A stretch of 64,000 nucleotides of DNA from Promethearchaeota archaeon (GTDB lineage Archaea > Asgardarchaeota > Lokiarchaeia > Sigyniarchaeales > SOKP01), in the NCBI GenBank assembly GCA_048941625.1, contig JBHLNK010000004.1, positions 1,094 to 65,093 on the forward strand, read 5' to 3'. Below the pieces are notes generated by a model that saw only the letters and a list, made by a program, of their open reading frames with translations, was not told where the DNA came from and did no database searches. A program made the translations under genes and the position numbers. Shown here one piece after another: positions 1 through 64,000 of the stretch. Numbering within the stretch: the stretch's first letter is position 1; each line of letters begins with the position of its first letter.

Positions 1-5
1 CTGGT

Positions 6-473
6 TTGAACGAGCAAATGCAAAATATGGTTAAAAGACGAATAATTGAAGTTCCAGAAATATCAAAAGAAGACTCTGTTATGCTATTGATCTTAACGGA
101 GGGTGGTAATCTTTTATTCTCAAAAAAATTCGTAGAAGACTTTTCTTTTGAAGAGAATATTATAGGAGGTTTTCTAACAACAGTAAATTATATAATTAGT
201 GAAGTATTTTCTGAAGGTCTTGATAGGGCTGTTTTTGGTCAATACACTCTTCTTATGATGCGTCTTAAACCATTTTTAGTATGTTATATCTTTAAAGGAT
301 ACTCCTATTTCGCTCATCGTAAGATTAAACAATTTATCGAATCTATTCAGAACGATAATCTGATTTGGCAATCTTTAGAAAACTTTTCCCAAATGAGTAA
401 ATTTGTTCAAGCAGAAAGTATTCCTTCACTTGAATCATTGATAACAAAAATCTTTATTGAGACACAAAATTAG
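6..473 (+). CDS. longin/roadblock-type (SNARE-like fold) small regulatory protein, a candidate MglB-like partner of the downstream GTPase. The frame is open to the window edge, so the 5' end may be incomplete.
   Basis: 155-aa ORF. The layout VMLLILTEGGNLLFSKKF ... IIGGFLTTVNYIISEVF ... YTLLMMRLKPFLVCYIFKG ... IKQFIESI mirrors the beta-alpha-beta pattern of sigma-adaptin/longin and roadblock domains. It lies directly upstream of an MglA-like GTPase. Confidence 0.5.
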   Translation: MNEQMQNMVKRRIIEVPEISKEDSVMLLILTEGGNLLFSKKFVEDFSFEENIIGGFLTTVNYIISEVFSEGLDRAVFGQYTLLMMRLKPFLVCYIFKGYSYFAHRKIKQFIESIQNDNLIWQSLENFSQMSKFVQAESIPSLESLITKIFIETQN

Positions 474-520
474 TAAAAGTTTACTTTTCAATCATTCCAA
501 TTCACAAAAGTTTTATTTTA

Positions 521-658
521 AACATTGTTGGAGTTGGAGCAGTAGGCAAAACATCCTTAATTAAGAAACTCACATTAGGAATATCCAAAAATGATGATTA
601 TCTTGTTTCTAATTTAACAGAAAAAATCAGATTCATATTTTTACATTGTTTAATATAA
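521..658 (+). pseudogene. remnant of a small-GTPase N-terminus (P-loop only), with no canonical start codon
   Basis: Manual translation gives NIVGVGAVGKTSLIKKLTLGISKNDDYLVSNLTEKIRFIFLHCLI*. It contains a perfect G1/Walker A (GxxxxGKT/S) but stops after about 45 codons, and there is no ATG/GTG/TTG in frame upstream. Confidence 0.35.
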
Positions 659-721
659 AAAACATTGATTTTTTAAACCTAGTTTAGAAATTGCATTTAT
701 AAGAATAGAGATGATTAAAGA

Positions 722-1315
722 GTGATTATTGACCATATTGAAAAAACAATTAGTATAAAAATAGTATATTTCGGTCCTGCTTTATCGGGTAAAACAACTT
801 CTATAAAGGCATTATTCTCCCATTTTGGTAAAGAAGAAGAGATTTATAGTATTGAAAGTACTGTAAATAGAACTTTGTTTTTTGATTATGGAACAATAAC
901 ATTTCAAAATCAAGAATGGGGTCTTAAAATCCATATCTACACAACTACAGGCCAGGATTTCTATTTTGTTACTCGTCCTATAACGTTAAGGGCAGTAGAT
1001 GGGATCATTTTTGTGATAGATTCTCAAGAAGAAGCTTATGAAAGAAATTTGATCTCTTGGAATGAATTAATCTCCTACTTTCGTGAAGAATTAGAGGATC
1101 TCCCAATAATTATAGCTTTTAATAAACAAGACAAGGATGATAAATTTGATTCAATAGATTTCTTAAGAGAAATAAGATACTCAAGATATAATAATGTGGA
1201 TACGAAATTTACTAGCGCAAAAAAAGGAGAAGGAATTATAGAATGTTTTGAAGATATAATAAGATTAGTATTAAAAAAATACTATGAAAATAAATTAGTG
1301 ACTAAAGTAAATTAA
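722..1315 (+). CDS. MglA-like small Ras-superfamily GTPase
   Basis: KIVYFGPALSGKTTS (G1), TTTGQDFY (MglA-type T-x-x-GQ G3), FNKQD (G4), TSAKKG (G5). Colinear with the MglA pattern KIVYYGPGLxGKTTN...TVPGQ...NKxD. Confidence 0.8.
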   Translation: MIIDHIEKTISIKIVYFGPALSGKTTSIKALFSHFGKEEEIYSIESTVNRTLFFDYGTITFQNQEWGLKIHIYTTTGQDFYFVTRPITLRAVDGIIFVIDSQEEAYERNLISWNELISYFREELEDLPIIIAFNKQDKDDKFDSIDFLREIRYSRYNNVDTKFTSAKKGEGIIECFEDIIRLVLKKYYENKLVTKVN

Positions 1316-1336
1316 ATTTTCAGTAGATAAAGAAAT

Positions 1337-2557
1337 TTAAAAGAAGCTTGCTTCTGATACCGCTGATTGAATTCTAATATTTTGTTGGCTATTATCTTCT
1401 AAAATAGAAATTAATGCAGTAATGTTTTGTTTTGTTTCATAAATGATCTCTTTTTCTTCCCCTTTTTTCCACAGATTAAATCCAGTTAAGCTTGGAGCAG
1501 TTTCGAATAAACCTTCTTGTAAACCAGTAACTTTAACTGTAATTCCGTGAAGATCTTCTTTTGAAATATTCTTTATTTTTAGGATATATCTATCAATATC
1601 CGAATCAATAGATACTACTTTATAGATTTTTTGAAATCTTGAAATTCCATCAAAAACTGAGGATGCTCCTGCTGTTCCCTCAGAAAAAAGATCTACACCC
1701 ACTTTCTTTTCAGAAATTGGACCTGTTGTTATGGTTATTGGAACTTCAAACTTAATTGGTTCTAATCCAAACTCTGGTTTCTTTTTTCCAAGAACTAGCA
1801 GACTCCATTTAGTGTATGCGCCATATTTAAAACCAAATTGCTCTTTCTCTGAAGGTGACCATAGGAAATTATGACTTGGTTCAGCTACTTCAGGAACTTT
1901 AAGAAGCAAAAAATCCTTATCAAAATTCTGAGTCCGAACATCACCAGCTATAGCAGGTGGTAATTCTTCGACTTTACGGCAATTATCACCATATGCCTCA
2001 CAATAACATATCAGATTTGAATCTTGAAGTAATCTTATTTCCAATTGTTTGAGTTCATCTGAACTATACCCAATTTTTATTGTTTCTCCTGGTTTGAACA
2101 CATCTTTAGTTAAAAGAATATTTAATCCAGCTATTGAAAATGATATTGGTTTTGGAACTTTTTCCTGAAGTCCAGAATTTCTTGCTTTAATTTCTATATC
2201 ACGCGTCTTATTAATGACTAAATCATCTTCAGGATTTACCGGATTTGGCTTTCTCAACACTAATTTTAAAATATAATTTAGATTTCTGTTTTTAATAGTA
2301 GGTACAACATTATTCTTAATTAAAAGAGATTTTTCACGTATGTATTCTCCCGGTTCAAAATTACCTTTTGAAAATATTTCTTCTTTTGAGATATGAAGTT
2401 CTTTTAAACACGGTGGGTTAGTAATTAGACTAATCCCACTCCAAAAAATTTCAGTATCTTCTTCAAAATTAAATTTAGTGCTTACTTTTACCTTATCTCC
2501 GACATAAACGGAAGCGTCAGTTGAATCACTAATCTCTAACTTTAACAAGTTTAACAA
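1337..2557 (-). CDS. arrestin/Spo0M-like two-lobe beta-sandwich protein with an extra C-terminal beta-sandwich-like module
   Basis: 406-aa ORF. It has two repeats of the arrestin-type signature (VYVGDKVKVSTKFNF..., then VFKPGETIKIGYSS...LEIRLLQ). The C-terminal roughly 95 aa resemble the tails of the ORFs at 10035-11525 and 51325-52368. Confidence 0.4.
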   Translation of the reverse strand: MLNLLKLEISDSTDASVYVGDKVKVSTKFNFEEDTEIFWSGISLITNPPCLKELHISKEEIFSKGNFEPGEYIREKSLLIKNNVVPTIKNRNLNYILKLVLRKPNPVNPEDDLVINKTRDIEIKARNSGLQEKVPKPISFSIAGLNILLTKDVFKPGETIKIGYSSDELKQLEIRLLQDSNLICYCEAYGDNCRKVEELPPAIAGDVRTQNFDKDFLLLKVPEVAEPSHNFLWSPSEKEQFGFKYGAYTKWSLLVLGKKKPEFGLEPIKFEVPITITTGPISEKKVGVDLFSEGTAGASSVFDGISRFQKIYKVVSIDSDIDRYILKIKNISKEDLHGITVKVTGLQEGLFETAPSLTGFNLWKKGEEKEIIYETKQNITALISILEDNSQQNIRIQSAVSEASFF

Positions 2558-2768
2558 AAATATTATTAATTTTTTCAGTTCATTAATTCTATTAATATTA
2601 AGATTAAAGATTAAATAAAAATTTTTTATGTTACTATTTTTCCTTTTTTATTTATTTATTTATGTAAGATTATCCACTTTTTTGTTAAAACAATGAACCT
2701 AAAAAGTATATATCATGCATCATTTTCAAATATAACGATATAAAGAAAAAATAGAGTATTTTTGAACA

Positions 2769-3485
2769 ATGAAGGGTAAACTTGATGATAAAACTAAAGT
2801 GATACTCTTTGATTTGGATAATACCTTAATAGAAGTAGATTTAGATAAATTTATTCCACAGTATTTAAACTTATTGTCTCAAAGTGTAGCCCATATTATT
2901 CCATCTAAGAAATTTATAGCTAAAATTCTAACTGCTTCAAAAGCAATAGAAGAGAATGATGGTTCCAAATCTAATGAGGAGGTTTATGCTGAGAAATTTT
3001 TCCCATTGGAAGGATATGACCGTGAGGAAATTAAACCATTTTTTGATGAATTCTATGAAAAAGATTTTTTAAAATTAAAAAAATACACTAAAAAAAAGCC
3101 TGAAGCTAAAGCTGTAGTTCAAAAAGCTTTTGACGAAGGATATGATGTTGTTATTGCCACAACTCCGATGCTACCTGCAACTGCTATCGAACAAAGATTA
3201 GAATGGGCGGGAGTGGCTGAATTCCCTTACCTTTTAATAACCTCAATAGAAAACTGTCATGCAACTAAATCTCTAACTCATTTGCTTTATTACGATCAAA
3301 TATTAGATAAAATTGGGTATCCTGCAAAATCCTGTTTAATGGTTGGTGATGATGATAAGGATTTAGTAGCTAAACGATTAGGAATGCTTACATATTTAAT
3401 TGAACAGAATGGAAGAGTATTGAGTCCAGAAATCCCAGAGCCGACATTTAAAGGCTCCTTAAAAGATTTGTTAAAGTTACTTTAG
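2769..3485 (+). CDS. HAD-superfamily hydrolase
   Basis: ILFDLDNTL (motif I, DxD) and MVGDDDKDL (motif IV). Confidence 0.7.
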   Translation: MKGKLDDKTKVILFDLDNTLIEVDLDKFIPQYLNLLSQSVAHIIPSKKFIAKILTASKAIEENDGSKSNEEVYAEKFFPLEGYDREEIKPFFDEFYEKDFLKLKKYTKKKPEAKAVVQKAFDEGYDVVIATTPMLPATAIEQRLEWAGVAEFPYLLITSIENCHATKSLTHLLYYDQILDKIGYPAKSCLMVGDDDKDLVAKRLGMLTYLIEQNGRVLSPEIPEPTFKGSLKDLLKLL

Positions 3486-3490
3486 TATTA

Positions 3491-3667
3491 TTATTTTTCC
3501 CTTTTATGCCATGTGTAGGCTAATTTACTCATATTATAAATGGGTGGAGGAGGTTCTTCTATTAATTTCTTACCAAGACACTTCGCACATAGATATACCT
3601 CTCTATTAACATCAGTAAAGAAGCACATGTACAAGTTTTCCTCATGAAGGCAGCCTTCGCACCTCAT
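3491..3667 (-). CDS. small (58 aa) CxxC...CxxC zinc-ribbon protein, absent from the ORF track
   Basis: Manual reverse-strand translation gives MRCEGCLHEENLYMCFFTDVNREVYLCAKCLGKKLIEEPPPPIYNMSKLAYTWHKREK*. It has an ATG start, a TAA stop and two CxxC pairs. Confidence 0.45.
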   Translation of the reverse strand: MRCEGCLHEENLYMCFFTDVNREVYLCAKCLGKKLIEEPPPPIYNMSKLAYTWHKREK

Positions 3668-3863
3668 TATTCATCTTAAAATCTTCGACAAAGAAATAAA
3701 AAACTTATTATTAAAATCGCAATAAATTTTTGAATTTATTTCCTTATTTTTTAAATATTTTGAGTTAAAGTTAAATAAAAATTTTTTTTTAGATTTTATT
3801 AGAAGTATATTTTTACTGATATAGTATAATTTTTTTTAAGGTTGAGGTTTTCTGAACGACGCA

Positions 3864-4700
3864 GTGTTTTTTAGTCTTATTGCTATGTTTATTATACGTA
3901 TTATTGGTTTAGGTACCTCTTTCGAATTTTTTTATGATTTGAAAAAAAATTTTTATTTTTATTTTATTTTAGGATGGATGTTTGCAATTATAGGGAATCT
4001 ATTAGCACTATTAATAGATTTGATAGACAATACTTCTCTTTTAGAGACAATCTTAGTATTTAATGCTCTCTTTATTTCTCTGAGTATGTTTTTGTTAATG
4101 ATCGGTATGTTGTCATATTATCTCAAAATTAATTTTCGATATCTAGTTTTAAGTTGCATAGGTATAATAATTATAGCTTTAATGTTGTTTATTTTTATTG
4201 ATTACACGATTTCAATCAATTTTTCTGTTTTAATTATGAATTTGGTGATAATAATTGCTTTTTTAATACCGTTCTTTAAATATAAAAAATTCCGGAAAAT
4301 TATTGGAAAAAGTATTAGATGGTATTATGTAGGTTTTGTAACTCTTCTTGGTTTTTTACCGATTTCTTTATTTATTTCTTCACAAGGTTATGGTTATGGA
4401 CTCTATTTTACTGATGATATTCTATTTATAATCTTAAACTATACAATTGGTATTATAAATCATCTACTATTGATTGTTTTACTTATTCATTTAGAATTTA
4501 CAATTTCTAATAGGCAACAAAACCAATTGAAAGATAAATATTCCCATAATTTAGGAAATATAATGCAAGTAATTTATAGCTCTGCTGATTTATTTAAGAG
4601 AATTATCAAAACAGAGAATATTGACAATGATAAATTGGATTTAATAGAAAAAAAGTGTAAAGAAGCCTCAAAAATAATTAAAGAGATTAGAAATTTATAA
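3864..4700 (+). CDS. polytopic membrane protein with a C-terminal HisKA-like helix but no ATPase domain
   Basis: About 6-7 hydrophobic helices, then QLKDKYSHNLGNIMQVIYSSADLF (an H-box-like dimerisation/phospho-acceptor segment). The ORF ends without N/G boxes. It precedes a receiver and a complete histidine kinase. Confidence 0.5.
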   Translation: MFFSLIAMFIIRIIGLGTSFEFFYDLKKNFYFYFILGWMFAIIGNLLALLIDLIDNTSLLETILVFNALFISLSMFLLMIGMLSYYLKINFRYLVLSCIGIIIIALMLFIFIDYTISINFSVLIMNLVIIIAFLIPFFKYKKFRKIIGKSIRWYYVGFVTLLGFLPISLFISSQGYGYGLYFTDDILFIILNYTIGIINHLLLIVLLIHLEFTISNRQQNQLKDKYSHNLGNIMQVIYSSADLFKRIIKTENIDNDKLDLIEKKCKEASKIIKEIRNL

Positions 4701-4723
4701 GTTTAATATAAGGAGAGATCAAC

Positions 4724-5086
4724 ATGTCTAATATTTTAATTGTTGATGATGATCTAGATATTGTAGATCTTTTCGAGCAATTCTTAAAACTAAAAGGGCA
4801 TAAGATTATAGCAAAAGCTTACGATGGTGAACAAGCAATTGAAGTTTTTAAGAAATCGCAAAACCACATAGATATAATTATAATGGATCATCGGATGCCT
4901 TTGAAAAATGGAGTTGAAACTACAGAGGAAATTCTTAACATAAATCCTAAAGTTAAAATTATTTTTGTGAGTGCGGACTATACTATTCGAGACAGGGCAA
5001 TTAAAGCTGGAGCCGTTGATTTTTTAGAAAAACCAATTGATTTCGACACTTTATTTAGATTGATTGAAAAATATATACCTTCCTAA
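4724..5086 (+). CDS. single-domain response regulator (CheY-like receiver)
   Basis: ILIVDDDLD, IIIMDHRMP (phospho-acceptor Asp) and IIFVSAD motifs. A GGAGAG Shine-Dalgarno-like sequence lies upstream. Confidence 0.85.
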   Translation: MSNILIVDDDLDIVDLFEQFLKLKGHKIIAKAYDGEQAIEVFKKSQNHIDIIIMDHRMPLKNGVETTEEILNINPKVKIIFVSADYTIRDRAIKAGAVDFLEKPIDFDTLFRLIEKYIPS

Positions 5087-5211
5087 AGGAAATTGTTAGT
5101 CTTTTACATTCATGGGTAGAATTTTGCTTTGATCTTATGGTGAACTGATAATTTTTAAAGTTTAAAACTAAGATATAATTAATATTCGTTTTAATTAAAC
5201 AACGATCTTAA

Positions 5212-6282
5212 ATGAAGAGATTAAATAATTTATATTATTCCTCATTAATTCTTTTCATTATAACTTCTCTCTTTTTATATCTCCAACTATTTTTGGTAAA
5301 CGCTGTTCAGTTCAGGATATTTTTAATAGAACTTGGTTATGGCTTAATGTTATTTATCCCCATTTTTCTAATTAGTTGGTTTTTAAGGAAAACTAAGTTT
5401 CAGTTTGATTTAATTATGATAATGTCAGGCATTTGTGCTTATGGTGCATATCTAGCGGATCTAATGACAAAATCTACTCCTAATTGGGGACTTTTAAGAA
5501 TAAATATTCCATTTATTATAGGATTCATCATTGTTGGATTGCTTAACATCGCTTCTTTGCTATATTTCACCATTATTTTAACAAAAAAAAGAGTAATTAC
5601 ACCACTACATCATGCAATTAAAGAAAAAAATAAAATAGAAAAGATACTTCTTCAACAAAAACAAGAATTAAGCAATTTCGCTCATATGATGGTTCATGAT
5701 TTGCGTAGTAATTTAACTTCAATAAAGGGATTCGCTGAATTAATGTCAAGGGAGTCCAATAAAGAAGACGGTTTACTTATGCTGGATAAAATCAATCAAA
5801 TCCAGGATTTGCTTGAATCTTCATTAAAATTAGCAGATTCTGGTAAAATCATAGATAAAAGAGAAAATGTTGATTTACATCATCTTACTCGGGAATTAGT
5901 TGATTCAATCATCCCAAAACCCATAAAAATACAATTAGATGGATTACCTAATATTTCTGGAGATAAACATCGGTTATTCCAGGTAATGAAAAATCTTTTA
6001 GAAAATGCTGTAATACACGGTAAACCAAATGAGATAAGAATATATTCTCAATATCAAAATTCCTCACTATTACTTTGTATAGAAAATGATGGCAATCCTA
6101 TATCAAATGAATCTTTAAACGATTTTAATAAGCAGACTTTTTCTTTAGAAATTAATAGAAAAGGATTAGGATTAAAAATAGTAAAAAGGATTATTGAAGC
6201 ACATGGATGGAATATTACTGCTAAAGATAAACCTTTGACGACTTTCGTAATTAAGATACCTAAGGATGATGTCATCAATTAG
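5212..6282 (+). CDS. membrane sensor histidine kinase (HisKA + HATPase_c)
   Basis: H-box FAHMMVHDLRSNLTSIKGF, N-box NLLENAVIHG and G-box KGLGLKIVKRIIEAHGW, with N-terminal transmembrane helices. Confidence 0.85.
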   Translation: MKRLNNLYYSSLILFIITSLFLYLQLFLVNAVQFRIFLIELGYGLMLFIPIFLISWFLRKTKFQFDLIMIMSGICAYGAYLADLMTKSTPNWGLLRINIPFIIGFIIVGLLNIASLLYFTIILTKKRVITPLHHAIKEKNKIEKILLQQKQELSNFAHMMVHDLRSNLTSIKGFAELMSRESNKEDGLLMLDKINQIQDLLESSLKLADSGKIIDKRENVDLHHLTRELVDSIIPKPIKIQLDGLPNISGDKHRLFQVMKNLLENAVIHGKPNEIRIYSQYQNSSLLLCIENDGNPISNESLNDFNKQTFSLEINRKGLGLKIVKRIIEAHGWNITAKDKPLTTFVIKIPKDDVIN

Positions 6283-6324
6283 TTAATATTTGTAAAATAT
6301 ACTTAATTGTATTAAATACAGATT

Positions 6325-6897
6325 TTATATGATCTCATTGATTTCTTTATATCTAAAACAATCTATTACATGATCGTTTACCATACCAACTGCTTGCATA
6401 AAGGCATAGCAAATTGTTGGTCCTACAAACTTAAATCCTCGTTTCTTAAGATCTTTACTCATTTGTTCTGATTGCTCCGTTTTCGAGGGCAATTCAGATA
6501 GTTCTTTAAATTTATTGTCTATAGATTTAAAATTAACAAATTGCCAAATATACTTGTCAAATGACCCAAATTCTTTTTGAACATCTAAAAGTGCTTTAGC
6601 ATTTATGATTGTTGCGGTAATTTTTAATCTATTTCTGATAATTCCCTTATCATTCATCAATTCCTCTATTTTTTTTTCAGAATACTTCGCAATTTTATTA
6701 TAATCAAAATTATCAAAAACTTTTCTATAATTCTCACGCCTTTTTAGAATAGTACTCCAACTTAAACCTGCTTGGGCACCTTCTAATATTAAAAATTCAA
6801 AAAGAAGCTGATCATCATGAATAGGAGTTCCCCATTCTCTATCATGATATAAAATCATCTGTGGGTCATTTCCTGTCCATCTACATCGGTTTACCAT
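6325..6897 (-). CDS. tag: DNA-3-methyladenine glycosylase I
   Basis: CRWTGNDP...YHDREWGTP..DD..LFEFLILEGAQAGLSWSTILKRRENYRKVFDNFD is the characteristic Tag family pattern. Confidence 0.85.
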   Translation of the reverse strand: MVNRCRWTGNDPQMILYHDREWGTPIHDDQLLFEFLILEGAQAGLSWSTILKRRENYRKVFDNFDYNKIAKYSEKKIEELMNDKGIIRNRLKITATIINAKALLDVQKEFGSFDKYIWQFVNFKSIDNKFKELSELPSKTEQSEQMSKDLKKRGFKFVGPTICYAFMQAVGMVNDHVIDCFRYKEINEII

Positions 6898-6990
6898 ATT
6901 ATATTACCATAATTTTGTAATTTTCTCTGTAATATTTTAAAAAATTGATAAACCAATAAAACAATTATTGTTAATTAACTATAAAATTAT

Positions 6991-7377
6991 ATGAATGGAT
7001 ATATGAATCTCAGAGATCCAAAAATAACTGCTTTACAGTTTAATCAATATATTAATGCCCAAGATATTCAAGGAATTATTAGTCTTATGGCTGAAAACTA
7101 CACATTTATTTCTATTTCTGGAAACATAGAAAAAGGAAAGGATATAAATATTAAAGGATGGATATCGTTTTTCAATAATTATCCTGATTATAAAAATATT
7201 TTTACAAGAGTAGAATCAAGAGATAATTTAGTTATACTAATTGGATATTCTACTTGTTCCTATGATCCTTTAGATGGTCCTGCGATATGGACAGCAACTA
7301 TTGAAGATGATCTTGTAGCTAAGTGGCAAATTTATGAGGACACGAAAGAAATAAGAAAAAAATTGAATATTGTATAA
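6991..7377 (+). CDS. SnoaL-like / NTF2-fold protein
   Basis: 128 aa. The pattern FNQYINAQDIQGIISLMAENYTF...GW..FF is typical of SnoaL-like domains. Confidence 0.45.
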   Translation: MNGYMNLRDPKITALQFNQYINAQDIQGIISLMAENYTFISISGNIEKGKDINIKGWISFFNNYPDYKNIFTRVESRDNLVILIGYSTCSYDPLDGPAIWTATIEDDLVAKWQIYEDTKEIRKKLNIV

Positions 7378-7384
7378 TAAAATA

Positions 7385-7930
7385 TCAAAGAGTAATTTGT
7401 AAAACAAATACTCCAATCAAACTAACGCTTAGGATAAATGAATACTTTAAATTGGTCTTACCATCATATTGTTTTTTAATTTTTTCAGTTATTTTTGCTC
7501 TTTTATATATCTTACAGGTATTTACTGCTACAGGTGGATATTTCATATATGATTGAATAGAATTATCATAAGGAATTGAACTTTGTGATGTAGTTGCTGA
7601 TTTTGAATAAAAAGTATAAATATATAGTATTTCTGGCAAAAGAAGGGCTCCCAATAACGGATAAAAATTCAAAAGATAGAATAAAAAGAATAAACCTCCA
7701 ACCATTAGAGCAAAACAATAATAAATATAAAGTGGATTATTCTGAATGAACTTCAAAATCAAAATAATAACTGATATGCTAGATAAAAAAATACCAATAG
7801 TAGAAACAAATATATTAGTTGATAAAATTAGCAATGGTAATATGATAATTAATAAATTCATTAAAGCTAAACTAATATCAATATAATTTACAAATCCTTT
7901 CCTGAACTGATACTCTAAATTATCACTCAT
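7385..7930 (-). CDS. hypothetical multi-pass membrane protein
   Basis: 181-aa ORF dominated by hydrophobic helices. No recognisable motif. Confidence 0.4.
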   Translation of the reverse strand: MSDNLEYQFRKGFVNYIDISLALMNLLIIILPLLILSTNIFVSTIGIFLSSISVIILILKFIQNNPLYIYYCFALMVGGLFFLFYLLNFYPLLGALLLPEILYIYTFYSKSATTSQSSIPYDNSIQSYMKYPPVAVNTCKIYKRAKITEKIKKQYDGKTNLKYSFILSVSLIGVFVLQITL

Positions 7931-8041
7931 TATGATTCTTTAAACTTTTAATGGTTTTTAAAATTATTAGGAAATCTCCAATATGTGATAAAGCGATTTA
8001 TTCTTTTAAATGTTAGGATAAAAAGGAGTAATAGTAAAAAA

Positions 8042-8929
8042 TTATTGATAAGCTTTACCTACGTTTTCACTAATTGCGTCCAATACTTGTGACCATACCT
8101 CTGGGGGTAGACTGTGCCCCATTCCTTCGATAATGAGTAATTCTGCCCCTGGTATTGCTTCCGCAGTATCATTACCTCCATCAGGTGGCATAAGAGGATC
8201 TTCAGACCCATGAATTACAAGTGTAGGGGCTGTTATAGAACCCAGAGCTTGTTTGCGATTTCCACTAGCTAATATTGCTGCTATTTGACGTGAATAGCCT
8301 GGACGATAATTTGAACGATCGTATGATGCAGTCACAAACTTACGTGCTTTTTCTTCATCAAAAGGAAAACCTTTCCCATGAATAACTCGTAAATTGTTCA
8401 CACCATGCTCAATAATTGCTTCACGTTCTGTGGGTGGGGGTTGAATTAATACTTTCATTGCTTCTGGTTTTGGACGAGGTAAATCGGGATTACCTGTACT
8501 ACTCATTATAGATGTAAGAGATAAAACACGAGAAGGGTGTCTATACGCAATAGTTTGAGCGATCATCCCCCCCATAGATACTCCACAAATATGAGCTTTA
8601 TCAATTTTTATAGCTGTTAAAAGTCCTACAGCATCATCAGCCATATCATTTAACGTATATGCGGCTTCAATTTCTTGTCCTTGGGCTAATTTCATATACA
8701 ATTTCATGATATCTGGTTCACCTGCATCATCAAATTTAGTAGATAACCCAACATCTCGATTATCAAATCGAATTACATAAAATCCTCGTTCTACAAATTT
8801 CTCGCATAGTTCTTCTTCCCATCTGATCATCTGAGCACCAAGCCCCATAATTAATAATAAAGGTTTTGAGGTAGTATCTCCAAATGTATCATACTCAATT
8901 TCAATATTATTAGCTTTAACTCTTGGCAT
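8042..8929 (-). CDS. alpha/beta-fold hydrolase
   Basis: Nucleophile elbow GVSMGG, HG-type oxyanion region LLLIMGLG and C-terminal GMGHSLP (catalytic His region). Visibly more G+C-rich than its neighbours. Confidence 0.8.
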   Translation of the reverse strand: MPRVKANNIEIEYDTFGDTTSKPLLLIMGLGAQMIRWEEELCEKFVERGFYVIRFDNRDVGLSTKFDDAGEPDIMKLYMKLAQGQEIEAAYTLNDMADDAVGLLTAIKIDKAHICGVSMGGMIAQTIAYRHPSRVLSLTSIMSSTGNPDLPRPKPEAMKVLIQPPPTEREAIIEHGVNNLRVIHGKGFPFDEEKARKFVTASYDRSNYRPGYSRQIAAILASGNRKQALGSITAPTLVIHGSEDPLMPPDGGNDTAEAIPGAELLIIEGMGHSLPPEVWSQVLDAISENVGKAYQ

Positions 8930-9050
8930 TACTTTTTTCCTCTTTATTAAATTTAATATAACTTAGTTTTATGTATTTTTATAGGTTATGAATAAACTTA
9001 GGTTTTAAAAAAAGAGATAAAGAAAATTAATTTAATTAAAATTTTATAGA

Positions 9051-9959
9051 TTAATCCGTATGCGCAGATATAATTAAATCTGCAAATAACTTCATATCAT
9101 TCAATAACATATTTAATTTATCCTGTGAATCTCTATCCAGTTCTCCAGACTTCATAACTAGAACAGATATGATATATTTGAATATGTGGAGCTCAACTTC
9201 TTTTCCATCTCCATCTCTACCCCAAAATTTCGAGGAATCTGACATAAATATGTTTTCTCTGACAGTATTGCAAGCATTAATAAAATCTCTTAGATCTCCT
9301 CTCAAAGTTAAACCACTACTTACACCTTGGACATTATGAACAATTACATTTCCTGAAATATCAGCAATAATCACTTTTGCCTTAATCTCATCAAGTTGCT
9401 TTTCCGCTTTTTCAACATGTTTCTTTAATTCAGCATACTCAGATATTAAAATATCTCTAAAAACTTTAGCTAACTTATCCTGTTCATAAATGCTGGTTAG
9501 CATGTAATCAAAATCATAGTCTTTGAATAAATCTAAGAAAATCTCCTTTGCATTCTTTACATTAGTATCAAGAAGCTCTTTCTGATAATCCTCAGTGTCA
9601 TATTTATGTAAGAATAAGAATATCTTAGGTTTTTCATTGTTTTTACGATAAAGATCTAATAAACTAATAAAATAATCTTTAGCTTCATTGAAAGTATTAG
9701 GTTCATGAAGCGAAACAATAGGGATCAGAATATCAGTACCACGAAAGATTTCAGGTTTTTCCATATATTCTTTCCTAAATTCTTCTTGCCCGCCAAAATC
9801 AAATATGCCCACTTGCAAACCCAGAAATGGGTGTCTTCTTGTTTCGTAAAGTATTGTCGGTGCTAATCCTTTAGTGTCTTCTGGTCTTTTAGCGGCAAAA
9901 GCTACAGAATAAACACTTGTTTTCCCACAACCGCTTAATCCGACTAAACTAATTTTCAT
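9051..9959 (-). CDS. Rag/Gtr-like small GTPase with C-terminal roadblock domain
   Basis: [15 protein letters not shown] (G1), [10 protein letters not shown] (G3), IFLFLHKYD (the HKxD G4 variant typical of Rag/Gtr) and TSIYEQ (G5). The C-terminal roughly 130 aa ([18 protein letters not shown]...[11 protein letters not shown]) have a roadblock-like layout. Length and order parallel RagA/Gtr1. Confidence 0.7.
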   Translation of the reverse strand: [302 protein letters not shown]

Positions 9960-10034
9960 TTTTGACTTTCCTTTTTTTGATGGTTTTTATAATAATTTAT
10001 TTCATTTAACTTTTTTAATAAAATATTTAGTTTT

Positions 10035-11525
10035 TTATTCTTTTGGTGTGATTTTTAGTGTTCTGGAAAAAATTTTGCCAAATGCCTCAGTTGATGCTTC
10101 AACTAATACATTTGCATTGATAGGCGTTCCATCCGGTATATCCAATGGATATCCAATTTCAATTGTTTCGTATGGAAATAATTCTCTAATAGTTGTTATC
10201 CATGGATTTTTTTCAAAAAGTTCTTCCACAGTGACAATCCGTATTTTTAAATCTTCTAAAACATATCCTATGGTATTAGTTAATGATACATTCAGAATTT
10301 TTTCATCCTCATTTAAATCCTTACTTACACTTAAAAATTTTCTTGCTCCAAGAGTGGGCGTTACTTCAGCTTGTTCTACTTCTGGTTTAGTTTCAATACG
10401 AGGTTCTTCTGCTTCCTCAGAATCTCGTACAATAAAGACTTTTCTTTTTTGTATAGTATATTGCGAAACTTTTTTCAGTTTTGCCAAAAATAACACAGCA
10501 TTTAAATTAATGGCATTAAAAGGTTCTATTTTCAGATAACCTTTTTCAGCAGCATCCTCCATAATTTCAGTTCCTATACCACTCCTAGCAAAAACAGTGT
10601 TTTTATTTGCACCAGAACCTACGCTGCCTACGCTAATGTCTGCATTTTCTGCTGTTAAATCAGTGCAAAAATTACAACTCGATGACTTAAATTTATCCAA
10701 TTGTCTAATGGTATATGATTTCACTGGATCTCCATTAGAATCATAATATAAATGGAATTTTCCTTTATTTATATCCATTTTCTGAACTTTTGACAAATCA
10801 ATCCCTTCATTTTCAAAAAATGGATAGATAGCTTCGGGTGAGAAAGAATCCATGCAAAAGAGTCCAATCTTAAGAACATTACATCGCATAAAATACTTTA
10901 ACATACCTGCTGGACTGTCGAACATTTTAGCAACAGCATCAATATTACATGGAGTTCCAACAAATGCAATTGAACGAAAATCTTGCCTAACAGCATCCAT
11001 TAAAGCTTCAACTGTTTGAGAGTGACTATAAATCGAGCCGGAGGATTTGATTGCATCATCTTTATTTGTGATAATTTGTGCAACAGGATACCAGGGTTTT
11101 TCCGGATTCTTCATTGTAACTACAGCAGCATCAATTAAATGCTCATCAAAAAGGTAGCAAAGCAAGCTTGTAACTGTTCCGCCATCTTGTCCACCTATTA
11201 CTTCAGGTATATTAGTATTAGCAACATAACCAGTTTTGAATTCACCCATAAGTTGATATGGATCAGTAATTGTCCGTGGGCACTGATTATAACAAATACC
11301 ACATCCTGTACATTTTCCAATTAATTTTGGTTGCCCTGCCAAATCATCCCATTCTAAAACGGGACAAACAGCAGCACAAGTACCACATTCAGTACAAATT
11401 CCAGTCCGTATAATCTCTTTCATCAACATACCAAAAGAATCCTTTTTTCCCTCCAATTTCTTCTGAATATATTCAAAAGAATATTCGTATGGAGTTTCGG
11501 TTTTATTAGCTTTATCTTCAGTCAT
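10035..11525 (-). CDS. FrhB/FdhB-family iron-sulfur flavoprotein with N-terminal 2x[4Fe-4S] ferredoxin motifs and a roughly 100-aa C-terminal beta-sandwich-like extension
   Basis: CTECGTCAAVCP and CTGCGICYNQCP, then GGQDGGTVTSLL, FVGTPCNIDA, GLFCMDSF and CNFCTDLTAENADISVGSVG, which are FrhB_FdhB N/C signatures. Confidence 0.75.
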   Translation of the reverse strand: MTEDKANKTETPYEYSFEYIQKKLEGKKDSFGMLMKEIIRTGICTECGTCAAVCPVLEWDDLAGQPKLIGKCTGCGICYNQCPRTITDPYQLMGEFKTGYVANTNIPEVIGGQDGGTVTSLLCYLFDEHLIDAAVVTMKNPEKPWYPVAQIITNKDDAIKSSGSIYSHSQTVEALMDAVRQDFRSIAFVGTPCNIDAVAKMFDSPAGMLKYFMRCNVLKIGLFCMDSFSPEAIYPFFENEGIDLSKVQKMDINKGKFHLYYDSNGDPVKSYTIRQLDKFKSSSCNFCTDLTAENADISVGSVGSGANKNTVFARSGIGTEIMEDAAEKGYLKIEPFNAINLNAVLFLAKLKKVSQYTIQKRKVFIVRDSEEAEEPRIETKPEVEQAEVTPTLGARKFLSVSKDLNEDEKILNVSLTNTIGYVLEDLKIRIVTVEELFEKNPWITTIRELFPYETIEIGYPLDIPDGTPINANVLVEASTEAFGKIFSRTLKITPKE

Positions 11526-11683
11526 AATATTTTATCTAATCGCTAAATTGATTATATAATTGTGAAATTCCAAATAAATAAAATAGGTTTTACAAAAAAA
11601 AGATTATTAAATTAAATAATTAGAATTGTGTTTTTTTGATAGATATGTCAAAAAAGTATTGAATGAAATTTTTATTTAGGAAA

Positions 11684-13282
11684 TTAAGAATTTTCTAATT
11701 CAAGTCTTTCTTCTATTCTTTTGATAGCATTTGATGCGTGAATTCGTACTACTCTATGGAAATCATTTACTCTGTTGATTAATGCGCTAAGAGCTAGCTC
11801 TCCACCGAAATTTTCTAAAAGTTTAATTAAACTTAACTTTACTTTATGGTTTTCACTTTCCTTCGCTTTTAAAAAATCAGTAAGAATTGCTAGGTATTTA
11901 TTCAATATTCTTGAGATTTCTTGTTTACTATCTTTAGTTTTGTACCAATTATTTTGGAATATGTTATAGATTGCGTCGATGGTCACTTTTTTTATAAGCC
12001 AGTAAGTATTTTCATTTTCTATTATTTTTTGTAAATCCCTCAAAGGTGCAACACTTCCAATTTTACCTAAAGCAATAATAGTGTTCTTTTTAACATCTAA
12101 ATTTCTAATTACTAAAAGATCACACAGCGGTTTCACAAATTCCTCTTTAGCGATTTCTCCTAGAAGAAAAGCAACACTCTCTCTAACTGTATCATTTTCT
12201 TTTTTTAAAGCATTATATAAATATTCATAAGAAGAACTTTGATTATTTTGATAAATCCGTTTTATAGAGTCGAGTATGTACAGTTTCATATCCAAATCAG
12301 TATATTCAAAACTTACATCTTCAATATCTAAAATATCTAGTAATTCTGGAACCGCTGATAAATCACCAATCTCTCCTAACGCTTCTATTGCAGCAATAGT
12401 TACTTCTTTGTATATATTGTCTAAGTTCGATATTAATAAATCTATAGCATCATTGAGTTTTAATTTCCCACATAATACGACTGCATTTTTTTTTACGATA
12501 AAATCATCAAGAAGCAATAATTTTAAAAGATCTTTCCTAACCTCATTTTCCATTAATTTTAATATTGAGACAACTGAATCCAATAAACTTAAATCTTCTT
12601 CTTTTAAGATTTGTGTGACAACTTCTAAAATGGTATCTTTATTTTGAATAATTTCTGTTAAGATTTCTGGATATTTTGCTTTGAGAAAGCTTACATCCTC
12701 AAATGAAACGTTGACACTTGAAATTTCGTATCCAATTAACTTTATTATTTCTGCTTTATGATTATTTGATAGTTTTCTATTTTTTAAAGCTCCTAATAGG
12801 AGCGGAATAAGTTTTTCTAAATTTAGACTTAATAATTGAATTGAAACATATTCTCTAATTGAATTAATAGAATTATCTAATTCATTGATAAACAACCTGA
12901 TTTCAGTTTCTTCAAATCGAGTTTTGTATATTGCTTTTAAAGCAGAAAGTTTAACATTATAATCGACAGGCTTTTGTTCTAATATCCAATTTAAAGGTTT
13001 TAAAGATTTTTCAATATTTAACCGACCTAGAGCTTTTGCAGCTTCACATTTTATCTCAATTTTATCATCTGAGATCAAAAGGTTTTCAAATGTCTTATAA
13101 CATTCATTTTTCAGCTGTATTGAATTATTGCTAATCATACCTAAATATTTAATTGCATCTCTCCGTTTAATATCATCCTTCTCTTTTTCTATTATTTGAG
13201 TTAGCATATTTGCTGAATTTTTTAAACCAAATTCCGTACTTCTCTGATATATTTCGCGAGGATGAAGTTTTACTTTAAGCAT
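11684..13282 (-). CDS. HEAT-repeat (PBS-lyase HEAT-like) protein
   Basis: Repeated A..ALG.IG...A...L units, e.g. AAKALGRLNIEKSLKPL, AIEALGEIGDLSAVPELLDIL and IIALGKIGSVAPLRDL. Confidence 0.7.
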   Translation of the reverse strand: MLKVKLHPREIYQRSTEFGLKNSANMLTQIIEKEKDDIKRRDAIKYLGMISNNSIQLKNECYKTFENLLISDDKIEIKCEAAKALGRLNIEKSLKPLNWILEQKPVDYNVKLSALKAIYKTRFEETEIRLFINELDNSINSIREYVSIQLLSLNLEKLIPLLLGALKNRKLSNNHKAEIIKLIGYEISSVNVSFEDVSFLKAKYPEILTEIIQNKDTILEVVTQILKEEDLSLLDSVVSILKLMENEVRKDLLKLLLLDDFIVKKNAVVLCGKLKLNDAIDLLISNLDNIYKEVTIAAIEALGEIGDLSAVPELLDILDIEDVSFEYTDLDMKLYILDSIKRIYQNNQSSSYEYLYNALKKENDTVRESVAFLLGEIAKEEFVKPLCDLLVIRNLDVKKNTIIALGKIGSVAPLRDLQKIIENENTYWLIKKVTIDAIYNIFQNNWYKTKDSKQEISRILNKYLAILTDFLKAKESENHKVKLSLIKLLENFGGELALSALINRVNDFHRVVRIHASNAIKRIEERLELENS

Positions 13283-13497
13283 AAGTTAAGATTTTTGATT
13301 AGCTTTTCAAAATATAACTTTTTATCTTGTTTAATTATCAATTATTGATCAGCTTTTATAAAAATATTACTCAAAACAAGCATAAAGCTAGAAATAATTT
13401 ATCAAAAACAATAAAAAGCTTCAATCTCAAAAATAATAAAATTTCAAATTACCGTTTTTAATTATATTTTGGATTTTATTTTAAATTTTCCAGAAGT

Positions 13498-13543
13498 GGT
13501 CAATTCAGAGTCTGATTTCAATGAAAATTTAGTGAAAATTACG
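13498..13543. repeat. copy 1 of an imperfect direct repeat of about 32-45 nt flanking the gene at 13772-14689
   Basis: GGTCAATTCAGAGTCTGATTTCAATGAAAATT compared with GGTAAATTCAACATCTGAGTTCAATGAAAATT at 14764. 27 of 32 core positions are identical by hand count. Confidence 0.5.
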
Positions 13544-13771
13544 ATATTAAAATTCTGTCAATATATAAAAAATGAGGAATTTGGACCTGCTTGCAGTCTA
13601 TCTTTAATTTTCTGAACTTTTGATAAATTAGGAAATGAAAACTTTTTTATAGAATTTAAGAATTTACAGGAATTTTACTTCATTGTTTAAAACGTTCTAT
13701 TTAATAAAAAAAGGGAAGAATTTTTCAACAGAAATAATAAAACTTAATATTTTCACTATTTTTTAAATACT

Positions 13772-14689
13772 ATGAAGTTTGGTTATTGTGTAAGAAGTCC
13801 TTCTACTCGTATATATTCTGAAATTAGAGACTTAACATTAAGAATTGAAAAGTTAAATTTTGATTCTATTCATGTTACCGACCATTTACTAGGTTTTGAT
13901 GAAACTCAAGAAAAAAAAGAAACGTTTTTAGAGTGTATGATACTATTGGGAGCGTTAGCAGTAGAAACAAATAAAATAAAATTGGGGCAAATTGTATTAT
14001 GCAACTCTTTTCGTAATCCTGCTTATTTAGCAAAAATGATATTGACTTTGGATCACATTTCTAATGGTCGAGTTTTAATGTGGTTAGGAGCAGGTTGGTA
14101 TGAGGAAGAATATAAGGCATATGGCTACGCATTTCCTTCTCCTAAAAGAAGAGTCGATGAGTTGGAGGAATCATTGACTATATATAAGAAGATATTTACG
14201 GAAGATGAAACTAACTTTGACGGAAGATTTTGGAAACTTGAAAAACATCGGAACTTTCCTAAGTCAGTACAGAAACCTTACCCACAATTAGTTATAGGGA
14301 CAAATGGTAAGAGGATGATTGACATTGCATGCCGAGAAGCAGATGGAATAAATTTGGCTTCATTGGAACTTTCGCAACAAAAAAAAAGAATGGAGAATAT
14401 TTCACTAATTAAAGAAAAACTAAGAAAGTACAACCGTGATCGTTCTAAGTTTGAGATCTCTCTTTTCACAGGTGTTACAATAGTCAGCATTCAAGAAACA
14501 GTTGAAAGGATAAGAAAAGAAAGGAATATTTTAAAATCTGATATGAAATATCAATTCATAGGAACTCCTGAAGAGATTAAAGAAAAAATAAAAGAAGCTG
14601 AAAATTTAGGTATCAATAAAATGGTTATAGTAATAGAAAGTCCTGATATTGAGGATCCTATTCACACTTTTTGTAGAGAAATAATGTGA
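13772..14689 (+). CDS. luciferase-like monooxygenase (LLM) family oxidoreductase, probably F420-dependent
   Basis: SIHVTDHL, LGAGWYEEEYKAYGYAFPSPKRRVDELEESL and FDGRFW are the typical LLM/F420-dependent oxidoreductase pattern. Confidence 0.65.
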   Translation: MKFGYCVRSPSTRIYSEIRDLTLRIEKLNFDSIHVTDHLLGFDETQEKKETFLECMILLGALAVETNKIKLGQIVLCNSFRNPAYLAKMILTLDHISNGRVLMWLGAGWYEEEYKAYGYAFPSPKRRVDELEESLTIYKKIFTEDETNFDGRFWKLEKHRNFPKSVQKPYPQLVIGTNGKRMIDIACREADGINLASLELSQQKKRMENISLIKEKLRKYNRDRSKFEISLFTGVTIVSIQETVERIRKERNILKSDMKYQFIGTPEEIKEKIKEAENLGINKMVIVIESPDIEDPIHTFCREIM

Positions 14690-14699
14690 TAAATTTTAA

Positions 14700-14715
14700 T
14701 CTGATCTAAATCAGA
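14700..14715 (+). terminator. short hairpin followed by T-rich tract in a convergent intergenic region
   Basis: TCTGAT-CTAA-ATCAGA lies 11 nt after the stop codon, followed by T-runs (CGATTTTTACTTATTTTTTATT). Confidence 0.3.
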
Positions 14716-14763
14716 CTGATCTTAAATCTTTTAAATCTCGATTTTTACTTATTTTTTATTAAG

Positions 14764-14810
14764 GGTAAATTCAACATCTGAGTTCAATGAAAATTCCTTT
14801 GAAAAAAATT
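14764..14810. repeat. copy 2 of the direct repeat (see 13498-13543)
   Basis: See copy 1. Both copies contain the small palindrome TTCAATGAA. Confidence 0.5.
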
Positions 14811-14839
14811 AGAAAATTATTCGAATTTTAATATTACAT

Positions 14840-15865
14840 TCAGGGACAACTTTTCAATAATTTTGTTAAAGTTGGAAACCAATCTTCCCTAATATTTTTC
14901 ATATTATTTAACTCCTTCACATTAAATTTACCGAAAATTTCCTCACCTAATCTAATGTATTCCACTTGTGATGGATTAATGTCAATTATTCCACAGATTA
15001 GAGCATCTAGAGAAACTAAATGATTACTAAAAGCAGCAATACCTAAATTTTCGATTATATCATAACTCCCCCATGGTACTTGTATACTTCCCTTTGGATT
15101 AGAAACAACTGCAGAATATATTCCTTCACACAGTCCGTAAACATCAAAAAAAGTGGCATAAATCTTATTTATATCTATTATATTTTGGCTTAATAAATTA
15201 TCTTCTGGTCCATGCCACCATGATCTTAATGGATCTGGGATAAGTCCAAACATATTTTTTAATGTCAAGCTAGGATATTTACTTTTAATTCCTTTTATCT
15301 TTCCAAAACTAATAAAGATTTGATCCCTATATTTCAGCAATTTAGATGGAAACAATTGATATAATTTATCGTTAACCACTGGTGGATATTCCCTTTCTAC
15401 TTCTCTTTTTATATTTTTAGATTTCGCTGAACAACCTTGCCAGATTTCCTCTGTTATATTAATATATTCGACTCCAAATTCAGAAAAAAGATCGTTAAAC
15501 CCAAATTCAGACAAAAACCATTTGTCTTGTTTTCTTAATTGATCCCATCTCCCTTTTTCCTTTATCCACTTCCAATCGGGATGTTCCATAATCCATTTCC
15601 AGTCCACTTCATGTTCATCAACGAAAAACTCTAAAGTGCCATCCTGTTTTTCTAAAGTATATGATTCTATAATTAATATCTTAGCATCTAAAGCCTCAAA
15701 TAATAATCTCAAAGTTTTTGCTTCCGTAAAATTACCGAGATGAGGACTAAACCAGTTAGGTTTTATAATAAAATTATCTGATTCTAAAAAATTGGCAGGA
15801 AAGATTTTTTTTAAATCAGATGCATTTCTTATCTTATTTAGATTAACTACTCCTAATTTTTTCAT
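14840..15865 (-). CDS. hypothetical protein (possibly DUF362-like). The start is placed at the internal ATG (MKKLGVV...) rather than the upstream GTG at 15910.
   Basis: Long ORF. The IIKPNWFSP segment resembles the DUF362 IKPN motif. No other motif was recognised. Confidence 0.3.
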   Translation of the reverse strand: MKKLGVVNLNKIRNASDLKKIFPANFLESDNFIIKPNWFSPHLGNFTEAKTLRLLFEALDAKILIIESYTLEKQDGTLEFFVDEHEVDWKWIMEHPDWKWIKEKGRWDQLRKQDKWFLSEFGFNDLFSEFGVEYINITEEIWQGCSAKSKNIKREVEREYPPVVNDKLYQLFPSKLLKYRDQIFISFGKIKGIKSKYPSLTLKNMFGLIPDPLRSWWHGPEDNLLSQNIIDINKIYATFFDVYGLCEGIYSAVVSNPKGSIQVPWGSYDIIENLGIAAFSNHLVSLDALICGIIDINPSQVEYIRLGEEIFGKFNVKELNNMKNIREDWFPTLTKLLKSCP

Positions 15866-16016
15866 AATATTGGCATTTAAGAGGAATTTTAGAAGCTTTG
15901 AAGTACACACTAGCTAATTGTATGTAATTAATAATTACCTTCAGCATTATAAATCTTGAGATTTTAATTTTGTCCCAATTTTCTGTGAAATTGGAAAGGA
16001 AAGGTAAATCCAGATT

Positions 16017-16835
16017 CTACATAATAGCCTTTAATGTGAATATAAGAGGAATTACTGCTTTTTGATTTTTCAAGTGAAAATATCCATCAGAACTACGCTC
16101 TGTAAACGAAAATTGTTTCCAAACAGAGAAAGGGTATTCATTTAAAAATTCAATTCTCAGACCTGCCCCAATTAGAGAATTTAATATGTCTGATATACTA
16201 TGCATCCATTCATATTCTTTTTTTGGTTTAAATTTGATTTTATCTGAGGCATAAGTTCCATCGGCCACAAATTCCATCGGTTTGGAATCATGAAAATAAT
16301 TACAGTAAATTTGTGGCTCGCTAACATCTTTGGTTTCATTATCAAAAATATTTGAAAATGGATGACTTTCTGCAATATAAAAAAATCCACCTTTTTTAAG
16401 ATAATTTGCAATAACTTTAGCCCATTCCCTAAGATCGTTTAGCCAACAGAGTACTCCATGTGAAGTATATACAATATCATACTTTTCGAAAAGAACCTTG
16501 GGTAAATCATAAACGTTTGATTCAATAAAATTAGCTTCAAGATTAGCTTGTTTTGCCAATCCTTTTGCTAATTGAATAGCTTCACTGGAAAAATCAACTC
16601 CAGTTACTAATGCTCCTTCTCTAGCCCAAGAAAGAGTATCAAGTCCGAAATGGCATTGAAGATGTAGTAATGATTTACCTTTCACATTTCCCATTTCTTT
16701 CAATTCAAAGGATTTCAGAGTAGATTGTCCTTTTAAAAAGGCTTTAACATTATAAGATTCCTCTCCGAGTTTATAATGTATCCTCGCAAACTCATCCCAG
16801 AGTTCTTTATTAGCTTCAAAATATTTTTTACTCAT
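16017..16835 (-). CDS. class I SAM-dependent methyltransferase
   Basis: Motif I region LLHLQCHFGLDTLSWAREGALVTGVDFSSEAI, then the DIVYTSHGVL post-I/II motifs. Confidence 0.8.
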   Translation of the reverse strand: MSKKYFEANKELWDEFARIHYKLGEESYNVKAFLKGQSTLKSFELKEMGNVKGKSLLHLQCHFGLDTLSWAREGALVTGVDFSSEAIQLAKGLAKQANLEANFIESNVYDLPKVLFEKYDIVYTSHGVLCWLNDLREWAKVIANYLKKGGFFYIAESHPFSNIFDNETKDVSEPQIYCNYFHDSKPMEFVADGTYASDKIKFKPKKEYEWMHSISDILNSLIGAGLRIEFLNEYPFSVWKQFSFTERSSDGYFHLKNQKAVIPLIFTLKAIM

Positions 16836-16952
16836 GCAATATCACGTTTAGAAGTATCATTTTTGTTTCCGAATTTGTTAGGTAATTATTAAGAAAATAA
16901 ATTTTTTTTTATATATTAAAAAAAATCAATTTAGAAGATCTTTATTCGATTT

Positions 16953-17783
16953 TTACGGAAAACTAAGAGATTCTAATCTTCTAAATTGTTTGAAAACCAC
17001 TTCAGAACCAGCTTTAAACATTTTTCTTAGACTTTTTTTTGCCATCTTTACAATAAAACCAGCAAAGAGTCTTTTTAGTAAACTTATCTTTATATCAACG
17101 TAATATTTTTTATCCTTATCTAGCCATCCTTGTTCATGCCAATATGCATAGTCTGCGTTTTTTTCATCATCCACTATCCTATGTAGTAATACTCTTATTT
17201 TAAAAGCAATGACACTTCCATAGGTAGGTTTTTGGAACTTTTTTTCGTGTAGTGCTTTTATCAAATTTCTACTCGTCTTTTGAATTTTTTTTATAATCTT
17301 TTTTTCATTCCCAGGTTGAGTTAAAAGTTCTAAACTATCAACATAATTAAAACCCCAAGAATGTGCAACCTCTTCAAAATAACTTGTAACTGCTTTTGAC
17401 CCAGCTATTCCTTGATTGCTAACACCAATAGCTATCTTCCCAAAGAAACAAGGTCTGTGAAAAATATAAGAAAATCTATCAAAAAAGTTCTTCATCAATG
17501 CTGGAATATGTAAAGCATAAGCAGGAGCCATGAATATAACTCCGTCAGACTCATTGATTTTATTTAAAATCATATCTCTATCGTCATTTCTAAAAGGACA
17601 TTTATTTTCCCCATCAAAAAAACAGTTTAAGCACCCTCTACATGATTCCAAATTTACATCTTTGAGATACAAATATTCAAACTTAATGTTATTGTTAAGA
17701 TATTTTATCTCTTTTTCCATCTGTTCCATTACAATAGTCCCATATCCTTTTCTTGGACCTCCCATTATAGTCAAAACTTTCAT
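16953..17783 (-). CDS. flavodoxin-like NAD(P)H-dependent FMN reductase / iron-sulfur flavoprotein family
   Basis: MKVLTIMGGPRKGYGT, CRGCLNCF and DGVIFMAPAY. Confidence 0.6.
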   Translation of the reverse strand: MKVLTIMGGPRKGYGTIVMEQMEKEIKYLNNNIKFEYLYLKDVNLESCRGCLNCFFDGENKCPFRNDDRDMILNKINESDGVIFMAPAYALHIPALMKNFFDRFSYIFHRPCFFGKIAIGVSNQGIAGSKAVTSYFEEVAHSWGFNYVDSLELLTQPGNEKKIIKKIQKTSRNLIKALHEKKFQKPTYGSVIAFKIRVLLHRIVDDEKNADYAYWHEQGWLDKDKKYYVDIKISLLKRLFAGFIVKMAKKSLRKMFKAGSEVVFKQFRRLESLSFP

Positions 17784-17936
17784 TTCTTATTTGCACCTTT
17801 AATATTTAAAATTCATTTGTTGTAACTACATAGTTGAAATTGATATTAATAATTACAATAGTCCAATTTTTTCATTTTTGGATCCTCCATCTTTTATTAG
17901 ATTTCTTAATTAAATATCTTTTAATAGAATTGTATA

Positions 17937-18664
17937 TTGAAAACTACTATGAAATTACGACAATCAATTAACAAGGCTAGAGCGAAATTTTACAATATAG
18001 TAACTGATTATGACTTTATAAAGAAAAGTTCTATTATTGTTATAAGCGTATACTTTACACTTCTTTTAATAGCTGTTATCATAGCAGCAGTCTGGGGGCC
18101 TTATGGATATACAATATGGACTCGAATGATCTCAGATTTAGGAGGAAGTAATTATACTCCTACTCCATTCATTTTTGATATTGCATGCATATTTGCGGGG
18201 ATTATGATGATACCATTAACATTTTATGTTGAAAATTTGTTTGCTCCATTGCCAAAAAGAAATAATATAGAAGAACAGCATTATTCACGTTTGAGATTTA
18301 GATTAGGGAGTAATGCATTTTTCTTTAGCTTATTGGGAAATTTAGCGTATATATTTGTAGGAATATTTAGCGAAGATCGCAATCCACCTTTATTGGATTT
18401 CGCAAGTTTTCATGATGTGTTTTCTTTTTTTCGTTTGTAGGTTTTGCATTTGGAGCTTTCTTTATTGGATGGATTATTGTACTTTATGACATGAAAATTC
18501 CAAAATTATTTGGAATTTACGGGATAATAGGCCCTCCCACCATGTTATTTATTTTTCTCTATACCATGAAAGCTTTATGGGAATGGATTTTATTATTTTC
18601 AATTCTTCTCTGGATAATTCCCCTCATCGTCATGATACTTCGAAAACCAGAATTAAGAGCATAG
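17937..18664 (+). pseudogene. frameshifted copy of the membrane protein encoded at 18774-19499 (DUF998-like?)
   Basis: Frame 0 stops at 18440. The paralogue-matching C-terminus (FVGFAFGAFFIGWIIVLYDMKIPKLFGIYGIIGP...) continues in another frame to TAG at 18662-18664. The shift maps to a T7 run at about 18424-18430. Confidence 0.6.
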
Positions 18665-18773
18665 TATAAAATTCTTATTTTTTTCTTTTTAGTGTATTGG
18701 CTCTGAATACCTAATCTTATTTATATTAGTTCGAGTCAAATATGATTTAACGAAACATAAAGTATGAATTATT

Positions 18774-19499
18774 ATGACAATACGCGAATCAATAAATAAA
18801 ATCAGGGCGAAATTATATAATTTTGCTACTAATTTTAAAGTAGTGAAAATATCTGCCATGGTTGTTATGGTTGGATACATTCTATTACTAATTATTGGGG
18901 TTATCGTAGCGATGGTACTTGATCCAGATGGTTATACCATTTGGGATAACTGGATTTCCGATCTCGGTTCCATTGATCACACTCCCGCACCATATCTATA
19001 TGATATCGCTTGTATAGTAGCTGGTTCGATGACTATACCCCTAACATTTTATATGGAGAAATTCTTAGCTCCATTGCCCAAAAGATCTGATTTAGGACGA
19101 GAACATTATTCTAGATTGCGATTTCGATTAAGTAGTTTCGCTTTTCTCTTTAATATTATAGGAAATTTTGGATATATTGGAGTTGGTATTTTTAGTGCTG
19201 ATCGTGATTATAATGTATTGAATATTCTTGGAATGGGACCACATGGACTCATGTCGTATCTAGCATTTGGAGGATTCACTTTTGGTGCCTTTTTTATGGG
19301 GTGGCTGATTGTCTTTTATGATACTAAAATCCCAAAAATTTTAGGTATCTATGGCATACTGGGGCCATTAATTATTACTATCTTAAATTTGATTGATAGT
19401 ACTCCATTATTAGAATGGATGCTACTTTTCTCAATATTAATCTGGATAATTCCGCTTTCACTTATAATACTAACCAAACGAGAATTAGTTCCAAGCTAA
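18774..19499 (+). CDS. multi-pass membrane protein, intact tandem paralogue (DUF998-like?)
   Basis: 241 aa. Shares RAKLYNF, WISDLGS, TPAPYLYDIACI, PLPKR and HYSRLRFRL blocks with 17937-18664. Confidence 0.55.
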   Translation: MTIRESINKIRAKLYNFATNFKVVKISAMVVMVGYILLLIIGVIVAMVLDPDGYTIWDNWISDLGSIDHTPAPYLYDIACIVAGSMTIPLTFYMEKFLAPLPKRSDLGREHYSRLRFRLSSFAFLFNIIGNFGYIGVGIFSADRDYNVLNILGMGPHGLMSYLAFGGFTFGAFFMGWLIVFYDTKIPKILGIYGILGPLIITILNLIDSTPLLEWMLLFSILIWIIPLSLIILTKRELVPS

Positions 19500-19584
19500 A
19501 ATTAAAAACTAAAAAAATATGAATATTTATTAATTTTTTTTTATACTCATAACTTAACGTGAAATTCGTATATCTTAAATCATT

Positions 19585-20478
19585 ATGTCTAAAATATGTC
19601 CTAATTGTGGAAGGACTATAGAAGAAAATTATAAGTTTTGTATTGATTGCGGTAAGCCTATAGAACCGGAAACTAGAGAAAAAAAAAGGAAATTTAAATA
19701 TTCACTTACAAATCCTCAGCGGGAAATCCTTTTACGGCGAGTTCTCCCTATAATGCTTATAGGCTCAATCATATGGTTAGTTAGTGAACTAATTTTCAGT
19801 ATGATTTTTATAGAAATTGAGTTTACCCCGGTATTTTTAATTTTTTATATCTGCATGATTATTCTTGAAGCAGTTCTATTTATTTCATTATTTTTTGTTT
19901 CTAAGGCTAATAAGATGATTTTAGCACTATTAATCTTCTTTATCTTTAGTTTTATAGCTGGGATTCTTAGCCTTCCAATAATTATGATCACAGAATTTTT
20001 GCCTCAAGTTCACATGTTTGTAAGTCTATCAGTTGGAGCATTATTGATTGTCTGTTTTATTGGATTAATTTTAAGAGAACGTTATTTTACTAAAGAATAT
20101 ATATGGAGTCATCTTGGTTTATTCTTAATTGGAACTTTGATAATTGAAATTGTGTTCATATTTATCTTTAATATACAAAATTATCTCGTAACTATTCCAG
20201 TGTCTTTAGCATATATATTAATCGTGTCTCTCACAACAATGTTTTATGGTTCTAGAGTTGTTCAGAAAAATGAAAATGAACCTTGGATGCTAATTTTCTA
20301 TAAAATAGAAGGGATTTTATTACTTTCCTTAATTATCGCTATAGTTGTGGTAGTAATAGTACTTATTATAGTAGGAATTGCAGTTGCATGTGGAGGTTCT
20401 GGTTTTGACTTATCTGGATTGGGAGGAGGCTCTGGAGGAGGCACAGGAAAATTAAAAAAGAAAAAAAAAACTTCTTAA
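19585..20478 (+). CDS. zinc-ribbon-containing multi-pass membrane protein (possibly BI-1/YccA-like) with Gly-rich and poly-Lys tail
   Basis: N-terminal CPNCG...CIDCG zinc ribbon, about 7 hydrophobic helices, and the C-terminus GGSGFDLSGLGGGSGGGTGKLKKKKKTS. Confidence 0.4.
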   Translation: MSKICPNCGRTIEENYKFCIDCGKPIEPETREKKRKFKYSLTNPQREILLRRVLPIMLIGSIIWLVSELIFSMIFIEIEFTPVFLIFYICMIILEAVLFISLFFVSKANKMILALLIFFIFSFIAGILSLPIIMITEFLPQVHMFVSLSVGALLIVCFIGLILRERYFTKEYIWSHLGLFLIGTLIIEIVFIFIFNIQNYLVTIPVSLAYILIVSLTTMFYGSRVVQKNENEPWMLIFYKIEGILLLSLIIAIVVVVIVLIIVGIAVACGGSGFDLSGLGGGSGGGTGKLKKKKKTS

Positions 20479-20595
20479 TTTAGTTAAAGAAATCTTTTTT
20501 TACAATTCTATAGAGTAAGTCTAAATCTTAATATTTATTACGATATTAGATATATCTATAATTGATACTAGTTCATTTTCAAATGGTTTTTTAAT

Positions 20596-21180
20596 TTGAA
20601 TAGTAAAGATAAAATAAAAAACTCGGAAAAAGTAGACTCTATTGCTGATGCTATAGAGCAATCAATGAAAAAAGGGCATATTAGCACCCTAATATTATTA
20701 GCATTAGAAAAAGGACCGTCTCATGGCTATAGTCTCATGCAAACTATAACTGACGATACCTATGGAGTTTGGAATCCGACAGCATCCTCTTTATATCCTC
20801 ATTTATCATCCTTAACAGAGAAAGGCCTAATTGAGTTTAAAGCTGAAATGGAAGGTAAAAGAGAAAAAAAAGTATATCAAATTACGCAGAAAGGGAAAAA
20901 AACTTTAAAAAAACTTCTTGAACGACAGCAAAATATGCGAAAATCTCTCCTTTCTATGATCATGTCAACTATAGGTCTGACAGATTTTTCTCTTCCTAAT
21001 GATTTTGAAGATTTATTTGGCCCAGATTTGATTGATGATGCAAGTCTAATTGGAAAAAATAATGAAGAAAAGCTTAAGATTCTCTCAAAAAGAAGACTTG
21101 TCTTATCAAGAATCGTTGATAAGTTACATAATTTTGTTAATGAATTGGACCAAAGAATTGAAGATTTGAAAGCCAAATAA
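20596..21180 (+). CDS. PadR-family transcriptional regulator
   Basis: LILLALEKGPSHGYSLMQTI...SSLYPHLSSLTEKGLIEF...KKVYQITQKGKKTL is the PadR winged-helix pattern. Confidence 0.8.
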   Translation: MNSKDKIKNSEKVDSIADAIEQSMKKGHISTLILLALEKGPSHGYSLMQTITDDTYGVWNPTASSLYPHLSSLTEKGLIEFKAEMEGKREKKVYQITQKGKKTLKKLLERQQNMRKSLLSMIMSTIGLTDFSLPNDFEDLFGPDLIDDASLIGKNNEEKLKILSKRRLVLSRIVDKLHNFVNELDQRIEDLKAK

Positions 21181-21363
21181 AATAGCAATAATCTTCATTT
21201 TAATTGGTCTAGACATTTCAGAATTCACATATATATTGTTTTTTGTTAGCAAAACTTTATATATGTTTATTTTCGATATATAATTATAGAATATATCAGT
21301 TACTTATATATTATCAAAATATATCAAAATTACATTCATTTTGAGAGCTTGGAGGTTATTTAA

Positions 21364-22332
21364 TTGAAGATATTATTAACAGGTGCCTTTGGTAATGTTG
21401 GACAAAGTACCTTAGAGGAATTGATTAAGCGAAATTATGACATTAGAATTTTTGATATTAAAAATAAGAAAAACAAAAGATTAGCATATAAATATAAAAA
21501 ATTTGTAGAAATTTTTTGGGGAGATTTGAGAAATTTTAAAGAAGTTGAGATGGCAGTATCTGATAGGGATATTGTAATTCATGTAGCTGCGATTATTCCA
21601 CCATTAGCAGATAAGAAGCCTAAATTTGCTGAATCTGTGAATGTTGGAGGAACAAAGAATTTGGTAAAAGCTATGGAAAGTTTATCTAAAAAACCAAAAT
21701 TAATTTTTACATCATCTGTTGCCATCTATGGTGATCGTCTTGAAAATCCCTTAATCACACCAGAAGATACCCCGAATCCAAATCCAGATGATGAGTATGC
21801 TAAACAGAAACTAAAGTGTGAAAAAATAATAATGGAATCTTCTTTGGAATGGGCGATTTTTCGTCTAACATATATCATCTCCTTAAATAAATTACAAATG
21901 GATCCACTTATGTTTGAAATGCCACTTGATACTTGTATTGAAATTTGTGATACTAAAGATGTCGGTCTTGCTCTTACTAATGCCGTCGAAAATCAAGAAA
22001 TTTGGGGGAATATTTTGCATATAGCGGGAGGAAAACGATGTCGAATTTCATATCGAGAATATCTTAATCAAATGCTGGATATTTTTGGTGTTGGTTTTGA
22101 TCATTTACCAGAAGAAGCTTTTTCTAGAAATGGTTTTCATTGTGGTTTCATGACAACAGATAAAAGCCAGGGTCTTTTGAACTATCAGAGGTTTACTCTT
22201 GATGATTATTTTAATGCTGTAAGAAAAAAAGTTGCAGTATCAAGATTCTTTACTATGATGTTTAAACCTATAGCACAGAAATTCCTTTTAGGTAAATCTC
22301 ATTATTATAGATCTTATCTAGACAATAAATGA
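21364..22332 (+). CDS. NAD(P)-dependent epimerase/dehydratase (extended SDR)
   Basis: KILLTGAFGNVGQ Rossmann motif, SSVAIYG and YAKQK (YxxxK). Confidence 0.75.
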   Translation: MKILLTGAFGNVGQSTLEELIKRNYDIRIFDIKNKKNKRLAYKYKKFVEIFWGDLRNFKEVEMAVSDRDIVIHVAAIIPPLADKKPKFAESVNVGGTKNLVKAMESLSKKPKLIFTSSVAIYGDRLENPLITPEDTPNPNPDDEYAKQKLKCEKIIMESSLEWAIFRLTYIISLNKLQMDPLMFEMPLDTCIEICDTKDVGLALTNAVENQEIWGNILHIAGGKRCRISYREYLNQMLDIFGVGFDHLPEEAFSRNGFHCGFMTTDKSQGLLNYQRFTLDDYFNAVRKKVAVSRFFTMMFKPIAQKFLLGKSHYYRSYLDNK

Positions 22333-22614
22333 TCTAATAAAAACATTATTTTCAATATATTTTTAACTTTTTAGTTTAAATCTCTTTCTTTTATTGATTT
22401 TTCCTTCCTAAATATGATACAATTATTAAAAATCGTCTTTGAAATTAAAAATTCTCTGATATTTGACTTTAATTACAATTTTCAATTCAGAAATGTTTAG
22501 ATTTGATCACAAATCATTGATTAATTGACCGCTTCAGAAATAATTGATTATATCGATTAACAGAAAGTATTAAAAATATTGAAAATGAATAAATTTTAAA
22601 AAAGAATATTTAAA

Positions 22615-22638
22615 ATTGATCTTAACAAAAAGATCAAT
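22615..22638. promoter_or_regulatory. perfect 9-bp inverted repeat with 6-nt spacer, upstream of the Sec-hdrA operon
   Basis: ATTGATCTT-aacaaa-AAGATCAAT, ending 89 nt upstream of the ATG at 22727. Confidence 0.35.
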
Positions 22639-22680
22639 ATTGGAACTTAAAAAACATCCAATAACAATCTAAGAAATTTA

Positions 22681-22688
22681 TTTATATA
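22681..22688 (+). promoter_or_regulatory. candidate archaeal TATA box for the hdrA(Sec) operon
   Basis: TTTATATA lies 39-46 nt upstream of the ATG, with a GAGGTGG Shine-Dalgarno-like sequence at 22706-22712. In AT-rich DNA such matches are common. Confidence 0.25.
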
Positions 22689-22726
22689 CAATTATGTAAA
22701 ATGTAGAGGTGGATGTGTAAAAATAG

Positions 22727-24670
22727 ATGAGAAATCCTGAAAATCATCGGATTGGATACTATGCTTGTCAATGAGGTGTAAATATAAGAACTAAAGTAGA
22801 CTGTGATGAGTTAGTAGATTATGTGAGTAAAAACTTTGATGATGTTGTTATTGCTAAGAAAAATGCTTTCCTATGAACTGATAATGCTCAGAATGAAATA
22901 ATTGAAGATATAAAGGAGAAAAACTTAAACAGAATAGTGGCATCAGCTTGAACTCCACGTACACATGAAGTAATTTACCGAGGAACTATTGCTAAAACAG
23001 ATTTGAATCCATACTATTTTCAAATGGTAAATGTACGTGAACATTGTTCATGGTGTACAGATACTAAGGAAGAAGCTACAAAGAAAGCAAAATCTTTAGT
23101 GAAAAGTGGAATTGAAAGGGCTAAAAGACTTGAACCCGTCCCAATTAGAACGGTTCCAGTCACTAAAGCTACATTAGTTGTTGGTGGTGGGATAGGTGGG
23201 ATGAACGCAGCTCTCGATCTTGCAAATCAAGGTATCAAGGTATATTTAGTTGACCAAAAGACAACGATTGGAGGACGAATGTCTCAATTAGACCGAACAT
23301 TTCCTACCGACGATTGTGCAATATGAATTTGCGGACCTAAAATGTTGGAAGTCAATAGAAATGAGAACATTGAGTTAATAACTTATAGTGAAGTAAAGAA
23401 AATAGAGGGATTTGTTGGAAACTATAAAGTAACAATTCAAAAAAAACCACGATTTACTACAAAAGAATGTAATGGATGTGGAGCCTGTGCCGAAGTATGT
23501 CCTGTTTATATATCAAATTATTTCGATGAATACTTAGGTGCACGGAAAGCAATAGACATTCCATTTGGTCAAGCAGTACCATTTTTATATGATATCGATA
23601 GAAAAGCATGTATTGAGTGTTTTTCATGTGTAGATGCCTGTGAACTTGATGCGATTGATTTTAGTCAATTACCTACTGATATTGAAGTTGAAGTCGGTAC
23701 AATTATTATTGCAACTGGTTGGGATATATATGAACCCTTTGGAGAATATGGATATGGAGAATTTGAAAATGTCATAACACAAGTCCAATTAGAGAGAATA
23801 CTTGCACCTAATGGTCCACTTGAGGGGCATGTTCACAGAATATCAGATAATAAAAAACCTAAAGAAATTGTATTTATACAGTGTGTAGGAAGTCGAGAAA
23901 CTGAACGAACATATTGTAGTGGTGTCTGTTGTATGCTTGCTTTAAAAAATGGAAGGTTATTACTGGAAGAGTTTCCTGATGCGAATATAACAATATGTTA
24001 CATTGATATAAGAACTCCTGAAAAAGGATTTGAGGAGTATTATGAACGCGCAAAAGAAGCAGGGATAAAGATGATTCGGGGAAAAGTAGGTGAGATCTCT
24101 GAAGATCCTGAAACTAAGAATGTAAAAGTCAGAGTTTATTCATCTTTAACAGATAAAATTGTACTAATTGATGCCGATTTAGTAGTCTTATCTACAGCAG
24201 CACTTCCTTCAGCAGGAACTCAGCAAATTGTAGATGTTTTAAATCTTGATACTAATACATATGGATTTCTTACTGAATCGCATTTTGGTTTATTACCACA
24301 AGAAACAAAGTCAAAAGGTATTTTTATAGCTGGTTTTGCTCAAGGACCAAAGAATATTTCATATTCGGTCTCTCAAGCAAGAGCAGCTGCTAGTAAAGTA
24401 GCTGAATTAACAGCTCCAGGACAAATCGATATTGAATTGATTACTGCTGAAGTAAATAGTGAATTTTGTATTTCTTGTAGACGTTGTGAAAAGGAATGTC
24501 CAAAGAATGCAATAAGGATTGAAAAAGATATTGGAGCATTTATTGACGAAATAAATTGTGATGGCTGTGGAATTTGTGCAACCTGTTGTCCTACACAGGC
24601 AATCGATATCAGATATTATAGAGACCATCAATTATTTGCTGAAATTGATGGTTTATTAGGAGGTGATTAA
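22727..24670 (+). CDS. hdrA: heterodisulfide reductase subunit A of canonical size (647 codons), with four in-frame UGA codons read as selenocysteine
   Basis: One frame is continuous from ATG 22727 to TAA 24668-24670. The only interruptions are TGA at 22772, 22874, 22949 and 23324. Each aligns to a conserved Cys of the in-window paralogues: CHCG->CQUG, YTCSAD->FLUTDN, ASCTPRTHE->SAUTPRTHE, DCAICILAPK->DCAIUICGPK. The rest carries GGGIGG FAD motifs, four CxxCxxCxxxC ferredoxin motifs and CVGSR...YCSGVCC. Confidence 0.85.
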
Positions 24671-24676
24671 AGAGAC

Positions 24677-25138
24677 ATGGAAAATACCTTTAAAATAATT
24701 GTCTTTGCTTGTTTAAAATGAGGTTATAGTGCTGCTGATTTAGCAGGAGTTTCACGATTGAAATATACATCAGCAGTAAAAATAATCAAAGTGAAATGTA
24801 CTGGTAGAGTTGATCTTAAACATATACTTTATTGCATTCGTTCGGGAGCTGATGGTGTGATGATCGTAGGTTGACGTCCTAACGAATGTCAATTCAAAAA
24901 TGGTAATTTTACAGCAGATAGACATGTGGAATTAGCAAATAGAATTTTAGCATCGAGAGGTTTCGGAGATCAGAGAATAAATATGTATTGGTTAAGTGGA
25001 GCAGAGTCAGAAAAATTTGTAAAAAGTGTAGAAGATGCATTAGAAAAAGTAAAAAATTCTGGACCAAATCCGCTTAAATTAGTAAAAAAAGAAGCTAATG
25101 TCGAAAAAAAACTAGTCATAACTACCCCTGCAGAATGA
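24677..25138 (+). CDS. vhuD: MvhD/VhuD-type subunit (hydrogenase delta-subunit family) with two in-frame UGA codons read as selenocysteine
   Basis: ATG 24677 follows a GGAGGTGA Shine-Dalgarno-like sequence. TGA at 24719 and 24872 align to Cys of the MvhD paralogues: CCNWCSYAGADLAG->ACLKUGYSAADLAG and TGCHIGDCHY->VGURPNECQF. The frame ends at TGA 25136, and the next in-frame stop is TAA 25145-25147. Confidence 0.85.
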
Positions 25139-25184
25139 CTCTTATAATAAAATTATAGTTATAAGATGACTAACCTTGCAAGGG
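25126..25184 (+). promoter_or_regulatory. candidate SECIS element (AUGA_AA_GA, eukaryote-like kink-turn layout) overlapping the vhuD 3' end
   Basis: Hand fold. Helix I pairs 25126-25133 (CCCUGCAG) with 25176-25184 (UUGCAAGGG, A25180 bulged). The core is A25135-U-G-A25138 opposite U25167-G-A25169. Helix II pairs 25140-25147 with 25159-25166 (8 bp). The apical loop UAAAAUUAUAG has an A-run on its 5' side. Confidence 0.55.
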
Positions 25185-25254
25185 AAGGGGTTTTCAAATA
25201 GTATTCAATTTAAAATAAGAATTTTAGTAAAATTTAATCCAAAAGGATGGAAAT

Positions 25255-26781
25255 ATGGTTCAAATTTCAAATAATGTAAATTTCAATAGTATATCTCCAA
25301 AAAATTTAATGGATGCAACTTATCAGGCAGTTGAAAATTTTCAGATTAGAGCCTTTTTCGAAGCAAAAGAAGAAATTTTAAAAACTGGAAAGTATAACGA
25401 AGGTGAATTTTACGATATATTAGATGCTCTAATTAATGCAGAAACAGAACGGAAATTAATATTAGAATCATTAAAAGGTAAAAAACCATCATTTTTAGAG
25501 GAAATTGTTAAAATTGTAAAAGAATTTCCAATAGAAAATGTTATCCGTGATATTATTTATCTTAAAGAACAAGGTTTTGTTGAAGAACTTATTGAAATAA
25601 AAACTAAAACAATTATAAAGAAAATAAAAGGCGAAGAGAAAGAAGTTGAAGAAAAAGAATATTATTATAGATACCAAGTCAAAGATCTGCCTGATAACTT
25701 CGTAGAACATTTTTTTGAACCAGTTTCTATTGTGTTTGATTCTGAAGTCTGCTGTCAATGTGGTTGGTGTTCATCAATTTGCCCCGTCAACGCTATAACA
25801 GTTACAGCAGACACTTTGGAGATAGATGATGAAACTTGTATGAAATGCGGTTTATGTTTTTCAGTTTGTCCAAGATCATTTTCAATTGAACAAGCAGGTA
25901 AGACTATAAATAAGCTTGATAAAAATTTAAAATTCTCAGAAAAAATAAATGGTTATATCAATACTTATTCTGCGAGTACTACAAAGGATGATATTAAAAA
26001 AGTAAGACAAGATGGCGGGATAGTAACCTCCTTGCTTGAATACTTACTTAAAAATAAAATGGTTGATGCAATTGTAGCAGTAAAACATTCGAAGGATTTA
26101 TGGAAACCTGAACCAGTTATAGTAGAAGATGTAAAAGATTTATACAAGACAAGTGGTACAAAATACGCCAATGCCTCAACTTTAAGTATTTTAGATAAAA
26201 CAAAAAAGTATGAAAGTATTGCAGTGGTGGGCGTTCCTTGTATGATGAATGCTTTAGAGAAAGGTACAATGTTACCGAGTGGACTACCCTTTTTCAAAAA
26301 CATTAAGTATCGAATAGGGCTTTTTTGTATGGAATCTTTTCCTTATACTGGTGTTCTTAGCTTAATTAATGAAAAATTTCAAAAAGATTTTAATGAAATT
26401 AAAAAAATGGATATAAGTGGAGGTAAATTTATCATATACTTAGAATCAGGTGAAGATTTAAATGTACCTTTAAATGAAGTTAAATCCTATGCACGTCATA
26501 ATTGCCATTATTGTGAAGACTTAACTGCTGATTATGCAGATATTTCTGTAGGATCAATAGGGTCTCCCAGTGGTTGGTCTACTGTAATCACGCGAAATGA
26601 AAAAGGTGAAAAGCTTTACAACGGAGTGATTAAAGCAGGTTTGATCGAATCAAAAAGCTTAGATGAAGTTAAACCTGGACAACCTTTATTAGAGAGGATT
26701 GCAGGTAGTAAAAGGAAAAATTGTAAACCAATCGAATTAAAAAAAGAACAAGAAAGGAGTGGCAACCATAACTGTAACTAA
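25255..26781 (+). CDS. FrhB/FdhB-family iron-sulfur flavoprotein with a roughly 150-aa N-terminal extension (winged-helix-like) and 2x[4Fe-4S] motifs
   Basis: CCQCGWCSSICP and CMKCGLCFSVCP, then VRQDGGIVTSLL, VVGVPCMMNAL, GLFCMESF and CHYCEDLTADYADISVGSIG. Confidence 0.75.
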   Translation: MVQISNNVNFNSISPKNLMDATYQAVENFQIRAFFEAKEEILKTGKYNEGEFYDILDALINAETERKLILESLKGKKPSFLEEIVKIVKEFPIENVIRDIIYLKEQGFVEELIEIKTKTIIKKIKGEEKEVEEKEYYYRYQVKDLPDNFVEHFFEPVSIVFDSEVCCQCGWCSSICPVNAITVTADTLEIDDETCMKCGLCFSVCPRSFSIEQAGKTINKLDKNLKFSEKINGYINTYSASTTKDDIKKVRQDGGIVTSLLEYLLKNKMVDAIVAVKHSKDLWKPEPVIVEDVKDLYKTSGTKYANASTLSILDKTKKYESIAVVGVPCMMNALEKGTMLPSGLPFFKNIKYRIGLFCMESFPYTGVLSLINEKFQKDFNEIKKMDISGGKFIIYLESGEDLNVPLNEVKSYARHNCHYCEDLTADYADISVGSIGSPSGWSTVITRNEKGEKLYNGVIKAGLIESKSLDEVKPGQPLLERIAGSKRKNCKPIELKKEQERSGNHNCN

Positions 26782-28018
26782 AAAGTTAGATAAAATAAAA
26801 TCATATTCAGATGATAAATATGAATATTTGAAAAAAATATTTGACCCTAATTTAAATAACTTATTAAAAAAATGTTATCAATGTGCACGCTGCTCAGGTG
26901 TATGCCAAATCAGTAAAGTCCAGAAATTTACACCTAGTAGAATTATACAAACAATATTAGAAGGTTTTGAAGATGAAGTAATTAAAAGCAAGGTGTTATG
27001 GGACTGTTTAATGTGTAATAGTTGCTTGCAAAATTGCCCTAAAGATATCAATTTTGCTGATATTGTTAGGATTGCGAGATATAAAATGCGGATAAAAGAC
27101 ATTCAAAATCCTGATCGTTCTATCGCCCATAAAGGCATTTATCCTTTAATGTCAGAAATGATGTGTCAAGAAAATATAAAAATTGAAAGACCTCTTGATT
27201 GGATTCCAAAAGGTTGTAAAACTTCAGACAGAGGAAATATTTTATATTATGTAGGATGTTTACCATTTTTTAATTATGAATTTCAAGATTCAATTTCTAT
27301 AGCTGAAAGCACACTAAGAATTATTTGTAATTTAGAAAACGAATCTATAGTTGTCCTTAAAGATGAGATATGTTGTGGTCATGATTTATATTGGGGTCAA
27401 GCTAAATTCGAAAGTTTTATTGATTTAGCGAAAAAAAATGTTAATATGTTTGAAAAATCAGGTATTACCAAAATCGTTACTGCATGTGCGGAATGCTATA
27501 GAACTTTTAAAATTGATTATCCTAAATTATTTGAAGATTTTAAGGAGAAATTTGAAGTCAAACATATAATTGAATATATTTATGAGAAATGGAAAGAAGG
27601 AAAAGTTCAATTTAAGAATCCCGTTGAATTTAATGAGACTATTCCTTTTACTTATCACGATCCTTGTAGGCTCAGCAGATTTTTACCTAAAGATAATAAA
27701 ATAGTTGAAATTGTCAGAGAGATTTTCAAATATTTGAAAGTTATTGGTTACAGTTTTAAAGAAATGGAACATAGTAAAGGGAATTCCTATTGTTGTGGAG
27801 TAAATTCATGGATGAATTGTAATGAGCGATCTAAAGCTTTACGATACAAACGTCTTTTAGAAGCTAAAGCTGTTGGTACAAAAATGATTACATCATGCCC
27901 AAAATGCCGAATGCATTTAAAATGCATACAAAAGGATTATGAAGATTTTTCTTCTATTGAAATTTTAGATTTTTCAGAATTTATGGTAAATTTAATAGAA
28001 ATAAAAAAGCAAAATTAA
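26759..28018 (+). CDS. HdrC-HdrB fusion (HdrD-like) iron-sulfur protein with two CCG domains
   Basis: CYQCARCSGVC and CLMCNSCLQNCP (HdrC-like), then CCGHDLYWG, CAECY, DPCRLSR, CCGVNSW and SCPKC (HdrB-type CCG motifs). The GTG start overlaps the upstream gene by 23 nt. Confidence 0.8.
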   Translation: MATITVTKKLDKIKSYSDDKYEYLKKIFDPNLNNLLKKCYQCARCSGVCQISKVQKFTPSRIIQTILEGFEDEVIKSKVLWDCLMCNSCLQNCPKDINFADIVRIARYKMRIKDIQNPDRSIAHKGIYPLMSEMMCQENIKIERPLDWIPKGCKTSDRGNILYYVGCLPFFNYEFQDSISIAESTLRIICNLENESIVVLKDEICCGHDLYWGQAKFESFIDLAKKNVNMFEKSGITKIVTACAECYRTFKIDYPKLFEDFKEKFEVKHIIEYIYEKWKEGKVQFKNPVEFNETIPFTYHDPCRLSRFLPKDNKIVEIVREIFKYLKVIGYSFKEMEHSKGNSYCCGVNSWMNCNERSKALRYKRLLEAKAVGTKMITSCPKCRMHLKCIQKDYEDFSSIEILDFSEFMVNLIEIKKQN

Positions 28019-28034
28019 TGATTGAGGAGAGCAA

Positions 28035-31000
28035 ATGAAGAAAGTCGGTGCAGTTTTAGTGATTGGTGGTGGAATCGCAGGAATTCAGACTTCTATAGAT
28101 CTAGCAGATTCAGGTTATAAAGTATATCTTGCAGAATCCACAACCAGTATTGGAGGAGTTATGTCTCAATTAGATAAAACCTTCCCTACTAATGATTGTG
28201 CGATATGTATTCTTGCTCCTAAATTAGTACAGACTGGAAGACATGAAAATATTGAAATTTTAATAGGATCTTCAATCGAAAAAATCGAAGGAGCTCCAGG
28301 TAATTTTAAAGTTTATTTAACTCAAAAATCACTTCGCTTAGATCAAAACAAATGTACAGGGTGCGGTTTATGTGCTCAGCAATGTCCAATAGAAGCAATA
28401 GATTTTTTCAATGAGAAGCTTTCTAATAAGGCTGCAATATCTGTAAAATTTCCTCAAGCAGTTCCTTTAGTTTTTTCAATTAACGATAAAAAATGTATTG
28501 GTTGCGGTATTTGCAAAGGAATATGTAAAGCAAAGGCTATAGATTATGAACTCCAAGATAAGTTAGTTAACCTTAATGTGGGAGCTGTGGTTTTAGCAAT
28601 TGGATTTGACGAATATGATCCAACACCTTTAACGGAATTAGGCTACGGTAAAAATTTAAATGTTATTACAAGTATTGAATTTGAACGTATACTTAGTGCC
28701 AGTGGACCACACTCTGGTTTAATAATTCGCCCTTCTGATGGAATTATTCCAAAAAAAATTGCTTTTTTACAATGTATTGGTTCAAGAGACAGAAAACGTA
28801 GAATTGATTATTGTTCTTCAGTATGTTGTATGTATACTACAAAAGAAGCAGTAATCGCAAAAGAGCACATGAATATTATAGAACCGACAATCTTTACAAT
28901 GGATGTTAGAGCATATGGGAAGGATTTTGATAAGTATATTGAACGAGCTAAGGAGGAATATGGAGTTAGATATATAAGGCGTAGGATATCTTCAATTAAA
29001 GAGATACCGGATTCTAAAGATTTAAAGGTTAATTATGAAACAAAGAATGGAAAAATTATTGAAGAAATATTTAATCTTGTTGTTCTCTCTGTTGGAATGC
29101 GACCTAATCAAAAAGCTAAAGATATAGCACAAAAATTAAATATCGAGTTGAATGAATATGGATTTTGTAAAACTGAAACATTTACACCAGTAGAGACTTC
29201 AAGACCAGGGATTTATGTGTGTGGGGCTTTTGCAACACCGAAAGATATTCCAGAAACTGTTATTGAAGCAAGTGCTGCTGCTGGACGTGTAAATGTACTT
29301 TTATCAGAAGCAAGAAATATGCTTATTACAAAGAAAGAACTTCCCGAGGAAATAGATGTATCAGATCAACCACCACGAATCGGAGTGTTCATATGTCATT
29401 GTGGTATAAATATTGGAGGAGTTGTTGATGTTCCTTCTGTAGTTGAATATGTTAAAACTCTACCAAATGTAGTATACGCTGAACATAATTTGTATACTTG
29501 TTCGGCAGACACTCAAACAAATATCAAAGAAAAAATAGAAAAAAACCATCTCAATAGAGTTATTGTTGCCTCTTGTACTCCAAGGACACATGAATCTTTA
29601 TTTCAAGCAACTATTAGAGAAGTTGGTTTAAATAAATATCTTTTTGAAATGGTTAATATTCGTGATCAATGTTCCTGGGTTCATATGCATGAACCTGAAA
29701 AAGCAACTGCAAAATCCAAAGACTTATTACGTATGTCTGTAGCAAAGGCAAGCCAATTAATCCCGTTAAAAGAACAAGAAATTTCTGTAATAGATAAGGG
29801 TTTAATCATCGGTGGAGGTGTGGCTGGAATGTCAGCAGCGTTAAATCTGGCATCTCAAGGTTATGAAATTTTCTTAATTGAAAAGGAAGATTCTTTAGGG
29901 GGTTTTGCTAAAAATATTTACCAGACTCTTGAAAATGATGATGTTCAGAATTATCTTGAAACCTTAATTGAAAGAGTTAAAAATAATCAGTCAATCCATG
30001 TGTTTACAAACGCTGGTATTAATTCAATATCTGGATATATAGGGAATTTTTCTACAGATATAAATTACGGAAATACTAATAAAAATTTAAATCTAGAACA
30101 TGGTATAATCATTGTAGCTACTGGAGCAAAAGAATATCAACCCACGGAATATAATTTTGGGAAAGATAAAAGAATTATAACTCAGGCTGAATTTGAAAAG
30201 AATCTTTTTACCACAGAGAATGTAAAAGAATTGAAATCTATAGTGATGATTCAATGTATTGGTTCGAGAAATGAGGAACATCTTTATTGTAGTCGAATCT
30301 GTTGCTCAGAAGCTATTAAAAATGCCTTAAAGGCAAAAGAAATGAATCCTGATATTGAAATAATTATTCTGTACCGTGATATACGAACCTATGGATTTAA
30401 AGAAAAATTTTATAATTTAGCTAGAGATAAAGGTGTTATTTTCCTTAGATTTGAAGAATCTAAGCCTCCAGAATTAAAAATAAAAAATAAGCAGTTAAAA
30501 TTAATATCAAATAATCCAGATTTAGGAAATCTTGAAATAAATCCTGATTTAATTGTACTAAGTACAGGTCTCGAAGCACCAAAAAATGAAAATGAAGAAC
30601 TAGCAAAAATGTTAAAAGTCCCCCTTAATGAGGATAAATTCTTTTTGGAAGCTCATGTGAAATTGAGACCAATTGATTTTGCTACAGATGGTATATATTT
30701 ATGTGGAACGGCACATTCACCTAAAGATCTTAGAGAATCAATTGCACAAGCGAATGGCGCTGCTGCTCAAGCGGTTAAAATTTTAAGTGCTGAAAAACTT
30801 GTGACTTCTGGTCTTGTAGCAGTTGTAATAGAAGAAAATTGCATTGGGTGTGGAAGTTGTATGGAAGTGTGTCAATTTAATGCCATTGAATTAATAGAAG
30901 AAGAAAGAACTTTTGAAGATCTTACAATGATTATGAGAAAATCTCATGTAAACCCTGCACTCTGTAAAGGTTGCGGTACGTGTGGTGCTCAATGCCCTAA

Positions 31001-31076
31001 TTCAACAATAGTTATAAAGCATTTTGGTTTTGAGCAAATACACGCTATGATTTCTGCCCTATTAGTTCAAACTTAA
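28035..31076 (+). CDS. hdrA: giant fused HdrA-like flavoprotein (1013 aa): thioredoxin-reductase-like module + ferredoxin, HdrA N-terminal-type Cys domain, second FAD module, C-terminal ferredoxin
   Basis: VIGGGIAGIQ, DCAICILAPK, CTGCGLCAQQCP, CIGCGICKGIC, CIGSRD...YCSSVCC, ICHCGINIGG, YTCSAD, ASCTPRTHE, DQCSWVH, IIGGGVAGM, CIGCGSCMEVC and CKGCGTCGAQCP. Confidence 0.85.
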   Translation: MKKVGAVLVIGGGIAGIQTSIDLADSGYKVYLAESTTSIGGVMSQLDKTFPTNDCAICILAPKLVQTGRHENIEILIGSSIEKIEGAPGNFKVYLTQKSLRLDQNKCTGCGLCAQQCPIEAIDFFNEKLSNKAAISVKFPQAVPLVFSINDKKCIGCGICKGICKAKAIDYELQDKLVNLNVGAVVLAIGFDEYDPTPLTELGYGKNLNVITSIEFERILSASGPHSGLIIRPSDGIIPKKIAFLQCIGSRDRKRRIDYCSSVCCMYTTKEAVIAKEHMNIIEPTIFTMDVRAYGKDFDKYIERAKEEYGVRYIRRRISSIKEIPDSKDLKVNYETKNGKIIEEIFNLVVLSVGMRPNQKAKDIAQKLNIELNEYGFCKTETFTPVETSRPGIYVCGAFATPKDIPETVIEASAAAGRVNVLLSEARNMLITKKELPEEIDVSDQPPRIGVFICHCGINIGGVVDVPSVVEYVKTLPNVVYAEHNLYTCSADTQTNIKEKIEKNHLNRVIVASCTPRTHESLFQATIREVGLNKYLFEMVNIRDQCSWVHMHEPEKATAKSKDLLRMSVAKASQLIPLKEQEISVIDKGLIIGGGVAGMSAALNLASQGYEIFLIEKEDSLGGFAKNIYQTLENDDVQNYLETLIERVKNNQSIHVFTNAGINSISGYIGNFSTDINYGNTNKNLNLEHGIIIVATGAKEYQPTEYNFGKDKRIITQAEFEKNLFTTENVKELKSIVMIQCIGSRNEEHLYCSRICCSEAIKNALKAKEMNPDIEIIILYRDIRTYGFKEKFYNLARDKGVIFLRFEESKPPELKIKNKQLKLISNNPDLGNLEINPDLIVLSTGLEAPKNENEELAKMLKVPLNEDKFFLEAHVKLRPIDFATDGIYLCGTAHSPKDLRESIAQANGAAAQAVKILSAEKLVTSGLVAVVIEENCIGCGSCMEVCQFNAIELIEEERTFEDLTMIMRKSHVNPALCKGCGTCGAQCPNSTIVIKHFGFEQIHAMISALLVQT

Positions 31077-31094
31077 TTTAAAAGGTGAAAATTT

Positions 31095-31526
31095 ATGTCT
31101 AAATCAAAAAAGAAAATAAGCAAAAAGGAGTTTCACCCTAATATATTGTGTTTTTGTTGCAATTGGTGTAGTTATGCAGGAGCAGATTTAGCGGGAGTTT
31201 CCCGATTTCAATATCCCTCCACAATCAGAATTGTGCGAGTAATGTGTTCTGGTAGAGTAGATCCTGCCTTCATTCTAGAAGCATTTAAAGATGGTATCGA
31301 CGGAGTAATTGTAACAGGATGTCACATAGGTGACTGTCATTATTTGAAAGGAAATGAGTTTGCTAGAGACAGGTTTGAAAATTTTCATAAAATTTTACAT
31401 ATTTTTAACCTTGATAAGAGATTTAGACTTGAATGGGTTAGTGCATCTGAAGGAAAACGATTTGCTGAAGTCATTGCAGAATTCACAAATCAAATTAAAG
31501 AACTGGGTCCACTAAGACCGAATTAG
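31095..31526 (+). CDS. mvhD: MvhD-type subunit (methyl-viologen-reducing hydrogenase delta subunit family), all-Cys version
   Basis: ILCFCCNWCSYAGADLAGVSRFQYP, RVMCSGRVDP and TGCHIGDCHY. Confidence 0.85.
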   Translation: MSKSKKKISKKEFHPNILCFCCNWCSYAGADLAGVSRFQYPSTIRIVRVMCSGRVDPAFILEAFKDGIDGVIVTGCHIGDCHYLKGNEFARDRFENFHKILHIFNLDKRFRLEWVSASEGKRFAEVIAEFTNQIKELGPLRPN

Positions 31527-31545
31527 AAATAATTTTTACATGAAT

Positions 31546-31559
31546 CAGCTGCTTTTTTT
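31546..31559 (+). terminator. possible operon terminator (palindrome plus T7 run)
   Basis: CAGCTG then C then TTTTTTT, starting 20 nt after the mvhD stop. Oligo-T tracts are the usual archaeal termination signal. Confidence 0.35.
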
Positions 31560-31996
31560 CCTTAAATTGTAAAAATCTCAATATTTATATTTTTTTTATT
31601 AAGTAATAATTCTAATTTAATTTATCCACTATAATGTCATTTTTTTTTCCATTCTTTGCATAAATTTAATGATGTTTGATCGATATTGTTATATTTCAAT
31701 TTAAAATTGCTAGAAATATATCACTAAAAAAGAAATTATTACTAATATCCAATATAATGTAATTTATTGATAATCATAAAAAATTACATTTATCATATTC
31801 TTCATCTCAAATGAGAAAAATGTTTCAATCAGTATATAAAATCCAAAAATACTAACAAAAACGAACAAAAAGCCCAAAAAAGCTAATAATAATATAATAT
31901 TATGACTGATTACGAAAAACTGACTCTAATAAAAGTTTGGGACTGATCACAACCAAAGCAAAAAGTGTCGGATTCTGATCATTTTTCATAAAAATA

Positions 31997-32004
31997 TTTA
32001 TATA
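31997..32004 (+). promoter_or_regulatory. candidate TATA box for the second hdrA cluster
   Basis: TTTATATA (the same octamer as at 22681) lies 73-80 nt upstream of ATG 32077. Weak evidence in AT-rich DNA. Confidence 0.2.
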
Positions 32005-32076
32005 ATTACATATCTTTATTTTTTAATCAACTAAGTTTTTGAGTAAATTATTCAATAACAATTTAAAATGGGTTAA

Positions 32077-35000
32077 ATGATGGAAGGATTTGTTTTGGTT
32101 ATTGGTGGTGGAATTGCTGGGATACAAGCTTCTTTAGATTTAACAGATTTAGGATTTAAAGTATATTTAGTAGAAAAAACACCTTCAATTGGGGGAAGAA
32201 TGGCGCAGTTAGATAAAACATTCCCCACTAATGATTGTAGTTTATGTATTCTTGCTCCAAAAATGGTTGAGGTGTTTAGAAATCCTAATATTGAATTAAT
32301 GACTTATCATGAGGTTAAAAAAGTATCTGGTAAGAAAGGAAATTTTATGGTTACAGTTCTTAAGAACCCTCGTTATATTGATGAAAAAAAATGTAAGGGA
32401 TGTGGTGATTGTGCTGCGAGATGTCCTAAGATTGAATTTCCTAACATATTTGATATGAATTTGGGTAAAAGAAAATCAGTTTACATTCCGTTTCCTCAAG
32501 CTGTTCCGCCTGTATACTTAATTGATTCAAATTTATGTTTAAAGCTAACCAAAGGAGTATGTGGGGTTTGTGAAAAAGTTTGTAAGGCAGAAGCGATAAA
32601 TTTTGAACAAAAACCTAAAGAAATTAATATTAATGTTGGTGCAATTGTAGTTGCTACTGGTTTTGATACTTTAGGAGAAGAATTAACTTCAAGATGGGGT
32701 TATAGATTTGATAATGTAGTAAGTGCTCTTGAATATGAACGGATTTTATCCGCATCAGGACCATTTGAAGGTCATATTTTACGACCTAGTGATAGAAAAG
32801 AGCCAGAAAAGATCGCATTTATTCAATGTGCAGGATCTAGGGATTTACGTGAAGGAATCCCTTATTGTTCCTCAGTATGTTGTATGTATACTGCGAAAGA
32901 AGCAATTATAACAAAAGAACATTCAGAAAACTCAAAGTGTTTTGTATTTCGGCATGACGTAAGAGCATATGGGAAAAATTTTTTTGAATACACTCAGAGA
33001 GCTCAAGAGGAATATGGAGTAATATATTTCCAAACTAAAATTAGCAGAATAATTGAAGATCCGGAAACAAATGATTTAGTGATACATTATGAAGATCTAA
33101 AAACGGGCGAATTTAAGGATTTTAAGGCAAATTTAGTAGTATTAGCAGCCCCTCTTGTACCTTCAGCTGGAACTATAGAACTAGCAAAGATTTTAGGAAT
33201 CAAATTAGATGAATATAATTTCTTTAAAGAGAAATCATATTTTGATAAAGCTTTATCTTCAAAGGAAGGTATTTTTTTAGCTGGTTTCTGTCAAGGTCCA
33301 ATGGATATACCCGAAACAGTAGCTGATTCAAGTGGTGTGGCTTCTCAAGTTGCAAGTTTACTTAGCAACTATAAGTTTACTGAAACAAAAGAAAAAGCTA
33401 TAAGAATACCAGAAAAGGAGGTAAAGCAATCAGATGAAGCAAGAATAGGCGTTCTCATATGTCATTGTGGAATTAATATTGGTAAATATATAGACATTCC
33501 TAAGGTTATTGAACAGATAAAAAAATTGCCAAATGTTGTATTTTGTGAAGATAATTTGTACTCCTGTAGTTCTGATTCACAAGAAAGAATTAAAGAAGTA
33601 ATATCGGAATATAATTTAAATAGATTTATTGTGGCTTCTTGTACACCGCGTACGCATGAACAATTATTCCAAGAAACCTGTCAAGAAGCAGGTTTAAATA
33701 AATATTTATTTGAAATGGTGAACATCAGAGACCAATGCTCATGGGTACATATGACAGAGAAGGAGCTTGCTACGGAAAAAGCAATTGATTTAATCAGAAT
33801 GGGGATAGCAAAATCAAGATTATTAAAATCGCAAGAAGAAAAAACATTGAAAATCACACAGACTGCGATGATAATTGGAGGAGGTATATCCGGAATGACA
33901 GCAGCATTGAATATAGCTAGTCAAGGATTTAAAGTGTATCTAATAGAAAAAGAGCAAAATTTAGGTGGAAATTTAAAATACTTAAATATGCTATTTCCTA
34001 CTCAAGAGGATGCTTCAATCTTGCTAAATGAAACAATAGAACAAGTAATAAATAATAATAACATTCAAATCTTTTTAAAATCTAATATAAAAGAAATTAA
34101 AGGGTATATTGGGAATTATGACGCTTCAATCATCGATTCAGAAAAGGTTAGCCATGAATTGAAAATTGGAACTATAATTGTTGCCACAGGTGGAAAAGAA
34201 TTAAAGCCTAATGAATTTTTTAATTATACATACACAAATCATAATGTGATTACGCAGCTACAATTAGAACAGAAACTAAAAGATGAAGATCAATCGTGGC
34301 TGGACAAACTTAATCATATAACGACACTTCTATGTGTTAACGCTAGACAAGAAAATGGGATTACCTATTGTTCGAACATTTGTTGTGAAACAGCGATAAA
34401 AAATATAAATATCCTAAAGGAAATAAAACATGATCTCAAGTTGATAGTTCTTTATAGAGATCTTCAGATGGCAAAAAAAGAATTTGAAAGATATTATCGT
34501 GAACGAAGAAAAGACGCCGTTTTCTTGAGATACGACTTAGATCACCCTCCTATCATTACAGAATCAAATGGAGAAAAAGAAAAATTTGAAATTGATGTAT
34601 TTGATACCAATCTTCAGGAAAATATTAACTTCAACACAGACTTAATAGTACTCTCAACACCAATGGTTCCAGCAGACAATTTGAATGAATTAGCACAAAA
34701 ACTTAAAGTTCCTCTAGATAAAAATGGATTCTTTTTAGAAGCTCATGTAAAATTACGACCATTAGATTTTGCGACAGATGGAATCTTCCTATGTGGATGT
34801 GCTCATTGGCCAAAAAATGTTCAAGATTCCATATCACAAGCAAATGGCGCTGCGGGTAGAGCATGCAGATTTTTAAGTGCTGGGGAGATTACAACATCTG
34901 GATTAATAGCAGAGGTAGATCCAGAGATTTGCATAGGATGTGGGACATGTGAGGAAGCTTGTTCATATAATGCAATAGAAATTACAAACTTTGTAAAAGA

Positions 35001-35160
35001 TTTTGAAGAAGTAAGTCTACCGATTAAAAAATCTACAATAAATTCGGGATTATGTAAAGGTTGTGGTACTTGTGCTGTTAATTGTCCAGTTGGGGCAATT
35101 TCTATAAAACATTATGATTTTGAGCAAATTAATGCAATGATTAAGACACTTGCTCTATAA
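32077..35160 (+). CDS. hdrA: giant fused HdrA-like flavoprotein (1027 aa). The start may be the second ATG at 32080.
   Basis: Same motif order as 28035-31076: VIGGGIAGIQ, DCSLCILAPK, CHCGINIGK, YSCSSD, ASCTPRTHE, DQCSWVH, IIGGGISGM, CIGCGTCEEAC and CKGCGTCAVNCP. A close paralogue of 36592-39696. Confidence 0.85.
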   Translation: MMEGFVLVIGGGIAGIQASLDLTDLGFKVYLVEKTPSIGGRMAQLDKTFPTNDCSLCILAPKMVEVFRNPNIELMTYHEVKKVSGKKGNFMVTVLKNPRYIDEKKCKGCGDCAARCPKIEFPNIFDMNLGKRKSVYIPFPQAVPPVYLIDSNLCLKLTKGVCGVCEKVCKAEAINFEQKPKEININVGAIVVATGFDTLGEELTSRWGYRFDNVVSALEYERILSASGPFEGHILRPSDRKEPEKIAFIQCAGSRDLREGIPYCSSVCCMYTAKEAIITKEHSENSKCFVFRHDVRAYGKNFFEYTQRAQEEYGVIYFQTKISRIIEDPETNDLVIHYEDLKTGEFKDFKANLVVLAAPLVPSAGTIELAKILGIKLDEYNFFKEKSYFDKALSSKEGIFLAGFCQGPMDIPETVADSSGVASQVASLLSNYKFTETKEKAIRIPEKEVKQSDEARIGVLICHCGINIGKYIDIPKVIEQIKKLPNVVFCEDNLYSCSSDSQERIKEVISEYNLNRFIVASCTPRTHEQLFQETCQEAGLNKYLFEMVNIRDQCSWVHMTEKELATEKAIDLIRMGIAKSRLLKSQEEKTLKITQTAMIIGGGISGMTAALNIASQGFKVYLIEKEQNLGGNLKYLNMLFPTQEDASILLNETIEQVINNNNIQIFLKSNIKEIKGYIGNYDASIIDSEKVSHELKIGTIIVATGGKELKPNEFFNYTYTNHNVITQLQLEQKLKDEDQSWLDKLNHITTLLCVNARQENGITYCSNICCETAIKNINILKEIKHDLKLIVLYRDLQMAKKEFERYYRERRKDAVFLRYDLDHPPIITESNGEKEKFEIDVFDTNLQENINFNTDLIVLSTPMVPADNLNELAQKLKVPLDKNGFFLEAHVKLRPLDFATDGIFLCGCAHWPKNVQDSISQANGAAGRACRFLSAGEITTSGLIAEVDPEICIGCGTCEEACSYNAIEITNFVKDFEEVSLPIKKSTINSGLCKGCGTCAVNCPVGAISIKHYDFEQINAMIKTLAL

Positions 35161-35311
35161 ATTCATATAAATACAAATCTTTAGTTTTCAATTCATTTAT
35201 TTCTTATTTGACATTAGAGTTATGAACCCTAATCAGAAAAAATAAATTATTTCCATTTTTTTCCTATTCATTATTGGTTCAAATTATTAAAATTTGATTT
35301 AAACAGTAAAA

Positions 35312-36592
35312 GTGAAGAATATTACTGAAACGACAAAAGTGGATGATTCTGAAGAACTAAAGGAAAATAATGATTCTTATCTCAGTAAAATTTATGAACC
35401 AAATATAAGGAAATTGTTATACAGATGCTATCAATGTGTTCGTTGTAGTGGTGTCTGTCAACTTAGTAAAGTTCAGACTTTCGAACCTAGTAAGATAATT
35501 CAATTGATTTTAGAGGGATTTGAAGATAAAGTTATTGAGAGTGGTATTTTATGGGATTGCTTAACTTGCAATGCTTGTCTTCAAAATTGTCCAGAGGGTA
35601 TAAATTTTGCAGATATAGTAAGAATAGTTAAATATAAAATGCGTAAATCCCACAATCAATCCCCAGATGATTATATTGCTCATAAAGGAATATATACTAC
35701 TATATCAGAAATAATGAGTGAACCTCAAATAAAACCAGAAAGATCTCTAGATTGGGTTCCCAAAGACTGTAAAATTGCTGACGAAGGAGATATTTTGTAT
35801 TATGTGGGATGTCTACCTTATTTTAATTTCGAATTCAATAATTCAGAAACTATAGCTGAAAGTACTTTGAAAATTCTTTGTCAAATTGAAAAAGAACCGA
35901 TTGTTGTTCTTAAAGATGAGATATGCTGTGGACATGATCTGTACTGGGGCCAAGGGAAATTTGATGCTTTTATCAATTTAGCAAAAAAAAATGTTAAAAG
36001 ACTTGAAAAAACAAGAGCTAAAACTATCGTGACTGCCTGTGCTGAATGCTATAGAACGTTGAAAGTCGATTATCCCAATTTATTTGATGATTTCAAACGA
36101 AAATTCAATGTTAAACATTTAATTGAATATATTTATGAAAAATGGAAGGAAGGAAAAATTGAATTCAAGAATCCAAATCAGGGAGAACTAAAGATCCCTT
36201 TTACATATCATGACCCCTGTAGATTAAGCAGGTTTTTACCTAAAGATAGTAATATAATTGAAAATGTTCGCGAGATTTTTAATCATTTAAAAACATTAGG
36301 TTATCAATTTAATGAAATGGTTCATAGTAAGACAGATGCCTTATGTTGTGGAGTTAATTCTTGGATGAATTGCAATGATCGGTCAAAAGCGTTAAGATAT
36401 AAAAGACTTCTAGAGGCAAAAGATGTAGGAGAAATAATGGTCACCTCATGTCCTAAATGTAAAATGCATTTATCCTGTTTACAAAATGATTACGAAGACA
36501 TTTCTTCAATTGAAATTGTAGATTTTTCTGAATTTTTAGTAGGATTCATCCTTATCGTAGATTCAAATAACAAAGGGGTGAGTGAAGGATAA
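35312..36592 (+). CDS. HdrC-HdrB fusion (HdrD-like) iron-sulfur protein, paralogue of 26759-28018
   Basis: CYQCVRCSGVC, CLTCNACLQNCP, CCGHDLYWG, DPCRLSR and CCGVNSW. Its stop overlaps the next ATG (TAATG). Confidence 0.8.
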   Translation: MKNITETTKVDDSEELKENNDSYLSKIYEPNIRKLLYRCYQCVRCSGVCQLSKVQTFEPSKIIQLILEGFEDKVIESGILWDCLTCNACLQNCPEGINFADIVRIVKYKMRKSHNQSPDDYIAHKGIYTTISEIMSEPQIKPERSLDWVPKDCKIADEGDILYYVGCLPYFNFEFNNSETIAESTLKILCQIEKEPIVVLKDEICCGHDLYWGQGKFDAFINLAKKNVKRLEKTRAKTIVTACAECYRTLKVDYPNLFDDFKRKFNVKHLIEYIYEKWKEGKIEFKNPNQGELKIPFTYHDPCRLSRFLPKDSNIIENVREIFNHLKTLGYQFNEMVHSKTDALCCGVNSWMNCNDRSKALRYKRLLEAKDVGEIMVTSCPKCKMHLSCLQNDYEDISSIEIVDFSEFLVGFILIVDSNNKGVSEG

Positions 36593-39500
36593 TGGAAGGG
36601 TCAGTGCTCGTTATTGGAGGAGGTATAGCTGGAATTCAAATTTCTCTTGATCTTACAGAATTAGGATTTAAAGTTTATTTGGTAGAAAAGTCGCCTTCAA
36701 TTGGAGGTAGAATGGCTCAATTGGATAAAACCTTTCCAACTTTAGATTGTTCACTATGTATATTAGCTCCTAAGATGGTAGAGGTATTTCGTAATCCAAA
36801 TGTAGAATTAATGACCTATCATGAAGTATTGAAAATAGATGGTAAACCAGGAAATTTTACAGCAAAAATCCTAAAAAAACCCCGATATATAGATGAAACA
36901 AAATGTAAGGGATGCGGAGAGTGTAGTGCTAAGTGTCCTAAAATTATGGCTCCTAATCCTTTTGAAATGAATATTGGAAAAAGAAAGTCTGTTTATATTC
37001 CTTTTCCTCAAGCAGTGCCCCCAATTTATTTAATTGACCCGGAAATGTGCTTGTATTTAACCAAAGGAGTATGTCAAATTTGTAAAAAAGCATGTCCTGC
37101 TGAAGCTATTGACTTTGAGCAAAAACCAGAAGAATTTGAAATAAAAATTGGTGCTGTTGTAGTTGCCACTGGCTTTGAAATGCCCGTTGAACAATTATCT
37201 TCAAGATGGGGTTACAGATTTGAGAATGTAGTAAGTGCTCTTGAATATGAAAGAATATTATGTGCCTCTGGACCATTTGGTGGTCATGTCAAACGTCTAA
37301 GTGATGAAGAAGAACCTGAAGTAATTGCTTTTGTTCAATGTGCTGGTTCCAGAGATCTTCACGAAAATGTACCCTTTTGTTCAAGTGTTTGTTGTACTTA
37401 TACTGCAAAGCAAGCTATAATTACTCAAGAACACTCTGATAGATCTGAATGCTACGTATTTCGACATGATATAAGGGCATATGGTAAAAATTTCTATGAG
37501 TTTACACAAAGAGCTCAGGAAGAATATGGAGTGAAATACTTTCAATCAAAAATAAGTGTTATTGAAGAAGAACCACAAACAAAGGATCTAATTATTCATT
37601 ATGAGGATTTAAAAACTGGAGAATTCAAAGACTTTCGTGCCAATTTGGTGGTTTTAGCCTCTCCTTTAGTGCCATCCAAAGGGGTTAGAGAGTTAGGAAG
37701 TTCTCTTGGAATTGAATTAGATAAATATGATTTTTTTAAAGAAAAATCTTATTTTGATAAACTAAAGTCTTCTAGAGATGGAATATATCTATGTGGATTT
37801 TGTCAAGGTCCGATGGATATTCCAGAAACTGTTGCAGATGCTAGCGGAGTAGCTGCTCAAATTGCTGATTTATTAAATTCTGTTAAATTTACACAGATGA
37901 AGGAGAAAAAATTTGATGTACCAGAGAAAGAAATTAAGATCACAGATGAGCCAAGAATAGGTGTTATGGTATGCCATTGCGGTATTAATATTGGTAATTA
38001 TGTTGATGTTCCTAGAGTTGTGGAATATGTCAAAAAATTACCAAATGTTGTAGTATGTGAAGCTAATCTTTATTCTTGTTCTTCTGATTCTCAAATAAGA
38101 ATTAAGGAATTAATTGATGAATATAATTTAAATCGATTTATTGTAGCATCCTGTACCCCTAGAACTCATGAATCTTTATTTCAAGAAACATGCCAAGAAG
38201 GTGGTCTGAATAAATATCTTTTTGAGCTTGTAAATATTCGAGATCAATGCTCCTGGGTTCATATGACTGAAAAAGTGGCGGCAACAGAAAAAGCAATTGA
38301 TTTAATTAGAATGCATGTAGCCAAATCAAAATTGTTAAAACCCCAGAGAGAAGATAAAATTGATATTACACATACTGCACTAGTCATTGGTGGAGGTATT
38401 TCTGGTATTACAGCTGCTCTTAATACAGCAAATCAAGGATTTAAAACAATTCTAGTTGAAAAAGAAAATGAATTAGGAGGAAATTTGAGATATCTAAATG
38501 TATTATATCCTGTCCATAAAAACGCTTTAGAGTTACTAAATGAATTAAACGAAAGAGTTGATAAAAATAATAATATTCAGGTTTTTCTAAATGCAGCAGT
38601 TAAAGATATCAGAGGGTATGTAGGGAATTATAATGTTATAATAAACGATTCAGACAATAATGCTCATGAGTTAAAGATTGGTACTATTATAGTAGCCACA
38701 GGAGGTCAAGAGTTTAAACCAATAGGTCTTTTTGGCTATGATGGAAAAAATAAGAATGTTATAACTCAATTGGAGTTAGAAAAGCAATTGCAGAATAAGG
38801 ATAATAAATGGTTAGATAATATTAATCGTGTAACGGTCATTTTATGTGTGAATGCAAGACAAAATGAAGGTATAACATATTGTTCTAACATTTGTTGTGC
38901 GACTTCACTGAAAAATGTAAGAATACTAAAAGAATTAAAACCTGAGTTAGAAATTATAGTAATCTACAGAGATTTACAAATGGCTAAAAAAGAATTTGAG
39001 GAGTATTACCGTGAACGACGGAAAGATGCGATATTTCTCAGGTATGATTTAGATAGTCTTCCAGAAGTAAAAAAAAAGAAAGGGATTGATAAGTTTCAAA
39101 TCACAGTTTTTGATACTAATTTAAAAGATACCATTGAGTATGAGACTGATTTAGTTATCCTATCGACACCTATGATTCCTGCAGATAACTTAAAAGAATT
39201 AGCAATGATGCTAAAAGTTCCTTTAGATAAAAATGGTTTCTTTTTGGAAGCTCATGTTAAACTACGCCCATTAGATTTTGCGACAGATGGAATATTTCTA
39301 TGTGGTTGTGCACAATGGCCAAAAAATATACAAGATTCAATTGCACAAGCGAATGGTGCATCAGGAAGATCAAGTAGATTCCTTAGTGCTGATAAGATTA
39401 CTACTTCAGGTTTAGTAGCGGAAGTATCAGAAGATAAATGTATTGGATGTGGTGAGTGCGAAGAAGTATGTCCTTACAAAGCAATAACGCTTGTAGAAAT

Positions 39501-39696
39501 TGATAAAGAATTCGAAGATATTAGCATTAAGGTAAAAAAATCTAATATTAACGCTGCTGTTTGTAAAGGATGTGGTACGTGTGCTGCAACATGTAAAGTC
39601 GGAGCTATTATGGTTAAACATTACGATTTTGATCAGATTTCTACGATGATTGATTCATATTTACTAGAAAAGGAGGAAATTAAGAACGGTTTATAG
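36592..39696 (+). CDS. hdrA: giant fused HdrA-like flavoprotein (1034 aa)
   Basis: Colinear with 32077-35160 over its full length: MEGSVLVIGGGIAGIQ..., CHCGINIGN, ASCTPRTHE, CIGCGECEEVCP and CKGCGTCAATC. Confidence 0.85.
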   Translation: MEGSVLVIGGGIAGIQISLDLTELGFKVYLVEKSPSIGGRMAQLDKTFPTLDCSLCILAPKMVEVFRNPNVELMTYHEVLKIDGKPGNFTAKILKKPRYIDETKCKGCGECSAKCPKIMAPNPFEMNIGKRKSVYIPFPQAVPPIYLIDPEMCLYLTKGVCQICKKACPAEAIDFEQKPEEFEIKIGAVVVATGFEMPVEQLSSRWGYRFENVVSALEYERILCASGPFGGHVKRLSDEEEPEVIAFVQCAGSRDLHENVPFCSSVCCTYTAKQAIITQEHSDRSECYVFRHDIRAYGKNFYEFTQRAQEEYGVKYFQSKISVIEEEPQTKDLIIHYEDLKTGEFKDFRANLVVLASPLVPSKGVRELGSSLGIELDKYDFFKEKSYFDKLKSSRDGIYLCGFCQGPMDIPETVADASGVAAQIADLLNSVKFTQMKEKKFDVPEKEIKITDEPRIGVMVCHCGINIGNYVDVPRVVEYVKKLPNVVVCEANLYSCSSDSQIRIKELIDEYNLNRFIVASCTPRTHESLFQETCQEGGLNKYLFELVNIRDQCSWVHMTEKVAATEKAIDLIRMHVAKSKLLKPQREDKIDITHTALVIGGGISGITAALNTANQGFKTILVEKENELGGNLRYLNVLYPVHKNALELLNELNERVDKNNNIQVFLNAAVKDIRGYVGNYNVIINDSDNNAHELKIGTIIVATGGQEFKPIGLFGYDGKNKNVITQLELEKQLQNKDNKWLDNINRVTVILCVNARQNEGITYCSNICCATSLKNVRILKELKPELEIIVIYRDLQMAKKEFEEYYRERRKDAIFLRYDLDSLPEVKKKKGIDKFQITVFDTNLKDTIEYETDLVILSTPMIPADNLKELAMMLKVPLDKNGFFLEAHVKLRPLDFATDGIFLCGCAQWPKNIQDSIAQANGASGRSSRFLSADKITTSGLVAEVSEDKCIGCGECEEVCPYKAITLVEIDKEFEDISIKVKKSNINAAVCKGCGTCAATCKVGAIMVKHYDFDQISTMIDSYLLEKEEIKNGL

Positions 39697-39706
39697 GTGA
39701 TTGATC

Positions 39707-40141
39707 ATGTCAAAATCAAAGAAAAAATTAGATAAGAAAGAATTTGAACCGAAGATATTAGTTTTTTGTTGTAATTGGTGTAGTTACGCTGGAGCAGATC
39801 TAGCAGGAGTTTCACGATTTCAATATCCTCCAAACATCAGGATTATACGAGTAATGTGTTCAGGACGCGTCGATCCTTCATTTGTGTTAAAGGCTCTTAA
39901 AAATGGTGCTGATGGTGTTCTCGTCAGTGGGTGTCATATTGGTGATTGTCATTATATAACCGGAAATGAATATACTCAAGAAAGATTCGAGAGATTGCAT
40001 AATATCTTAATTAAACAATTGGGAATTGATCCAAGAAGAGTAAGGTTAGAATGGGTGAGTGCTTCTGAAGGAAAAAGATTTGCTGAAGTAATTACAGAAT
40101 TTACTAAGACTATTAAAGAATTAGGTCCATTTAAAGAATGA
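39707..40141 (+). CDS. mvhD: MvhD-type subunit, all-Cys version. The start is placed at the ATG matching the paralogue N-terminus MSKSKKK.
   Basis: VFCCNWCSYAGADLAGVSRFQYP, MCSGRVDP and SGCHIGDCHY, with an AGGTGA Shine-Dalgarno-like sequence at 39695-39700. Confidence 0.85.
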   Translation: MSKSKKKLDKKEFEPKILVFCCNWCSYAGADLAGVSRFQYPPNIRIIRVMCSGRVDPSFVLKALKNGADGVLVSGCHIGDCHYITGNEYTQERFERLHNILIKQLGIDPRRVRLEWVSASEGKRFAEVITEFTKTIKELGPFKE

Positions 40142-40146
40142 AAGTC

Positions 40147-41094
40147 TTATAAATTATAATGTTCTTTTTCAGGATGGATTTGATTTACAAGTGAGAATTC
40201 AAAAACTTCATTTATTTTAAGAATTTTTTTAATATATCCTAAATTATAAAGAGAACTTACAAAATCCATTGTAGACTTAACATATTCATCTGATAAAGCA
40301 ATGCAATACTTAGGAGAGATTTCTAATACTGCTTTTACATATTTCTTATTTAATATTTTAAAATTCATACAAATTTTATTTACAGCCTTAGAGATATTAT
40401 TCCTTAGTAGGAACGATGCATTTTTGTGATGAACAAGAAATATTTTGACTATTTCTGGAGATTCTTTGATAAATTTTTCATGAAAGAAAATGCCATAACT
40501 AGGATTATTTTTTCGTAGATATTCTGGAGATATTATTATATGTGAATCTAAGATTGAAGAAGCAAAAACTGCCAATGCGGGAGTTCCTACACCAGCTTCA
40601 ATAATTCCTTTTTTCAAATCTATAGCAATAAATTCTGCTTGAGCGTAATTTTTTACATTAATTTCCTCCGTCAAATTAGTATTTTTTAGATAATAATTCA
40701 AAATAACATCATGGATAGATCCTTTACTGGTTACCCCAATTGATTTACCTTTAAATTGAGATAAAACGCAATAGATGTCGTCACCTAAAGATTTAATATC
40801 TTTATATTTTTTTTTAGCAATCATTATTGTTCCTTCAACATGACCTCCTGCTACACATTTAATAGGAACTCCTTGATCAATTCCTATTATTGCAGGAGGT
40901 AATCCCATATATCCAATTTCAATTTTTTTTTCTTTAAACGCCTGAACCATTTCAGGTCCTGTTCCAAATAAAATCCAATCTACATCTCGATTAATTTCTT
41001 TTTTAAAAGTCTTACTTCCCATTAAAATAAAATTAGTATGATAAACAGTTGATAAATGTCCTATACTTAATCTATCTTTTTTAGTATTAGTCAT
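40147..41094 (-). CDS. periplasmic-binding-protein-fold protein (NMT1/SsuA-like), with no obvious signal peptide
   Basis: 315 aa. RLSIGHLSTVYHTNF..., GYMGLPPAIIG and GVGTPALAVF resemble NMT1/THI5-like or ABC substrate-binding folds. By-eye call only. Confidence 0.35.
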   Translation of the reverse strand: MTNTKKDRLSIGHLSTVYHTNFILMGSKTFKKEINRDVDWILFGTGPEMVQAFKEKKIEIGYMGLPPAIIGIDQGVPIKCVAGGHVEGTIMIAKKKYKDIKSLGDDIYCVLSQFKGKSIGVTSKGSIHDVILNYYLKNTNLTEEINVKNYAQAEFIAIDLKKGIIEAGVGTPALAVFASSILDSHIIISPEYLRKNNPSYGIFFHEKFIKESPEIVKIFLVHHKNASFLLRNNISKAVNKICMNFKILNKKYVKAVLEISPKYCIALSDEYVKSTMDFVSSLYNLGYIKKILKINEVFEFSLVNQIHPEKEHYNL

Positions 41095-41231
41095 GAGTTT
41101 TATTTATTTAATAACTGAAAAACCTTCCAATTTTAGTTTTTATAATCAAAATAATTAATTATTTCAATCAATATTATAATAATAAAAGAATTTTCGATTC
41201 TGGTTATAAAATTTATGGCTAGGTGTACTTA

Positions 41232-41519
41232 ATGATTAATATTAGAATTAATTTCTTATCTTTATTAGTAGATATAACAAAATTTGACCATCTAGAGTTT
41301 TCAATAAATGAAAATTCAACAGTTAAAGATCTTTTAAGTGTCCTTTTTATGAAATTTGGCAAAGAACTTAAAGAGAAGATTTTGATTTCTTCAGATACTT
41401 TAAGTAAATATATTATTTTAGGATTAAATGGTAAAGATATTCGTGCTATGAATAATTTGGAGACAATTTTAAATGAAGGAGATGAAATCTCGTTTTTACC
41501 AGCTATTGCAGGTGGTTAA
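41232..41519 (+). CDS. ThiS/MoaD/SAMP-type ubiquitin-like beta-grasp sulfur carrier ending in Gly-Gly
   Basis: 95 aa. The LNGKDI...GDEISFLPAIAGG* C-terminal di-glycine is typical of MoaD/ThiS/SAMP. Confidence 0.7.
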   Translation: MINIRINFLSLLVDITKFDHLEFSINENSTVKDLLSVLFMKFGKELKEKILISSDTLSKYIILGLNGKDIRAMNNLETILNEGDEISFLPAIAGG

Positions 41520-41523
41520 AAAC

Positions 41524-41754
41524 CTAAATCTTTTTTAATTTCAATAACCAATTATCAACATTTCCCTTAATTTTTTTAATTTCTAATACTTCTGCCAGAT
41601 TTTGACGTTTGCAATTCTCTGGAATATTTTTAAGTGCAGCAGGAAAATCTAGAAGAACATCCAAGAATTCTCCTTTTTCAAGTTCTTCAAGAGCTAATTT
41701 AGTATATACAAATGTTAAAGGGCAGACCTTTCCTCTAATATCAATTTGGTTCAT
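41524..41754 (-). CDS. TusA/SirA-like sulfurtransferase
   Basis: 76 aa. DIRGKVCPLTFVYTKLALEEL matches the TusA active-site Cys motif (D.RG..CP.P..K....L). Confidence 0.7.
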   Translation of the reverse strand: MNQIDIRGKVCPLTFVYTKLALEELEKGEFLDVLLDFPAALKNIPENCKRQNLAEVLEIKKIKGNVDNWLLKLKKI

Positions 41755-41787
41755 ACTAAAATCTTTCCAGTAATTTATTTAATTTTA

Positions 41788-42591
41788 TTAACAAACATTC
41801 TCTAATTTATAGTCATAAGATTCTACTAATTCTTGGGCGTTAATACCACATGCAATACAATTCTCATTTCTAACTATCTTTACAAAATTAAATGCATTGC
41901 GTAGAAGGTCTATAAATAAAATCTTATTTGTTATCAAATCTCCAATATTCAAGATAGTTTTAATGGCTTCATTTGCTTCAATGCAACCGAAAATTCCTGG
42001 AATTAATCCAATTACTCCAGCTTGACTACACGACATTCCTGTAGGAGCATCCCTAATATCTCCAAAGACACACCTATAACATGCAGTGGTTTGATTTGGT
42101 ACAACTGTCATTAATTGTCCATGAAATCTCAGAACTCCTGCTATTGTAAATGGAACATTTAGAGAAATACAAGTATCATTAACTAGCAGCTTAGTTGGGA
42201 AATTATCAGATCCTTCTATTACAAAATCAGAATTTTTAAGAATATTTTTGGAATTTTCAGCTGTTAATTTTTCACTAACTATTTCAATATGACAATCAGG
42301 ATTTAAATTATTTAGTTTTTCCACAGCACTTTTGGTTTTTTTTGTTTGGATATCTTTTGTAAAATGTAAAATCTGTCTATGTAGATTAGAAATCTCCACG
42401 AAATCATAATCAATTAATTTTAAATGACCTATTCCTGCTGCTACTAAATAGTAAGCTACAGGAGAACCAAGCGCTCCCAATCCAATAAGGGATACCCTTG
42501 AATTTAATAATTTTTCTTGTCCTATACCTCCAATTTCTTTAAGGACAATTTGACGAGAATATCTATTTATCTGTTCTTCTGTTAAATTCAT
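41788..42591 (-). CDS. ThiF/MoeB/UbaA-type E1-like adenylyltransferase
   Basis: RYSRQIVLKEIGGIGQEKLLNSRVSLIGLGALGSPVAYYLVAAGIG, plus the CYRC and CIAC zinc-site pairs. Confidence 0.85.
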   Translation of the reverse strand: MNLTEEQINRYSRQIVLKEIGGIGQEKLLNSRVSLIGLGALGSPVAYYLVAAGIGHLKLIDYDFVEISNLHRQILHFTKDIQTKKTKSAVEKLNNLNPDCHIEIVSEKLTAENSKNILKNSDFVIEGSDNFPTKLLVNDTCISLNVPFTIAGVLRFHGQLMTVVPNQTTACYRCVFGDIRDAPTGMSCSQAGVIGLIPGIFGCIEANEAIKTILNIGDLITNKILFIDLLRNAFNFVKIVRNENCIACGINAQELVESYDYKLENVC

Positions 42592-42829
42592 TTTTTACAA
42601 TGCACTAAATACCAATTCAAATATTAAAAGATTTAAATTATAAAAAATAAAGCCTTAAAACAGTGAAAATTTTTACCATTCATTCTACTTTTCGGAAGCT
42701 TATAAATAACTGTTTGAGTGAAGTATTTATAATAACTATAGACTTAATAAATACAATAAAAATAAAGAATTTTAAATTATTTTAGCTAATTTTTATGTAT
42801 TATATAAAAAAATTATATACTTTATTGAG

Positions 42830-43576
42830 TTGATTCAATTGGAAAAAAATTATCAATTTATCGTAGTTGAGAAGAAAGGAAAAATTTCAATAATTAAGTT
42901 TAATCGTCATGAAAAGAAAAATGCTCTTAGCGAAGCTATGAGATCAGAGATAATAGATGCTTTGAATATATTAAAAGATGAAAAAAGAATAAAAGCCGTA
43001 ATCTTTTATGGTGGAGAAGAAATTTTTTCTGCTGGATTTGATAGAGATGAAGTTCAAGCAGTCGTACAAGGAAAGGGGGATTATCAGCAATTTATTGACG
43101 CAAACCACCTTTTTCATCAAACAATTTTCGAGTTCCCTAAGTTATTAATTGCTGCAATTAACGGTTATGCTCTTGCGGGTGCATTTGATCTTACTGTTAT
43201 TTGCCATCTCAGAGTTGCTTCAAAAGATGCTCTTTTTGGGCATCCTGAAATAAGATTTGGAGCATGTCCTCTACTTTTCCCCTATATGACTCTCGTAGGT
43301 CGTGGTAAAGCTCTAGAAATTACATTAAATACAAGTACTAAAGAAACATTTCTCACTGCTGAAGAGGCATATAGGTTAAATATAGTAAATAAGTTAGTTG
43401 AGAAAGAAAAAGTTTTAGATGAAGCTATTAATTTAGCTAAAGAAATTACACAATCACCTGAATATGCAGTAGCACAATTACTTCAAGTAAATAATGTCTT
43501 CTTTGATCAGGTCAAGACTTTTGATACAGAAATCAAAACTATCCTAAAAAGTATGACAAAACTTTTAGGACTCTAA
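42830..43576 (+). CDS. enoyl-CoA hydratase/isomerase (crotonase) family
   Basis: KKNALS, FSAGFD and INGYALAGAFDLTVICHLRVAS...FGHPEIRFG. Confidence 0.8.
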   Translation: MIQLEKNYQFIVVEKKGKISIIKFNRHEKKNALSEAMRSEIIDALNILKDEKRIKAVIFYGGEEIFSAGFDRDEVQAVVQGKGDYQQFIDANHLFHQTIFEFPKLLIAAINGYALAGAFDLTVICHLRVASKDALFGHPEIRFGACPLLFPYMTLVGRGKALEITLNTSTKETFLTAEEAYRLNIVNKLVEKEKVLDEAINLAKEITQSPEYAVAQLLQVNNVFFDQVKTFDTEIKTILKSMTKLLGL

Positions 43577-43675
43577 TATCCAATATTTTACAATTTAATT
43601 TTTATTTTACAAAAAGTATTTTTTTATTATTGAATAAAAGTTAATCAAAAGAAACATAAATGGGGATGATATTTA

Positions 43676-44656
43676 ATTAAAGCTGCTGTTATTGAAGATA
43701 TTAAGAAGATAGTATATAAAGAAGATTATCCAAAACCAAATCCGGGTCAAGATGAAGCTTTGGTAAGAGTCCATTATTGTGGCATCTGTGGAAGTGATAT
43801 TACGAATTTTAAGTATAAAATGTATAACTTTCCATTAATAATGGGTCATGAAATCACTGGAGTAGTAGAAAAAGTTGGAGAAAATATAACTGAGATAAAA
43901 CCAGGAGATAAAGTCATTTGCGTGAATGTTTCTCTTGATGTTAGTCAAGGGGAACTAAAAGGAATGGGAATGTTTCAAAATGGAGGATTCGCAGAATACG
44001 TCATAGTCCCAAAAATCTCTCTTTTTCCAATACCAGAAAAAGTTTCAATTAAAGATGCTGTGATGGTGGAGACTTTTGCTTTAATGATGCGAGCATTTAA
44101 ACTTTCTAAAATCGAAAAAGGGGAAAATATACTTATCATTGGAGGAGGAAATGTTGGATTAACTGCTCTTAAAGCATTATTAATTGAGAAGGATCCAAAT
44201 TATGTAGTTGTTATTGAACCAAACGATTTTCTAAGAGAAAAAGCGCTAGAAATGGGAGCTACTGATGCAGTCGGCACAAGTAGAGCGAAAGTAAAGAAAG
44301 TTATCAAGAAATTAGGTGCTCCAACATTTATTTTTGATTGTGTTGGGAATGAAGAGACAATTTCTAATGCCGTTAATTTCATAAAGAAAGGAGGTACTAT
44401 TTTATTAGAAGGAATTCATAAAGGAAGTATAACCTTTCCTTTATTTATGTTAAATTCCAAAGAGGTAACCCTGAAGGGATGCCTTGGTCATGATCAAGAT
44501 GATATTTTGGCGGCAATAGATTTGTTTGCAAAAGGTAAAGTTGATACCAATGAATTTATTTCTGAAATCATACATTTAGAGGATATGCAGATGACTTTTG
44601 AAAGATTTCTCGAGCCAACTGGGCGTAACTTTGTTAAAATGATAGTCGAAGTTTAA
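43676..44656 (+). CDS. zinc-dependent alcohol dehydrogenase (MDR family); the start is unresolved
   Basis: VHYCGICGSD, GHE..G and GGGNVGL. The conserved N-terminus IKAAVIEDIKKIVYKEDYPKPNPGQDEALVRV lies in frame upstream of the TTG chosen by the ORF track, but it has no canonical start. ATGs at 43660/43666 are one frame off. Confidence 0.7.
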   Translation: MKAAVIEDIKKIVYKEDYPKPNPGQDEALVRVHYCGICGSDITNFKYKMYNFPLIMGHEITGVVEKVGENITEIKPGDKVICVNVSLDVSQGELKGMGMFQNGGFAEYVIVPKISLFPIPEKVSIKDAVMVETFALMMRAFKLSKIEKGENILIIGGGNVGLTALKALLIEKDPNYVVVIEPNDFLREKALEMGATDAVGTSRAKVKKVIKKLGAPTFIFDCVGNEETISNAVNFIKKGGTILLEGIHKGSITFPLFMLNSKEVTLKGCLGHDQDDILAAIDLFAKGKVDTNEFISEIIHLEDMQMTFERFLEPTGRNFVKMIVEV

Positions 44657-44658
44657 TT

Positions 44659-45960
44659 ATGAAAGAAAAACCGAACATTATTCTATTTATTACTCATGAT
44701 CAAGGGCAATTTGCTGGATGTTATAATACACCTAAAACCCCTAATTCTCTTAAAACGCCTAATATTGATAAAATTGCTGAAAAAGGAATACGGTTCACTA
44801 ATTATTTTTGTACTGCTCCTCAATGTAGTCCCAGTCGAGGAGCAATTCAAACTTCTTTATATCCTCATCAGAATGGTCTAATGGGTCTTGTAGATCATGG
44901 ATGGACATTACCAGAAAGAAATAAAACTCTACCAATGTATTTAAAAGAACAAGGATATACTACTCATTTAATCGGATATCAACATGAATCCTTTAACGCA
45001 AAAACTTTGGGTTATGATTCTATTAGTAAGCGAAAATCTGAAATATTATATACCTGTCAAAAATTAAATAAATCCTATCAAAAATTCTTTGCAGAACATA
45101 AAAATGATAAGAAGCCTTTCTATCTATGTATGGGTGTTACTCAAGTGCATCGACCTTTTAGAATATGGGGAGATCCTGTTAATCCAAGTAATGTTTTAAT
45201 TCCTCCTTATCTTTCAAGTAATAAAATATTACAAGAGGATCTATCTCAATTTTATGGAGCAATAGAAGGTGTTGACAATTGTATAGGAAAGATATTTGAA
45301 GCTTTAGATGAATTTTATTTAAAAAAAAATACTTTATTCATCTATACAACTGATCATGGTGAAGCTTATCCTCGAGCAAAATGTACTCTTTATGACCCTG
45401 GATTAAAAACACTTTTATTAATTTCATGGCCAAATTCAACTTTATTTCAAAAAGGAAAAGTCTATGATCAAATGATTAGTAATATTGATTTATTACCAAC
45501 TTTATTAGATTTGATTGGGGCTAAAATACCAAAAAATATCGAAGGAAAAAGCTTTTTACCAATTCTACAAGAAGAAACTAAAAACTTTAGAAAAAAAATT
45601 TTTTCTGAAAAATCATTTCATGAATATTATGATCCTATTCGAAGTATACGTACTGAGGAATTTAAGTTTATTATCAATTTTGAAAAGTTTGAATATCTAT
45701 ATCAATTAGGTGCGGATATGCAACGAGATGAATTAGGAAAATATATGTTAGAACTTATCAATGGACCTCGACCTAATGAAGAATTATACGATCTCAAAAA
45801 AGATCCTTATGAGAAAAATAATTTAATTGGAGATCCAAACTATAAAGATATTAAGGAAAAATTAAAAGAAGATTTATTTGAATGGATGAGAAAGACAGAT
45901 GATCCGATCCTTAGAGGGAAAATTAAAGCGCCTAGTCAAAAACCTCCTACACAATATTGA
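44659..45960 (+). CDS. sulfatase (formylglycine-dependent, Cys type)
   Basis: IILFITHDQGQ and CTAPQCSPSRGAIQTSLYP (the C-x-P-x-R formylglycine motif), then TTDHGE. Confidence 0.85.
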   Translation: MKEKPNIILFITHDQGQFAGCYNTPKTPNSLKTPNIDKIAEKGIRFTNYFCTAPQCSPSRGAIQTSLYPHQNGLMGLVDHGWTLPERNKTLPMYLKEQGYTTHLIGYQHESFNAKTLGYDSISKRKSEILYTCQKLNKSYQKFFAEHKNDKKPFYLCMGVTQVHRPFRIWGDPVNPSNVLIPPYLSSNKILQEDLSQFYGAIEGVDNCIGKIFEALDEFYLKKNTLFIYTTDHGEAYPRAKCTLYDPGLKTLLLISWPNSTLFQKGKVYDQMISNIDLLPTLLDLIGAKIPKNIEGKSFLPILQEETKNFRKKIFSEKSFHEYYDPIRSIRTEEFKFIINFEKFEYLYQLGADMQRDELGKYMLELINGPRPNEELYDLKKDPYEKNNLIGDPNYKDIKEKLKEDLFEWMRKTDDPILRGKIKAPSQKPPTQY

Positions 45961-46029
45961 ATTTACTATATATTATAATTCTAAATTAATTCTATAGATA
46001 TAACCAACTAATATTATATTAATGCAAAA

Positions 46030-46986
46030 ATGTCAATTCAAGGAATAGAAGAAGCATTTCAAAGAATTAATGGTAAAGCCAATAAAACTCCTGTAATGAC
46101 TTCGAGGACATTGAATATACTCTATAAAACTCAAATTTTTTTTAAATGTGAGAATTTTCAAAGAGTTGGAGCTTTTAAATTCAGAGGAGCTTATAATGCT
46201 TTAAGTTTACTTAAAGATAAAGCGAAAAGGAATGGTGTAATTACACACTCAAGTGGTAATCATGCTCAAGCAATTGCCTTAGCAGCTTCATTATTAGGAA
46301 TCCAAGCAACTATAGTAATGCCAAAGGGAGCACCAGTAAATAAAGTCAATGCTACAAAAGGATATGGCGCAAAGGTTGTATTTTGTGATAATACACTTGA
46401 AGCAAGAATAAAACTTACTAATGAATTAATTCAAAAACATAAATATACCCTCATTCATCCATATGATAATGATGATATAATTAATGGGCAAGGAACAGCA
46501 GCTTATGAATTAATTAACGAAATTAATGGACTAGATATGCTCATTGCTCCACTTGGAGGAGGTGGCCTTTTAAGTGGGACTGCTCTTGCTACAAAAGGTT
46601 TATGTCCTGATGCAAAAGTTATTGGTGTAGAACCTTCATTAGCAGATGATGCTTTAAGATCACTTAAAGCAGGGTATATCATACCAAGTACTTACCCAGA
46701 CACCATTGCAGATGGTTTACGTACGTCTCTTTGTGAAAGAACTTATATTATAATTAGAGAATTTGTAGATGATGTAGTTACAGTATCAGAAAAAGAAATT
46801 CTAGATGCTTTGCGATTTTTATGGGAGAGAATGAAAATAATTGTTGAGCCCTCTGGAGCGGTATCCCTAGCAGCTCTAATGGCTAAAAAAATTGTTGTTG
46901 AAAATCAAAAAGTAGGTGTTATATTAAGCGGTGGGAATATAGATTTGGATCCCTTCTTTAAACTATTAGCGCAAAAAATTGAATAA
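46030..46986 (+). CDS. PLP-dependent serine/threonine dehydratase (or serine racemase-like), fold type II
   Basis: FKCENFQRVGAFKFRGAYNAL (PLP-Lys), HSSGNHAQA and GGGGLLSG. Confidence 0.8.
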   Translation: MSIQGIEEAFQRINGKANKTPVMTSRTLNILYKTQIFFKCENFQRVGAFKFRGAYNALSLLKDKAKRNGVITHSSGNHAQAIALAASLLGIQATIVMPKGAPVNKVNATKGYGAKVVFCDNTLEARIKLTNELIQKHKYTLIHPYDNDDIINGQGTAAYELINEINGLDMLIAPLGGGGLLSGTALATKGLCPDAKVIGVEPSLADDALRSLKAGYIIPSTYPDTIADGLRTSLCERTYIIIREFVDDVVTVSEKEILDALRFLWERMKIIVEPSGAVSLAALMAKKIVVENQKVGVILSGGNIDLDPFFKLLAQKIE

Positions 46987-46990
46987 ATAG

Positions 46991-47743
46991 TTATAGCTTT
47001 TTTTTAACTTCCTCTGTTAGGAATTCTACCATTTTTTCTATATAGATTTTACCATTTTTTTTGCTTGCTTTAGTAGGATCTCCAATTACACCAATTTCTG
47101 TCAGGGAAGGCATTCCCTTCTTAAAAAGCATGTCAACCTCTTCTTCTGATAAAACTCCAATGTATCCTGGTTGGAATCTTTCTTTCTTTACAAGTTTTTC
47201 AGCGAGTACTAGCATTTGGGATGTTTCTACTTCACCTGCATGAGCTCCTGCTTCTTCTTTTGTAATGTTTAACTCCTCAGCAATTTTATTTTGATAATTT
47301 ACAATTCTCATTAAATCTGTGTATGCATCTATTTTTATATTAGGGTAGTTATTTTGTATTTCATTAACTGCTTCCTTTATTGGATTAAAATTACCTCCAT
47401 GTGTAGGAATAAATATGATATTTTCAAACCCATGATTTTGAAGGCTCTTTATATAATCCTGGATTATAGCTTTTAATGTAGAATGTTTTAAAGTAATTGT
47501 CCCTGGAAATGCAATATGATGTTCGGAACAACCTACTTTTATTGTTTGAGCTTGCAAGGTATTTCCTAACTTCTTGGCTATTAAATTTATAAATATATCT
47601 GCAATTAAACCGTCTGTTTGAGTAGGTAAATGAGGTCCGTGTTGTTCAGTAGATCCTACTCCTATAATAACTGTTTTAAATCCCTTTTTTATTGCTTCTT
47701 GAATATCAACCCAATTCATTTCATCCATTCGAATTGTTTTCAT
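46991..47743 (-). CDS. creatininase-family amidohydrolase
   Basis: IIGVGSTEQHGPHLPTQTD and IPTHGGN. Confidence 0.75.
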   Translation of the reverse strand: MKTIRMDEMNWVDIQEAIKKGFKTVIIGVGSTEQHGPHLPTQTDGLIADIFINLIAKKLGNTLQAQTIKVGCSEHHIAFPGTITLKHSTLKAIIQDYIKSLQNHGFENIIFIPTHGGNFNPIKEAVNEIQNNYPNIKIDAYTDLMRIVNYQNKIAEELNITKEEAGAHAGEVETSQMLVLAEKLVKKERFQPGYIGVLSEEEVDMLFKKGMPSLTEIGVIGDPTKASKKNGKIYIEKMVEFLTEEVKKKL

Positions 47744-47826
47744 ATTAAATCACATTTTTTTAGTAAATTATGTATTTTATGATTTGTTTATATTCATTAA
47801 AAAAAAATCTCTAAGATTAATTATTT

Positions 47827-49107
47827 ATGGAAATAGAATCATCACTTTCAAAAATCTTTGAAGATATTGATATTTCTTGGATTGATAATACAAAAAATAT
47901 AAAGAACAGCCTTCAATTTCAAAAAATAATTTCCATCTTTCCCAACTTGGAATCAATTTTTCAAGATGGACTTCATACTAATCGAGAAGAATTCCACAGG
48001 ACAATAAAACACATATTTAGAGCTTTTAAAATTTATTTTCTCTTAAAAGAAGGGAATTTAATACATAAATCACTATCCCTCGAAACTATAAATCTAATTA
48101 GTAAGAGATTAAAAGACCAGGATTTAAAAAAAAGTCTACACCTTATTTTAATATTAATATATCATGATATTGGAAAGTTTTTTGATAGAAAAAATCACCC
48201 ACATCAAAGTTTTCTCCTAATATTAAATAATGAACTTCTCCAGCCATTTAGGCTTTTAGAAGAGGAAGAATTATTAATAAGTAAAGTTATTCAATATCAT
48301 TTGATATTTGCAACGATATATACAGGAGAATCCACTTTTTATGGGGTCTATTCTCTATTTAATGATTCAATGTTCGTTAAACTAATCTCTAATAAAGAAA
48401 ACATTGAAAAATTCTTGGATTTATTAGAAATATTCACTATTATCGATATTTTAGGCTATCCATATACTGAGATTTATGACCATTATTTAAAGTATTACAA
48501 TGAGATAAGAACAAAATTAAGAAATATTCTTGAATGTTGGCCGGATAAGGAGAAAGCTTTGATGGAAGCAAAAAAGTATTCTATAGATTGGTTAGAATGG
48601 AGGATAGCGGGTGCGCTAAGGATTTTTCAGTTTGTAGAGACAAAACCTCATTTAACTAAGGAATTTTACTTTGATAAACTAAAAGAAAGTGTTCAGAATT
48701 ATACTAATAAAGTAATAGGTTCTATGAACTGGGAATTAATAAGAGATCAATATTTGATCAATACTTATAAAATTCAGATGAAATATAGTCTAGCTTTATT
48801 GATGATCTTGGCATTTGGGAGTTTTCAGAGGATGGGATTAAAAATTAATGCCGGAATTTCGTACAAATTAATTTTATTTTGGACTCTTCTCTCTAGGGAA
48901 ATTAAAAACAGATCCAAAGAATCAGAATATTCACCTTGGAATGTTTTTTTAGAAGGAATGCCTCACTGGTCAAAAATAGATAAAGAATTCATAGAAAGGA
49001 TTAACGATGAAACGATTGAGAAGTCAATCCATAACTCTAAGCATGAGTTTAACATTGATAAAAAGGAATTTAATCTCTTTTTAGATTTTAGTAAAATCAT
49101 GGATTGA
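47827..49107 (+). CDS. HD-domain protein of unknown function
   Basis: H...LILILIYHDIGKF carries the HD motif. The rest was not recognised. Confidence 0.4.
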   Translation: MEIESSLSKIFEDIDISWIDNTKNIKNSLQFQKIISIFPNLESIFQDGLHTNREEFHRTIKHIFRAFKIYFLLKEGNLIHKSLSLETINLISKRLKDQDLKKSLHLILILIYHDIGKFFDRKNHPHQSFLLILNNELLQPFRLLEEEELLISKVIQYHLIFATIYTGESTFYGVYSLFNDSMFVKLISNKENIEKFLDLLEIFTIIDILGYPYTEIYDHYLKYYNEIRTKLRNILECWPDKEKALMEAKKYSIDWLEWRIAGALRIFQFVETKPHLTKEFYFDKLKESVQNYTNKVIGSMNWELIRDQYLINTYKIQMKYSLALLMILAFGSFQRMGLKINAGISYKLILFWTLLSREIKNRSKESEYSPWNVFLEGMPHWSKIDKEFIERINDETIEKSIHNSKHEFNIDKKEFNLFLDFSKIMD

Positions 49108-49112
49108 ATCAT

Positions 49113-50042
49113 CTATCCAAACCCTAAGATTATAACTAGAATCCACATTAGTATAAAAGATATAATAATTGTTAAATTCGAGACCATCCCTGCAACTCGT
49201 TCATCATAGGCAAATTCTACTGCAAATGGAATTATGGCTAACCCAATGGGTAAAATAAGTGCAATAGCTAATATTCCTCTATATAAAAGATTAAATGGTA
49301 AAAAGAAAAATAATAAGAGCCCTATTAATAATCCAAAAGAATATCGAATAATTAATACTAAAGAAACGTTCTTCCATTGTGATTTTTCGAACTTAAAATT
49401 AAGGAAAATACCTAATAATAGTAATGTTAAAGCCATATTCGCTCTTGATAAAATATCCAACAAATCTGATACAAAAAGTGGAAATTCCATATTAGCCAAA
49501 TTCAGGATAATTGCAATAATATAACTCATTAATGGAGCAGATTTTAAGAGTTTAAATCCTATACCTTTCACTAATTCCTTTTTATCTTTAAAATCATTTT
49601 TAGGTGAGTATATTAAACCTAGAATATAACATATTACGAATATCACTATTGCATTTCCAATGTCGAACATGGCAATATATTTCAGGCCCTCATCACTCCA
49701 TATTCCTTCAATTAATGGATATGCGAAATGGCCAACGTTAAATCCGATGACTGCCATTAATATCAATCCTTTTATATCTCTTGGATACTTTTTGAAGACA
49801 ATTAAGGCTAGAGTAATAATGGGAATGCAATAGACTAGTGAAATTACTGTAATTAATCCCAATGATGGTGTTATTTCAATAGAACTAATTACACTTAAAA
49901 TTAATGCAGGTAATGTGACATTAAAAACTACTTTAGCTATTGTTTTACCGTTTTCTTCTGAAATTATATTTAATTTTTTGAGAATAAAACCAATAGCTAT
50001 AATTGTAAGTGATAATAAGAAAATGTAATTTACATTAGTCAT
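49113..50042 (-). CDS. AEC-family (auxin efflux carrier-like) membrane transporter
   Basis: 309 aa, about 10 hydrophobic helices in two halves. The family assignment was made by eye. Confidence 0.45.
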   Translation of the reverse strand: MTNVNYIFLLSLTIIAIGFILKKLNIISEENGKTIAKVVFNVTLPALILSVISSIEITPSLGLITVISLVYCIPIITLALIVFKKYPRDIKGLILMAVIGFNVGHFAYPLIEGIWSDEGLKYIAMFDIGNAIVIFVICYILGLIYSPKNDFKDKKELVKGIGFKLLKSAPLMSYIIAIILNLANMEFPLFVSDLLDILSRANMALTLLLLGIFLNFKFEKSQWKNVSLVLIIRYSFGLLIGLLLFFFLPFNLLYRGILAIALILPIGLAIIPFAVEFAYDERVAGMVSNLTIIISFILMWILVIILGFG

Positions 50043-50087
50043 AATTTTACTTAAAATATTAAAAAATTTGAATTAAAAGTAGAAAAA

Positions 50088-51170
50088 TCATTTTATGACG
50101 TTTTCTTCAAACATCTTCTTGTTTATTTCAACTCCTAACCCTGGTTTCTCAAGTGCATTGATAAAACCTTTCTCAACTTTTATTGGCTCTTCAAGCATTT
50201 GGAATTGCTCAGGATAATAAGGAAATTCACAAAATTCACATCTCGAAGCCATTATGAAATGAAGGTTAGCAGCTAAAATATGACCATATCCAAAAATATG
50301 AGGAATGCAACGTACACCTTTAACTTCCGCTAAAGCATCAATTTTTTTAATTTCCATATAACTGCCACATCTTGTAACATCTGGTTGAATGATATCATAG
50401 CATTGCTTACTCAGTATATCTTCAAACCTAAAAATTCCCATGTCATTTTCTCCTCCTGCAATTGGAATTGGAGAAAGATCCCGCAATCTTGCCAGACCAT
50501 TAAGATTATCAGAAGGTAAAGGTTCTTCTAACCAAGTTAAATCATATTTATAACAGATTTCAGCAATCTTTAATGCATCAATTACAGAATTATAACCAGA
50601 ATTAACATCCACCATAATTTCAACTTCAGGAAAAGAATCTCGGACAGTCATTATAAGAGCTTCATCTTTTTTTATACCTTGTCCAATTCTCAACTTAACT
50701 GCATCAAATCCTCCTGCTTCTATTGCTGCCTGAACTGCACCTACAGCTGCCTTAGGTCTATAAACTCGAAAAAGTGAAGCATAAGCTCTTACTTTTTCTT
50801 TTCTACCTCCCAATATTTTATAAATTGGTTGCTTTATAGCTTTTCCAATAATATCCATTAAAGCTATCATCACTGCACTCGTTGCTTGTGGTATTCCAAA
50901 CATGATTCTATTGGTAGTATGATAAATTTCATTAAAAATCGCATCTGTCATGAAAGGGTCTTTATTGATTAACAATTTGCTAAGTGCATCATCAATAAAT
51001 TGCTTTTGAGCTAGATTAGATAAATTCCAATGAGATAATGCCCAACCTTCAATACCTTCATCAGTTATTATTTGAGTATACAATCCTGATGCTTTAAATC
51101 TTGGCATACTCCCAATTTTAATGGAGAAATCGAGTTGAACTAAATGAGTTTTGACATCCTTAATTAACAT
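50088..51170 (-). CDS. enolase-superfamily enzyme (mandelate racemase/muconate lactonizing family)
   Basis: KLRIG, MVDVNSGY, LEEPLP, IAGGEN and the IPHIFG pattern of metal and base residues. Confidence 0.75.
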   Translation of the reverse strand: MLIKDVKTHLVQLDFSIKIGSMPRFKASGLYTQIITDEGIEGWALSHWNLSNLAQKQFIDDALSKLLINKDPFMTDAIFNEIYHTTNRIMFGIPQATSAVMIALMDIIGKAIKQPIYKILGGRKEKVRAYASLFRVYRPKAAVGAVQAAIEAGGFDAVKLRIGQGIKKDEALIMTVRDSFPEVEIMVDVNSGYNSVIDALKIAEICYKYDLTWLEEPLPSDNLNGLARLRDLSPIPIAGGENDMGIFRFEDILSKQCYDIIQPDVTRCGSYMEIKKIDALAEVKGVRCIPHIFGYGHILAANLHFIMASRCEFCEFPYYPEQFQMLEEPIKVEKGFINALEKPGLGVEINKKMFEENVIK

Positions 51171-51324
51171 AATATTAGATTTGTAAATTTATCAAGTATT
51201 TTAAAATAACCCATTATCTTTTCATCATCAATATTATCAATTTTTTCTAGTTAAATATTTAGAATAAGAACAATTTTTATCTCTTGTATAAGGAATATTT
51301 ATTTCCTTTAGAATAAATCTTGGT

Positions 51325-52368
51325 TTGGTTTACGTGTCTGATATTTTTAATACAAAAGTGGAAAAGAATCCCCAAGAAGATTTATGTGTTGTTTACGTAA
51401 TGTTTTTTGATGAAAAAAAAGGACAAGTTCCTTTATTAATGTATCCTGATGATAGGCTTAGGAATGATAAAAGATATATGAGACCTATTAATTATCATCC
51501 CGTCTGGTTCTTAGAAACAGAAGATCTTGATCATATAGACTTAGAATATAAAGGTTATACTTTTTTCGGAAAAAAATTTCAAATAAAATCAGATAGACCA
51601 AAACGAAGAGCTGGATTAGAAGAAGATACTCCAGAAACAATAGTTATAATCGTATCTTTACCTAGTGAGATAGATATTTTTGGGGATGAACTTATCAAAC
51701 AATTAACTGAAGAATTAAGAGATAAGTTTGAGGATCAAATTTCTGAGGTAATAGAAAGTGAAATTGCCTCTGAAACCGTTATAAAAACCCCAAAAGTCCA
51801 AGAACGTATATCTAAAGGAACGAAAGTTAAAGTATTTATACGTGAATTAATAGATAAAACTATTAAAAAATATTTCTCAACAGCTATTAAGCAAAGATCC
51901 CAATCCCCATCTCTAAGAACTCAAAAAGCAATTTCATATTTTTCATTAAAAGGATTTGAATTTTCTCCTCTTAGTAATTTAAAGGGAGAAACTGATTTTA
52001 GTAATGTAGATATTTTTGATACAAAAAAAAAATGTGATGAAGACTTTGTACCAAAAACTATCCTTTCTGTAGTAAACATTAACTTTGTTGAAATTAGTCA
52101 GGAAATTGAAGTTATAGTCCAGAACACCACAGATAAGGAATTAAAGGATCTCACTGTAACCATTACTCATGTAAAAGAATTTTTTGAAAAAGAAATAATG
52201 AATCAAGATGTAGAAATTTGGTATCCGCATGAAGAACTCTTATTTGTTTCACCAACAGTTCCTCATATTAATGAATATTGTATAACTATTAGAAATAAAG
52301 ATGGTGAAGGGGAAGAAGAGAAAATTCTTAACCAAAGAATTGATTTAAATTCAATTAATAAAATTTAA
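51325..52368 (+). CDS. hypothetical protein with an N-terminal longin/uDENN-like region and a C-terminal beta-sandwich-like module
   Basis: CVVYVMFFDEKKGQVPLLMYP...YKGYTFFGKKFQIK...TIVIIVSLPSEIDIFGDELIKQL resembles the uDENN/longin pattern. The tail is IEVIVQNTTDKELKDLTVTITHVKEFFEK. Confidence 0.3.
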   Translation: MVYVSDIFNTKVEKNPQEDLCVVYVMFFDEKKGQVPLLMYPDDRLRNDKRYMRPINYHPVWFLETEDLDHIDLEYKGYTFFGKKFQIKSDRPKRRAGLEEDTPETIVIIVSLPSEIDIFGDELIKQLTEELRDKFEDQISEVIESEIASETVIKTPKVQERISKGTKVKVFIRELIDKTIKKYFSTAIKQRSQSPSLRTQKAISYFSLKGFEFSPLSNLKGETDFSNVDIFDTKKKCDEDFVPKTILSVVNINFVEISQEIEVIVQNTTDKELKDLTVTITHVKEFFEKEIMNQDVEIWYPHEELLFVSPTVPHINEYCITIRNKDGEGEEEKILNQRIDLNSINKI

Positions 52369-52386
52369 AAATAAAATGAAAAAATT

Positions 52387-52863
52387 ATGTCAGATGATCT
52401 AATTCAAGAAGAAGATATCATCATTAGGAATTACAGGACTTCTGATTATGAAGCAACCCTAGAAATTCTAAAAGAATTAAACGAAATGTTTGATATTGGT
52501 TTTAATGAAGATCAATGGAGAGAATCAAGTGGACTACGTCAATTTAAACCAAATTTAAAAAGAATTACGTTAATTGCTGAGTTAAAATCAACAGGACAAG
52601 TTGTGAGCATGGGAATGATCGAAGCAGTGAAAAATACTCTTGGACGGTATATTGGTTACTTAGATAATTGGGCAACCAAGAAGGAATATATCGGAAAAGG
52701 CGTAGGTAAACTTCTAGCCGATAAAGCTATCCAAATTTTAGAATCTTGGGGCACTGACTCAATTCGTATTAACCTTGCATATACAACAGACAAAAAACTA
52801 TTAGGTGTTTTTGCAAAAACAGGTTTCCATCCAATTATTACCGTTTTAGAAAAAAGATTTTAA
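52387..52863 (+). CDS. GNAT-family N-acetyltransferase
   Basis: YIGKGVGKLLADKAI (the acetyl-CoA Q/RxxGxG/A motif), at 158 aa. Confidence 0.75.
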   Translation: MSDDLIQEEDIIIRNYRTSDYEATLEILKELNEMFDIGFNEDQWRESSGLRQFKPNLKRITLIAELKSTGQVVSMGMIEAVKNTLGRYIGYLDNWATKKEYIGKGVGKLLADKAIQILESWGTDSIRINLAYTTDKKLLGVFAKTGFHPIITVLEKRF

Positions 52864-52942
52864 TAGTTCTATACTACTATATAAGAATATTTATTAAGAC
52901 CTTGTTTGATACTATTAACAATGAAAATAGCATTTAGTTGAA

Positions 52943-53920
52943 TTGTCTTTGGAAAATAAATCCTTTATTTCATTAGATGGAAACAAAGTATTATCTCATG
53001 TAAAAATATATGAAAGTGATTTCAATCACAAAATACATTTGATTCCAGTAATTCATATAGGAACAGCAGATTACTTCTTAAATATTGTAGAATATGTAGG
53101 AGAAATTCCTTGTATTTTTGAAAATCTAAAACTTGGAAGGAAAAATAGTGAATTTGATAAACCAATAAAGAATATTGATGATTTTATTGAATCTTATTCC
53201 AAAATCAGTGAAAAAAAATGGAGAGAATACGATTCTCTTATAAAAAAGTTTATCAGAAAATACATTAGTAAAGATATTAAGAAGTTACATAAAACAATTC
53301 GAAATTTAGTCAATGAATTAAATGGAAAATTAAAAACTATATATGAATTGTGCGAAAAAACAAATTTTGATTTATCTAACCTACTGATGATTCAACTTTA
53401 TTGGTGTGAGATCTTAAAACTAAAACACCAATTTGTTGTAATTGATTATGTAAATGATATCCCAAATCGTCGAAATTGGATCCATACTGATTTGAATTTT
53501 GAAAAATTGATGGATCAAGAAAATCTAAAAGAAATTATTAATCAATTTTTTAAAGATCCAACCCAGCAGCAAGTTATTGAAGCTCAAAAGCAAATGAAAT
53601 TAGTCCTGCTATCAATATTTCAATCGCTTCAATTTATAAAAACAGATGATATTTCCCAAAGAAGGAGAGAATTTGCTCGTATAATTATTGATGAAGTGGC
53701 AATACAATATAAAGCATTTGAGAATTTAAGCCCTAAACTTTTATTTAATGTAAGAAATGAGATGATTGCAAATGTTGTATTAGATCTCTTAGAAAATGAG
53801 GAGGAAATTATGATTTTTTATGGTGCTACTCATATGATTTTCATAGAAAAAATGCTATTGGATGCTGGATTTAAACCTAAAACAGAAAAATTATTTGAGA
53901 TTTTTAATACGAGGTGTTGA
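52943..53920 (+). CDS. TraB/GumN-like family protein (tentative)
   Basis: IHLIPVIHIGTADYF near the N-terminus and IMIFYGATHMIFIEKMLLDAGF near the C-terminus resemble the two conserved TraB/GumN blocks. Confidence 0.35.
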   Translation: MSLENKSFISLDGNKVLSHVKIYESDFNHKIHLIPVIHIGTADYFLNIVEYVGEIPCIFENLKLGRKNSEFDKPIKNIDDFIESYSKISEKKWREYDSLIKKFIRKYISKDIKKLHKTIRNLVNELNGKLKTIYELCEKTNFDLSNLLMIQLYWCEILKLKHQFVVIDYVNDIPNRRNWIHTDLNFEKLMDQENLKEIINQFFKDPTQQQVIEAQKQMKLVLLSIFQSLQFIKTDDISQRRREFARIIIDEVAIQYKAFENLSPKLLFNVRNEMIANVVLDLLENEEEIMIFYGATHMIFIEKMLLDAGFKPKTEKLFEIFNTRC

Positions 53921-54066
53921 TAAAGCATCACTTTTTAATATTTTTTCTTATATTCAAATTTAGTGGCAAAACCATTTCGATTATATGATCTCTATTCTAT
54001 TATAAATATAATCTACATTGAGGTTGTTTCCTTGAATAGAACAATTATACTACAAAATATTTTTTG

Positions 54067-55458
54067 TTATATTTTTTCAAATCGAGCTTGAAAGAATCTA
54101 AGATACTTTGGCTCATATACCATTTTTAAACCTCTTATAGAGTCACGCTTTTGATACAAACGAATTACACTATCTGCTGTATATTCCATATGTGTATTTG
54201 TATATACTCTTCTTGGAATTGTAAGTCGAACTAATTCTAATTTTGGAAATATATTTTCTCCTGTATCTTTATCCCTCCCCTTTGAGATAGCTCCTCTTTC
54301 CATAGATCTAACTGCTGAATCTTCATAAATTGCTGCTGCTAATGTTTGTGCTGGCCATTGTTCTCTTGGAAGATGAGAAAGAAATTTAGCGGCATCAAGA
54401 AAAACAGCATGACCACCAATTGGTTTTACTATAGGTACATTTGCATTAATTAGCATATCTCCTAAATAGCGAACTTGATTTACTCGGTATTTTAAGTAAT
54501 TATAATCCGTAGATTCTATTAAACCACGAGCTACAGCTTCCATATCACGTCCAGCCATTCCTCCATAAGTATGAAGCCCCTCATATACTACAACCATGTT
54601 TCGGCAATGTTCATAAATGTCTTCATCATTTGTAGCTAAAAATCCACCAATATTAACAAGGCAATCCTTTTTTGCACTGTATATACATCCATCCGAATAA
54701 CTCATCATTTCTCTCAGAATTTCTATAATAGGAGTATCTTCATAACCTTTTTCACGTTCTCTTATAAAAAAAGCATTCTCACTTGAACGAGTTGCGTCAA
54801 AAATAATCCGTAATTTGTAATCATTACAAAATTCACGTAATTCTCTTAAATTCTGCATAGAGACAGGCTGACCCCCTGCCATGTTAACATTCATTTCTAC
54901 ATTAACAAATGCGATTCTTTCAAGGCCAAACTCATCAATATAGTTTTGGAGTTTTTTTAAATCCATATTTCCTTTAAATGGATGCAAATTTTGTGAATCA
55001 TGGGCTTCATCTATTATAGAATCTACCATTTCCCCACCAGGAAGTTGTACATGCAATTTTGATGTAGTAAAATACATATTTCTAGGAACGAGTTGTCTTG
55101 GTTTAACAAGATAACTGTACATTAAATGTTCAGCACCCCGACCCTGATGAGTAGGGACCATATATTTATAACCTAAAACTTCATGTATTGCTTTTTCTAG
55201 GTTGTAGAAGTTACGCGCCCCCGCATATGCCTCATCTCCTAGCATTAATCCCGCCCATTGATTATCTGACATAGCAGATGTTCCAGAGTCAGTTAATAAA
55301 TCAATATAGACATCTTCCGATTTTAATAGAAATGTATTATAACCTGCTTCTTTGATTGCTTCAGTTCTTCTTTTTTGATCGGGCATTCCAACATGCTCAA
55401 TCATCTTTATCTTAAAAGGTTCAGGAGGACCATTCATTTTCAAATTCAAGTTATTCAA
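54067..55458 (-). CDS. tryptophanase / tyrosine phenol-lyase (beta-eliminating lyase family)
   Basis: EPFKIKMIEHV...RRTEAIKEAGYNTFLLKSEDVYIDLLTDSGTSAMSDNQWAGLMLGDEAYAG and SAKKD (PLP-Lys region). Confidence 0.85.
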   Translation of the reverse strand: MNNLNLKMNGPPEPFKIKMIEHVGMPDQKRRTEAIKEAGYNTFLLKSEDVYIDLLTDSGTSAMSDNQWAGLMLGDEAYAGARNFYNLEKAIHEVLGYKYMVPTHQGRGAEHLMYSYLVKPRQLVPRNMYFTTSKLHVQLPGGEMVDSIIDEAHDSQNLHPFKGNMDLKKLQNYIDEFGLERIAFVNVEMNVNMAGGQPVSMQNLRELREFCNDYKLRIIFDATRSSENAFFIREREKGYEDTPIIEILREMMSYSDGCIYSAKKDCLVNIGGFLATNDEDIYEHCRNMVVVYEGLHTYGGMAGRDMEAVARGLIESTDYNYLKYRVNQVRYLGDMLINANVPIVKPIGGHAVFLDAAKFLSHLPREQWPAQTLAAAIYEDSAVRSMERGAISKGRDKDTGENIFPKLELVRLTIPRRVYTNTHMEYTADSVIRLYQKRDSIRGLKMVYEPKYLRFFQARFEKI

Positions 55459-55628
55459 TTATTATACAATAATTGAAAAAATATTGAGACTTTGAAAAAC
55501 TTTTCGGAGAATCTTACCCATAGTTGTCCCATTAAAAAGGTACGCCCTTCAAAACTTTAGAAACCTAAATATTTAAGATCAGGTAAAACTATTTAACCTC
55601 AAAACAGAATTGTCTTAAAAAAATAGAA

Positions 55629-56468
55629 TTAAATATTGATTGTTATTTCCTCATCAAAGCTTGGTAGCAGAATTTCAATTTGAGGGAAATTCTTAGTCAT
55701 AAATTTTATAAAGGGATCTAAATTTTCTGTCCTGCTAATTGGGGGCATAAAATTATCCCAATGATGAGGAATTACAATTTTAGGATGCAAAACTTCAATC
55801 ATTTTTGCAGTCTTTTTTACCATATGTCTATTACTATTACCTGCATACGGGACAATGAAAATATCACATGGTTGGAATTTCTGTAGTTCTTCTTCATATT
55901 TATGCCATAAACTCCCAAATGAAACAATTTTAATGTTATTAAAGTAGACGCAAAAACCAAAAACATTTCCGGCTGGGAAACCTTTACCATAAGGTAAAAG
56001 AGATTTAGCTTGCTTTAGAAATTGCCATGAAAAAACTCTAGATAAAATTGTCTTTAAATCAAAATTGATGTGTTCAGATTTGATAAACTCTACTGTTACT
56101 TCTTCAGATATTTTAATTTTATCATAAAAATTACCTACTTTTATTTTATTTTTAGCTCTTTCTGAAAGGGTTTCCGTATGGCTTTCAATGATATTCCCTT
56201 CTGCCCAATTAATAATATTTTGTTTTGCTGTCTCTGAGCAATAAACAGGAACATCTAGATTCTCAGCAAACCATCCGGCATCACAAGAATGATCATAGTG
56301 ACCGTGTGAAACGAAGACAGCCGATATATTATCAATATCTTCTTTCTGGGTTGTTAATTTAGGTTCAGCAAAATCATTCCGAGAAAAGAAGGGATCAAAT
56401 AATAAGTTAGTGCCATTTAAAGATAAAATATATGAAGCAGTACCCATCCAAGTTATTTTTATTGTCAT
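55629..56468 (-). CDS. MBL-fold metallo-hydrolase
   Basis: VFVSHGHYDH (HxHxDH). Confidence 0.75.
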   Translation of the reverse strand: MTIKITWMGTASYILSLNGTNLLFDPFFSRNDFAEPKLTTQKEDIDNISAVFVSHGHYDHSCDAGWFAENLDVPVYCSETAKQNIINWAEGNIIESHTETLSERAKNKIKVGNFYDKIKISEEVTVEFIKSEHINFDLKTILSRVFSWQFLKQAKSLLPYGKGFPAGNVFGFCVYFNNIKIVSFGSLWHKYEEELQKFQPCDIFIVPYAGNSNRHMVKKTAKMIEVLHPKIVIPHHWDNFMPPISRTENLDPFIKFMTKNFPQIEILLPSFDEEITINI

Positions 56469-56585
56469 TGATGCAAGAATATAAGTAATTTTAATTAGTC
56501 TTCTCTTCTATTAAATAAAAATATATAAAATAATTTTTTTATTATTGATTTAAATTATTATCTAATTACCCTAAGATAAATTTAT

Positions 56586-57755
56586 TTGATAATGCTAAAC
56601 CAAACTTTAGAATTAAAAGAATTCCAATTTTTATTTTATTTAATCCCTGTGACTATCGGTATTGAATTAGTTATATTTTTTTATTATCAATATTTTAAAA
56701 TTAGAGATATTAAATTACAACTGAATAGAGTATTGTTAGCATTCGGGACATTCATTTTATTTATAGTACTGGGGCCATTATGGATTCAAATATCGAGAAA
56801 TTTTCTCCTTCAAGGGTCTTTCTTATATGAGATAATTTCTCGAATAGGTTGGGCATTTGCTTTTTCATCTACAATAGGATTCTCACTATTTATAATAAAA
56901 AAGGATTTTTCACAAATTGTCAACATAAATGTAGTTAAAATCCTTATAATTTTAAATTTTATCCCTCTTATTGTATTACTGTTTACGCCTTCTACAAGAG
57001 CTCCAATCTTCCTGATTAGTATTATATTTGTAGTTTTAAATGGTATAAATGTAATAAGATTTCAGATAATATTAATAAGAAAATCATTTGGAAAAATTAG
57101 AAAGAAGTTTCTCCTATTTCTAGTGGGAGCATTTGTAAGTTTTCCTGCTTTAGGGTTTGCTATTTTAGTAGGTATTGGAGTTTTACCTCAAATTATAAAT
57201 GAAATAGTATATTTCACAGGTGTTGCTTTTCTGTTAATTGGATTCCTAATTATTTCTTTTTCAGTTTACGAATTTCCTCCATTCTATGAATTTGAATGGA
57301 GAGAAAATTTGCTAAAATTGTTTATTATAAACGAAAAAACTCAAGAATCTATCTATTATTATGATTTTAATGGGGGATTCGAAGATGAAATAAAAAACTT
57401 AGAAAATGATTATGATTTATCTCAGACTGATAGGATCAAACTCCACTCAGGTGGAATTCTTGGTATAGAGAATATTATTACTACACTTACTAATACTAAA
57501 AATGATAAAATTAATAGAATAGAGCAAAAAGATTCAGTCATTCTGCTAACCTATAGTTCAATAGTACCGTATATAACCTATGCGTTGATGATAAAAAAAG
57601 ATTTATTAAGTTCAGAGCATCTTCTTGATTCTATTAAACATCAATTTGAAGTATTTTATCGTGAAATTTTGTTAAATCTAGATAATTTAAAAGGAAATCA
57701 AGAATTATTATTTGGAAGTTTTGATGTAATATTACGTAGTATATTAACCCAATAA
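56586..57755 (+). CDS. polytopic membrane protein with a C-terminal cytoplasmic longin/roadblock-like domain
   Basis: About 7 transmembrane helices, then EFEWRENLLKLFIINEKTQESIYYYDF...SGGILGIENIITTL...VILLTYSSIVPYITYALMIKK...HQFEVFYREIL. Confidence 0.5.
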   Translation: MIMLNQTLELKEFQFLFYLIPVTIGIELVIFFYYQYFKIRDIKLQLNRVLLAFGTFILFIVLGPLWIQISRNFLLQGSFLYEIISRIGWAFAFSSTIGFSLFIIKKDFSQIVNINVVKILIILNFIPLIVLLFTPSTRAPIFLISIIFVVLNGINVIRFQIILIRKSFGKIRKKFLLFLVGAFVSFPALGFAILVGIGVLPQIINEIVYFTGVAFLLIGFLIISFSVYEFPPFYEFEWRENLLKLFIINEKTQESIYYYDFNGGFEDEIKNLENDYDLSQTDRIKLHSGGILGIENIITTLTNTKNDKINRIEQKDSVILLTYSSIVPYITYALMIKKDLLSSEHLLDSIKHQFEVFYREILLNLDNLKGNQELLFGSFDVILRSILTQ

Positions 57756-58853
57756 ATGATGATGATAATGATATTCGTAGATTATCCACTAATTGGCGAA
57801 TTTAGATTTATTACAATGATATTTGAATGGATTTTTGCTATAATATGTTTAGAATTTGGGTTATTATTCTTATTTCGTCATAAGAAGGAACAATATAGAC
57901 TCAAGTATTCTCAAGATTTTGGGTATATTATTTTGTTTTTTGGTCTTTCATTGAAAAGTATTCTTTCAGTTTTAGGTTCCTATTTTTCACGTAACATTCC
58001 AACAATACAACTGCTCCATTTTTTCAGTCTAATCCCACTATTTTTCGGTTTTCTTTTATTTATTAGCGTTAAAGAGAAACAACGTAAATATATGGTAAGG
58101 AAATATTTTCTTACAATCTGTTTGTCTATTATTTCAATAATCTTTCTATTTTTATTCATTCTAGCTAATCAATTAGTGGTTTTTGATTTAATTATTTTTC
58201 TTTCTTTTGTTTTCATATTCTTTCTATTATTTTATCTTGATTTTATAAAAAAATCACAAATTAACATAAGCTTAACAATAAAGATTCTGACAACTTTAGT
58301 TCCATTTTCCTTTTTGTTGATAGGATTATTCTTTACATCAAACTATACATTGGATTTATCATTATTTCCCTTCAGATTAATCGGTTCTTTGTTTCAATTA
58401 GTTGGAATTGTTTTTTTTACTATTTTTTTTTTAAGATTTCCAATTCTTACAGAATTTGATTGGAAGGATAAAATTGAGGAGGTCTTATTAATCAATAAAG
58501 ATGGAGCATGCTTATTCTATAGATCATTTATCCAGAAGGCAGATATTTATGATGAAAACCTGATATCTGGCGCTATCTCCTTAATTAATATAATGCTTAA
58601 AGAAATAATGAAATCTGAATCTGAAGATGTCTCAGTGATCAAAAAAAAAGATAAGGTAACGTATATCTTCCCCAGTGATCTACTGACAGGAGTGATTTTT
58701 TCAAACGAAGAATCCAAAATGGCTGAATTTTATTTGAAACAATTAGTTGTGAAAATTGAGACAGTATATAAAAATATTTTATTAAATTGGGATGGAGATC
58801 TAGGGATTTTTGATCCAATTGATAACATTTTTCAAGAAATTTTCTCTGAATAG
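57756..58853 (+). CDS. polytopic membrane protein with a C-terminal longin/roadblock-like domain (tandem paralogue)
   Basis: About 7 transmembrane helices, then EFDWKDKIEEVLLINKDGACLFYRSF...LISGAISLINIMLKEI...KVTYIFPSDLLTGVIFS...LKQLVVKIETVY. It starts immediately after the stop of the upstream paralogue. Confidence 0.5.
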   Translation: MMMIMIFVDYPLIGEFRFITMIFEWIFAIICLEFGLLFLFRHKKEQYRLKYSQDFGYIILFFGLSLKSILSVLGSYFSRNIPTIQLLHFFSLIPLFFGFLLFISVKEKQRKYMVRKYFLTICLSIISIIFLFLFILANQLVVFDLIIFLSFVFIFFLLFYLDFIKKSQINISLTIKILTTLVPFSFLLIGLFFTSNYTLDLSLFPFRLIGSLFQLVGIVFFTIFFLRFPILTEFDWKDKIEEVLLINKDGACLFYRSFIQKADIYDENLISGAISLINIMLKEIMKSESEDVSVIKKKDKVTYIFPSDLLTGVIFSNEESKMAEFYLKQLVVKIETVYKNILLNWDGDLGIFDPIDNIFQEIFSE

Positions 58854-59025
58854 TATCAAAAACGACGTTCTACAAAAAAGTAAAAAGGAAAACTGGTTTT
58901 ACTAATTTTCAATTCGTTATCTTATTCAAATTTAAGGAAATATATTTATGTTGATACATTCAAAATCATATATATAATAATTTTAAAATAAGTATTTAAA
59001 TAAGAAATGGAGAGAGAATAAAAAA

Positions 59026-60465
59026 TTGATTGGAATAAAATCATATGGTGCTTATTTGCCAAAATATCTTTTACCTAGAGAATCTATAGGTAAAGCATGG
59101 GATTTCCCAATTGTCCCTGGAACAAAATCAGTGGCTATGACTGATGAGGACAGTCTTACAATGTCAGTAGAAGCCGGTTTAGATTGTTTAATGGGATTTG
59201 ATCCAAAAACAGTAGATGGATTATTTTTCGCTTCGACAACACAAGTATATACAGAAAAGGATTCTGCATCTTTAATCGCTACTGTTTTAGATATGAGAGA
59301 AGATATTATTACTGCGGACTTCACAGACTCTTTAAAGGCAGGAACGACTGCAGTAGCACGAGCAATTGATGCAATTAAAGCAAATAAAGATATCGAAAAC
59401 ATTCTTGTTGTAGCAGCAGATACCAGAGTTCCTGAACCAGCAACAATGTGGGAATATGGGTTTGCAGATGGAGCAGCAGCTTTACTAATAGCAGAAGGAG
59501 ATAACCTACCATTAATAATAGATGATTATTATTCTGTTTCTGCTAATGTTACCGGACCATGGAGAAGAGCAGAAAAAGACAGATTTATCAGAACTTTCGA
59601 AGGAAAGATGGACGCAAAATTCTATTTTGAAAATCTTACGAAAGTAATGGCTGAAGTTTTAAAAAGAAATAATTTAAAACCAGAAGATATCAGTGCTGCA
59701 GCATATTATTATAATAATCCTAGATTACATGGTAGAATTTCAAAGATAATGAAATTTGCTGGAGGAGTAGCCCAAAATAGTGTATTCTTTCAACTTGGTG
59801 ATTTAGGAACCCCAATGCCATTTATTCTTTTAATTGGTGCTTTAAGACGACCGAAACCTGATGCAAAAATAATTATGGCTGGTTTTGGTGATGGAGCAGA
59901 TGCTATTTTAATGCATGTAAATAATAGAGATGTTTTAAGAGATCTTGGTAAAACTCGAATGGGTTTTCTAGGGCATCAAAAATCTATGGAGACTTTAAAA
60001 AATTATAATAAGTTTCTTGATTTTAAGGAATTGCTTGAAAAAGATAGATACACCAGAAAAAGTTCTCCAGTTTTAATATGGCGAGATACAGCATCTGTAT
60101 ATAAGTGGTATGGTGTGAAATGTAAAAATTGTGGAGCCATACAATATCCTGATATGCTTCGTTCTTGTTATATATGCCGTGCAGACGATCAATTCGAAAA
60201 AGTAAAGTTAGGGCTAAAAGGTACAATTTTTACTTATACTTTAGATCACTTAGTCGGAGGTACTTATCTTGATATTCCAGTACCTCGGTGTGTAATTGAT
60301 TTAGATGGTGGTGGAAGGGTTCTATTAAACATGACAGAAATTAATAAACCTGAAGAAAATGTTCAAATTGGAATGAGAGTGGAATTAACTTTTAGGAAAG
60401 AACATGAAGGAGCTGATTTTAAAAATTATTATTGGAAATGTCGTCCCGAAAGGGGGAGACCATAA
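59026..60465 (+). CDS. HMG-CoA-synthase-like thiolase-fold protein fused to a C-terminal DUF35 (zinc ribbon + OB fold). The canonical catalytic Glu and Cys appear substituted.
   Basis: IGIKSYGAYLPKY, TDEDSLTMSVEA and VVAADT...ADGAAALLI are colinear with archaeal HMGCS. However FASTTQ replaces GSES and DSLKAGT replaces ACKAGT. The C-terminus carries CKNCG...CYIC plus an OB-like segment. Confidence 0.6.
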   Translation: MIGIKSYGAYLPKYLLPRESIGKAWDFPIVPGTKSVAMTDEDSLTMSVEAGLDCLMGFDPKTVDGLFFASTTQVYTEKDSASLIATVLDMREDIITADFTDSLKAGTTAVARAIDAIKANKDIENILVVAADTRVPEPATMWEYGFADGAAALLIAEGDNLPLIIDDYYSVSANVTGPWRRAEKDRFIRTFEGKMDAKFYFENLTKVMAEVLKRNNLKPEDISAAAYYYNNPRLHGRISKIMKFAGGVAQNSVFFQLGDLGTPMPFILLIGALRRPKPDAKIIMAGFGDGADAILMHVNNRDVLRDLGKTRMGFLGHQKSMETLKNYNKFLDFKELLEKDRYTRKSSPVLIWRDTASVYKWYGVKCKNCGAIQYPDMLRSCYICRADDQFEKVKLGLKGTIFTYTLDHLVGGTYLDIPVPRCVIDLDGGGRVLLNMTEINKPEENVQIGMRVELTFRKEHEGADFKNYYWKCRPERGRP

Positions 60466-60480
60466 AGGAGGTAATGAAAA

Positions 60481-61668
60481 ATGGCAAGAAAAGGGATAAA
60501 AGATAAAGTTGCTATAATTGGTTGTGATATGACAAAATATGGCGAATTATGGGACAAAAATCAATATGATCTCCTGTTTGAGGCGTTTCATGGCGCATTA
60601 AAAGATACTGGAATTAAAAAAGATGAAATAGATGCCAGTTGGGTTGGAATCTTCTATTATTTTACAGGGCTTTCTGGAGCTATGGTGGAAGACATTCTTA
60701 GATTAGATGGAAAGCCATCAACCAGAGTTGAAAACTATTGTGCTAGTGGGATGGATGCATTTAGGAACGCATCATTTGCTATAGCTTCTGGTGCATATGA
60801 TGTTGCACTGGCCTGTGGAGTGGAAAAGTTAATGGATGAAGGTGGTAGTGGACTTCCTGGGTTTAAAATCTTTGGACATCCTTTATATCCAACTCCTTCT
60901 GCACCTGCAATGTTTTCTATGGCAGCCACTAGAAGTTTTCACGAATATGGATGGACAAAAGAGGATTTAGCTCGTGTTGCAGTAAAAAATCATGATAATG
61001 GAGCTGAACACCCTAAAGCACATTTTCGAAGTAGAATTAGTCTTGATCAGGCAATGAAAGCTCCGATGATTGCTGATCCACTCGGCAGATTTGATTGTTG
61101 TGCCATGAGTGATGGAGCTGCTGCTCTTATTTTAACAAGACCAGAATTAGCTGAAAGTTATGCTCATGCAGATGATTATATTTTAGTTAAAGCTAATGCT
61201 ATTTCATGTCAAACCAATTTCCCTTGGTATGTTCCACAAGGAGGTCCTGGAGCTGAATTTACTCATTTTCCTGCAACGGAAAAAGCTGGACAATTTGCTT
61301 ATAAAGAAGCTGGAATTACTGATCCTCGAAAGGAAATTGATTGTGCAGAAGTGCATGATTGTTTTACTATCACTGAGCTTTTAAACTGTCAAGATTTACA
61401 ATTTTGCGAAAGAGGAACTGCTGCTGAAGAATTAAAAAATGGAACGTTCAATTGGGATGGTGATATAGCCGTAAATCCATCTGGAGGATTGAAGAGTTTT
61501 GGTCATCCAATAGGAAGTACAGGATGTCGAATGCTAACAGAAATAACAAAGCAACTCCAAGGGAGAGCTGAAGGAAGGCAAGTTCCTGATGCAAAAGTTG
61601 GATTGTGTCATAATTTAGGTGGAGCCTTTACAGTCTGCTCTGTAACAATACTAGGTCAAAGAGATTAA
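60481..61668 (+). CDS. thiolase (acetyl-CoA acetyltransferase, SCP-x/archaeal type)
   Basis: ENYCASGMDAF (nucleophilic Cys), GHPIGSTG and CHNLGG. Confidence 0.85.
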   Translation: MARKGIKDKVAIIGCDMTKYGELWDKNQYDLLFEAFHGALKDTGIKKDEIDASWVGIFYYFTGLSGAMVEDILRLDGKPSTRVENYCASGMDAFRNASFAIASGAYDVALACGVEKLMDEGGSGLPGFKIFGHPLYPTPSAPAMFSMAATRSFHEYGWTKEDLARVAVKNHDNGAEHPKAHFRSRISLDQAMKAPMIADPLGRFDCCAMSDGAAALILTRPELAESYAHADDYILVKANAISCQTNFPWYVPQGGPGAEFTHFPATEKAGQFAYKEAGITDPRKEIDCAEVHDCFTITELLNCQDLQFCERGTAAEELKNGTFNWDGDIAVNPSGGLKSFGHPIGSTGCRMLTEITKQLQGRAEGRQVPDAKVGLCHNLGGAFTVCSVTILGQRD

Positions 61669-61746
61669 TTATAATAAATCTTTTTTAATTTTTTTTACTT
61701 GTATATTTATTAAATTGTATGAATGTGAAATTAGAGGATGATCTAA

Positions 61747-63396
61747 ATCTCAAAAAATGAACAATACCATTGGGTTGATAAATTAACCAACGATCTAATC
61801 GAAAATTGGCAAGGTGTAGAAGATTTCAATTGCAATTGTGGAATTTCTGTATCTGGTCAAATACATGCTGGTAATGTGAGAGGAGAAATAGTTCTTACTA
61901 ATGCAGTTGTAAATGAGCTCAAGAATAAGGGATATAATGCAAAACACACCTTAATTCTTTATACTTCAGATCGATTTAAAGGAAAACCGGGTCAATTGAA
62001 TCTGTTTTCAGATCCAAAGAAAGCGGAACAATTTATCAATTGGCGATATATTGATATTCCTTCTCCTCATAATAACAATGAAACTTGGGTGGATTTTCAT
62101 TTGAATAATCTTGCCGTATGGATGCCAAAATTTAGTCATGATATTCAGATCGTCCAAACTCATGAGTTATACTTACAGGAAAGGATGCAAAAAGTTGTAA
62201 TAGAGTTAATTAATAAAAAAGATGAAATTCGAGATATATTAAATAAATATCGTAAAGAAAATCCTTTTCCTAAAAATTGGATTCCCATTGATCCTCGTTG
62301 TGAACAATGTAATCGAATAGCTACCACAAAAGCATTAGCAGTTAATCTGGATACATATAAAGTTAAATATATATGTGATGAATGTAAAAGTGAAGGATGG
62401 GCAGATATTAGTAAAGGGAAACTTACTTGGAGACTCGAATGGTTAGCAATTTGGTATGTCCTGAATGTACACTTTGAACCATATGGGAAGGATCATGCGA
62501 CTCCTGGAGGTTCTCGAGATAGTTGTCTTGAAATTATAGAATCTGTTTTAAATCATAGAGGACCATATGGATTCTGGAATGAATGGGTTGGATATTCTGA
62601 AGGTCAGAAAGATTTTGGAGATATGTCCGGTTCAGGTTTCATCGGATTTAGACCAACTGAGTGGCTAAGATATGCTGAACCAGAAGTTCTGAAATATCTT
62701 TATCTTAAAACCCCACCAAAAAGAAGAATTATTCTTGGTTTAGATAAAATTCCAAATTATATAGGTGATTATGACAGAGCTGAGCGAATTTATTATGGAA
62801 TAGAAGAATTTGGAGATTCAACTGAACTTCATACAATTCAAAGGAGTTATGAAATTACTCACTATAATGTTATTCCAAATTATAGAGGTTTCCAAATGGA
62901 TTATCATCATGCTATCATTCTTTCTCAGTTAGTATCTCCTGATCAAGCAGGAACTAAACAAGCTATTCAAAGATTACAAATAACAGAAATCTTAAAAGAG
63001 AAACTAACAAAAGAGATTACTGATCATATTCAAGAACGTTTAAACTTAGCACGGAATTGGGTAAATTCAAAATACGCTCCAGATCATTTGAGAATTGAGT
63101 TAAAAGATGAAACCTCATCAGAAATAAAGGATATATACAGTGAAAGAGTCTTTAATATCGTATTTGACCTTGGAAGGAATCTTGAGAAAATAAAATGGAC
63201 AGAAGAAAAAATCAAAGAAAAAATGATAGAGTTAAGAAGAGAAACTGGTATGTCTCGCAAAGAAATGAATGAATTCTTCCAGGTTCTTTATCAAATTTTT
63301 CTAGGAAATACAAAAGGACCTCGATTTGCCCCATTTATAGCGTCTTTAGATAAGAATTGGGTAATAAAAAAACTCCAAGATATTAAAAAACTTTAA
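61747..63396 (+). CDS. lysK: class I lysyl-tRNA synthetase; the start is unresolved
   Basis: HWVDKL...GISVSGQIHAGNVRGE (HIGH-type motif) lies in frame upstream of the GTG picked by the ORF track. FGDMSGSG is the KMSKS-type motif. There is no canonical start in frame after the TAA at 61744, and the ATG at 61757 is one frame off. Confidence 0.8.
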   Translation: MSKNEQYHWVDKLTNDLIENWQGVEDFNCNCGISVSGQIHAGNVRGEIVLTNAVVNELKNKGYNAKHTLILYTSDRFKGKPGQLNLFSDPKKAEQFINWRYIDIPSPHNNNETWVDFHLNNLAVWMPKFSHDIQIVQTHELYLQERMQKVVIELINKKDEIRDILNKYRKENPFPKNWIPIDPRCEQCNRIATTKALAVNLDTYKVKYICDECKSEGWADISKGKLTWRLEWLAIWYVLNVHFEPYGKDHATPGGSRDSCLEIIESVLNHRGPYGFWNEWVGYSEGQKDFGDMSGSGFIGFRPTEWLRYAEPEVLKYLYLKTPPKRRIILGLDKIPNYIGDYDRAERIYYGIEEFGDSTELHTIQRSYEITHYNVIPNYRGFQMDYHHAIILSQLVSPDQAGTKQAIQRLQITEILKEKLTKEITDHIQERLNLARNWVNSKYAPDHLRIELKDETSSEIKDIYSERVFNIVFDLGRNLEKIKWTEEKIKEKMIELRRETGMSRKEMNEFFQVLYQIFLGNTKGPRFAPFIASLDKNWVIKKLQDIKKL

Positions 63397-63448
63397 CTAA
63401 ATTTACTGTTTAAAAAAAAAAAAGAATTTTTTTAAATTAAAAAAACCT

Positions 63449-63853
63449 TTAATCAATTCCAAGACGTTTAGTTATCTTTACTAGGATAAAAATAACAAAA
63501 GCGACTATAATAAAGGTTATTAATTCACTAATAAAAAGTGTAGCGTTGAATCCTAATGGATATGATGCTGGATTTGCAGCAACTACTGCTGGATCTAAAA
63601 AACCAATTAACATGAAGAGATTATTCAGAACTGGTGAGATAAATGCAGTTACTAGGGCAGTGACAAGTCGACCAAGATAAATACCCATAATAAACGCAAC
63701 TGCAAGCCCCATTACTTTATAGTTTTTGATAAATCTTTTAAATTCGTCAAGTAAATTTTTAGGTGGAGGTGGAGGTGGTGCTGGACTTAGTAGTTCTCTA
63801 ATTTTTTTTAATTCTTCTAACATAGTAGCTTCTTCGGTCATATTAATAATCAC
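63449..63853 (-). CDS. mscL: large-conductance mechanosensitive channel with an N-terminal helix plus poly-Pro extension
   Basis: EFKRFIKNYKVMGLAVAFIMGIYLGRLVTALVTAFISPVL and FIIVAFVIFILVKITKRL parallel E. coli MscL [21 protein letters not shown]...FLIVAFAIFMAIKLINKL. Confidence 0.65.
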   Translation of the reverse strand: MIINMTEEATMLEELKKIRELLSPAPPPPPPKNLLDEFKRFIKNYKVMGLAVAFIMGIYLGRLVTALVTAFISPVLNNLFMLIGFLDPAVVAANPASYPLGFNATLFISELITFIIVAFVIFILVKITKRLGID

Positions 63854-64000
63854 AATAATTTTTTGATTATTTAAATTCTAAGAAAATAGAAATATTGTAT
63901 GTTATGATTTTTTCATAAATATATAAAGCTTATCTCTATTTTTTGAAAACATATATTTTTCAATCCTTATTTTAAAAAAAACCGGATTATTATACATAAT

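Follow-up and report, generated by a model that had tools for sequence, protein, structure and literature searches.

Genetic organization of the locus

The window, which is the whole 64-kb stretch of DNA analyzed, from a Lokiarchaeon (Promethearchaeota), carries on its minus strand a gene (9051-9959, with the stop codon at 9051-9053) that starts with ATG and encodes a RagA/Gtr1-like GTPase of 302 amino acid residues. According to Pfam Gtr1_RagA, HMMER alignments and an AF2 model, the G domain (residues 1-175) is encoded at 9435-9959 of this strand, while AF2, Foldseek and profile homology place a linker helix and a C-terminal roadblock domain (residues 176-302) at 9054-9434. Upstream on the same strand are found a gene encoding an FrhB-like Fe-S flavoprotein of 496 residues (10035-11525), assigned by Pfam and NCBIfam matches, and a gene encoding a HEAT-repeat protein of 532 residues with PBS-lyase-type repeats (11684-13282; Pfam HEAT_2, E 3e-30, and HEAT_PBS). 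The first-pass annotation, made from the sequence alone, had read this minus-strand order as HEAT, FrhB-like and GTPase, and both the ORF coordinates and Pfam agree with it. The neighbors of the GTPase gene comprise genes for the FrhB-like protein, the HEAT protein and an alpha/beta hydrolase. A database look-up returned no record identical to the exact GTPase sequence.

The FrhB-like and GTPase genes are separated by a 75-bp spacer (9960-10034, minus strand), close to the 79-bp median of the 45 loci compared. It contains a conserved AT-rich 11-mer, TTAAATGAAAT (9999-10009, minus strand), which occurs once in the window and has a background frequency of 0.019 per kb; in a search of the 140 bp preceding the start, 29 of 66 loci had the exact 11-mer, lying 50-68 nt before the ATG. 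The spacer also shows a T-run, and a ribosome-binding site of the GGAA/GGAG type is located about 8 nt before the GTPase ATG. The AT-rich element is possibly a promoter of the GTPase gene itself and, given this element and the T-run, the FrhB-like and GTPase genes may be transcribed separately.

The HEAT gene is loosely associated with the pair: of 47 informative loci, 37 have it upstream in the same orientation, although its distance varies, and its rate of evolution is 3-5 times that of the GTPase gene. In PDB, its product matches only generic alphaRep/HEAT (PBS-HEAT) repeats, and a Pfam match to mTOR_dom (19 bits, cut-off 27.6) was non-significant.

Partners of the kind known for eukaryotic Rags were searched for in the window. 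No second Rag paralogue was found by phmmer among 101 stop-to-stop ORFs with a length of 70 residues or more, using the full protein, the G domain or the C-terminal domain as query, and no roadblock or longin partner was detected in a Pfam scan of ten of the eleven window ORFs of 100-200 residues (all but 7385-7930). A second paralogue and longin/Ragulator partners, both of which had been suggested beforehand, were thus not found by these scans of the 64-kb window, and no homologues of Ragulator/EGO, GATOR or FLCN were found near the GTPase gene within it. The Pfam scan of small window ORFs did detect a generic Ras/Arf-like GTPase at 722-1315.

The GTPase belongs to the Rag/Gtr1 type

The G domain shows G1 GLSGCGKT (residues 7-14), the switch I threonine T35, G3 DFGGQ (54-58), G4 HKYD (118-121) and G5 TSI (155-157). 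As expected for Rag/Gtr proteins, G1, G3 and G5 are intact beside a G4 of the HKxD type, and all of them are invariant in the orthogroup: K13, T14, D54, Q58, H118, K119, D121, T155 and S156 do not vary among 40 members. The P-loop carries a signature Cys (Cys11) specific to the orthogroup, at a position where RagA and Gtr1 have Ser. No signal for lipid modification was found, since the N-terminus (MKISL) lacks a Gly2 myristoylation site and the C-terminus (ISAHTD) has neither Cys nor CAAX. The four RagA-matching blocks quoted in the first-pass annotation for its 302-residue ORF, including TSIYEQ, are all present in the translation and align with the RagA blocks in the HMMER alignment to 6ces_A. 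That annotation had also pointed to HKxD as a Rag hallmark; the motif is indeed present, but it does not discriminate here, because it occurs in almost every one of some 140 representatives of Asgard paralogues, including paralogues which score as well with Arf/Arl3 as with RagA.

Among Pfam small-GTPase models, Gtr1_RagA (PF04670) matched best and far above its cut-off (83.2 bits, E 2.5e-23, cut-off 22, residues 2-190), 50 bits ahead of Arf (33.3 bits) and likewise ahead of Ras (32.8 bits), which is the result of the HMM search that had been proposed earlier. A sequence search of PDB gave E-values of 2e-16 for S. pombe Gtr1 and 8e-15 for human RagA, with a ranking of Gtr1/RagA (1e-16 to 1e-14) over RagC/Gtr2 (1e-6 to 1e-4) and over Arl3/Arf (1e-4 to 1e-3). 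With a profile of the family, RagA was matched at E 3e-46 through both domains (profile positions 4-285), whereas the match to Arl3 (E 2.5e-24) was confined to the G domain; homology to RagA and RagC runs on through the C-terminal domain. In reverse phmmer searches, the window GTPase scored 60-64 bits with RagA/Gtr1, 32 with RagC and 23 with Arl3, and the difference between RagA and Arf1 had a median of +39 bits in the orthogroup versus +6.5 for 136 Asgard paralogue representatives.

A phylogenetic tree of 57 G domains was generated by the neighbor-joining method on Kimura distances, a crude method which leaves deep nodes and the backbone without resolution. The orthogroup was monophyletic (90% bootstrap) and, in the best tree, sister to a clade of RagA, Gtr1 and RagC, but with a bootstrap of only 44%. 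Arf fell inside the nearest super-clade of the orthogroup in 12% of the bootstrap replicates, eukaryotic Arf and Arl3 nested among Asgard paralogues, and M. xanthus MglA was a long-branch outgroup.

These data bear on whether the protein could be a generic Asgard Arf-like GTPase whose roadblock tail was acquired by an independent fusion. NCBI labels its homologues "ADP-ribosylation factor-like protein", HKxD is common to paralogues that score as Arl3-like, and the Lokiarchaeal Rag-like GTPase LokiRagO itself scores higher with Arl3 (58 bits) than with RagA (39 bits) in its G domain; the nesting of eukaryotic Arf/Arl3 among Asgard paralogues on a poorly resolved backbone points the same way. 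The window GTPase shows the opposite preference to LokiRagO (RagA 60 bits, Arl3 23). Furthermore, it has no N-terminal extension, and no amphipathic helix or Gly2 at the N-terminus because the P-loop begins at residue 7, and its G4 is HKYD rather than the NKxD of Arf. The margin of Gtr1_RagA over Arf, the median difference in the orthogroup, the profile homology that continues through the C-terminal domain and the low frequency of Arf in the nearest super-clade all argue against a generic Arf-like GTPase, as does a published phylogeny in which an Asgard "Arf-like" group is located near Rag and outside Arf (PMC11914678). We therefore consider an Arf-like GTPase with a fused tail improbable. The earlier identification as Rag, and not as generic Arf or MglA, is upheld by the best-scoring Gtr1_RagA model, the roadblock fold described below and the profile match through both domains, and a GTPase of the Rag/Gtr1 type that ends in a roadblock domain is supported as the product of the window gene.

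The orthogroup is common to Lokiarchaeia, with 63-98% identity (97% for an orthologue in CP070831.1), and to Hod- and Heimdallarchaeia, with about 43%. Judged by sequence scores, it is much closer to RagA/Gtr1 than most "Rag-like" paralogues of Asgard archaea are, and it is one of a small number of groups in these archaea with a clear resemblance to RagA/Gtr1 instead of an intermediate position between Rag and Arf. It is tight and strongly constrained: the GTPase gene has the lowest dN among five neighborhood genes, a comparison given as dN ranks, since saturation of the synonymous sites (pS at least 0.75) precludes dN/dS. The 74 comparison genomes show 77-82% DNA identity to the window, none of them being of the same species.

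Predicted tertiary structure and roadblock domain

The tertiary structure of the GTPase was predicted with AF2 as a single chain (pLDDT 90, pTM 0.85), and the model shows a Ras-like G domain (pLDDT 86-96) followed by a domain with roadblock topology (80-94). The latter has the order a-b-b-a-b-b-b-a, with helices at residues 176-191, 221-238 and 276-301 and strands at 195-200, 204-208, 243-248, 254-260 and 264-270. The top 31 Foldseek matches of this predicted model comprised Rag/Gtr proteins and LokiRagO exclusively, and every alignment spanned roughly 300 columns or more. A profile built from the C-terminal domain alone matched the C-terminal domain of LokiRagO (E 2.5e-9) and residues 181-275 of S. 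pombe Gtr1 (E 0.0056). The roadblock-like C-terminal half anticipated in the first-pass annotation is thus folded by AF2 as a roadblock and aligns, at full length, with Gtr1, RagA and LokiRagO. This domain equals the G domain in conservation and contains an invariant patch (D..GNV..H / LR.D.R / CN..REN).

A small GTPase combined with a roadblock also recalls bacterial MglA and MglB, and the protein could be read as an MglA/MglB-type module in fused form, whose roadblock serves as an intramolecular GAP or regulator of the G domain for cell polarity. In both systems a Ras-like small GTPase is paired with a roadblock-fold domain, and MglA-like GTPases have been reported in MK-D1 (PMC10933270); however, MglA and MglB are separate polypeptides with other G-domain signatures, whereas the roadblock of the window GTPase is fused. 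MglA was not found among the 60 PDB sequence matches listed nor among the top 50 structural matches, and it branches as a distant outgroup in the tree. In addition, both the order of the domains and the superposition at full length fit Rag/Gtr proteins, in which the roadblock dimerizes and does not contact the nucleotide pocket. An MglA/MglB-type module is accordingly very improbable.

Comparison with known Rag GTPases

Eukaryotic Rags are amino-acid-sensing switches upstream of TORC1, scaffolded by Ragulator/EGO and with GATOR1 and FLCN as GAPs, and they act as obligate heterodimers of RagA/B (Gtr1) and RagC/D (Gtr2) joined through their roadblock domains. To our knowledge, no TOR kinase is known in archaea. 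The window GTPase resembles RagA/B and Gtr1 in its length of about 300 residues, in having its roadblock C-terminal to the G domain, in HKxD, DxxGQ and TSI, and in the lack of a lipidation motif. It differs from RagA/Gtr1 in sequence (the structural alignment shows about 22-25% identity), in a context of redox enzymes and not of amino-acid signaling, and in that no RagC/Gtr2-type partner gene is found near it.

GTPases of the Rag family abound in Asgard archaea (Liu 2020, 10.1101/2020.10.19.343400; Tran 2024, PMC10933270), homologues in Asgard genomes having been mentioned in the first-pass annotation as well, and the class is also represented in PDB; it is therefore not new, having been already described and crystallized in these archaea. 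PDB holds two Lokiarchaeal Rag-like GTPases, LokiRagO (8yl2, released 2025), titled as a homotetrameric, GTP-bound RagA-like protein, and LokiRagM (8zla/9m28), which is monomeric; our literature search found no paper describing 8yl2, 8zla, 9m28 or "LokiRagO/M". LokiRagO, from the same phylum and with the same GTPase-roadblock architecture, is the top structural match of the window GTPase (E 1.6e-18, TM 0.66-0.69) and the top match of the family profile (6e-82). It is nevertheless a different paralogue, and the structural alignment of the two shows about 20-22% identity.

In MK-D1, AF2 models of "Rag-like" proteins show fusions of the G domain with roadblock and/or longin domains, with predicted Gtr1/Gtr2-like roadblock dimers, and GTPase-RB architectures have an insert in switch II (PMC10933270). 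By contrast, switch II of the window GTPase is, if anything, two residues shorter than that of RagA.

The FrhB-like protein and conservation of the gene pair

The FrhB-like protein contains two 4Fe-4S motifs (residues ~36-90), an FrhB_FdhB_N domain (101-175) and an FrhB_FdhB_C domain (184-337), followed by an acidic linker and a C-terminal beta-sandwich (residues 385-496; 10038-10373, minus strand). It is neither FrhB proper (TIGR03289, 163 bits with an equivalog cut-off of 331) nor FpoF proper (120 bits, equivalog cut-off 475), and no hydrogenase or Fpo genes adjoin it at the window locus. AF2 predicts the beta-sandwich as seven-stranded (pLDDT 88, pTM 0.79); it is highly conserved, with 19 invariant columns in 21 sequences, and has no match in Pfam. 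Foldseek returned weak matches to Ig-like sandwiches of the NPC2, RhoGDI, MD-1 and PDE-delta type (E ~3e-4, TM ~0.5). The likeness to RhoGDI/PDE-delta was rejected as a sign of GTPase binding, since at E ~3e-4 to 1e-3, TM ~0.5 and 9-14% identity it reflects a generic Ig-like sandwich.

The FrhB-like gene is the most conserved feature of the GTPase neighborhood. Neighborhoods were counted in 66 loci of Loki-type species, all from one archaeal class, of which 64 were informative: the FrhB-like gene is upstream and on the same strand in 63 of these, directly in 59 and with an insertion in four, while two loci were untestable and one, which is disrupted, lacks it. The downstream flank varies, with a gene classed as "other" in 44 of 62 Loki-type loci. 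Outside this set, full-length orthologues of both proteins are encoded side by side in the Hod-type locus L068, in convergent (tail-to-tail) orientation, with about 42-43% identity to those of the window (42% over 493 residues for the FrhB-like orthologue). Most Hod/Heimdall orthologues have no FrhB-like neighbor; five of them show genes encoding NuoE-, NuoF-, NuoG/Fdh- or GltD-like proteins directly downstream on the same strand. No GTPase-redox fusions (Rosetta-stone) were found among ten long paralogues, and nothing specific on FrhB was found in the Asgard literature; PMC10933270 does not use the term, and its three mentions of "operon" refer to a Rag-like pair and to a general statement.

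The tight, conserved adjacency to an Fe-S/flavin protein gene, together with the orthogroup-specific P-loop Cys, could suggest a GTPase devoted to maturation of the FrhB-like protein or to insertion of its cofactors. Every similarity that was measured is, nevertheless, to signaling GTPases of the Rag/Arf type. The known GTPases of metallocenters, such as HypB, UreG, CooC and MeaB, belong to the SIMIBI/G3E class and are not Ras-like TRAFAC proteins with a roadblock, which counts further against a maturation factor and makes it highly unlikely.

A different question is whether the pairing reflects a joint function or inherited synteny, in which case the same RagA-like GTPase-roadblock switch would have its task elsewhere, such as the regulation of membranes or protrusions that has been proposed in general for Rab/Rag-like GTPases of Asgard archaea; membrane roles have been hypothesized for MK-D1 small GTPases (PMC10933270). 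Since all Loki-type loci come from one class, part of the conservation of the pair could be inherited synteny, and the promoter-like element and T-run in the spacer, as well as the other neighbors of five of the eight Hod/Heimdall orthologues, are consistent with it. In MK-D1, moreover, small-GTPase genes are generally found outside operons with roadblock, longin or TRAPPC3 regulator genes (PMC10933270). On the other side, the pair is kept in nearly all informative species while the HEAT gene drifts and the downstream flank has, in most, given way to other genes; the pair outlasts a re-orientation in L068 despite the sequence divergence there; and the alternative Hod/Heimdall neighbors again encode soluble Fe-S/flavin oxidoreductases. 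Inherited synteny is thus a realistic explanation for the pair, although it falls somewhat short of being probable.

Proposed function and significance

Family identity, fold, intact GTPase motifs, constraint and gene pairing are established here, and the functional proposal builds on them. With a complete Ras-type G domain, the protein should bind and hydrolyze GTP, and the roadblock domain would provide a module for oligomerization and partner docking, by analogy with eukaryotic Rags and with LokiRagO as described in its PDB title. Most likely, the GTPase would act as a nucleotide-controlled switch forming oligomers via the roadblock; a homo-oligomer is plausible because LokiRagO is titled as a homotetramer. 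The identity of the protein and its part as a switch can be held with high confidence. Its working partner or target would be the FrhB-like Fe-S flavoprotein encoded just upstream, possibly contacted through the beta-sandwich, and the switch would then be tied to redox or electron-carrier metabolism and not to a TOR-type pathway. This functional coupling is put forward tentatively and may well not hold. Taken as a whole, a RagA-like switch with roadblock-mediated oligomers, for which the FrhB-like protein is a candidate partner, is probably the best explanation of the locus. A more specific version, in which a Rag-type switch reads the redox or energy state by binding the FrhB-like protein, perhaps with the beta-sandwich contacting the invariant roadblock patch or the P-loop Cys, seems unlikely.

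What the analysis of this locus adds is the tight RagA/Gtr1-like orthogroup with its near-constant FrhB-like neighbor. In the literature, Asgard small-GTPase genes are rarely found beside informative partners, to which the orthogroup is an exception; with an Fe-S flavoprotein gene alongside in nearly all Lokiarchaeal species, it provides a Rag-like GTPase of archaea with a candidate partner that is concrete and can be tested. If the pair reflects synteny only, the gene is an ordinary member of a described and crystallized family. A real link with the FrhB-like protein would suggest that, in archaea, core energy metabolism was monitored by Rag-type switches, apart from any TOR pathway, and, should the redox-reading version be true, the protein would be a metabolic-sensing, TOR-less archaeal relative of the eukaryotic Rag nutrient sensor.

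Identification of a Rag-type GTPase with a roadblock domain

A genuine ORF, opening with ATG and encoding 302 aa, occupies 9051-9959 on the minus strand. All the RagA-matching blocks quoted in the first-pass annotation are found in its translation, and HMMER pairs them with the corresponding segments of RagA and Gtr1. The protein scored 83.2 bits against the Pfam model Gtr1_RagA (PF04670; E 2.5e-23, curated cut-off 22, residues 2-190), and 33.3 and 32.8 bits against the Arf and Ras models, respectively. The best PDB sequence matches in HMMER were S. pombe Gtr1 (2e-16), 8yl2 (5e-16; labelled an Asgard 'GTP-binding protein' in this search), human RagA (8e-15) and yeast Gtr1 (2e-14); matches to RagC/Gtr2 were weaker (1e-6 to 1e-4), and those to Arl3/Arf weaker still (1e-4 to 1e-3). 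At the level of sequence comparison, the likeness to RagA/Gtr1 is well past chance. The NCBI name for homologues is 'ADP-ribosylation factor-like'.

The structure predicted from alignment A1 (with 91 homologues) shows a mean pLDDT of 90 and a pTM of 0.85. Residues 1-175 of this model form a Ras-like G domain, and residues 176-301 follow the roadblock/LC7 order of helix, two strands, helix, three strands and long helix. Foldseek against PDB gave Rag/Gtr proteins or LokiRagO (8yl2) as all of the top 31 matches, with about 300 or more aligned columns and thus both domains. The leaders were 8yl2 (E 1.6e-18, TM 0.66-0.69), followed by S. pombe Gtr1, yeast Gtr1 and human RagA (TM ~0.62), whereas lone G-domain structures reached just ~0.42-0.47 (query-normalised). 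The A1 profile matched human RagA with E 3e-46 (profile positions 4-285), RagC with E 1e-31 (positions 5-300) and Arl3 with 2.5e-24, the last in the G domain only. When only the C-terminal halves were used to make a profile (A3), this matched the LokiRagO C-terminal domain (2.5e-9), and its best non-Asgard match was S. pombe Gtr1 residues 181-275, marginal (E 0.0056) but at the right position. On the basis of the model, Foldseek and both profiles, the C-terminal half is predicted to fold as a roadblock domain, as the annotation had proposed; its observation is confirmed and its interpretation supported.

The Rag-type GTPase-roadblock architecture is not new to archaea, since it is already described and structurally solved. 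Liu et al. (10.1101/2020.10.19.343400) called Rag-family GTPases 'abundant in Asgards'. For MK-D1, Tran et al. (PMC10933270) listed 'Rag-like' GTPases that carry fused roadblock and/or longin domains and whose function they called unknown; they also modelled the products of one operon as a Gtr1/Gtr2-like heterodimer, and stated that such genes do not generally share operons with regulators. Furthermore, PDB contains LokiRagO (8yl2, a homotetramer with GTP, released 2025-09-10) and LokiRagM (8zla/9m28, a monomer); our literature search found no paper for these entries.

Relationship to Rag, Arf and MglA GTPases

Among 1.8 billion cluster representatives, 874 matched the GTPase, which belongs to a very large Asgard family. 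GLxxxGKT, DxGGQ and HKxD are common to nearly all its members; therefore HKxD, proposed as a Rag hallmark, is present in the protein but does not discriminate here.

Reference sequences for the following comparisons were verified against PDB. In a neighbor-joining tree of 57 G domains, the GTPase and its close relatives (the orthogroup) were monophyletic with 90% bootstrap. The best tree placed them as sister to RagA, Gtr1, RagC and three Asgard sequences, with just 44% support and an unresolved backbone; Arf fell inside the nearest super-clade of the orthogroup in 12% of replicates. In reverse phmmer searches over 158 sequences, eukaryotic RagA and Gtr1 placed the orthogroup near the top, and its median RagA-minus-Arf1 difference was +39 bits, versus +6.5 for 136 Asgard paralogue representatives. 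LokiRagO scored 58 bits with Arl3 and 39 with RagA. Only two paralogue representatives, P0252 and P0196, and one Heimdall operon GTPase were equally or more RagA-like. Likewise, Gtr1_RagA led Arf by 50 bits in our protein versus just 3-27 bits in ten long paralogues tested. A published phylogeny places an Asgard 'Arf-like' group beside Rag, outside Arf (PMC11914678). MglA was absent among the listed PDB sequence matches and the listed structural matches. An Arf-like and an MglAB-like identity are each considered very improbable, and we conclude that, within the Asgard Rag-like radiation, the protein is one of the RagA/Gtr1-like members, as judged from its sequence relationships.

Some 8 kb away from the Rag-like gene, the window encodes a second small GTPase (722-1315, plus strand, 197 aa). 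It is a generic GTPase of the Ras/Arf/Roc type, with 38.7 bits against Ras, 36.5 against Arf and 28.8 against Gtr1_RagA, and shows no roadblock domain.

Conservation of the orthogroup

The best 120 clusters of homologues show 81-97% identity to the GTPase; after clustering at 50%, just two full-length representatives besides it remain (64 and 56%), and the next in line are paralogues at ~27-37%. One genome per GTDB species was scanned, which yielded 74 loci: 66 Loki-type (63-98% identity) and eight Hod/Heimdall (42-46%) with the same GLSGCGKT P-loop. Fetched genomes have 77-82% DNA identity to the window (G+C ~30%), and none is of the same species. Across 40 members, the G-motif residues are all invariant. 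The roadblock domain matches the G domain in its degree of conservation and has an invariant patch D..GNV..H / LR.D.R / CN..REN. Among five neighbourhood genes, the GTPase gene almost always has the lowest dN (0.03-0.14), followed by the FrhB-like gene (0.05-0.18), and the HEAT gene evolves 3-5 times faster than the GTPase gene; synonymous sites are saturated. Both the Rag-type G domain and the roadblock domain are intact and strongly constrained.

The P-loop Cys11 (9927-9929, minus strand) is present in 39 of the 40 members versus only 2 of 137 paralogue representatives, which makes it a signature of this distinct, unusually RagA-like orthogroup. It corresponds in position to RhoA Cys16, a redox-sensitive residue, and given the redox neighbours this may be meaningful.

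Gene neighbourhood

As annotated, the minus strand carries the HEAT-repeat gene (11684-13282), the FrhB-like gene (10035-11525) and the GTPase gene, in this order. The FrhB-like gene immediately precedes the GTPase gene on the same strand in 59 of the 66 Loki-type loci; in four more it is upstream but separated by an insertion, two loci are untestable and one lacks it. The median gap is 79 bp. The locus without the FrhB-like gene (L060, 96-2827) shows a 536-aa LAGLIDADG-type endonuclease-like ORF upstream and an interrupted GTPase ORF, on a low-coverage contig. The HEAT gene is upstream, at variable distance, in 37 of 47 informative loci; the gene downstream of the GTPase gene encodes an alpha/beta hydrolase in 13 loci, Tag in five and something else in 44. 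In the window, a response regulator and histidine kinase pair (4724-6282, plus strand) lies ~3 kb downstream of the GTPase gene, and a luciferase-like monooxygenase-family gene (13772-14689, plus strand; Bac_luciferase 151 bits) just past the HEAT gene.

The Hod-type locus L068 has a full-length FrhB-like orthologue (42% identity over 493 aa, including the C-terminal extension) tail-to-tail with the GTPase orthologue, and five other Hod/Heimdall loci show NuoE-, NuoF-, NuoG/Fdh- and GltD-like genes after it on the same strand. Thus, in all three arrangements the GTPase gene is beside genes for soluble Fe-S/flavin oxidoreductases. As far as we found, the conserved FrhB-like pairing is unreported.

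Upstream of the orthologue in Hod/Heimdall loci L066 and L068-L072 (~150-4600, minus strand), a conserved operon ~3.4 kb away encodes two more Gtr1_RagA GTPases, one of 334 aa (118 bits) and one of 310 aa (110 bits), which are possibly a Gtr1/Gtr2-like pair. Its other products are a 287-aa protein that looks like a degenerate GTPase and a 259-aa protein without Pfam match. A Trp/Tyr-tRNA synthetase gene (6/8 loci) and a divergent MFS transporter gene (8/8) lie in between. At another locus (L075, 4916-9251), P0252, which at 82 bits with human RagA is the most RagA-like of the Asgard representatives found, is in a compact operon, flanked by a 282-aa protein (no Pfam match on record) and an 814-aa Gtr1_RagA-domain protein. 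NCBI labels several JBHL-prefixed assemblies (L002, L003, L009, L019, L023, L025, L043 and others) as Thor-, Odin-, Hermod- or Hodarchaeota; their GTPase and FrhB-like proteins have 84-98% identity, and shared synteny, with orthologues from Promethearchaeota, and these MAG labels look unreliable.

The FrhB-like protein and a possible link to the GTPase

The FrhB-like protein is under the NCBIfam FrhB and FpoF equivalog cut-offs. Its 112-residue C-terminal extension is predicted as a seven-stranded beta-sandwich (pLDDT 88) with weak, generic structural matches. No hydrogenase or Hdr genes lie beside its gene in the window. In contrast, a second FrhB paralogue without the beta-sandwich (25255-26781) adjoins HdrA-like, CCG-domain and MvhD genes. 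It is located in a large plus-strand redox cluster (23342-40141) with a 4Fe-4S protein, two CCG-domain HdrD-like proteins, three ~1,000-aa HdrA-like proteins and two MvhD/FlpD genes (31095-31526 and 39701-40141), which looks like duplicated Hdr/Mvh-type modules.

The spacer at 9960-10034 contains a conserved element with the core TTAAATGAAAT (9999-10009, minus strand), found 50-68 nt before the GTPase ATG in 29 of the 66 loci, against a background of 0.019 per kb and a single occurrence in the window. This element may serve the GTPase gene as a separate promoter, of BRE/TATA type, and a T-run in the same spacer could be a terminator for the FrhB-like gene; both features disfavour a simple FrhB-GTPase operon.

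Rag-type identity and switch behaviour are highly probable: the GTPase would cycle between GTP and GDP states and oligomerise through its roadblock domain like Rags, as homotetrameric LokiRagO may, from its PDB title. The FrhB-like flavoprotein would be its partner or target, tying the switch to redox or electron-carrier metabolism. We regard this coupling as possible but less likely than not; the main rival, in which the same Rag-like protein has a merely syntenic FrhB-like neighbour, is only slightly more probable and also falls short of even odds. A role of the GTPase as a maturation factor is considered very unlikely. The FrhB-like pairing offers a testable lead on the partners of Rag-like GTPases.

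What the first reader, a model, noticed from the sequence alone, without database searches (positions are those of the whole stretch)
22727..24670. HdrA gene with four in-frame UGA codons, each at a conserved cysteine: a multi-selenocysteine HdrA that the ORF track splits into fragments
Manual translation from ATG 22727 gives one uninterrupted frame to TAA 24670, broken only by TGA at 22772, 22874, 22949 and 23324 (codons 16, 50, 75 and 200). There are no TAA/TAG stops and no frame changes. Each TGA aligns to an invariant Cys in the three Cys-type HdrA paralogues in this window: ICHCGINIGG vs ACQUGVNIR, YTCSAD vs FLUTDN, ASCTPRTHE vs SAUTPRTHE, and DCAICILAPK vs DCAIUICGPK. HdrA is a known selenoprotein in Methanococcales, where a single Sec has been reported. 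Multi-Sec HdrA has, to my knowledge, been reported for Lokiarchaeota. Four Sec residues in one Fe-S flavoprotein is rare. A gene caller would either miss the first 92 codons or call a pseudogene.
Basis: partly seen in the sequence, partly recalled or inferred. Interest (0 to 1): 0.85.

Follow-up and report, generated by a model that had tools for sequence, protein, structure and literature searches.

The report
Four-selenocysteine HdrA gene in a Lokiarchaeon
This is a real, intact gene for the electron-bifurcating enzyme subunit HdrA in which four UGA "stop" codons are read as selenocysteine; with the two-UGA gene next to it, it is served by one downstream RNA signal, an arrangement already described for Lokiarchaeota in 2016, so it is a good but not new example.

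Summary
ATG 22727 to TAA 24670 is one frame of 647 codons, interrupted only by TGA at codons 16, 50, 75 and 200.

- The protein matches solved HdrA structures end to end.
- In 80 orthologous loci from Promethearchaeota (Asgard) genomes, the TGAs at codons 16, 75 and 200 are always kept.
- Codon 50 alternates between TGA (57 sequences, window included) and TGT/TGC (22 loci).
- The stretches between the TGAs evolve like coding sequence.
- TGA is an ordinary stop elsewhere in the window.

The next gene, vhuD/mvhD (24677-25138), has two more in-frame TGAs. Its own TGA stop lies inside the AUGA core of a eukaryote-like SECIS element (25124-25191). This is the only such element in the window, and exactly one is found after vhuD in each of the 75 related loci that reach that far.

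This six-UGA, one-SECIS hdrA-vhuD operon was described for Lokiarchaeota by Mariotti et al. 2016 and catalogued across Asgard archaea in 2024. It is therefore a new member of a known kind. The public record of this genome gives neither gene a protein entry.

Read against later HdrA structures, all four Sec sites map to the mobile shuttle [4Fe-4S] cluster and the CxxC pair beside the FAD.

The parts
22681..22688 (+). TATA-like box TTTATATA, candidate archaeal promoter of the hdrA-vhuD unit
   Evidence: Read from the sequence. An 'aTAtacA' block is conserved at this place in the alignment of 64 orthologous upstream regions. Function is inferred.
22706..22713 (+). Shine-Dalgarno-like GAGGTGGA ahead of hdrA
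   Evidence: GAGGTG is at least 90% conserved in 64 orthologous upstream regions.
22727..24670 (+). hdrA coding sequence: 647 codons including four UGA (Sec), then a TAA stop
   Evidence: phmmer against the PDB gives HdrA 9sfi_A at E 4.5e-199 over residues 7-645, plus 5odc_A and 8rvu_a. Pfam finds an FAD/Rossmann domain and two ferredoxin domains.
22772..22774 (+). UGA codon 16 (ACQ-U-GVN); Cys in all solved HdrA
   Evidence: TGA in 79/79 orthologues with this column. Aligns to the second Cys of CxC in 9sfi, 5odc and 8rvu and in the paralogues.
22874..22876 (+). UGA codon 50 (FL-U-TD)
   Evidence: TGA in 57 sequences (window included), TGT in 17 and TGC in 5 loci, a Sec/Cys interchange. Cys in solved HdrA.
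22949..22951 (+). UGA codon 75 (SA-U-TPRTHE)
   Evidence: TGA in 79/79 orthologues. Cys in solved HdrA and in the paralogues.
23324..23326 (+). UGA codon 200 (DCAI-U-ICGPK), the canonical HdrA Sec site (Cys197 / Sec197 / Cys205 in other numberings)
   Evidence: TGA in 81/81 sequences. The column is X (Sec) in 9sfi_A and Cys in 5odc_A and 8rvu_a. Aligns to DCAICILAPK of paralogue 28035.
24659..24667 (+). Shine-Dalgarno GGAGGTGAT for vhuD, inside the last codons of hdrA
   Evidence: Read from the sequence. Synonymous diversity drops in the last ~15-20 codons of hdrA.
24677..25138 (+). vhuD/mvhD coding sequence: 153 codons with two UGA (Sec), then a UGA stop at 25136
   Evidence: Pfam FlpD E 3e-41. 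PDB 9sfi_K E 5.8e-37. Present 2-22 nt after (most often 3-8 nt), or overlapping, the end of hdrA in all 79 loci with sequence there.
24719..24721 (+). UGA codon 15 of vhuD (CLK-U-GYS)
   Evidence: The same column is X (Sec) in M. maripaludis VhuD 9sfi_K and Cys16 in M. marburgensis MvhD 9sw2_D. U in all orthologues.
24872..24874 (+). UGA codon 66 of vhuD (VG-U-RPNEC)
   Evidence: The same column is X (Sec) in 9sfi_K. U in all orthologues that reach it.
25131..25173 (+). lokiSECIS core: AUGA 25135-25138 (its UGA is the vhuD stop), helix II 25139-25147/25159-25167, 11-nt apical loop UAAAAUUAUAG, GA 25168-25169
   Evidence: Model R2, built from 75 other loci without the window, scores it 64.3 bits, E 3.3e-11, and it is the only hit in 64 kb at E<=1. 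9 of 9 stem pairs change on both sides. MFE -7.2 kcal/mol.
25124..25191 (+). Extended SECIS: lower helix 25124-25129 / 25186-25191, enclosing the core and a 3-bp mini-hairpin 25174-25176 / 25182-25184
   Evidence: On an ungapped 76-sequence alignment the lower helix is 81% paired with 5 of 6 pairs changed on both sides, and the mini-hairpin is 92% paired with one covarying pair. The single-sequence MFE shows the same three helices.

Best explanation
hdrA (22727-24670) and vhuD (24677-25138) form one transcription unit of a Lokiarchaeon. It carries six internal UGA codons, four in hdrA and two in vhuD, that are decoded as selenocysteine. Decoding is directed by a single kink-turn-type SECIS (lokiSECIS) at the very 3' end of vhuD (25124-25191). 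By inference from the described archaeal system, the SECIS recruits the Sec-specific elongation factor with Sec-tRNA(Sec), which then serves UGA codons 263 to 2363 nt upstream, across the cistron boundary.

The UGA at 25136 lies inside the AUGA core and is too close to be recoded, so it terminates vhuD. hdrA ends on UAA, so it is not read through.

The product is a canonical ~650-aa HdrA, the flavin-based electron-bifurcating subunit, together with its partner iron-sulfur subunit VhuD/MvhD. Selenium replaces sulfur at the conserved Cys positions of the N-terminal (mobile-arm) domain and at the CxxC pair next to the FAD.

Shown here: the frame, the UGA positions, their conservation and Cys equivalence, the coding constraint, the SECIS and its covariation, and its uniqueness per locus. 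Inferred: actual Sec insertion, bicistronic translation, and the chemistry of the Sec sites.
For: - Frame and UGA positions.
- Full-length HdrA and VhuD identity, with Sec (X) in the M. maripaludis structures at the columns of hdrA codon 200 and vhuD codons 15 and 66.
- 80 orthologous loci from different Promethearchaeota species: TGA kept at codons 16, 75 and 200 in every locus with the column, and codon 50 is TGA in 57 sequences (window included), TGT in 17 and TGC in 5.
- Differences per site at codon positions 1/2/3 are 0.155/0.095/0.489 for codons 1-199 and 0.151/0.066/0.463 for codons 201-647, so the part upstream of the last TGA is translated.
- hdrA stops are TAA (65) or TAG (15), and lengths stay at 637-661 aa.
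- Both vhuD UGAs are in all orthologues.
- SECIS: one hit per locus in 75/75 loci that reach the vhuD 3' end, always on the same strand just after vhuD. The leave-one-out model hits the window at 64.3 bits and nothing else. Covariation is shown.
- TGA is a normal stop in 8 of 50 long ORFs of the window, always at the ORF's 3' end.
- The arrangement matches point by point what Mariotti et al. 2016 describe for Lokiarchaeota (PMC4989117) and Huang et al. 2024 for Asgard archaea (PMC11227280).
Against: - No tRNA(Sec), EFSec/SelB, PSTK, SepSecS or SelD is encoded in the 64-kb window, so the presence of the machinery in this genome rests on the literature for the lineage.
- No experimental evidence of selenium incorporation exists for any Asgard protein as far as the papers read here show.
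- How one SECIS can serve a UGA at codon 16 of an upstream cistron, 2.36 kb away, is not understood.
- The first pair of helix II is a C-U mismatch in the window.
Confidence: 0.9

Rival explanations
1. The gene is a pseudogene, or the TGAs are sequencing or assembly errors: four nonsense changes in a decaying hdrA copy made redundant by the three Cys-type paralogues nearby.
For: The public record of the contig gives the gene no protein entry. Three HdrA-like paralogues lie within 15 kb.
Against: The same TGAs are present in 79-81 of 81 independent assemblies of different species. There are no frameshifts or TAA/TAG. The third-position-biased divergence equals that of the rest of the gene. The paralogues are a different, two-module architecture at only 34-37% identity.
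Confidence: 0.01
2. UGA is read here as a standard amino acid rather than Sec, for example Cys by near-cognate or dedicated decoding, or Trp/Gly as in genetic codes 4 or 25. This could be genome-wide or context-dependent, with no selenium involved.
For: No Sec machinery is visible in the window. Cys would be chemically acceptable at all six sites, and codon 50 is Cys in 22 orthologues.
Against: TGA ends 8 of 50 long ORFs, and no other credible gene has an internal TGA. All six UGAs sit at Cys columns, three of them at sites where M. maripaludis has Sec in solved structures. A conserved, covarying SECIS accompanies every locus. The lineage has the full Sec machinery according to PMC4989117 and PMC11227280.
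Confidence: 0.05
3. Each UGA is recoded by its own local signal, such as a bacterial-type hairpin just downstream, a euryarchaeal GAA_A-type SECIS, or a 5'-UTR SECIS, and not by the distant element after vhuD.
For: The distance of up to 2.36 kb and the cistron boundary are unusual. Codons 1-16 show strongly reduced synonymous diversity (0.29-0.44 against a gene mean of 0.745).
Against: Synonymous diversity after UGA 50, 75 and 200 is 0.77-0.83, with no local constraint. RNAalifold finds no structure around the start and UGA16. No GAA_A-type stem-loop occurs in 22333-25254. There is no second lokiSECIS in the window or in any of the 75 loci. Rfam finds nothing.
Confidence: 0.04

Closest known systems
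HdrA-VhuD selenoprotein gene pairs of Lokiarchaeota with a shared lokiSECIS (Mariotti et al. 2016, PMC4989117; catalogued for Asgard archaea by Huang et al. 2024, PMC11227280)
   Same: - hdrA directly upstream of vhuD on one strand, with a very short spacer (6 nt here).
- Up to four Sec in HdrA, always including the site near 200, and two Sec in VhuD, giving six UGAs over ~2 kb.
- hdrA ends on UAA/UAG.
- A single SECIS after vhuD with AUGA, a 9-bp stem, an 11-nt A-rich loop ending in G, and GA.
- The UGA stop can be part of AUGA.
   Different: Nothing in kind. This copy is from another genome, a Promethearchaeota MAG with a 71.9-kb contig, at most 93% identical to the closest species representative. 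It has no protein record. In this orthologue set I also see a covarying lower helix and a nested mini-hairpin, which the main text of the 2016 paper does not describe.
HdrA and VhuD of Methanococcales (M. maripaludis structures 9sfi_A and 9sfi_K; PMC13518236)
   Same: Same protein families over their full length. Sec at the same columns as hdrA codon 200 and vhuD codons 15 and 66. hdrA-vhuD synteny is shared.
   Different: Methanococcales HdrA has one Sec, whereas this one has three more in the N-terminal domain. Their SECIS is the euryarchaeal type, and according to the discussion in the 2016 paper hdrA had its own. The host here is not a methanogen.
Cys-type HdrA of M. thermolithotrophicus / M. 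wolfeii (5odc) and M. marburgensis (8rvu, 9sw2)
   Same: Same domain order. The same four N-domain Cys columns and the same CxxC pair next to the FAD.
   Different: All these positions are Cys, and no recoding is needed.
Eukaryotic selenoprotein P (multi-Sec, 3'-UTR SECIS)
   Same: Several UGA codons are recoded by kink-turn SECIS elements located far downstream in the 3' region (as discussed in PMC4989117).
   Different: SelP uses two SECIS elements, SBP2 and a monocistronic mRNA. Here one element would serve two cistrons, and no SBP2 is known in the lineage.

Membership tests
HdrA (canonical ~650-aa heterodisulfide reductase subunit A) | Full-length sequence similarity to experimentally solved HdrA | tested here: met
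   9sfi_A E 4.5e-199 (query 7-645), 5odc_A 1.1e-192, 8rvu_a 1.3e-189, 7bkb_A 1.2e-158.
HdrA (canonical ~650-aa heterodisulfide reductase subunit A) | FAD-binding thioredoxin-reductase-like domain plus an inserted and a C-terminal 2x[4Fe-4S] ferredoxin domain | tested here: met
   Pyr_redox_2/NAD_binding_8 at 149-237, Fer4_10/Fer4_8 at 241-306, Fer4/Fer4_21 at 574-627. All CX2CX2CX3C Cys are invariant in 81 sequences, apart from 4 loci with Sec at one of them.
HdrA (canonical ~650-aa heterodisulfide reductase subunit A) | N-terminal domain with four conserved Cys, and the CxxC pair (Cys194/197 in 5odc numbering) | tested here: met
   columns 14, 16, 50, 75 and 197/200 are Cys in all three printed structures. 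Here they are C, U, U, U and C/U.
HdrA (canonical ~650-aa heterodisulfide reductase subunit A) | Works with HdrBC to reduce CoM-S-S-CoB | tested here: inconclusive
   No hdrB/hdrC pair is adjacent. CCG-domain (HdrD-like) proteins lie at 26759-28018 and 35312-36592, and an FrhB-like protein at 25255-26781. The substrate in a non-methanogen is unknown.
Selenoprotein gene (UGA = Sec) | In-frame UGA at a position that is Cys (or Sec) in homologues | tested here: met
Selenoprotein gene (UGA = Sec) | UGA conserved, or exchanged only with Cys codons, in orthologues with the frame intact around it | tested here: met
   79/79, 57+22, 79/79 and 81/81. Coding-type divergence on both sides.
Selenoprotein gene (UGA = Sec) | SECIS element on the same transcript | tested here: met
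   That hdrA and vhuD share one mRNA is inferred from the 6-nt spacer and the absence of any other SECIS.
Selenoprotein gene (UGA = Sec) | tRNA(Sec), EFSec/SelB, PSTK, SepSecS and SelD in the same genome | not testable with these tools
   None in the window. The rest of the genome is not available. The machinery is present in the lineage according to PMC4989117 and PMC11227280.
Selenoprotein gene (UGA = Sec) | Selenium shown in the protein | not testable with these tools
   Needs 75Se labelling or mass spectrometry.
lokiSECIS (Mariotti et al. 2016) | AUGA immediately 5' of the stem and GA immediately 3' of it | tested here: met
   AUGA at 25135-25138 and GA at 25168-25169. Both are invariant in 58 aligned elements.
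lokiSECIS (Mariotti et al. 2016) | 9-bp stem and 11-nt apical loop, with A-rich first loop positions and G at the last loop position | tested here: met
   Stem CUCUUAUAA/UUAUAAGAU has 8 standard pairs plus a C-U at the base. The loop is UAAAAUUAUAG. The criteria are quoted.
lokiSECIS (Mariotti et al. 2016) | Located at the end of the selenoprotein gene, with only one per hdrA-vhuD pair, after vhuD | tested here: met
   One hit in the window and one per locus in 75 loci.
lokiSECIS (Mariotti et al. 2016) | Predicted folding energy below -5 kcal/mol | tested here: met
   -7.2 kcal/mol for 25125-25180 and -15.6 for the extended 25115-25197. Single-sequence z-scores are weak (-2.0, -0.7), so the support comes from covariation.
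VhuD/MvhD | FlpD-family ~150-aa protein with two Sec sites about 50 codons apart | tested here: met
   Pfam PF02662 E 3e-41. 153 aa with U15 and U66, at the same columns as X in 9sfi_K.

The most novel reading that the evidence does not exclude
The four Sec of this HdrA may not be 'multiple catalytic residues' outside the cluster ligands, as proposed in 2016 before any structure existed. They may instead converge on one redox node.

- U16, U50 and U75 are three of the only four Cys columns shared by the N-terminal domains of the solved HdrAs. That domain holds the mobile 'shuttle' [4Fe-4S] cluster (HA3/A3).
- U200 is the Cys197/Cys205 residue. It ligates that cluster from the partner protomer in the crystal form (PMC9012536) and forms a Se-S or ligand-binding pair beside the FAD in cryo-EM (PMC13518236, PMC13580544).
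- VhuD U15 equals MvhD Cys16 of the same proposed relay.

If three N-domain Cys plus Cys197' are the ligands, at least three of the four ligands of this cluster would be selenolates. That would be a naturally Se-ligated [4Fe-4S] cluster on the low-potential branch of electron bifurcation. Orthologues with a fifth Sec inside classical CX2CX2CX3C motifs suggest that this family can place Sec at a position that ligates an Fe-S cluster in Cys-type homologues.
Probability: 0.5. Interest if true: 0.6.

Novelty: new member of a known kind. Interest (0 to 1): 0.3.

Why it matters

This locus still has three uses:
1. It is a clean example that current annotation still drops. Neither gene has a protein record, so metabolic reconstructions of this genome would lack its only canonical single-module (~650-aa) HdrA and one MvhD.
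2. The 80-species comparison gives quantitative support for the 2016 model: conservation of each UGA, a Sec/Cys toggle at one site, one SECIS per operon, and no local recoding signals.
3. Placing the Sec sites on post-2017 HdrA structures points to a selenium-ligated shuttle cluster and a CxxU relay. This bears on the currently open question of how electrons pass between the MvhD cluster, the Cys pair and the bifurcating flavin.

Tried and rejected
- Exact-sequence look-ups of the 442-aa fragment and of the neighbouring FrhB-like protein in the contig index found nothing. Cluster look-up then identified the source. A look-up with 'U' in the sequence is not accepted.
- Rfam, at gathering and at permissive thresholds, has no family that matches the SECIS. 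The weak SNORD123 and isrD hits are chance level.
- I thought the HdrA N-terminal domain might be a paralogue of VhuD with Sec at homologous positions. BLASTP (E >= 4.9) and hhalign on the orthologue profiles (probability 1.4%) give no support, so I dropped the idea.
- My first paralogue alignment suggested that codon 200 has no Cys counterpart in the in-window paralogues. That was an artefact of aligning only to their C-terminal module; the motif is in their N-terminal module.
- Local recoding signals: there is no synonymous constraint after UGA 50, 75 and 200, no consensus structure around UGA16, and no GAA_A-type SECIS.
- The bacterial sigma-70 and terminator scan is not informative for an archaeon.
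- Sec machinery was searched for among the window's ORFs and not found.
- The ADH gene at 43760 looked like a possible further UGA-containing gene. The UGAs lie upstream of a likely non-canonical start, so it is not a selenoprotein candidate.
- The original structure paper (Science 2017) is not held, so ligand assignments rest on secondary descriptions.
Full report
**1. The observation**

Translating 22727-24672 on the + strand gives one uninterrupted frame of 647 sense positions ending at TAA 24668-24670. The only internal stops are TGA at 22772, 22874, 22949 and 23324, which are codons 16, 50, 75 and 200. An in-frame TAG at 22724 immediately precedes the ATG, so 22727 is the first possible start. 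The mechanical ORF list breaks the gene into 23003-23326 and 23342-24670.

**2. What the protein is**

With Cys written at the four TGAs, the protein matches solved HdrA subunits from end to end: 9sfi_A at E 4.5e-199 over residues 7-645, 5odc_A at 1.1e-192 and 8rvu_a at 1.3e-189. Pfam finds the FAD/Rossmann domain and the inserted and C-terminal ferredoxin domains.

In the printed alignments, columns 14, 16, 50 and 75 are the only N-terminal-domain Cys shared by all three structures. Column 200 is Cys in 5odc and 8rvu, and X, the deposited selenocysteine, in the M. maripaludis chain 9sfi_A.

Sites 16, 50 and 75 align to the C-terminal module of the 1013-1034-aa proteins at 28035, 32077 and 36592. 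Site 200 aligns to DCAICILAPK/DCSLCILAPK in their N-terminal module. These paralogues are two-module HdrA fusions, not simple Cys-type copies.

**3. Is UGA generally a stop here?**

Yes. Of 50 long ORFs in the window, 34 end on TAA, 8 on TAG and 8 on TGA. When TGA is read through, those eight run on for only 0-33 codons. No other credible gene has an internal TGA; the other cases are antisense shadows or lie upstream of the start.

**4. The second half of the unit**

Six bases after the hdrA stop, a GGAGGTGAT ribosome-binding site leads into a 153-codon gene, 24677-25138, of the FlpD/MvhD family (Pfam E 3e-41). It has in-frame TGAs at 24719 and 24872 (codons 15 and 66) and a TGA stop at 25136. 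Both internal sites are X (Sec) in M. maripaludis VhuD 9sfi_K. Codon 15 is Cys16 of M. marburgensis MvhD.

**5. Comparative evidence**

A scan of one genome per species returned 80 loci, all from Promethearchaeota or other Asgard MAGs, at 74-93% amino-acid identity.

| hdrA codon | TGA | Cys codon |
|---|---|---|
| 16 | 79 of 79 | none |
| 50 | 57 | TGT 17, TGC 5 |
| 75 | 79 of 79 | none |
| 200 | 81 of 81 | none |

These counts are; the window sequence is included in them.

- The four-Sec pattern of the window is the majority state (53 of 81). Twenty-two sequences have three Sec and four have five.
- Differences per site at codon positions 1, 2 and 3 are 0.155/0.095/0.489 in codons 1-199 and 0.151/0.066/0.463 in codons 201-647. 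The region before the last TGA is therefore under the same protein-coding constraint as the rest.
- hdrA always ends on TAA or TAG, with lengths of 637-661 aa.
- vhuD follows in every locus and keeps both UGAs.

This excludes pseudogenes and sequencing errors.

**6. The SECIS**

By eye, and then by pattern search, the 3' end of vhuD carries AUGA (25135-25138, its UGA being the vhuD stop). This is followed by a 9-position stem, an 11-nt loop UAAAAUUAUAG, the return strand and GA.

- A covariance model built from 58 such elements finds exactly one hit in each of the 75 loci whose contig reaches the vhuD 3' end. The hit is always just after vhuD on the coding strand. The 75 include 12 loci that the pattern search had missed.
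- A second model, built from those 75 without the window, scores 25131-25173 at 64.3 bits (E 3.3e-11). It finds nothing else in the 64 kb at E<=1.
- All nine stem pairs show changes on both sides, and slid controls fall from 95% to 41-58% paired. The caveat is that this alignment is fitted to the model.
- On an independent ungapped MAFFT alignment of 76 wider segments, the stem is 95% paired.
- On that same alignment two further helices appear. One is a lower helix, 25124-25129 with 25186-25191, 81% paired with 5 of 6 pairs changed on both sides. The other is a 3-bp mini-hairpin, 25174-25176 with 25182-25184, 92% paired with one covarying pair.
- The 5' strand of the lower helix is the last codons of vhuD (ACT ACC CCT GCA GAA TGA). 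This may explain the conserved TTP[AV]E C-terminus seen.

**7. No other recoding signal**

- Synonymous diversity after UGA 50, 75 and 200 is 0.77-0.83, against a gene mean of 0.745.
- There is no GAA_A-type stem-loop anywhere in 22333-25254.
- Rfam finds nothing.
- One observation remains unexplained. Codons 1-16 have very low synonymous diversity (0.29-0.44), and the string CATCGGATTGGATACTATGCTTGTCAATGAGG is at least 90% conserved, yet RNAalifold predicts no structure.

**8. Source and annotation**

Neighbouring proteins are exact matches to NCBI entries from a 'Promethearchaeota archaeon' MAG contig of 71.9 kb. MFX1388700.1 is 21364-22332 and MFX1388701.1 is 25255-26781. Neither hdrA nor vhuD therefore received a protein accession.

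**9. What is known**

Mariotti et al. 2016 (PMC4989117) reported the following for Lokiarchaeota:
- HdrA with up to four Sec at five possible positions, always including the one near 200.
- VhuD with two Sec.
- hdrA always directly upstream of vhuD.
- A single lokiSECIS after vhuD (AUGA, 9-bp stem, 11-nt A-rich loop ending in G, GA) that would serve up to six UGAs over ~2 kb.
- hdrA always ending on UAA/UAG.
- UGA stops that can be part of AUGA.

Huang et al. 2024 (PMC11227280) catalogued 1439 Asgard selenoproteins with the same hdrA-frhD/vhuD arrangement. Every feature of the window's locus matches. It is a new member of a known kind, not a new kind.

**10. Mechanism and function**

- **Shown:** the items in sections 1-7.
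- **Inferred from the described archaeal Sec system:** the SECIS recruits EFSec carrying Sec-tRNA(Sec), and this complex decodes the six UGAs on a bicistronic mRNA. The terminal UGA, inside the SECIS core, terminates translation.
- **Not testable here:** no tRNA or Sec-machinery gene lies in the window, so their presence in this genome could not be checked.
- **Function:** HdrA is the flavin-based electron-bifurcating subunit. It sits at the head of a 17-kb cluster, 22727-40141, which also holds an FrhB-like protein, two CCG-domain (HdrD-like) proteins, three HdrA fusions and two more MvhD genes. The substrate in this non-methanogen is unknown.

**11. A structural re-reading (inference)**

The 2016 paper, written before any HdrA structure, stated that the Sec sites are not cluster ligands and suggested multiple catalytic residues. 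Later work changes the picture:
- The N-terminal domain binds a [4Fe-4S] cluster through N-domain Cys plus Cys197 of the partner protomer (PMC9012536).
- That cluster is the mobile 'shuttle' HA3/A3 of the low-potential branch (PMC13580544; PMC13518236).
- The Cys202/Cys205 pair (C197/U200 here) and MvhD Cys16 (VhuD U15 here) lie between the MvhD [2Fe-2S] cluster and the FAD, with an unresolved role. In M. maripaludis this includes a possible Se-S bond at Sec197.

Only four N-domain Cys columns are shared by the solved HdrAs, and three of them are Sec here. At least two N-domain ligands of the shuttle cluster, plus the trans ligand, would therefore be selenolates.

**12. Verdict**

The true unit is the hdrA-vhuD-SECIS operon, 22727-25191. 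Novelty is low because the arrangement is published. Interest is moderate to low, with some added value from the comparative statistics, the extended SECIS architecture and the structural mapping.

Noticed in passing
window 25124-25191: The SECIS is larger than the published core. A covarying lower helix (ACCCCU/AGGGGU) overlaps the last vhuD codons (TTPAE-stop). A small 3-bp hairpin with a UGCAA-type loop is nested between the core and the 3' strand of that helix. The conserved VhuD C-terminus may be an RNA constraint rather than a protein constraint.
   Followed up: yes
window 22727-22777 (hdrA codons 1-17): Synonymous diversity is far below the gene average (0.29-0.44 against 0.745). A 32-nt string that includes a rare CGG codon and UGA16 is at least 90% conserved across orthologues, yet no consensus structure is predicted. 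This could be an ordinary start-region constraint or an element that helps decode the very early UGA.
   Followed up: partly
L012, L022, L051, L058 (hdrA orthologues): Four species have five Sec in one HdrA. The fifth is inside a classical ferredoxin motif: CVECFSUVDAC at column 301 in three loci, and CDGUGIC at column 614 in one. That is one more Sec than the 'up to four' reported in 2016, and it places Sec at a bona fide [4Fe-4S] ligand position.
   Followed up: partly
window 28035-31076, 32077-35160, 36592-39696: The three large 'FAD-dependent oxidoreductase' genes are fusions of two HdrA modules with complementary features. The N-terminal module has the DCxxC pair but no N-domain. The C-terminal module has the CHCG...C...CTPRTHE N-domain but lacks the pair. 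This resembles the complementary HdrA fusions described in PMC9012536, but in the opposite order. The first and third are each followed by an all-Cys MvhD (31095-31526, 39701-40141).
   Followed up: partly
window 21364-26781: In the public record, protein accessions jump from MFX1388700.1 (21364-22332) to MFX1388701.1 (25255-26781). Both selenoprotein genes therefore lack a protein entry.
   Followed up: yes
window 43577-43800: The zinc-ADH gene listed from TTG 43760 is probably longer. Pfam ADH_N already starts at residue 2, the frame is open back to TGA 43667, and GGGGATGAT is followed by ATT AAA GCT GCT GTT. This suggests a non-canonical ATT start at 43679. It is not a selenoprotein.
   Followed up: partly
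window 10035-11525 (-) and 13772-14689 (+): A second FrhB/FpoF-like protein and an F420-dependent LLM-class oxidoreductase lie upstream. Together with the FrhB-like gene at 25255-26781, this hints at F420-linked electron input to the Hdr cluster.
   Followed up: no

What the first reader, a model, noticed from the sequence alone, without database searches (positions are those of the whole stretch)
22727..40141. 17-kb Hdr/Mvh-type supercluster with one canonical Sec-HdrA, three giant fused Cys-HdrA, three MvhD-type subunits, two HdrCB fusions and an FrhB-like entry module, but no hydrogenase catalytic subunit
All eleven genes are on the + strand in two blocks, 22727-31526 and 32077-40141. The only canonical-size HdrA (N-domain, FAD module, ferredoxins) is the Sec version. 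The Cys versions (1013-1034 aa) have a rearranged, duplicated order: FAD module + ferredoxin, N-type Cys domain, second FAD module, ferredoxin. This is therefore not a simple Sec/Cys isoenzyme pair as with Vhu/Vhc in Methanococcus. MvhD normally wires HdrA to the MvhAG hydrogenase, and no MvhA/G is present here. The only candidate electron-input subunit is the FrhB-like protein (25255-26781). F420H2-dependent Hdr complexes are known in Methanosarcinales, and an LLM-type (often F420-dependent) oxidoreductase also lies in this window. This suggests a hydrogenase-independent, flavin-based electron-bifurcating module with an unknown disulfide or alternative substrate. Blocks 32077-35160 and 36592-39696 are close paralogues, indicating recent duplication.
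Basis: partly seen in the sequence, partly recalled or inferred. Interest (0 to 1): 0.6.

Follow-up and report, generated by a model that had tools for sequence, protein, structure and literature searches.

The report
Hydrogenase-free Hdr gene cluster, Lokiarchaeon
An uncultured Lokiarchaeon (Asgard archaeon) carries a conserved block of ten genes for electron-splitting iron-sulfur flavoenzymes, probably fed by the cofactor F420 rather than by hydrogen; every part type is already known, but this combination has apparently not been described.

Summary
There are ten + strand genes, not eleven. They form two or three transcription units.

Unit 1:
- hdrA with four in-frame UGA codons
- vhuD with two UGA codons, followed by a shared lokiSECIS
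- a long frhB
- hdrCB, double-hdrA and mvhD

Units 2/3:
- double-hdrA alone
- hdrCB, double-hdrA and mvhD

No hydrogenase gene lies on this 72-kb contig. [NiFe] hydrogenases sit elsewhere in the genome, beside their own HdrA-MvhD fusions. F420 biosynthesis genes (cofH, cofD, cofE) are present. mcrA and comA are absent.

The 'rearranged' giant HdrA is not peculiar to this cluster. It is collinear with BamE of class II benzoyl-CoA reductase, whose structure shows a fused HdrA pseudo-dimer, and the type is widespread in archaea and bacteria. Unlike BamD, the HdrCB here keeps all ten CCG cysteines. The MvhDs are short.

The HdrA(Sec)-VhuD-FrhB trio is adjacent in 15 of 17 congeners that hold the FrhB orthologue. 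A paralogous trio also occurs as a stand-alone unit. The AA2/AA3 duplication (72% identity) predates the divergence of several congeners, so it is not recent.

Best reading: F420-linked, hydrogenase-independent flavin-based bifurcation between ferredoxin and an unknown disulfide. This is a new variant of a known kind, of moderate interest.

The parts
22727..24670 (+). hdrA, canonical four-domain HdrA (647 aa) with four Sec codons (UGA at codons 16, 50, 75, 200)
   Evidence: Open frame with TGA=U. Full-length match to solved HdrA 9sfi_A (E 4.5e-199), which carries X at the codon-200 position. The TGA positions are conserved in nine orthologues. In one search, 14 of the 17 orthologues of 80% identity or more in congeners carry 4 TGA.
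24677..25138 (+). vhuD-like MvhD adaptor with two Sec codons (17 and 68 of the frame from 24671); ends on a UGA that is part of the SECIS AUGA core
   Evidence: PF02662 E 3.4e-41. Translation. TGA positions conserved.
25125..25190 (+). lokiSECIS-like hairpin shared by hdrA and vhuD. AUGA at 25135-25138, 8-bp upper stem (25140-25147 pairing with 25159-25166), 11-nt loop, UGA at 25167-25169, lower CCCC/GGGG helix.
   Evidence: Alignment of nine orthologous regions and RNAalifold: 17 pairs, 2 of them with compensatory changes. The layout matches that described in PMC4989117. No Rfam hit.
25255..26781 (+). frhB-like subunit (508 aa): about 150-aa N-terminal extension (weakly winged-helix-like), 2x[4Fe-4S] ferredoxin domain, FrhB_FdhB_N and _C domains. 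Candidate F420H2 entry or exit site.
   Evidence: PF04422 and PF04432. NF006807 scores 275.3 bits against a cut-off of 269. Best solved relatives are F420 enzymes, FrhB 3zfs_C at 205 bits. Synteny. N-extension model pLDDT 69 with weak winged-helix matches.
26759..28018 (+). hdrCB1, HdrC-like 2x[4Fe-4S] domain fused to two complete CCG (HdrB-like) domains; its start overlaps the frhB end by 23 nt
   Evidence: Fer4_8 plus two CCG stretches. All ten CCG cysteines are present, unlike the BamD-like proteins.
28035..31076 (+). hdrAA1, BamE-type double HdrA (1013 aa), from the second ancient subfamily
   Evidence: Domain map. 48% identical to AA2/AA3. Tree. Collinear with Geobacter BamE; Cys pair and Lys conserved.
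31095..31526 (+). mvhD2, short all-Cys MvhD adaptor (143 aa)
   Evidence: PF02662 E 2.8e-53.
31527..32076 (.). Intergenic gap with several oligo-T runs after mvhD2 and TATA-like boxes before hdrAA2; likely operon boundary
   Evidence: Sequence read directly. Congeners carry 1.6-4.9 kb of unrelated genes at this place.
32077..35160 (+). hdrAA2, BamE-type double HdrA (1027 aa), probably monocistronic
   Evidence: A 151-nt gap with a T-run follows. G005 has a 2.7-kb insert after its orthologue.
35312..36592 (+). hdrCB2 (426 aa), 68% identical to hdrCB1, with two complete CCG motifs
36592..39696 (+). hdrAA3, BamE-type double HdrA (1034 aa), 72% identical to AA2
39701..40141 (+). mvhD3, short all-Cys MvhD adaptor (146 aa), 72% identical to mvhD2
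   Evidence: PF02662 E 2.4e-58. Identity.

Best explanation
The region encodes hydrogenase-independent, HdrA-type flavin-based electron-bifurcating (or confurcating) enzymes of a Lokiarchaeon. It is built from two known modules placed side by side and then partly duplicated.

Module 1 is the trio HdrA (4 Sec), VhuD (2 Sec) and a long FrhB. All six UGA codons are served by one lokiSECIS just after vhuD.

Module 2 is the triad HdrCB, double HdrA and MvhD. The double HdrA is a BamE-type fused pseudo-dimer with:
- one Cys-x2-Cys pair and one inserted ferredoxin in the first half;
- one N-domain cluster and one C-terminal ferredoxin in the second half.

Inferred electron path:
1. F420H2 is oxidised at the FrhB flavin.
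2. Electrons pass through the FrhB Fe-S clusters to the [2Fe-2S] of VhuD/MvhD.
3. They enter HdrA or HdrAA through the C-terminal ferredoxin domain and reach the bifurcating FAD (the first TrxR domain in HdrAA, Lys274 in AA2).
4. The high-potential electron goes through the TrxR cluster to HdrCB. Its two intact CCG motifs should hold two non-cubane clusters and reduce an unknown disulfide.
5. The low-potential electron goes through the N-domain cluster and inserted ferredoxin domain to ferredoxin.

The reaction may run in reverse.

Shown: gene content, Sec codons, SECIS, domain order, conserved ligands, synteny, absence of a local hydrogenase, presence of cof genes.

Inferred: F420 as substrate, subunit contacts, the disulfide, the direction.
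For: - Domains and families.
- Four plus two conserved UGA codons at Cys positions, tRNA-Sec and a SECIS with compensatory pairs.
- FrhB passes the NF006807 cut-off, and its best solved relatives are all F420 enzymes.
- cofH, cofD and cofE score above their cut-offs.
- The FrhB orthologue lies about 600 nt downstream of the 4-Sec HdrA in 15 of 17 congeners that hold it.
- A paralogous HdrA(2 Sec)-VhuD-FrhB(503 aa) trio stands alone between unrelated genes in three congeners.
- FrhB-family subunits (FdhB) occur in the same solved entries as HdrA (7bkb, 8rvu).
- The double HdrA is collinear with Geobacter BamE, with Cys59/Cys62 and Lys280 conserved. The BamE structure shows TrxR1 as the bifurcating site (bioRxiv 10.64898/2026.04.10.717634).
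- HdrCB keeps all ten CCG cysteines.
- No [NiFe] large subunit on the contig.
- Lokiarchaeal HdrABC and frhB transcripts were seen without MvhADG in sediments: bioRxiv 10.1101/826495.
Against: - There is no biochemical or transcript evidence for this locus. Only DNA runs were found.
- FrhB misses the frhB equivalog cut-off (243 against 331.5 bits). F420 binding was not checked residue by residue.
- The canonical HdrA and the double HdrA share a single HdrCB in unit 1, and the stand-alone trio has no CCG protein beside it. The high-potential branch of the trio is therefore unclear.
- Units 2/3 have no input module of their own.
- MvhD could still dock the hydrogenases encoded elsewhere.
- No disulfide substrate is known in Lokiarchaeia.
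Confidence: 0.55

Rival explanations
1. The MvhD/VhuD adaptors of this cluster dock the Mvh-type [NiFe] hydrogenases encoded elsewhere in the genome. The enzymes would then be H2-dependent, or H2-evolving and confurcating, Mvh:Hdr complexes as in methanogens, with FrhB as an accessory.
For: - Three MvhD-family genes are present.
- The genome has [NiFe] large and small subunit pairs on C61 and C115 and a fragment on C20.
- Lokiarchaeal VhuU, VhuA and VhuG are reported in PMC4989117.
Against: - Both hydrogenase loci carry their own HdrA-MvhD fusion directly upstream.
- No hydrogenase gene lies on the 72-kb contig.
- The six congener clusters that were fetched and mapped show only Hdr, MvhD and FrhB genes within each block, and unrelated genes in the gaps between blocks.
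- The conserved neighbour is FrhB.
Confidence: 0.15
2. The HdrCB, double-HdrA and MvhD triads work like BamDEF of class II benzoyl-CoA reductase. They would deliver very low-potential electrons directly to a bound reductase, for example an AOR-family tungsten enzyme. The high-potential electron would go to an ETF-like protein rather than to a disulfide.
For: - The double HdrA is about 47% identical to and collinear with Geobacter BamE, with the Cys pair and Lys280 conserved.
- The BamDEF mechanism is described.
- The genome has an AOR-family gene next to Hdr-like fusions on C88.
Against: - HdrCB keeps the CxxC that BamD-like proteins have lost, and is only 27-29% identical to them.
- The MvhDs are short (143-146 aa), unlike the long BamF.
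- No BamB, BamC, BamG, BamH or BamI homologue lies in the window.
Confidence: 0.12
3. The FrhB-like protein does not use F420. It is a ferredoxin- or other flavin-dependent member of the family (as HCAR is), or a purely Fe-S electron wire. The true donor or acceptor would then be something else, such as NAD(P)H through an unlinked partner, or ferredoxin only.
For: - It misses the frhB equivalog cut-off.
- It has a unique N-terminal extension with no Pfam match.
- The family includes non-F420 enzymes, for example 5dqr.
Against: - The top solved matches (150-205 bits) are all F420 enzymes, against 30 bits for HCAR.
- The subfamily cut-off is met.
- The cof genes are present.
Confidence: 0.12

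Closest known systems
BamD-BamE-BamF module of class II benzoyl-CoA reductase (Geobacter metallireducens; cryo-EM, bioRxiv 10.64898/2026.04.10.717634)
   Same: - Gene triad in the same order: HdrCB-like, double HdrA of about 1020 aa, MvhD-like.
- The double HdrA is collinear (TrxR1 plus inserted ferredoxin, N-domain, TrxR2, C-terminal ferredoxin), with the Cys59/Cys62 pair and Lys280 conserved and about 47% identity.
   Different: - HdrCB here keeps all ten CCG cysteines, while BamD-like proteins lose the first CxxC.
- The MvhDs are short, not the long BamF.
- The Gln768 position is E/T/T.
- There are no BamBC (AOR) or BamGHI (NADH/ferredoxin) genes; the neighbour is FrhB plus a canonical Sec-HdrA/VhuD pair.
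FrhB/FdhB-containing HdrA-MvhD clusters without hydrogenase in ANME-1, ANME-2d and Methanosarcinales (Chadwick et al. 2022, PMC9012536)
   Same: - HdrA paralogues, fused double HdrA with complementary N-domain and Cys197, MvhD and an FrhB-family gene, with no MvhAG.
- F420-linked bifurcation or confurcation has been proposed for them.
- Methanoperedens, ANME-2 and Methanosarcina double HdrAs fall in the same clade as AA2/AA3.
- The Methanoperedens and Methanosarcina loci also have an FrhB-like neighbour.
   Different: - The host is a non-methane-cycling Asgard archaeon without mcrA or comA.
- HdrC and HdrB are fused.
- A multi-Sec canonical HdrA/VhuD pair lies in the same operon.
- The paper describes the fused HdrA3/4 with the N-domain half first; here the Cys197-bearing half comes first.
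Lokiarchaeal multi-Sec HdrA-VhuD gene pairs with a shared lokiSECIS (Mariotti et al. 2016, PMC4989117; PMC11227280)
   Same: HdrA with several Sec including the canonical position, VhuD with two Sec immediately downstream, and one eukaryote-like SECIS after VhuD whose AUGA can overlap the stop codon.
   Different: In the passages read, those papers do not describe the downstream FrhB, HdrCB and double-HdrA genes or their conservation.
MvhADG-HdrABC and FdhAB-MvhD-HdrABC complexes of methanogens (PDB 5odc, 7bkb, 8rvu, 9sfi)
   Same: - The canonical HdrA here matches full-length at E 1e-193 to 5e-199.
- It has an MvhD adaptor.
- An FrhB-family subunit (FdhB) is part of the solved Fdh-Hdr complexes.
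   Different: - No MvhA/G or FdhA is present.
- HdrB and HdrC are fused.
- There is no CoM/CoB metabolism.
- There are three extra Sec in the N-domain.
HdrA2B2C2 of Methanosarcina acetivorans (F420H2-dependent bifurcating heterodisulfide reductase; cited in PMC8498797)
   Same: It is an F420H2-driven HdrA-type bifurcation to ferredoxin and a disulfide. The NCBIfam HdrA2 model is the best hit of all four HdrA proteins here.
   Different: - HdrA2 is an HdrA-MvhD fusion said to oxidise F420H2 itself, without an FrhB subunit.
- All scores here are below the HdrA2 cut-off of 1100 bits (768-998 bits).

Membership tests
Canonical HdrA (as in PDB 5odc/9sfi) | Four domains in order: N-terminal Cys-cluster domain, TrxR/FAD domain with the Cys197 position, inserted 2x[4Fe-4S] ferredoxin, C-terminal 2x[4Fe-4S] ferredoxin | tested here: met
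   Residues 7-645 align to 9sfi_A residues 4-651 at 666 bits. Sec replaces Cys at codons 16, 50, 75 and 200.
Canonical HdrA (as in PDB 5odc/9sfi) | NCBIfam equivalog score cut-off (NF041778 at 1400 bits; NF040770 HdrA2 at 1100 bits) | tested here: not met
   605 and 768 bits. These models are 771-777 positions long and include an MvhD-like tail that is a separate gene here.
MvhD/VhuD adaptor (PF02662 FlpD) | Full-length FlpD domain; for VhuD, two Sec at the Cys positions near the [2Fe-2S] site | tested here: met
   E 3e-41 to 2e-58 for the three proteins. U17 and U68 align to Cys of the all-Cys copies and are conserved in nine orthologues. The VhuD equivalog cut-off of 215 bits is not reached (155 bits).
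FrhB/FdhB/FpoF family (F420-binding subunit) | FrhB_FdhB_N plus FrhB_FdhB_C domains above curated cut-offs | tested here: met
   PF04422 79.6 bits and PF04432 144.3 bits. NF006807 subfamily 275.3 bits against 269.
FrhB/FdhB/FpoF family (F420-binding subunit) | Orthology to hydrogenase FrhB (TIGR03289 equivalog) and adjacency to FrhA/FrhG | tested here: not met
   243 bits against a cut-off of 331.5. No [NiFe] large subunit on the contig.
FrhB/FdhB/FpoF family (F420-binding subunit) | The organism makes F420 | tested here: met
   cofH 460 bits, cofD 317 bits and cofE 257 bits, all above their cut-offs. This shows genes only; the cofactor was not measured.
FrhB/FdhB/FpoF family (F420-binding subunit) | F420 actually bound and oxidised | not testable with these tools
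   Needs the protein.
HdrB/HdrC (or HdrD) heterodisulfide reductase catalytic unit | HdrC-type 2x[4Fe-4S] motifs plus two CCG motifs with five Cys each (ligands of two non-cubane clusters) | tested here: met
   Fer4_8 plus two CCG stretches. All ten Cys are present in CB1 and CB2.
HdrB/HdrC (or HdrD) heterodisulfide reductase catalytic unit | CoM-S-S-CoB as substrate (the organism has Mcr and CoM biosynthesis) | tested here: not met
   No PF02249 (mcrA) and no PF02679 (comA) match in the 96%-complete genome. HdrB and HdrC equivalog scores are far below their cut-offs.
BamDEF module of class II benzoyl-CoA reductase | BamE: fused double HdrA with permuted domain order, Cys59/Cys62 pair and Lys280 at the bifurcating FAD | tested here: met
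   The Geobacter locus L043 ORF has C59, C62, K280 and Q768 at exactly the published numbers. AA1-3 align collinearly and keep the Cys pair and the Lys.
BamDEF module of class II benzoyl-CoA reductase | BamD with degenerate distal non-cubane cluster; long BamF with extra domains; BamBC and BamGHI partners | tested here: not met
   The CxxC of CCG motif 1 is intact here but lost in BamD-like proteins. The MvhDs are 143-146 aa. No AOR-type or NuoEFG-type gene is in the cluster.
Mvh:Hdr hydrogenase complex | mvhA and mvhG adjacent to or co-transcribed with mvhD/hdrA | tested here: not met
   PF00374 matches occur only on C115, C61 and C20, none on C169. Those loci have their own HdrA-MvhD fusions.
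lokiSECIS (eukaryote-like SECIS of Lokiarchaeia) | AUGA...GA core, stem of about 9 bp, 11-nt A-rich apical loop, located just after vhuD, none after hdrA | tested here: met
   8-bp stem with 2 compensatory pairs, an 11-nt A-rich loop in this window (10-12 nt among the nine orthologues), and an AUGA overlapping the vhuD stop. The description is in PMC4989117.

The most novel reading that the evidence does not exclude
Unit 1 may encode a single two-stage supercomplex. A canonical, selenium-rich HdrA/VhuD/FrhB bifurcation module and a BamE-type double-HdrA module would be wired in series and share one HdrCB. F420H2 electrons would be split twice, to reach an acceptor below the ferredoxin potential or to drive an as yet unknown Asgard-specific thiol/disulfide cycle. 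This would be an archaeal counterpart of the 'coupled bifurcation modules' just described for class II benzoyl-CoA reductase. The tandem amplification to up to four double HdrAs in congeners would then tune the output branches.
Probability: 0.1. Interest if true: 0.75.

Novelty: new variant of a known kind. Interest (0 to 1): 0.42.

Why it matters
Models of Asgard energy metabolism, and of the syntrophy behind eukaryogenesis, lean on 'MvhADG-HdrABC' as the hydrogen-handling, electron-bifurcating core.

This analysis shows that the largest and best-conserved Hdr cluster of one Lokiarchaeal genus has no hydrogenase. It is built around an F420-type entry subunit, a six-selenocysteine HdrA/VhuD pair and BamE-type double HdrAs with an apparently intact disulfide-reducing subunit.

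If the F420 link holds, part of Lokiarchaeal redox balancing runs F420-ferredoxin-disulfide rather than H2-ferredoxin-disulfide. The unknown disulfide then becomes a defined target.

The locus also gives a natural comparison set for the newly solved BamE structure: the same core, but a different high-potential subunit, adaptor and input.

Tried and rejected
- Rfam at gathering thresholds over the whole window found nothing; the SECIS is not in Rfam in this form.
- A search for RNA-seq runs found only sediment or soil DNA metagenomes.
- Reading TGA as something other than Sec (code 4 or 25, or a true stop with split genes) was rejected. All six TGA codons align to conserved Cys, are conserved in orthologues, and are accompanied by a tRNA-Sec and a SECIS.
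- Pfam on the FrhB N-terminal 165 aa gave no family. An AlphaFold model from four sequences was mediocre: pLDDT 69, with the other four models at 40-49. Foldseek gave only weak winged-helix matches (best E 0.02). This is recorded as a hint only.
- The Gln768 'non-bifurcating FAD' marker of BamE is E/T/T here. A Lys sits five residues after the CC motif in both halves. Sequence alone cannot say whether the second FAD is inactive.
- 'Recent duplication' was rejected on identity and on the tree.
- The idea that blocks 1 and 2 form one operon was rejected on the variable inserts in congeners.
- The double HdrA was not folded, because the tool returns no coordinates with which to measure cofactor-ligand distances.

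Full report
**What is there**

Between 22727 and 40141 the + strand carries ten genes, not eleven. With TGA read as Sec, 22727-24670 is one open 647-codon frame with TGA at codons 16, 50, 75 and 200. The frame from 24671 (ATG at 24677) to 25138 is an MvhD-family protein with TGA at positions 17 and 68 of that frame, and it ends on a third TGA.

Pfam and NCBIfam confirm the following:
- a canonical HdrA;
- three FlpD/MvhD proteins;
- one FrhB-family protein, with a ferredoxin domain and a roughly 150-aa N-terminal extension;
- two HdrC-like plus 2xCCG fusions;
- three proteins of 1013-1034 aa, each with two FAD/TrxR modules.

Against the canonical HdrA, each giant protein consists of two parts:
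- HdrA residues about 148-566: TrxR plus inserted ferredoxin, including the DCxxC motif of the Cys197 position;
- then HdrA residues 1-238 plus 310-644: N-domain, a second TrxR without the inserted ferredoxin and without the Cys motif, and the C-terminal ferredoxin.

**Organism and genome**

The window lies on a 72-kb contig of a 3.65-Mb, 29% GC MAG (96% complete, 8% contaminated). Its nearest relatives in public genomes are Promethearchaeota (Lokiarchaeia) MAGs at 71-76% identity for the double HdrA.

Genome-wide checks:
- A tRNA-Sec is present.
- [NiFe] hydrogenase large subunits occur only on C61, C115 and C20. On C61 and C115 they sit next to a small subunit and an HdrA-MvhD fusion of their own. 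C61 also has an FrhB-like gene.
- cofH (with a cofG-like neighbour), cofD and cofE all score above their curated cut-offs. This agrees with published statements that Lokiarchaeota encode F420 biosynthesis (PMC8498797).
- mcrA and comA are absent.
- The genome holds about 17 HdrA-like and 14 MvhD-like ORFs. Five of them are further canonical HdrAs, with 0-3 TGA codons. The all-Cys copy on C55 follows separate hdrC and hdrB genes.

**Selenium decoding**

All six UGA codons align to conserved Cys in the paralogues and are conserved in nine orthologues. In one search, 14 of the 17 HdrA orthologues of 80% identity or more in congeners have four TGA, one has five and two have three.

A hairpin lies at 25125-25190. 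It has an AUGA that overlaps the vhuD stop, an 8-bp stem, an 11-nt A-rich loop and a closing UGA. It is conserved, with two compensatory pairs. This is the arrangement described for Lokiarchaeal HdrA-VhuD pairs (PMC4989117; PMC11227280). This part is therefore already known.

**Conservation and history**

The cluster is a stable feature of the genus. The FrhB orthologue (75-87% identity) lies about 600 nt downstream of the 4-Sec HdrA, on the same strand, in 15 of 17 congeners that hold it. The other two cases are contig breaks.

The composition varies between genomes:

| Genomes | Layout |
|---|---|
| G006 (a complete chromosome), L006, L008 | Seven genes: A-D-FrhB-FrhB2-CB-AA-D |
| G002, G007, G015 | Thirteen genes, four of them double HdrAs |
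| G003 | As this window, but with FrhB2 |
| G005 and this window | No FrhB2 |

The space between block 1 and block 2 holds unrelated, variable genes in congeners. G005 has a 2.7-kb insert between AA2 and CB2. In this window the 550-nt gap has oligo-T runs and TATA-like boxes. I therefore read three units: hdrA to mvhD2; hdrAA2; and hdrCB2-hdrAA3-mvhD3.

A tree of 106 double HdrAs splits them into two old subfamilies:
- AA2, AA3 and the congeners' extra copy arose by duplication within the Lokiarchaeal lineage. Their clade is archaeal and also holds Methanosarcina, Methanoperedens, ANME-2, Thor-, Sif- and Helarchaeota.
- AA1 groups with two other copies of this genome (C90, C2), next to an Archaeoglobi sequence and among bacterial sequences.

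AA2 and AA3 are 72% identical. Each has 85-90% orthologues in congeners, so the duplication is not recent.

A paralogous trio, HdrA(2 Sec)-VhuD-FrhB(503 aa, 38-40% identity, N-extension retained), stands alone between ribosomal-protein and other unrelated genes in three congeners. The trio is thus a module in its own right.

**Comparison with known systems**

The triad HdrCB-like, double HdrA and MvhD recurs across archaea and many anaerobic bacteria. In Geobacter and relatives it is BamD-BamE-BamF of class II benzoyl-CoA reductase.

A 2026 cryo-EM preprint (bioRxiv 10.64898/2026.04.10.717634) describes:
- BamE as a fused HdrA dimer with domain permutation. TrxR1 carries the bifurcating FAD (Lys280). 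TrxR2 carries a structural FAD (Gln768). A Cys59-Cys62 pair lies on the low-potential path.
- BamD as an HdrBC-like subunit with a degenerate distal cluster that passes electrons to an ETF.
- BamF as a long MvhD with Sec19.

The Geobacter ORF in locus L043 has C59, C62, K280 and Q768 at exactly those numbers. AA1-3 align collinearly with it and keep the Cys pair and the Lys. The Gln768 position is E/T/T.

The Loki HdrCBs differ from BamD. They are only 27-29% identical to BamD-like proteins, and they retain the CxxC of the first CCG motif that BamD-like proteins have lost. The MvhDs here are short.

Three further points of prior knowledge apply:
- Fused double HdrAs with complementary N-domain and Cys197 were noted in ANME and Moorella (PMC9012536).
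- Multiple double HdrAs were noted in Loki- and Thorarchaeota (PMC11237513).
- FrhB/FdhB-HdrA clusters without hydrogenase were discussed for ANME-1 and ANME-2d.

FdhB, an FrhB-family subunit, is part of solved Fdh-MvhD-Hdr complexes: entries 7bkb and 8rvu appear in both searches.

**Mechanism**

Shown:
- the parts and their conserved ligands;
- the synteny;
- the absence of a local hydrogenase;
- the presence of cof genes.

Inferred, in order:
1. F420H2 is oxidised at FrhB.
2. Electrons pass through VhuD/MvhD into the C-terminal ferredoxin domain of HdrA or HdrAA, and on to the bifurcating FAD.
3. One branch leads through HdrCB to an unknown disulfide.
4. The other leads through the N-domain cluster and inserted ferredoxin to ferredoxin.
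5. The reaction may be reversible.

By analogy with BamE, the double HdrA is a single-lane pseudo-dimer with one complete path.

Open points:
- which high-potential partner the stand-alone trio uses;
- what feeds units 2/3;
- the identity of the disulfide.

**Rivals**

The rival explanations are:
- docking of the trans-encoded hydrogenases;
- a BamDEF-like direct coupling to a bound reductase with an ETF acceptor;
- an FrhB that does not use F420.

Each is given with its evidence in its own section. None is excluded; each is less well supported than the main reading.

**Verdict**

Several of its specifics need correction.

All component types are already described. What appears undescribed in the papers I could read is the conserved joining of three things in one Lokiarchaeal genus:
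- the multi-Sec HdrA/VhuD/long-FrhB trio;
- a BamE-type triad that has an intact HdrB-like site;
- the tandem amplification of that triad.

No experiment bears on function. I rate it a new variant of a known kind, of moderate interest.

Noticed in passing
window 25255-25734: The first ~150 residues of the cluster's FrhB have no Pfam match. They are conserved in orthologues and in the paralogous trio's FrhB, but absent from the short FrhB2 and other FrhB-like genes. A mediocre AlphaFold model (pLDDT 69) gives helix-turn-helix plus a long beta hairpin, with weak winged-helix matches. This may be a docking domain, as the wHTH of BamF is.
   Followed up: partly
G000:C55:18209-27808 (same genome, other contig): A locus with three DsrE/F/H-like small genes and separate hdrC and hdrB. 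It continues with an all-Cys HdrA, an MvhD, a 425-aa Cys-rich protein, an 826-aa FrhB-GltD-like fusion and a TusA-like gene. It looks like a sulfur-relay-linked canonical HdrABC.
   Followed up: no
G000:C88:77407-90269 (same genome, other contig): HdrA (2 TGA) and VhuD (2 TGA) lie near an AOR-family gene (656 aa), a 4-hydroxybutyryl-CoA dehydratase-like gene and a 930-aa HdrC-GltD-HdrB-like fusion. An AOR enzyme close to Hdr parts recalls BamB.
   Followed up: no
G000:C61:4244-10120 and G000:C115:2785-6607: Both [NiFe] hydrogenase loci are preceded by an HdrA-MvhD fusion. The C61 fusion (859 aa) starts with an ArsR-like winged-helix segment and is preceded by a 375-aa FrhB-like gene.
   Followed up: partly
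L086 (G007:C7) 11498-12292; also G002, G015; own genome C2:65075-65842 and C90:25536-26303: Some double HdrAs are followed by a long MvhD-like protein of 256-279 aa instead of the short 143-146-aa form. This may be a BamF-like long adaptor.
   Followed up: no
window 41223-41519 (+) and 41788-42591 (-): Just downstream of the cluster lie a ThiS/Urm1-like small protein and a ThiF-family E1-like enzyme. Together they form a ubiquitin-like or sulfur-carrier pair.
   Followed up: no
window 10038-11531 (-): A second FrhB-like protein (498 aa, 30% identical to the cluster's FrhB) with a C-terminal extension sits next to a Rag-like GTPase gene.
   Followed up: no
L090/L091 (G005:C1), between the AA2 and CB2 orthologues: A 2.7-kb insert splits the second block in one congener. 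It holds a membrane protein and a PIN-like plus small antitoxin-like gene pair.
   Followed up: no
window 22772-22951 and 23324: U16, U50 and U75 fall on the conserved Cys positions of the HdrA N-domain. U200 is the canonical Sec position, in the DDCAIU motif that corresponds to the Cys pair seen as a redox-active disulfide in BamE. VhuD U17 corresponds to BamF Sec19. All Sec therefore lie on the proposed electron path.
   Followed up: partly
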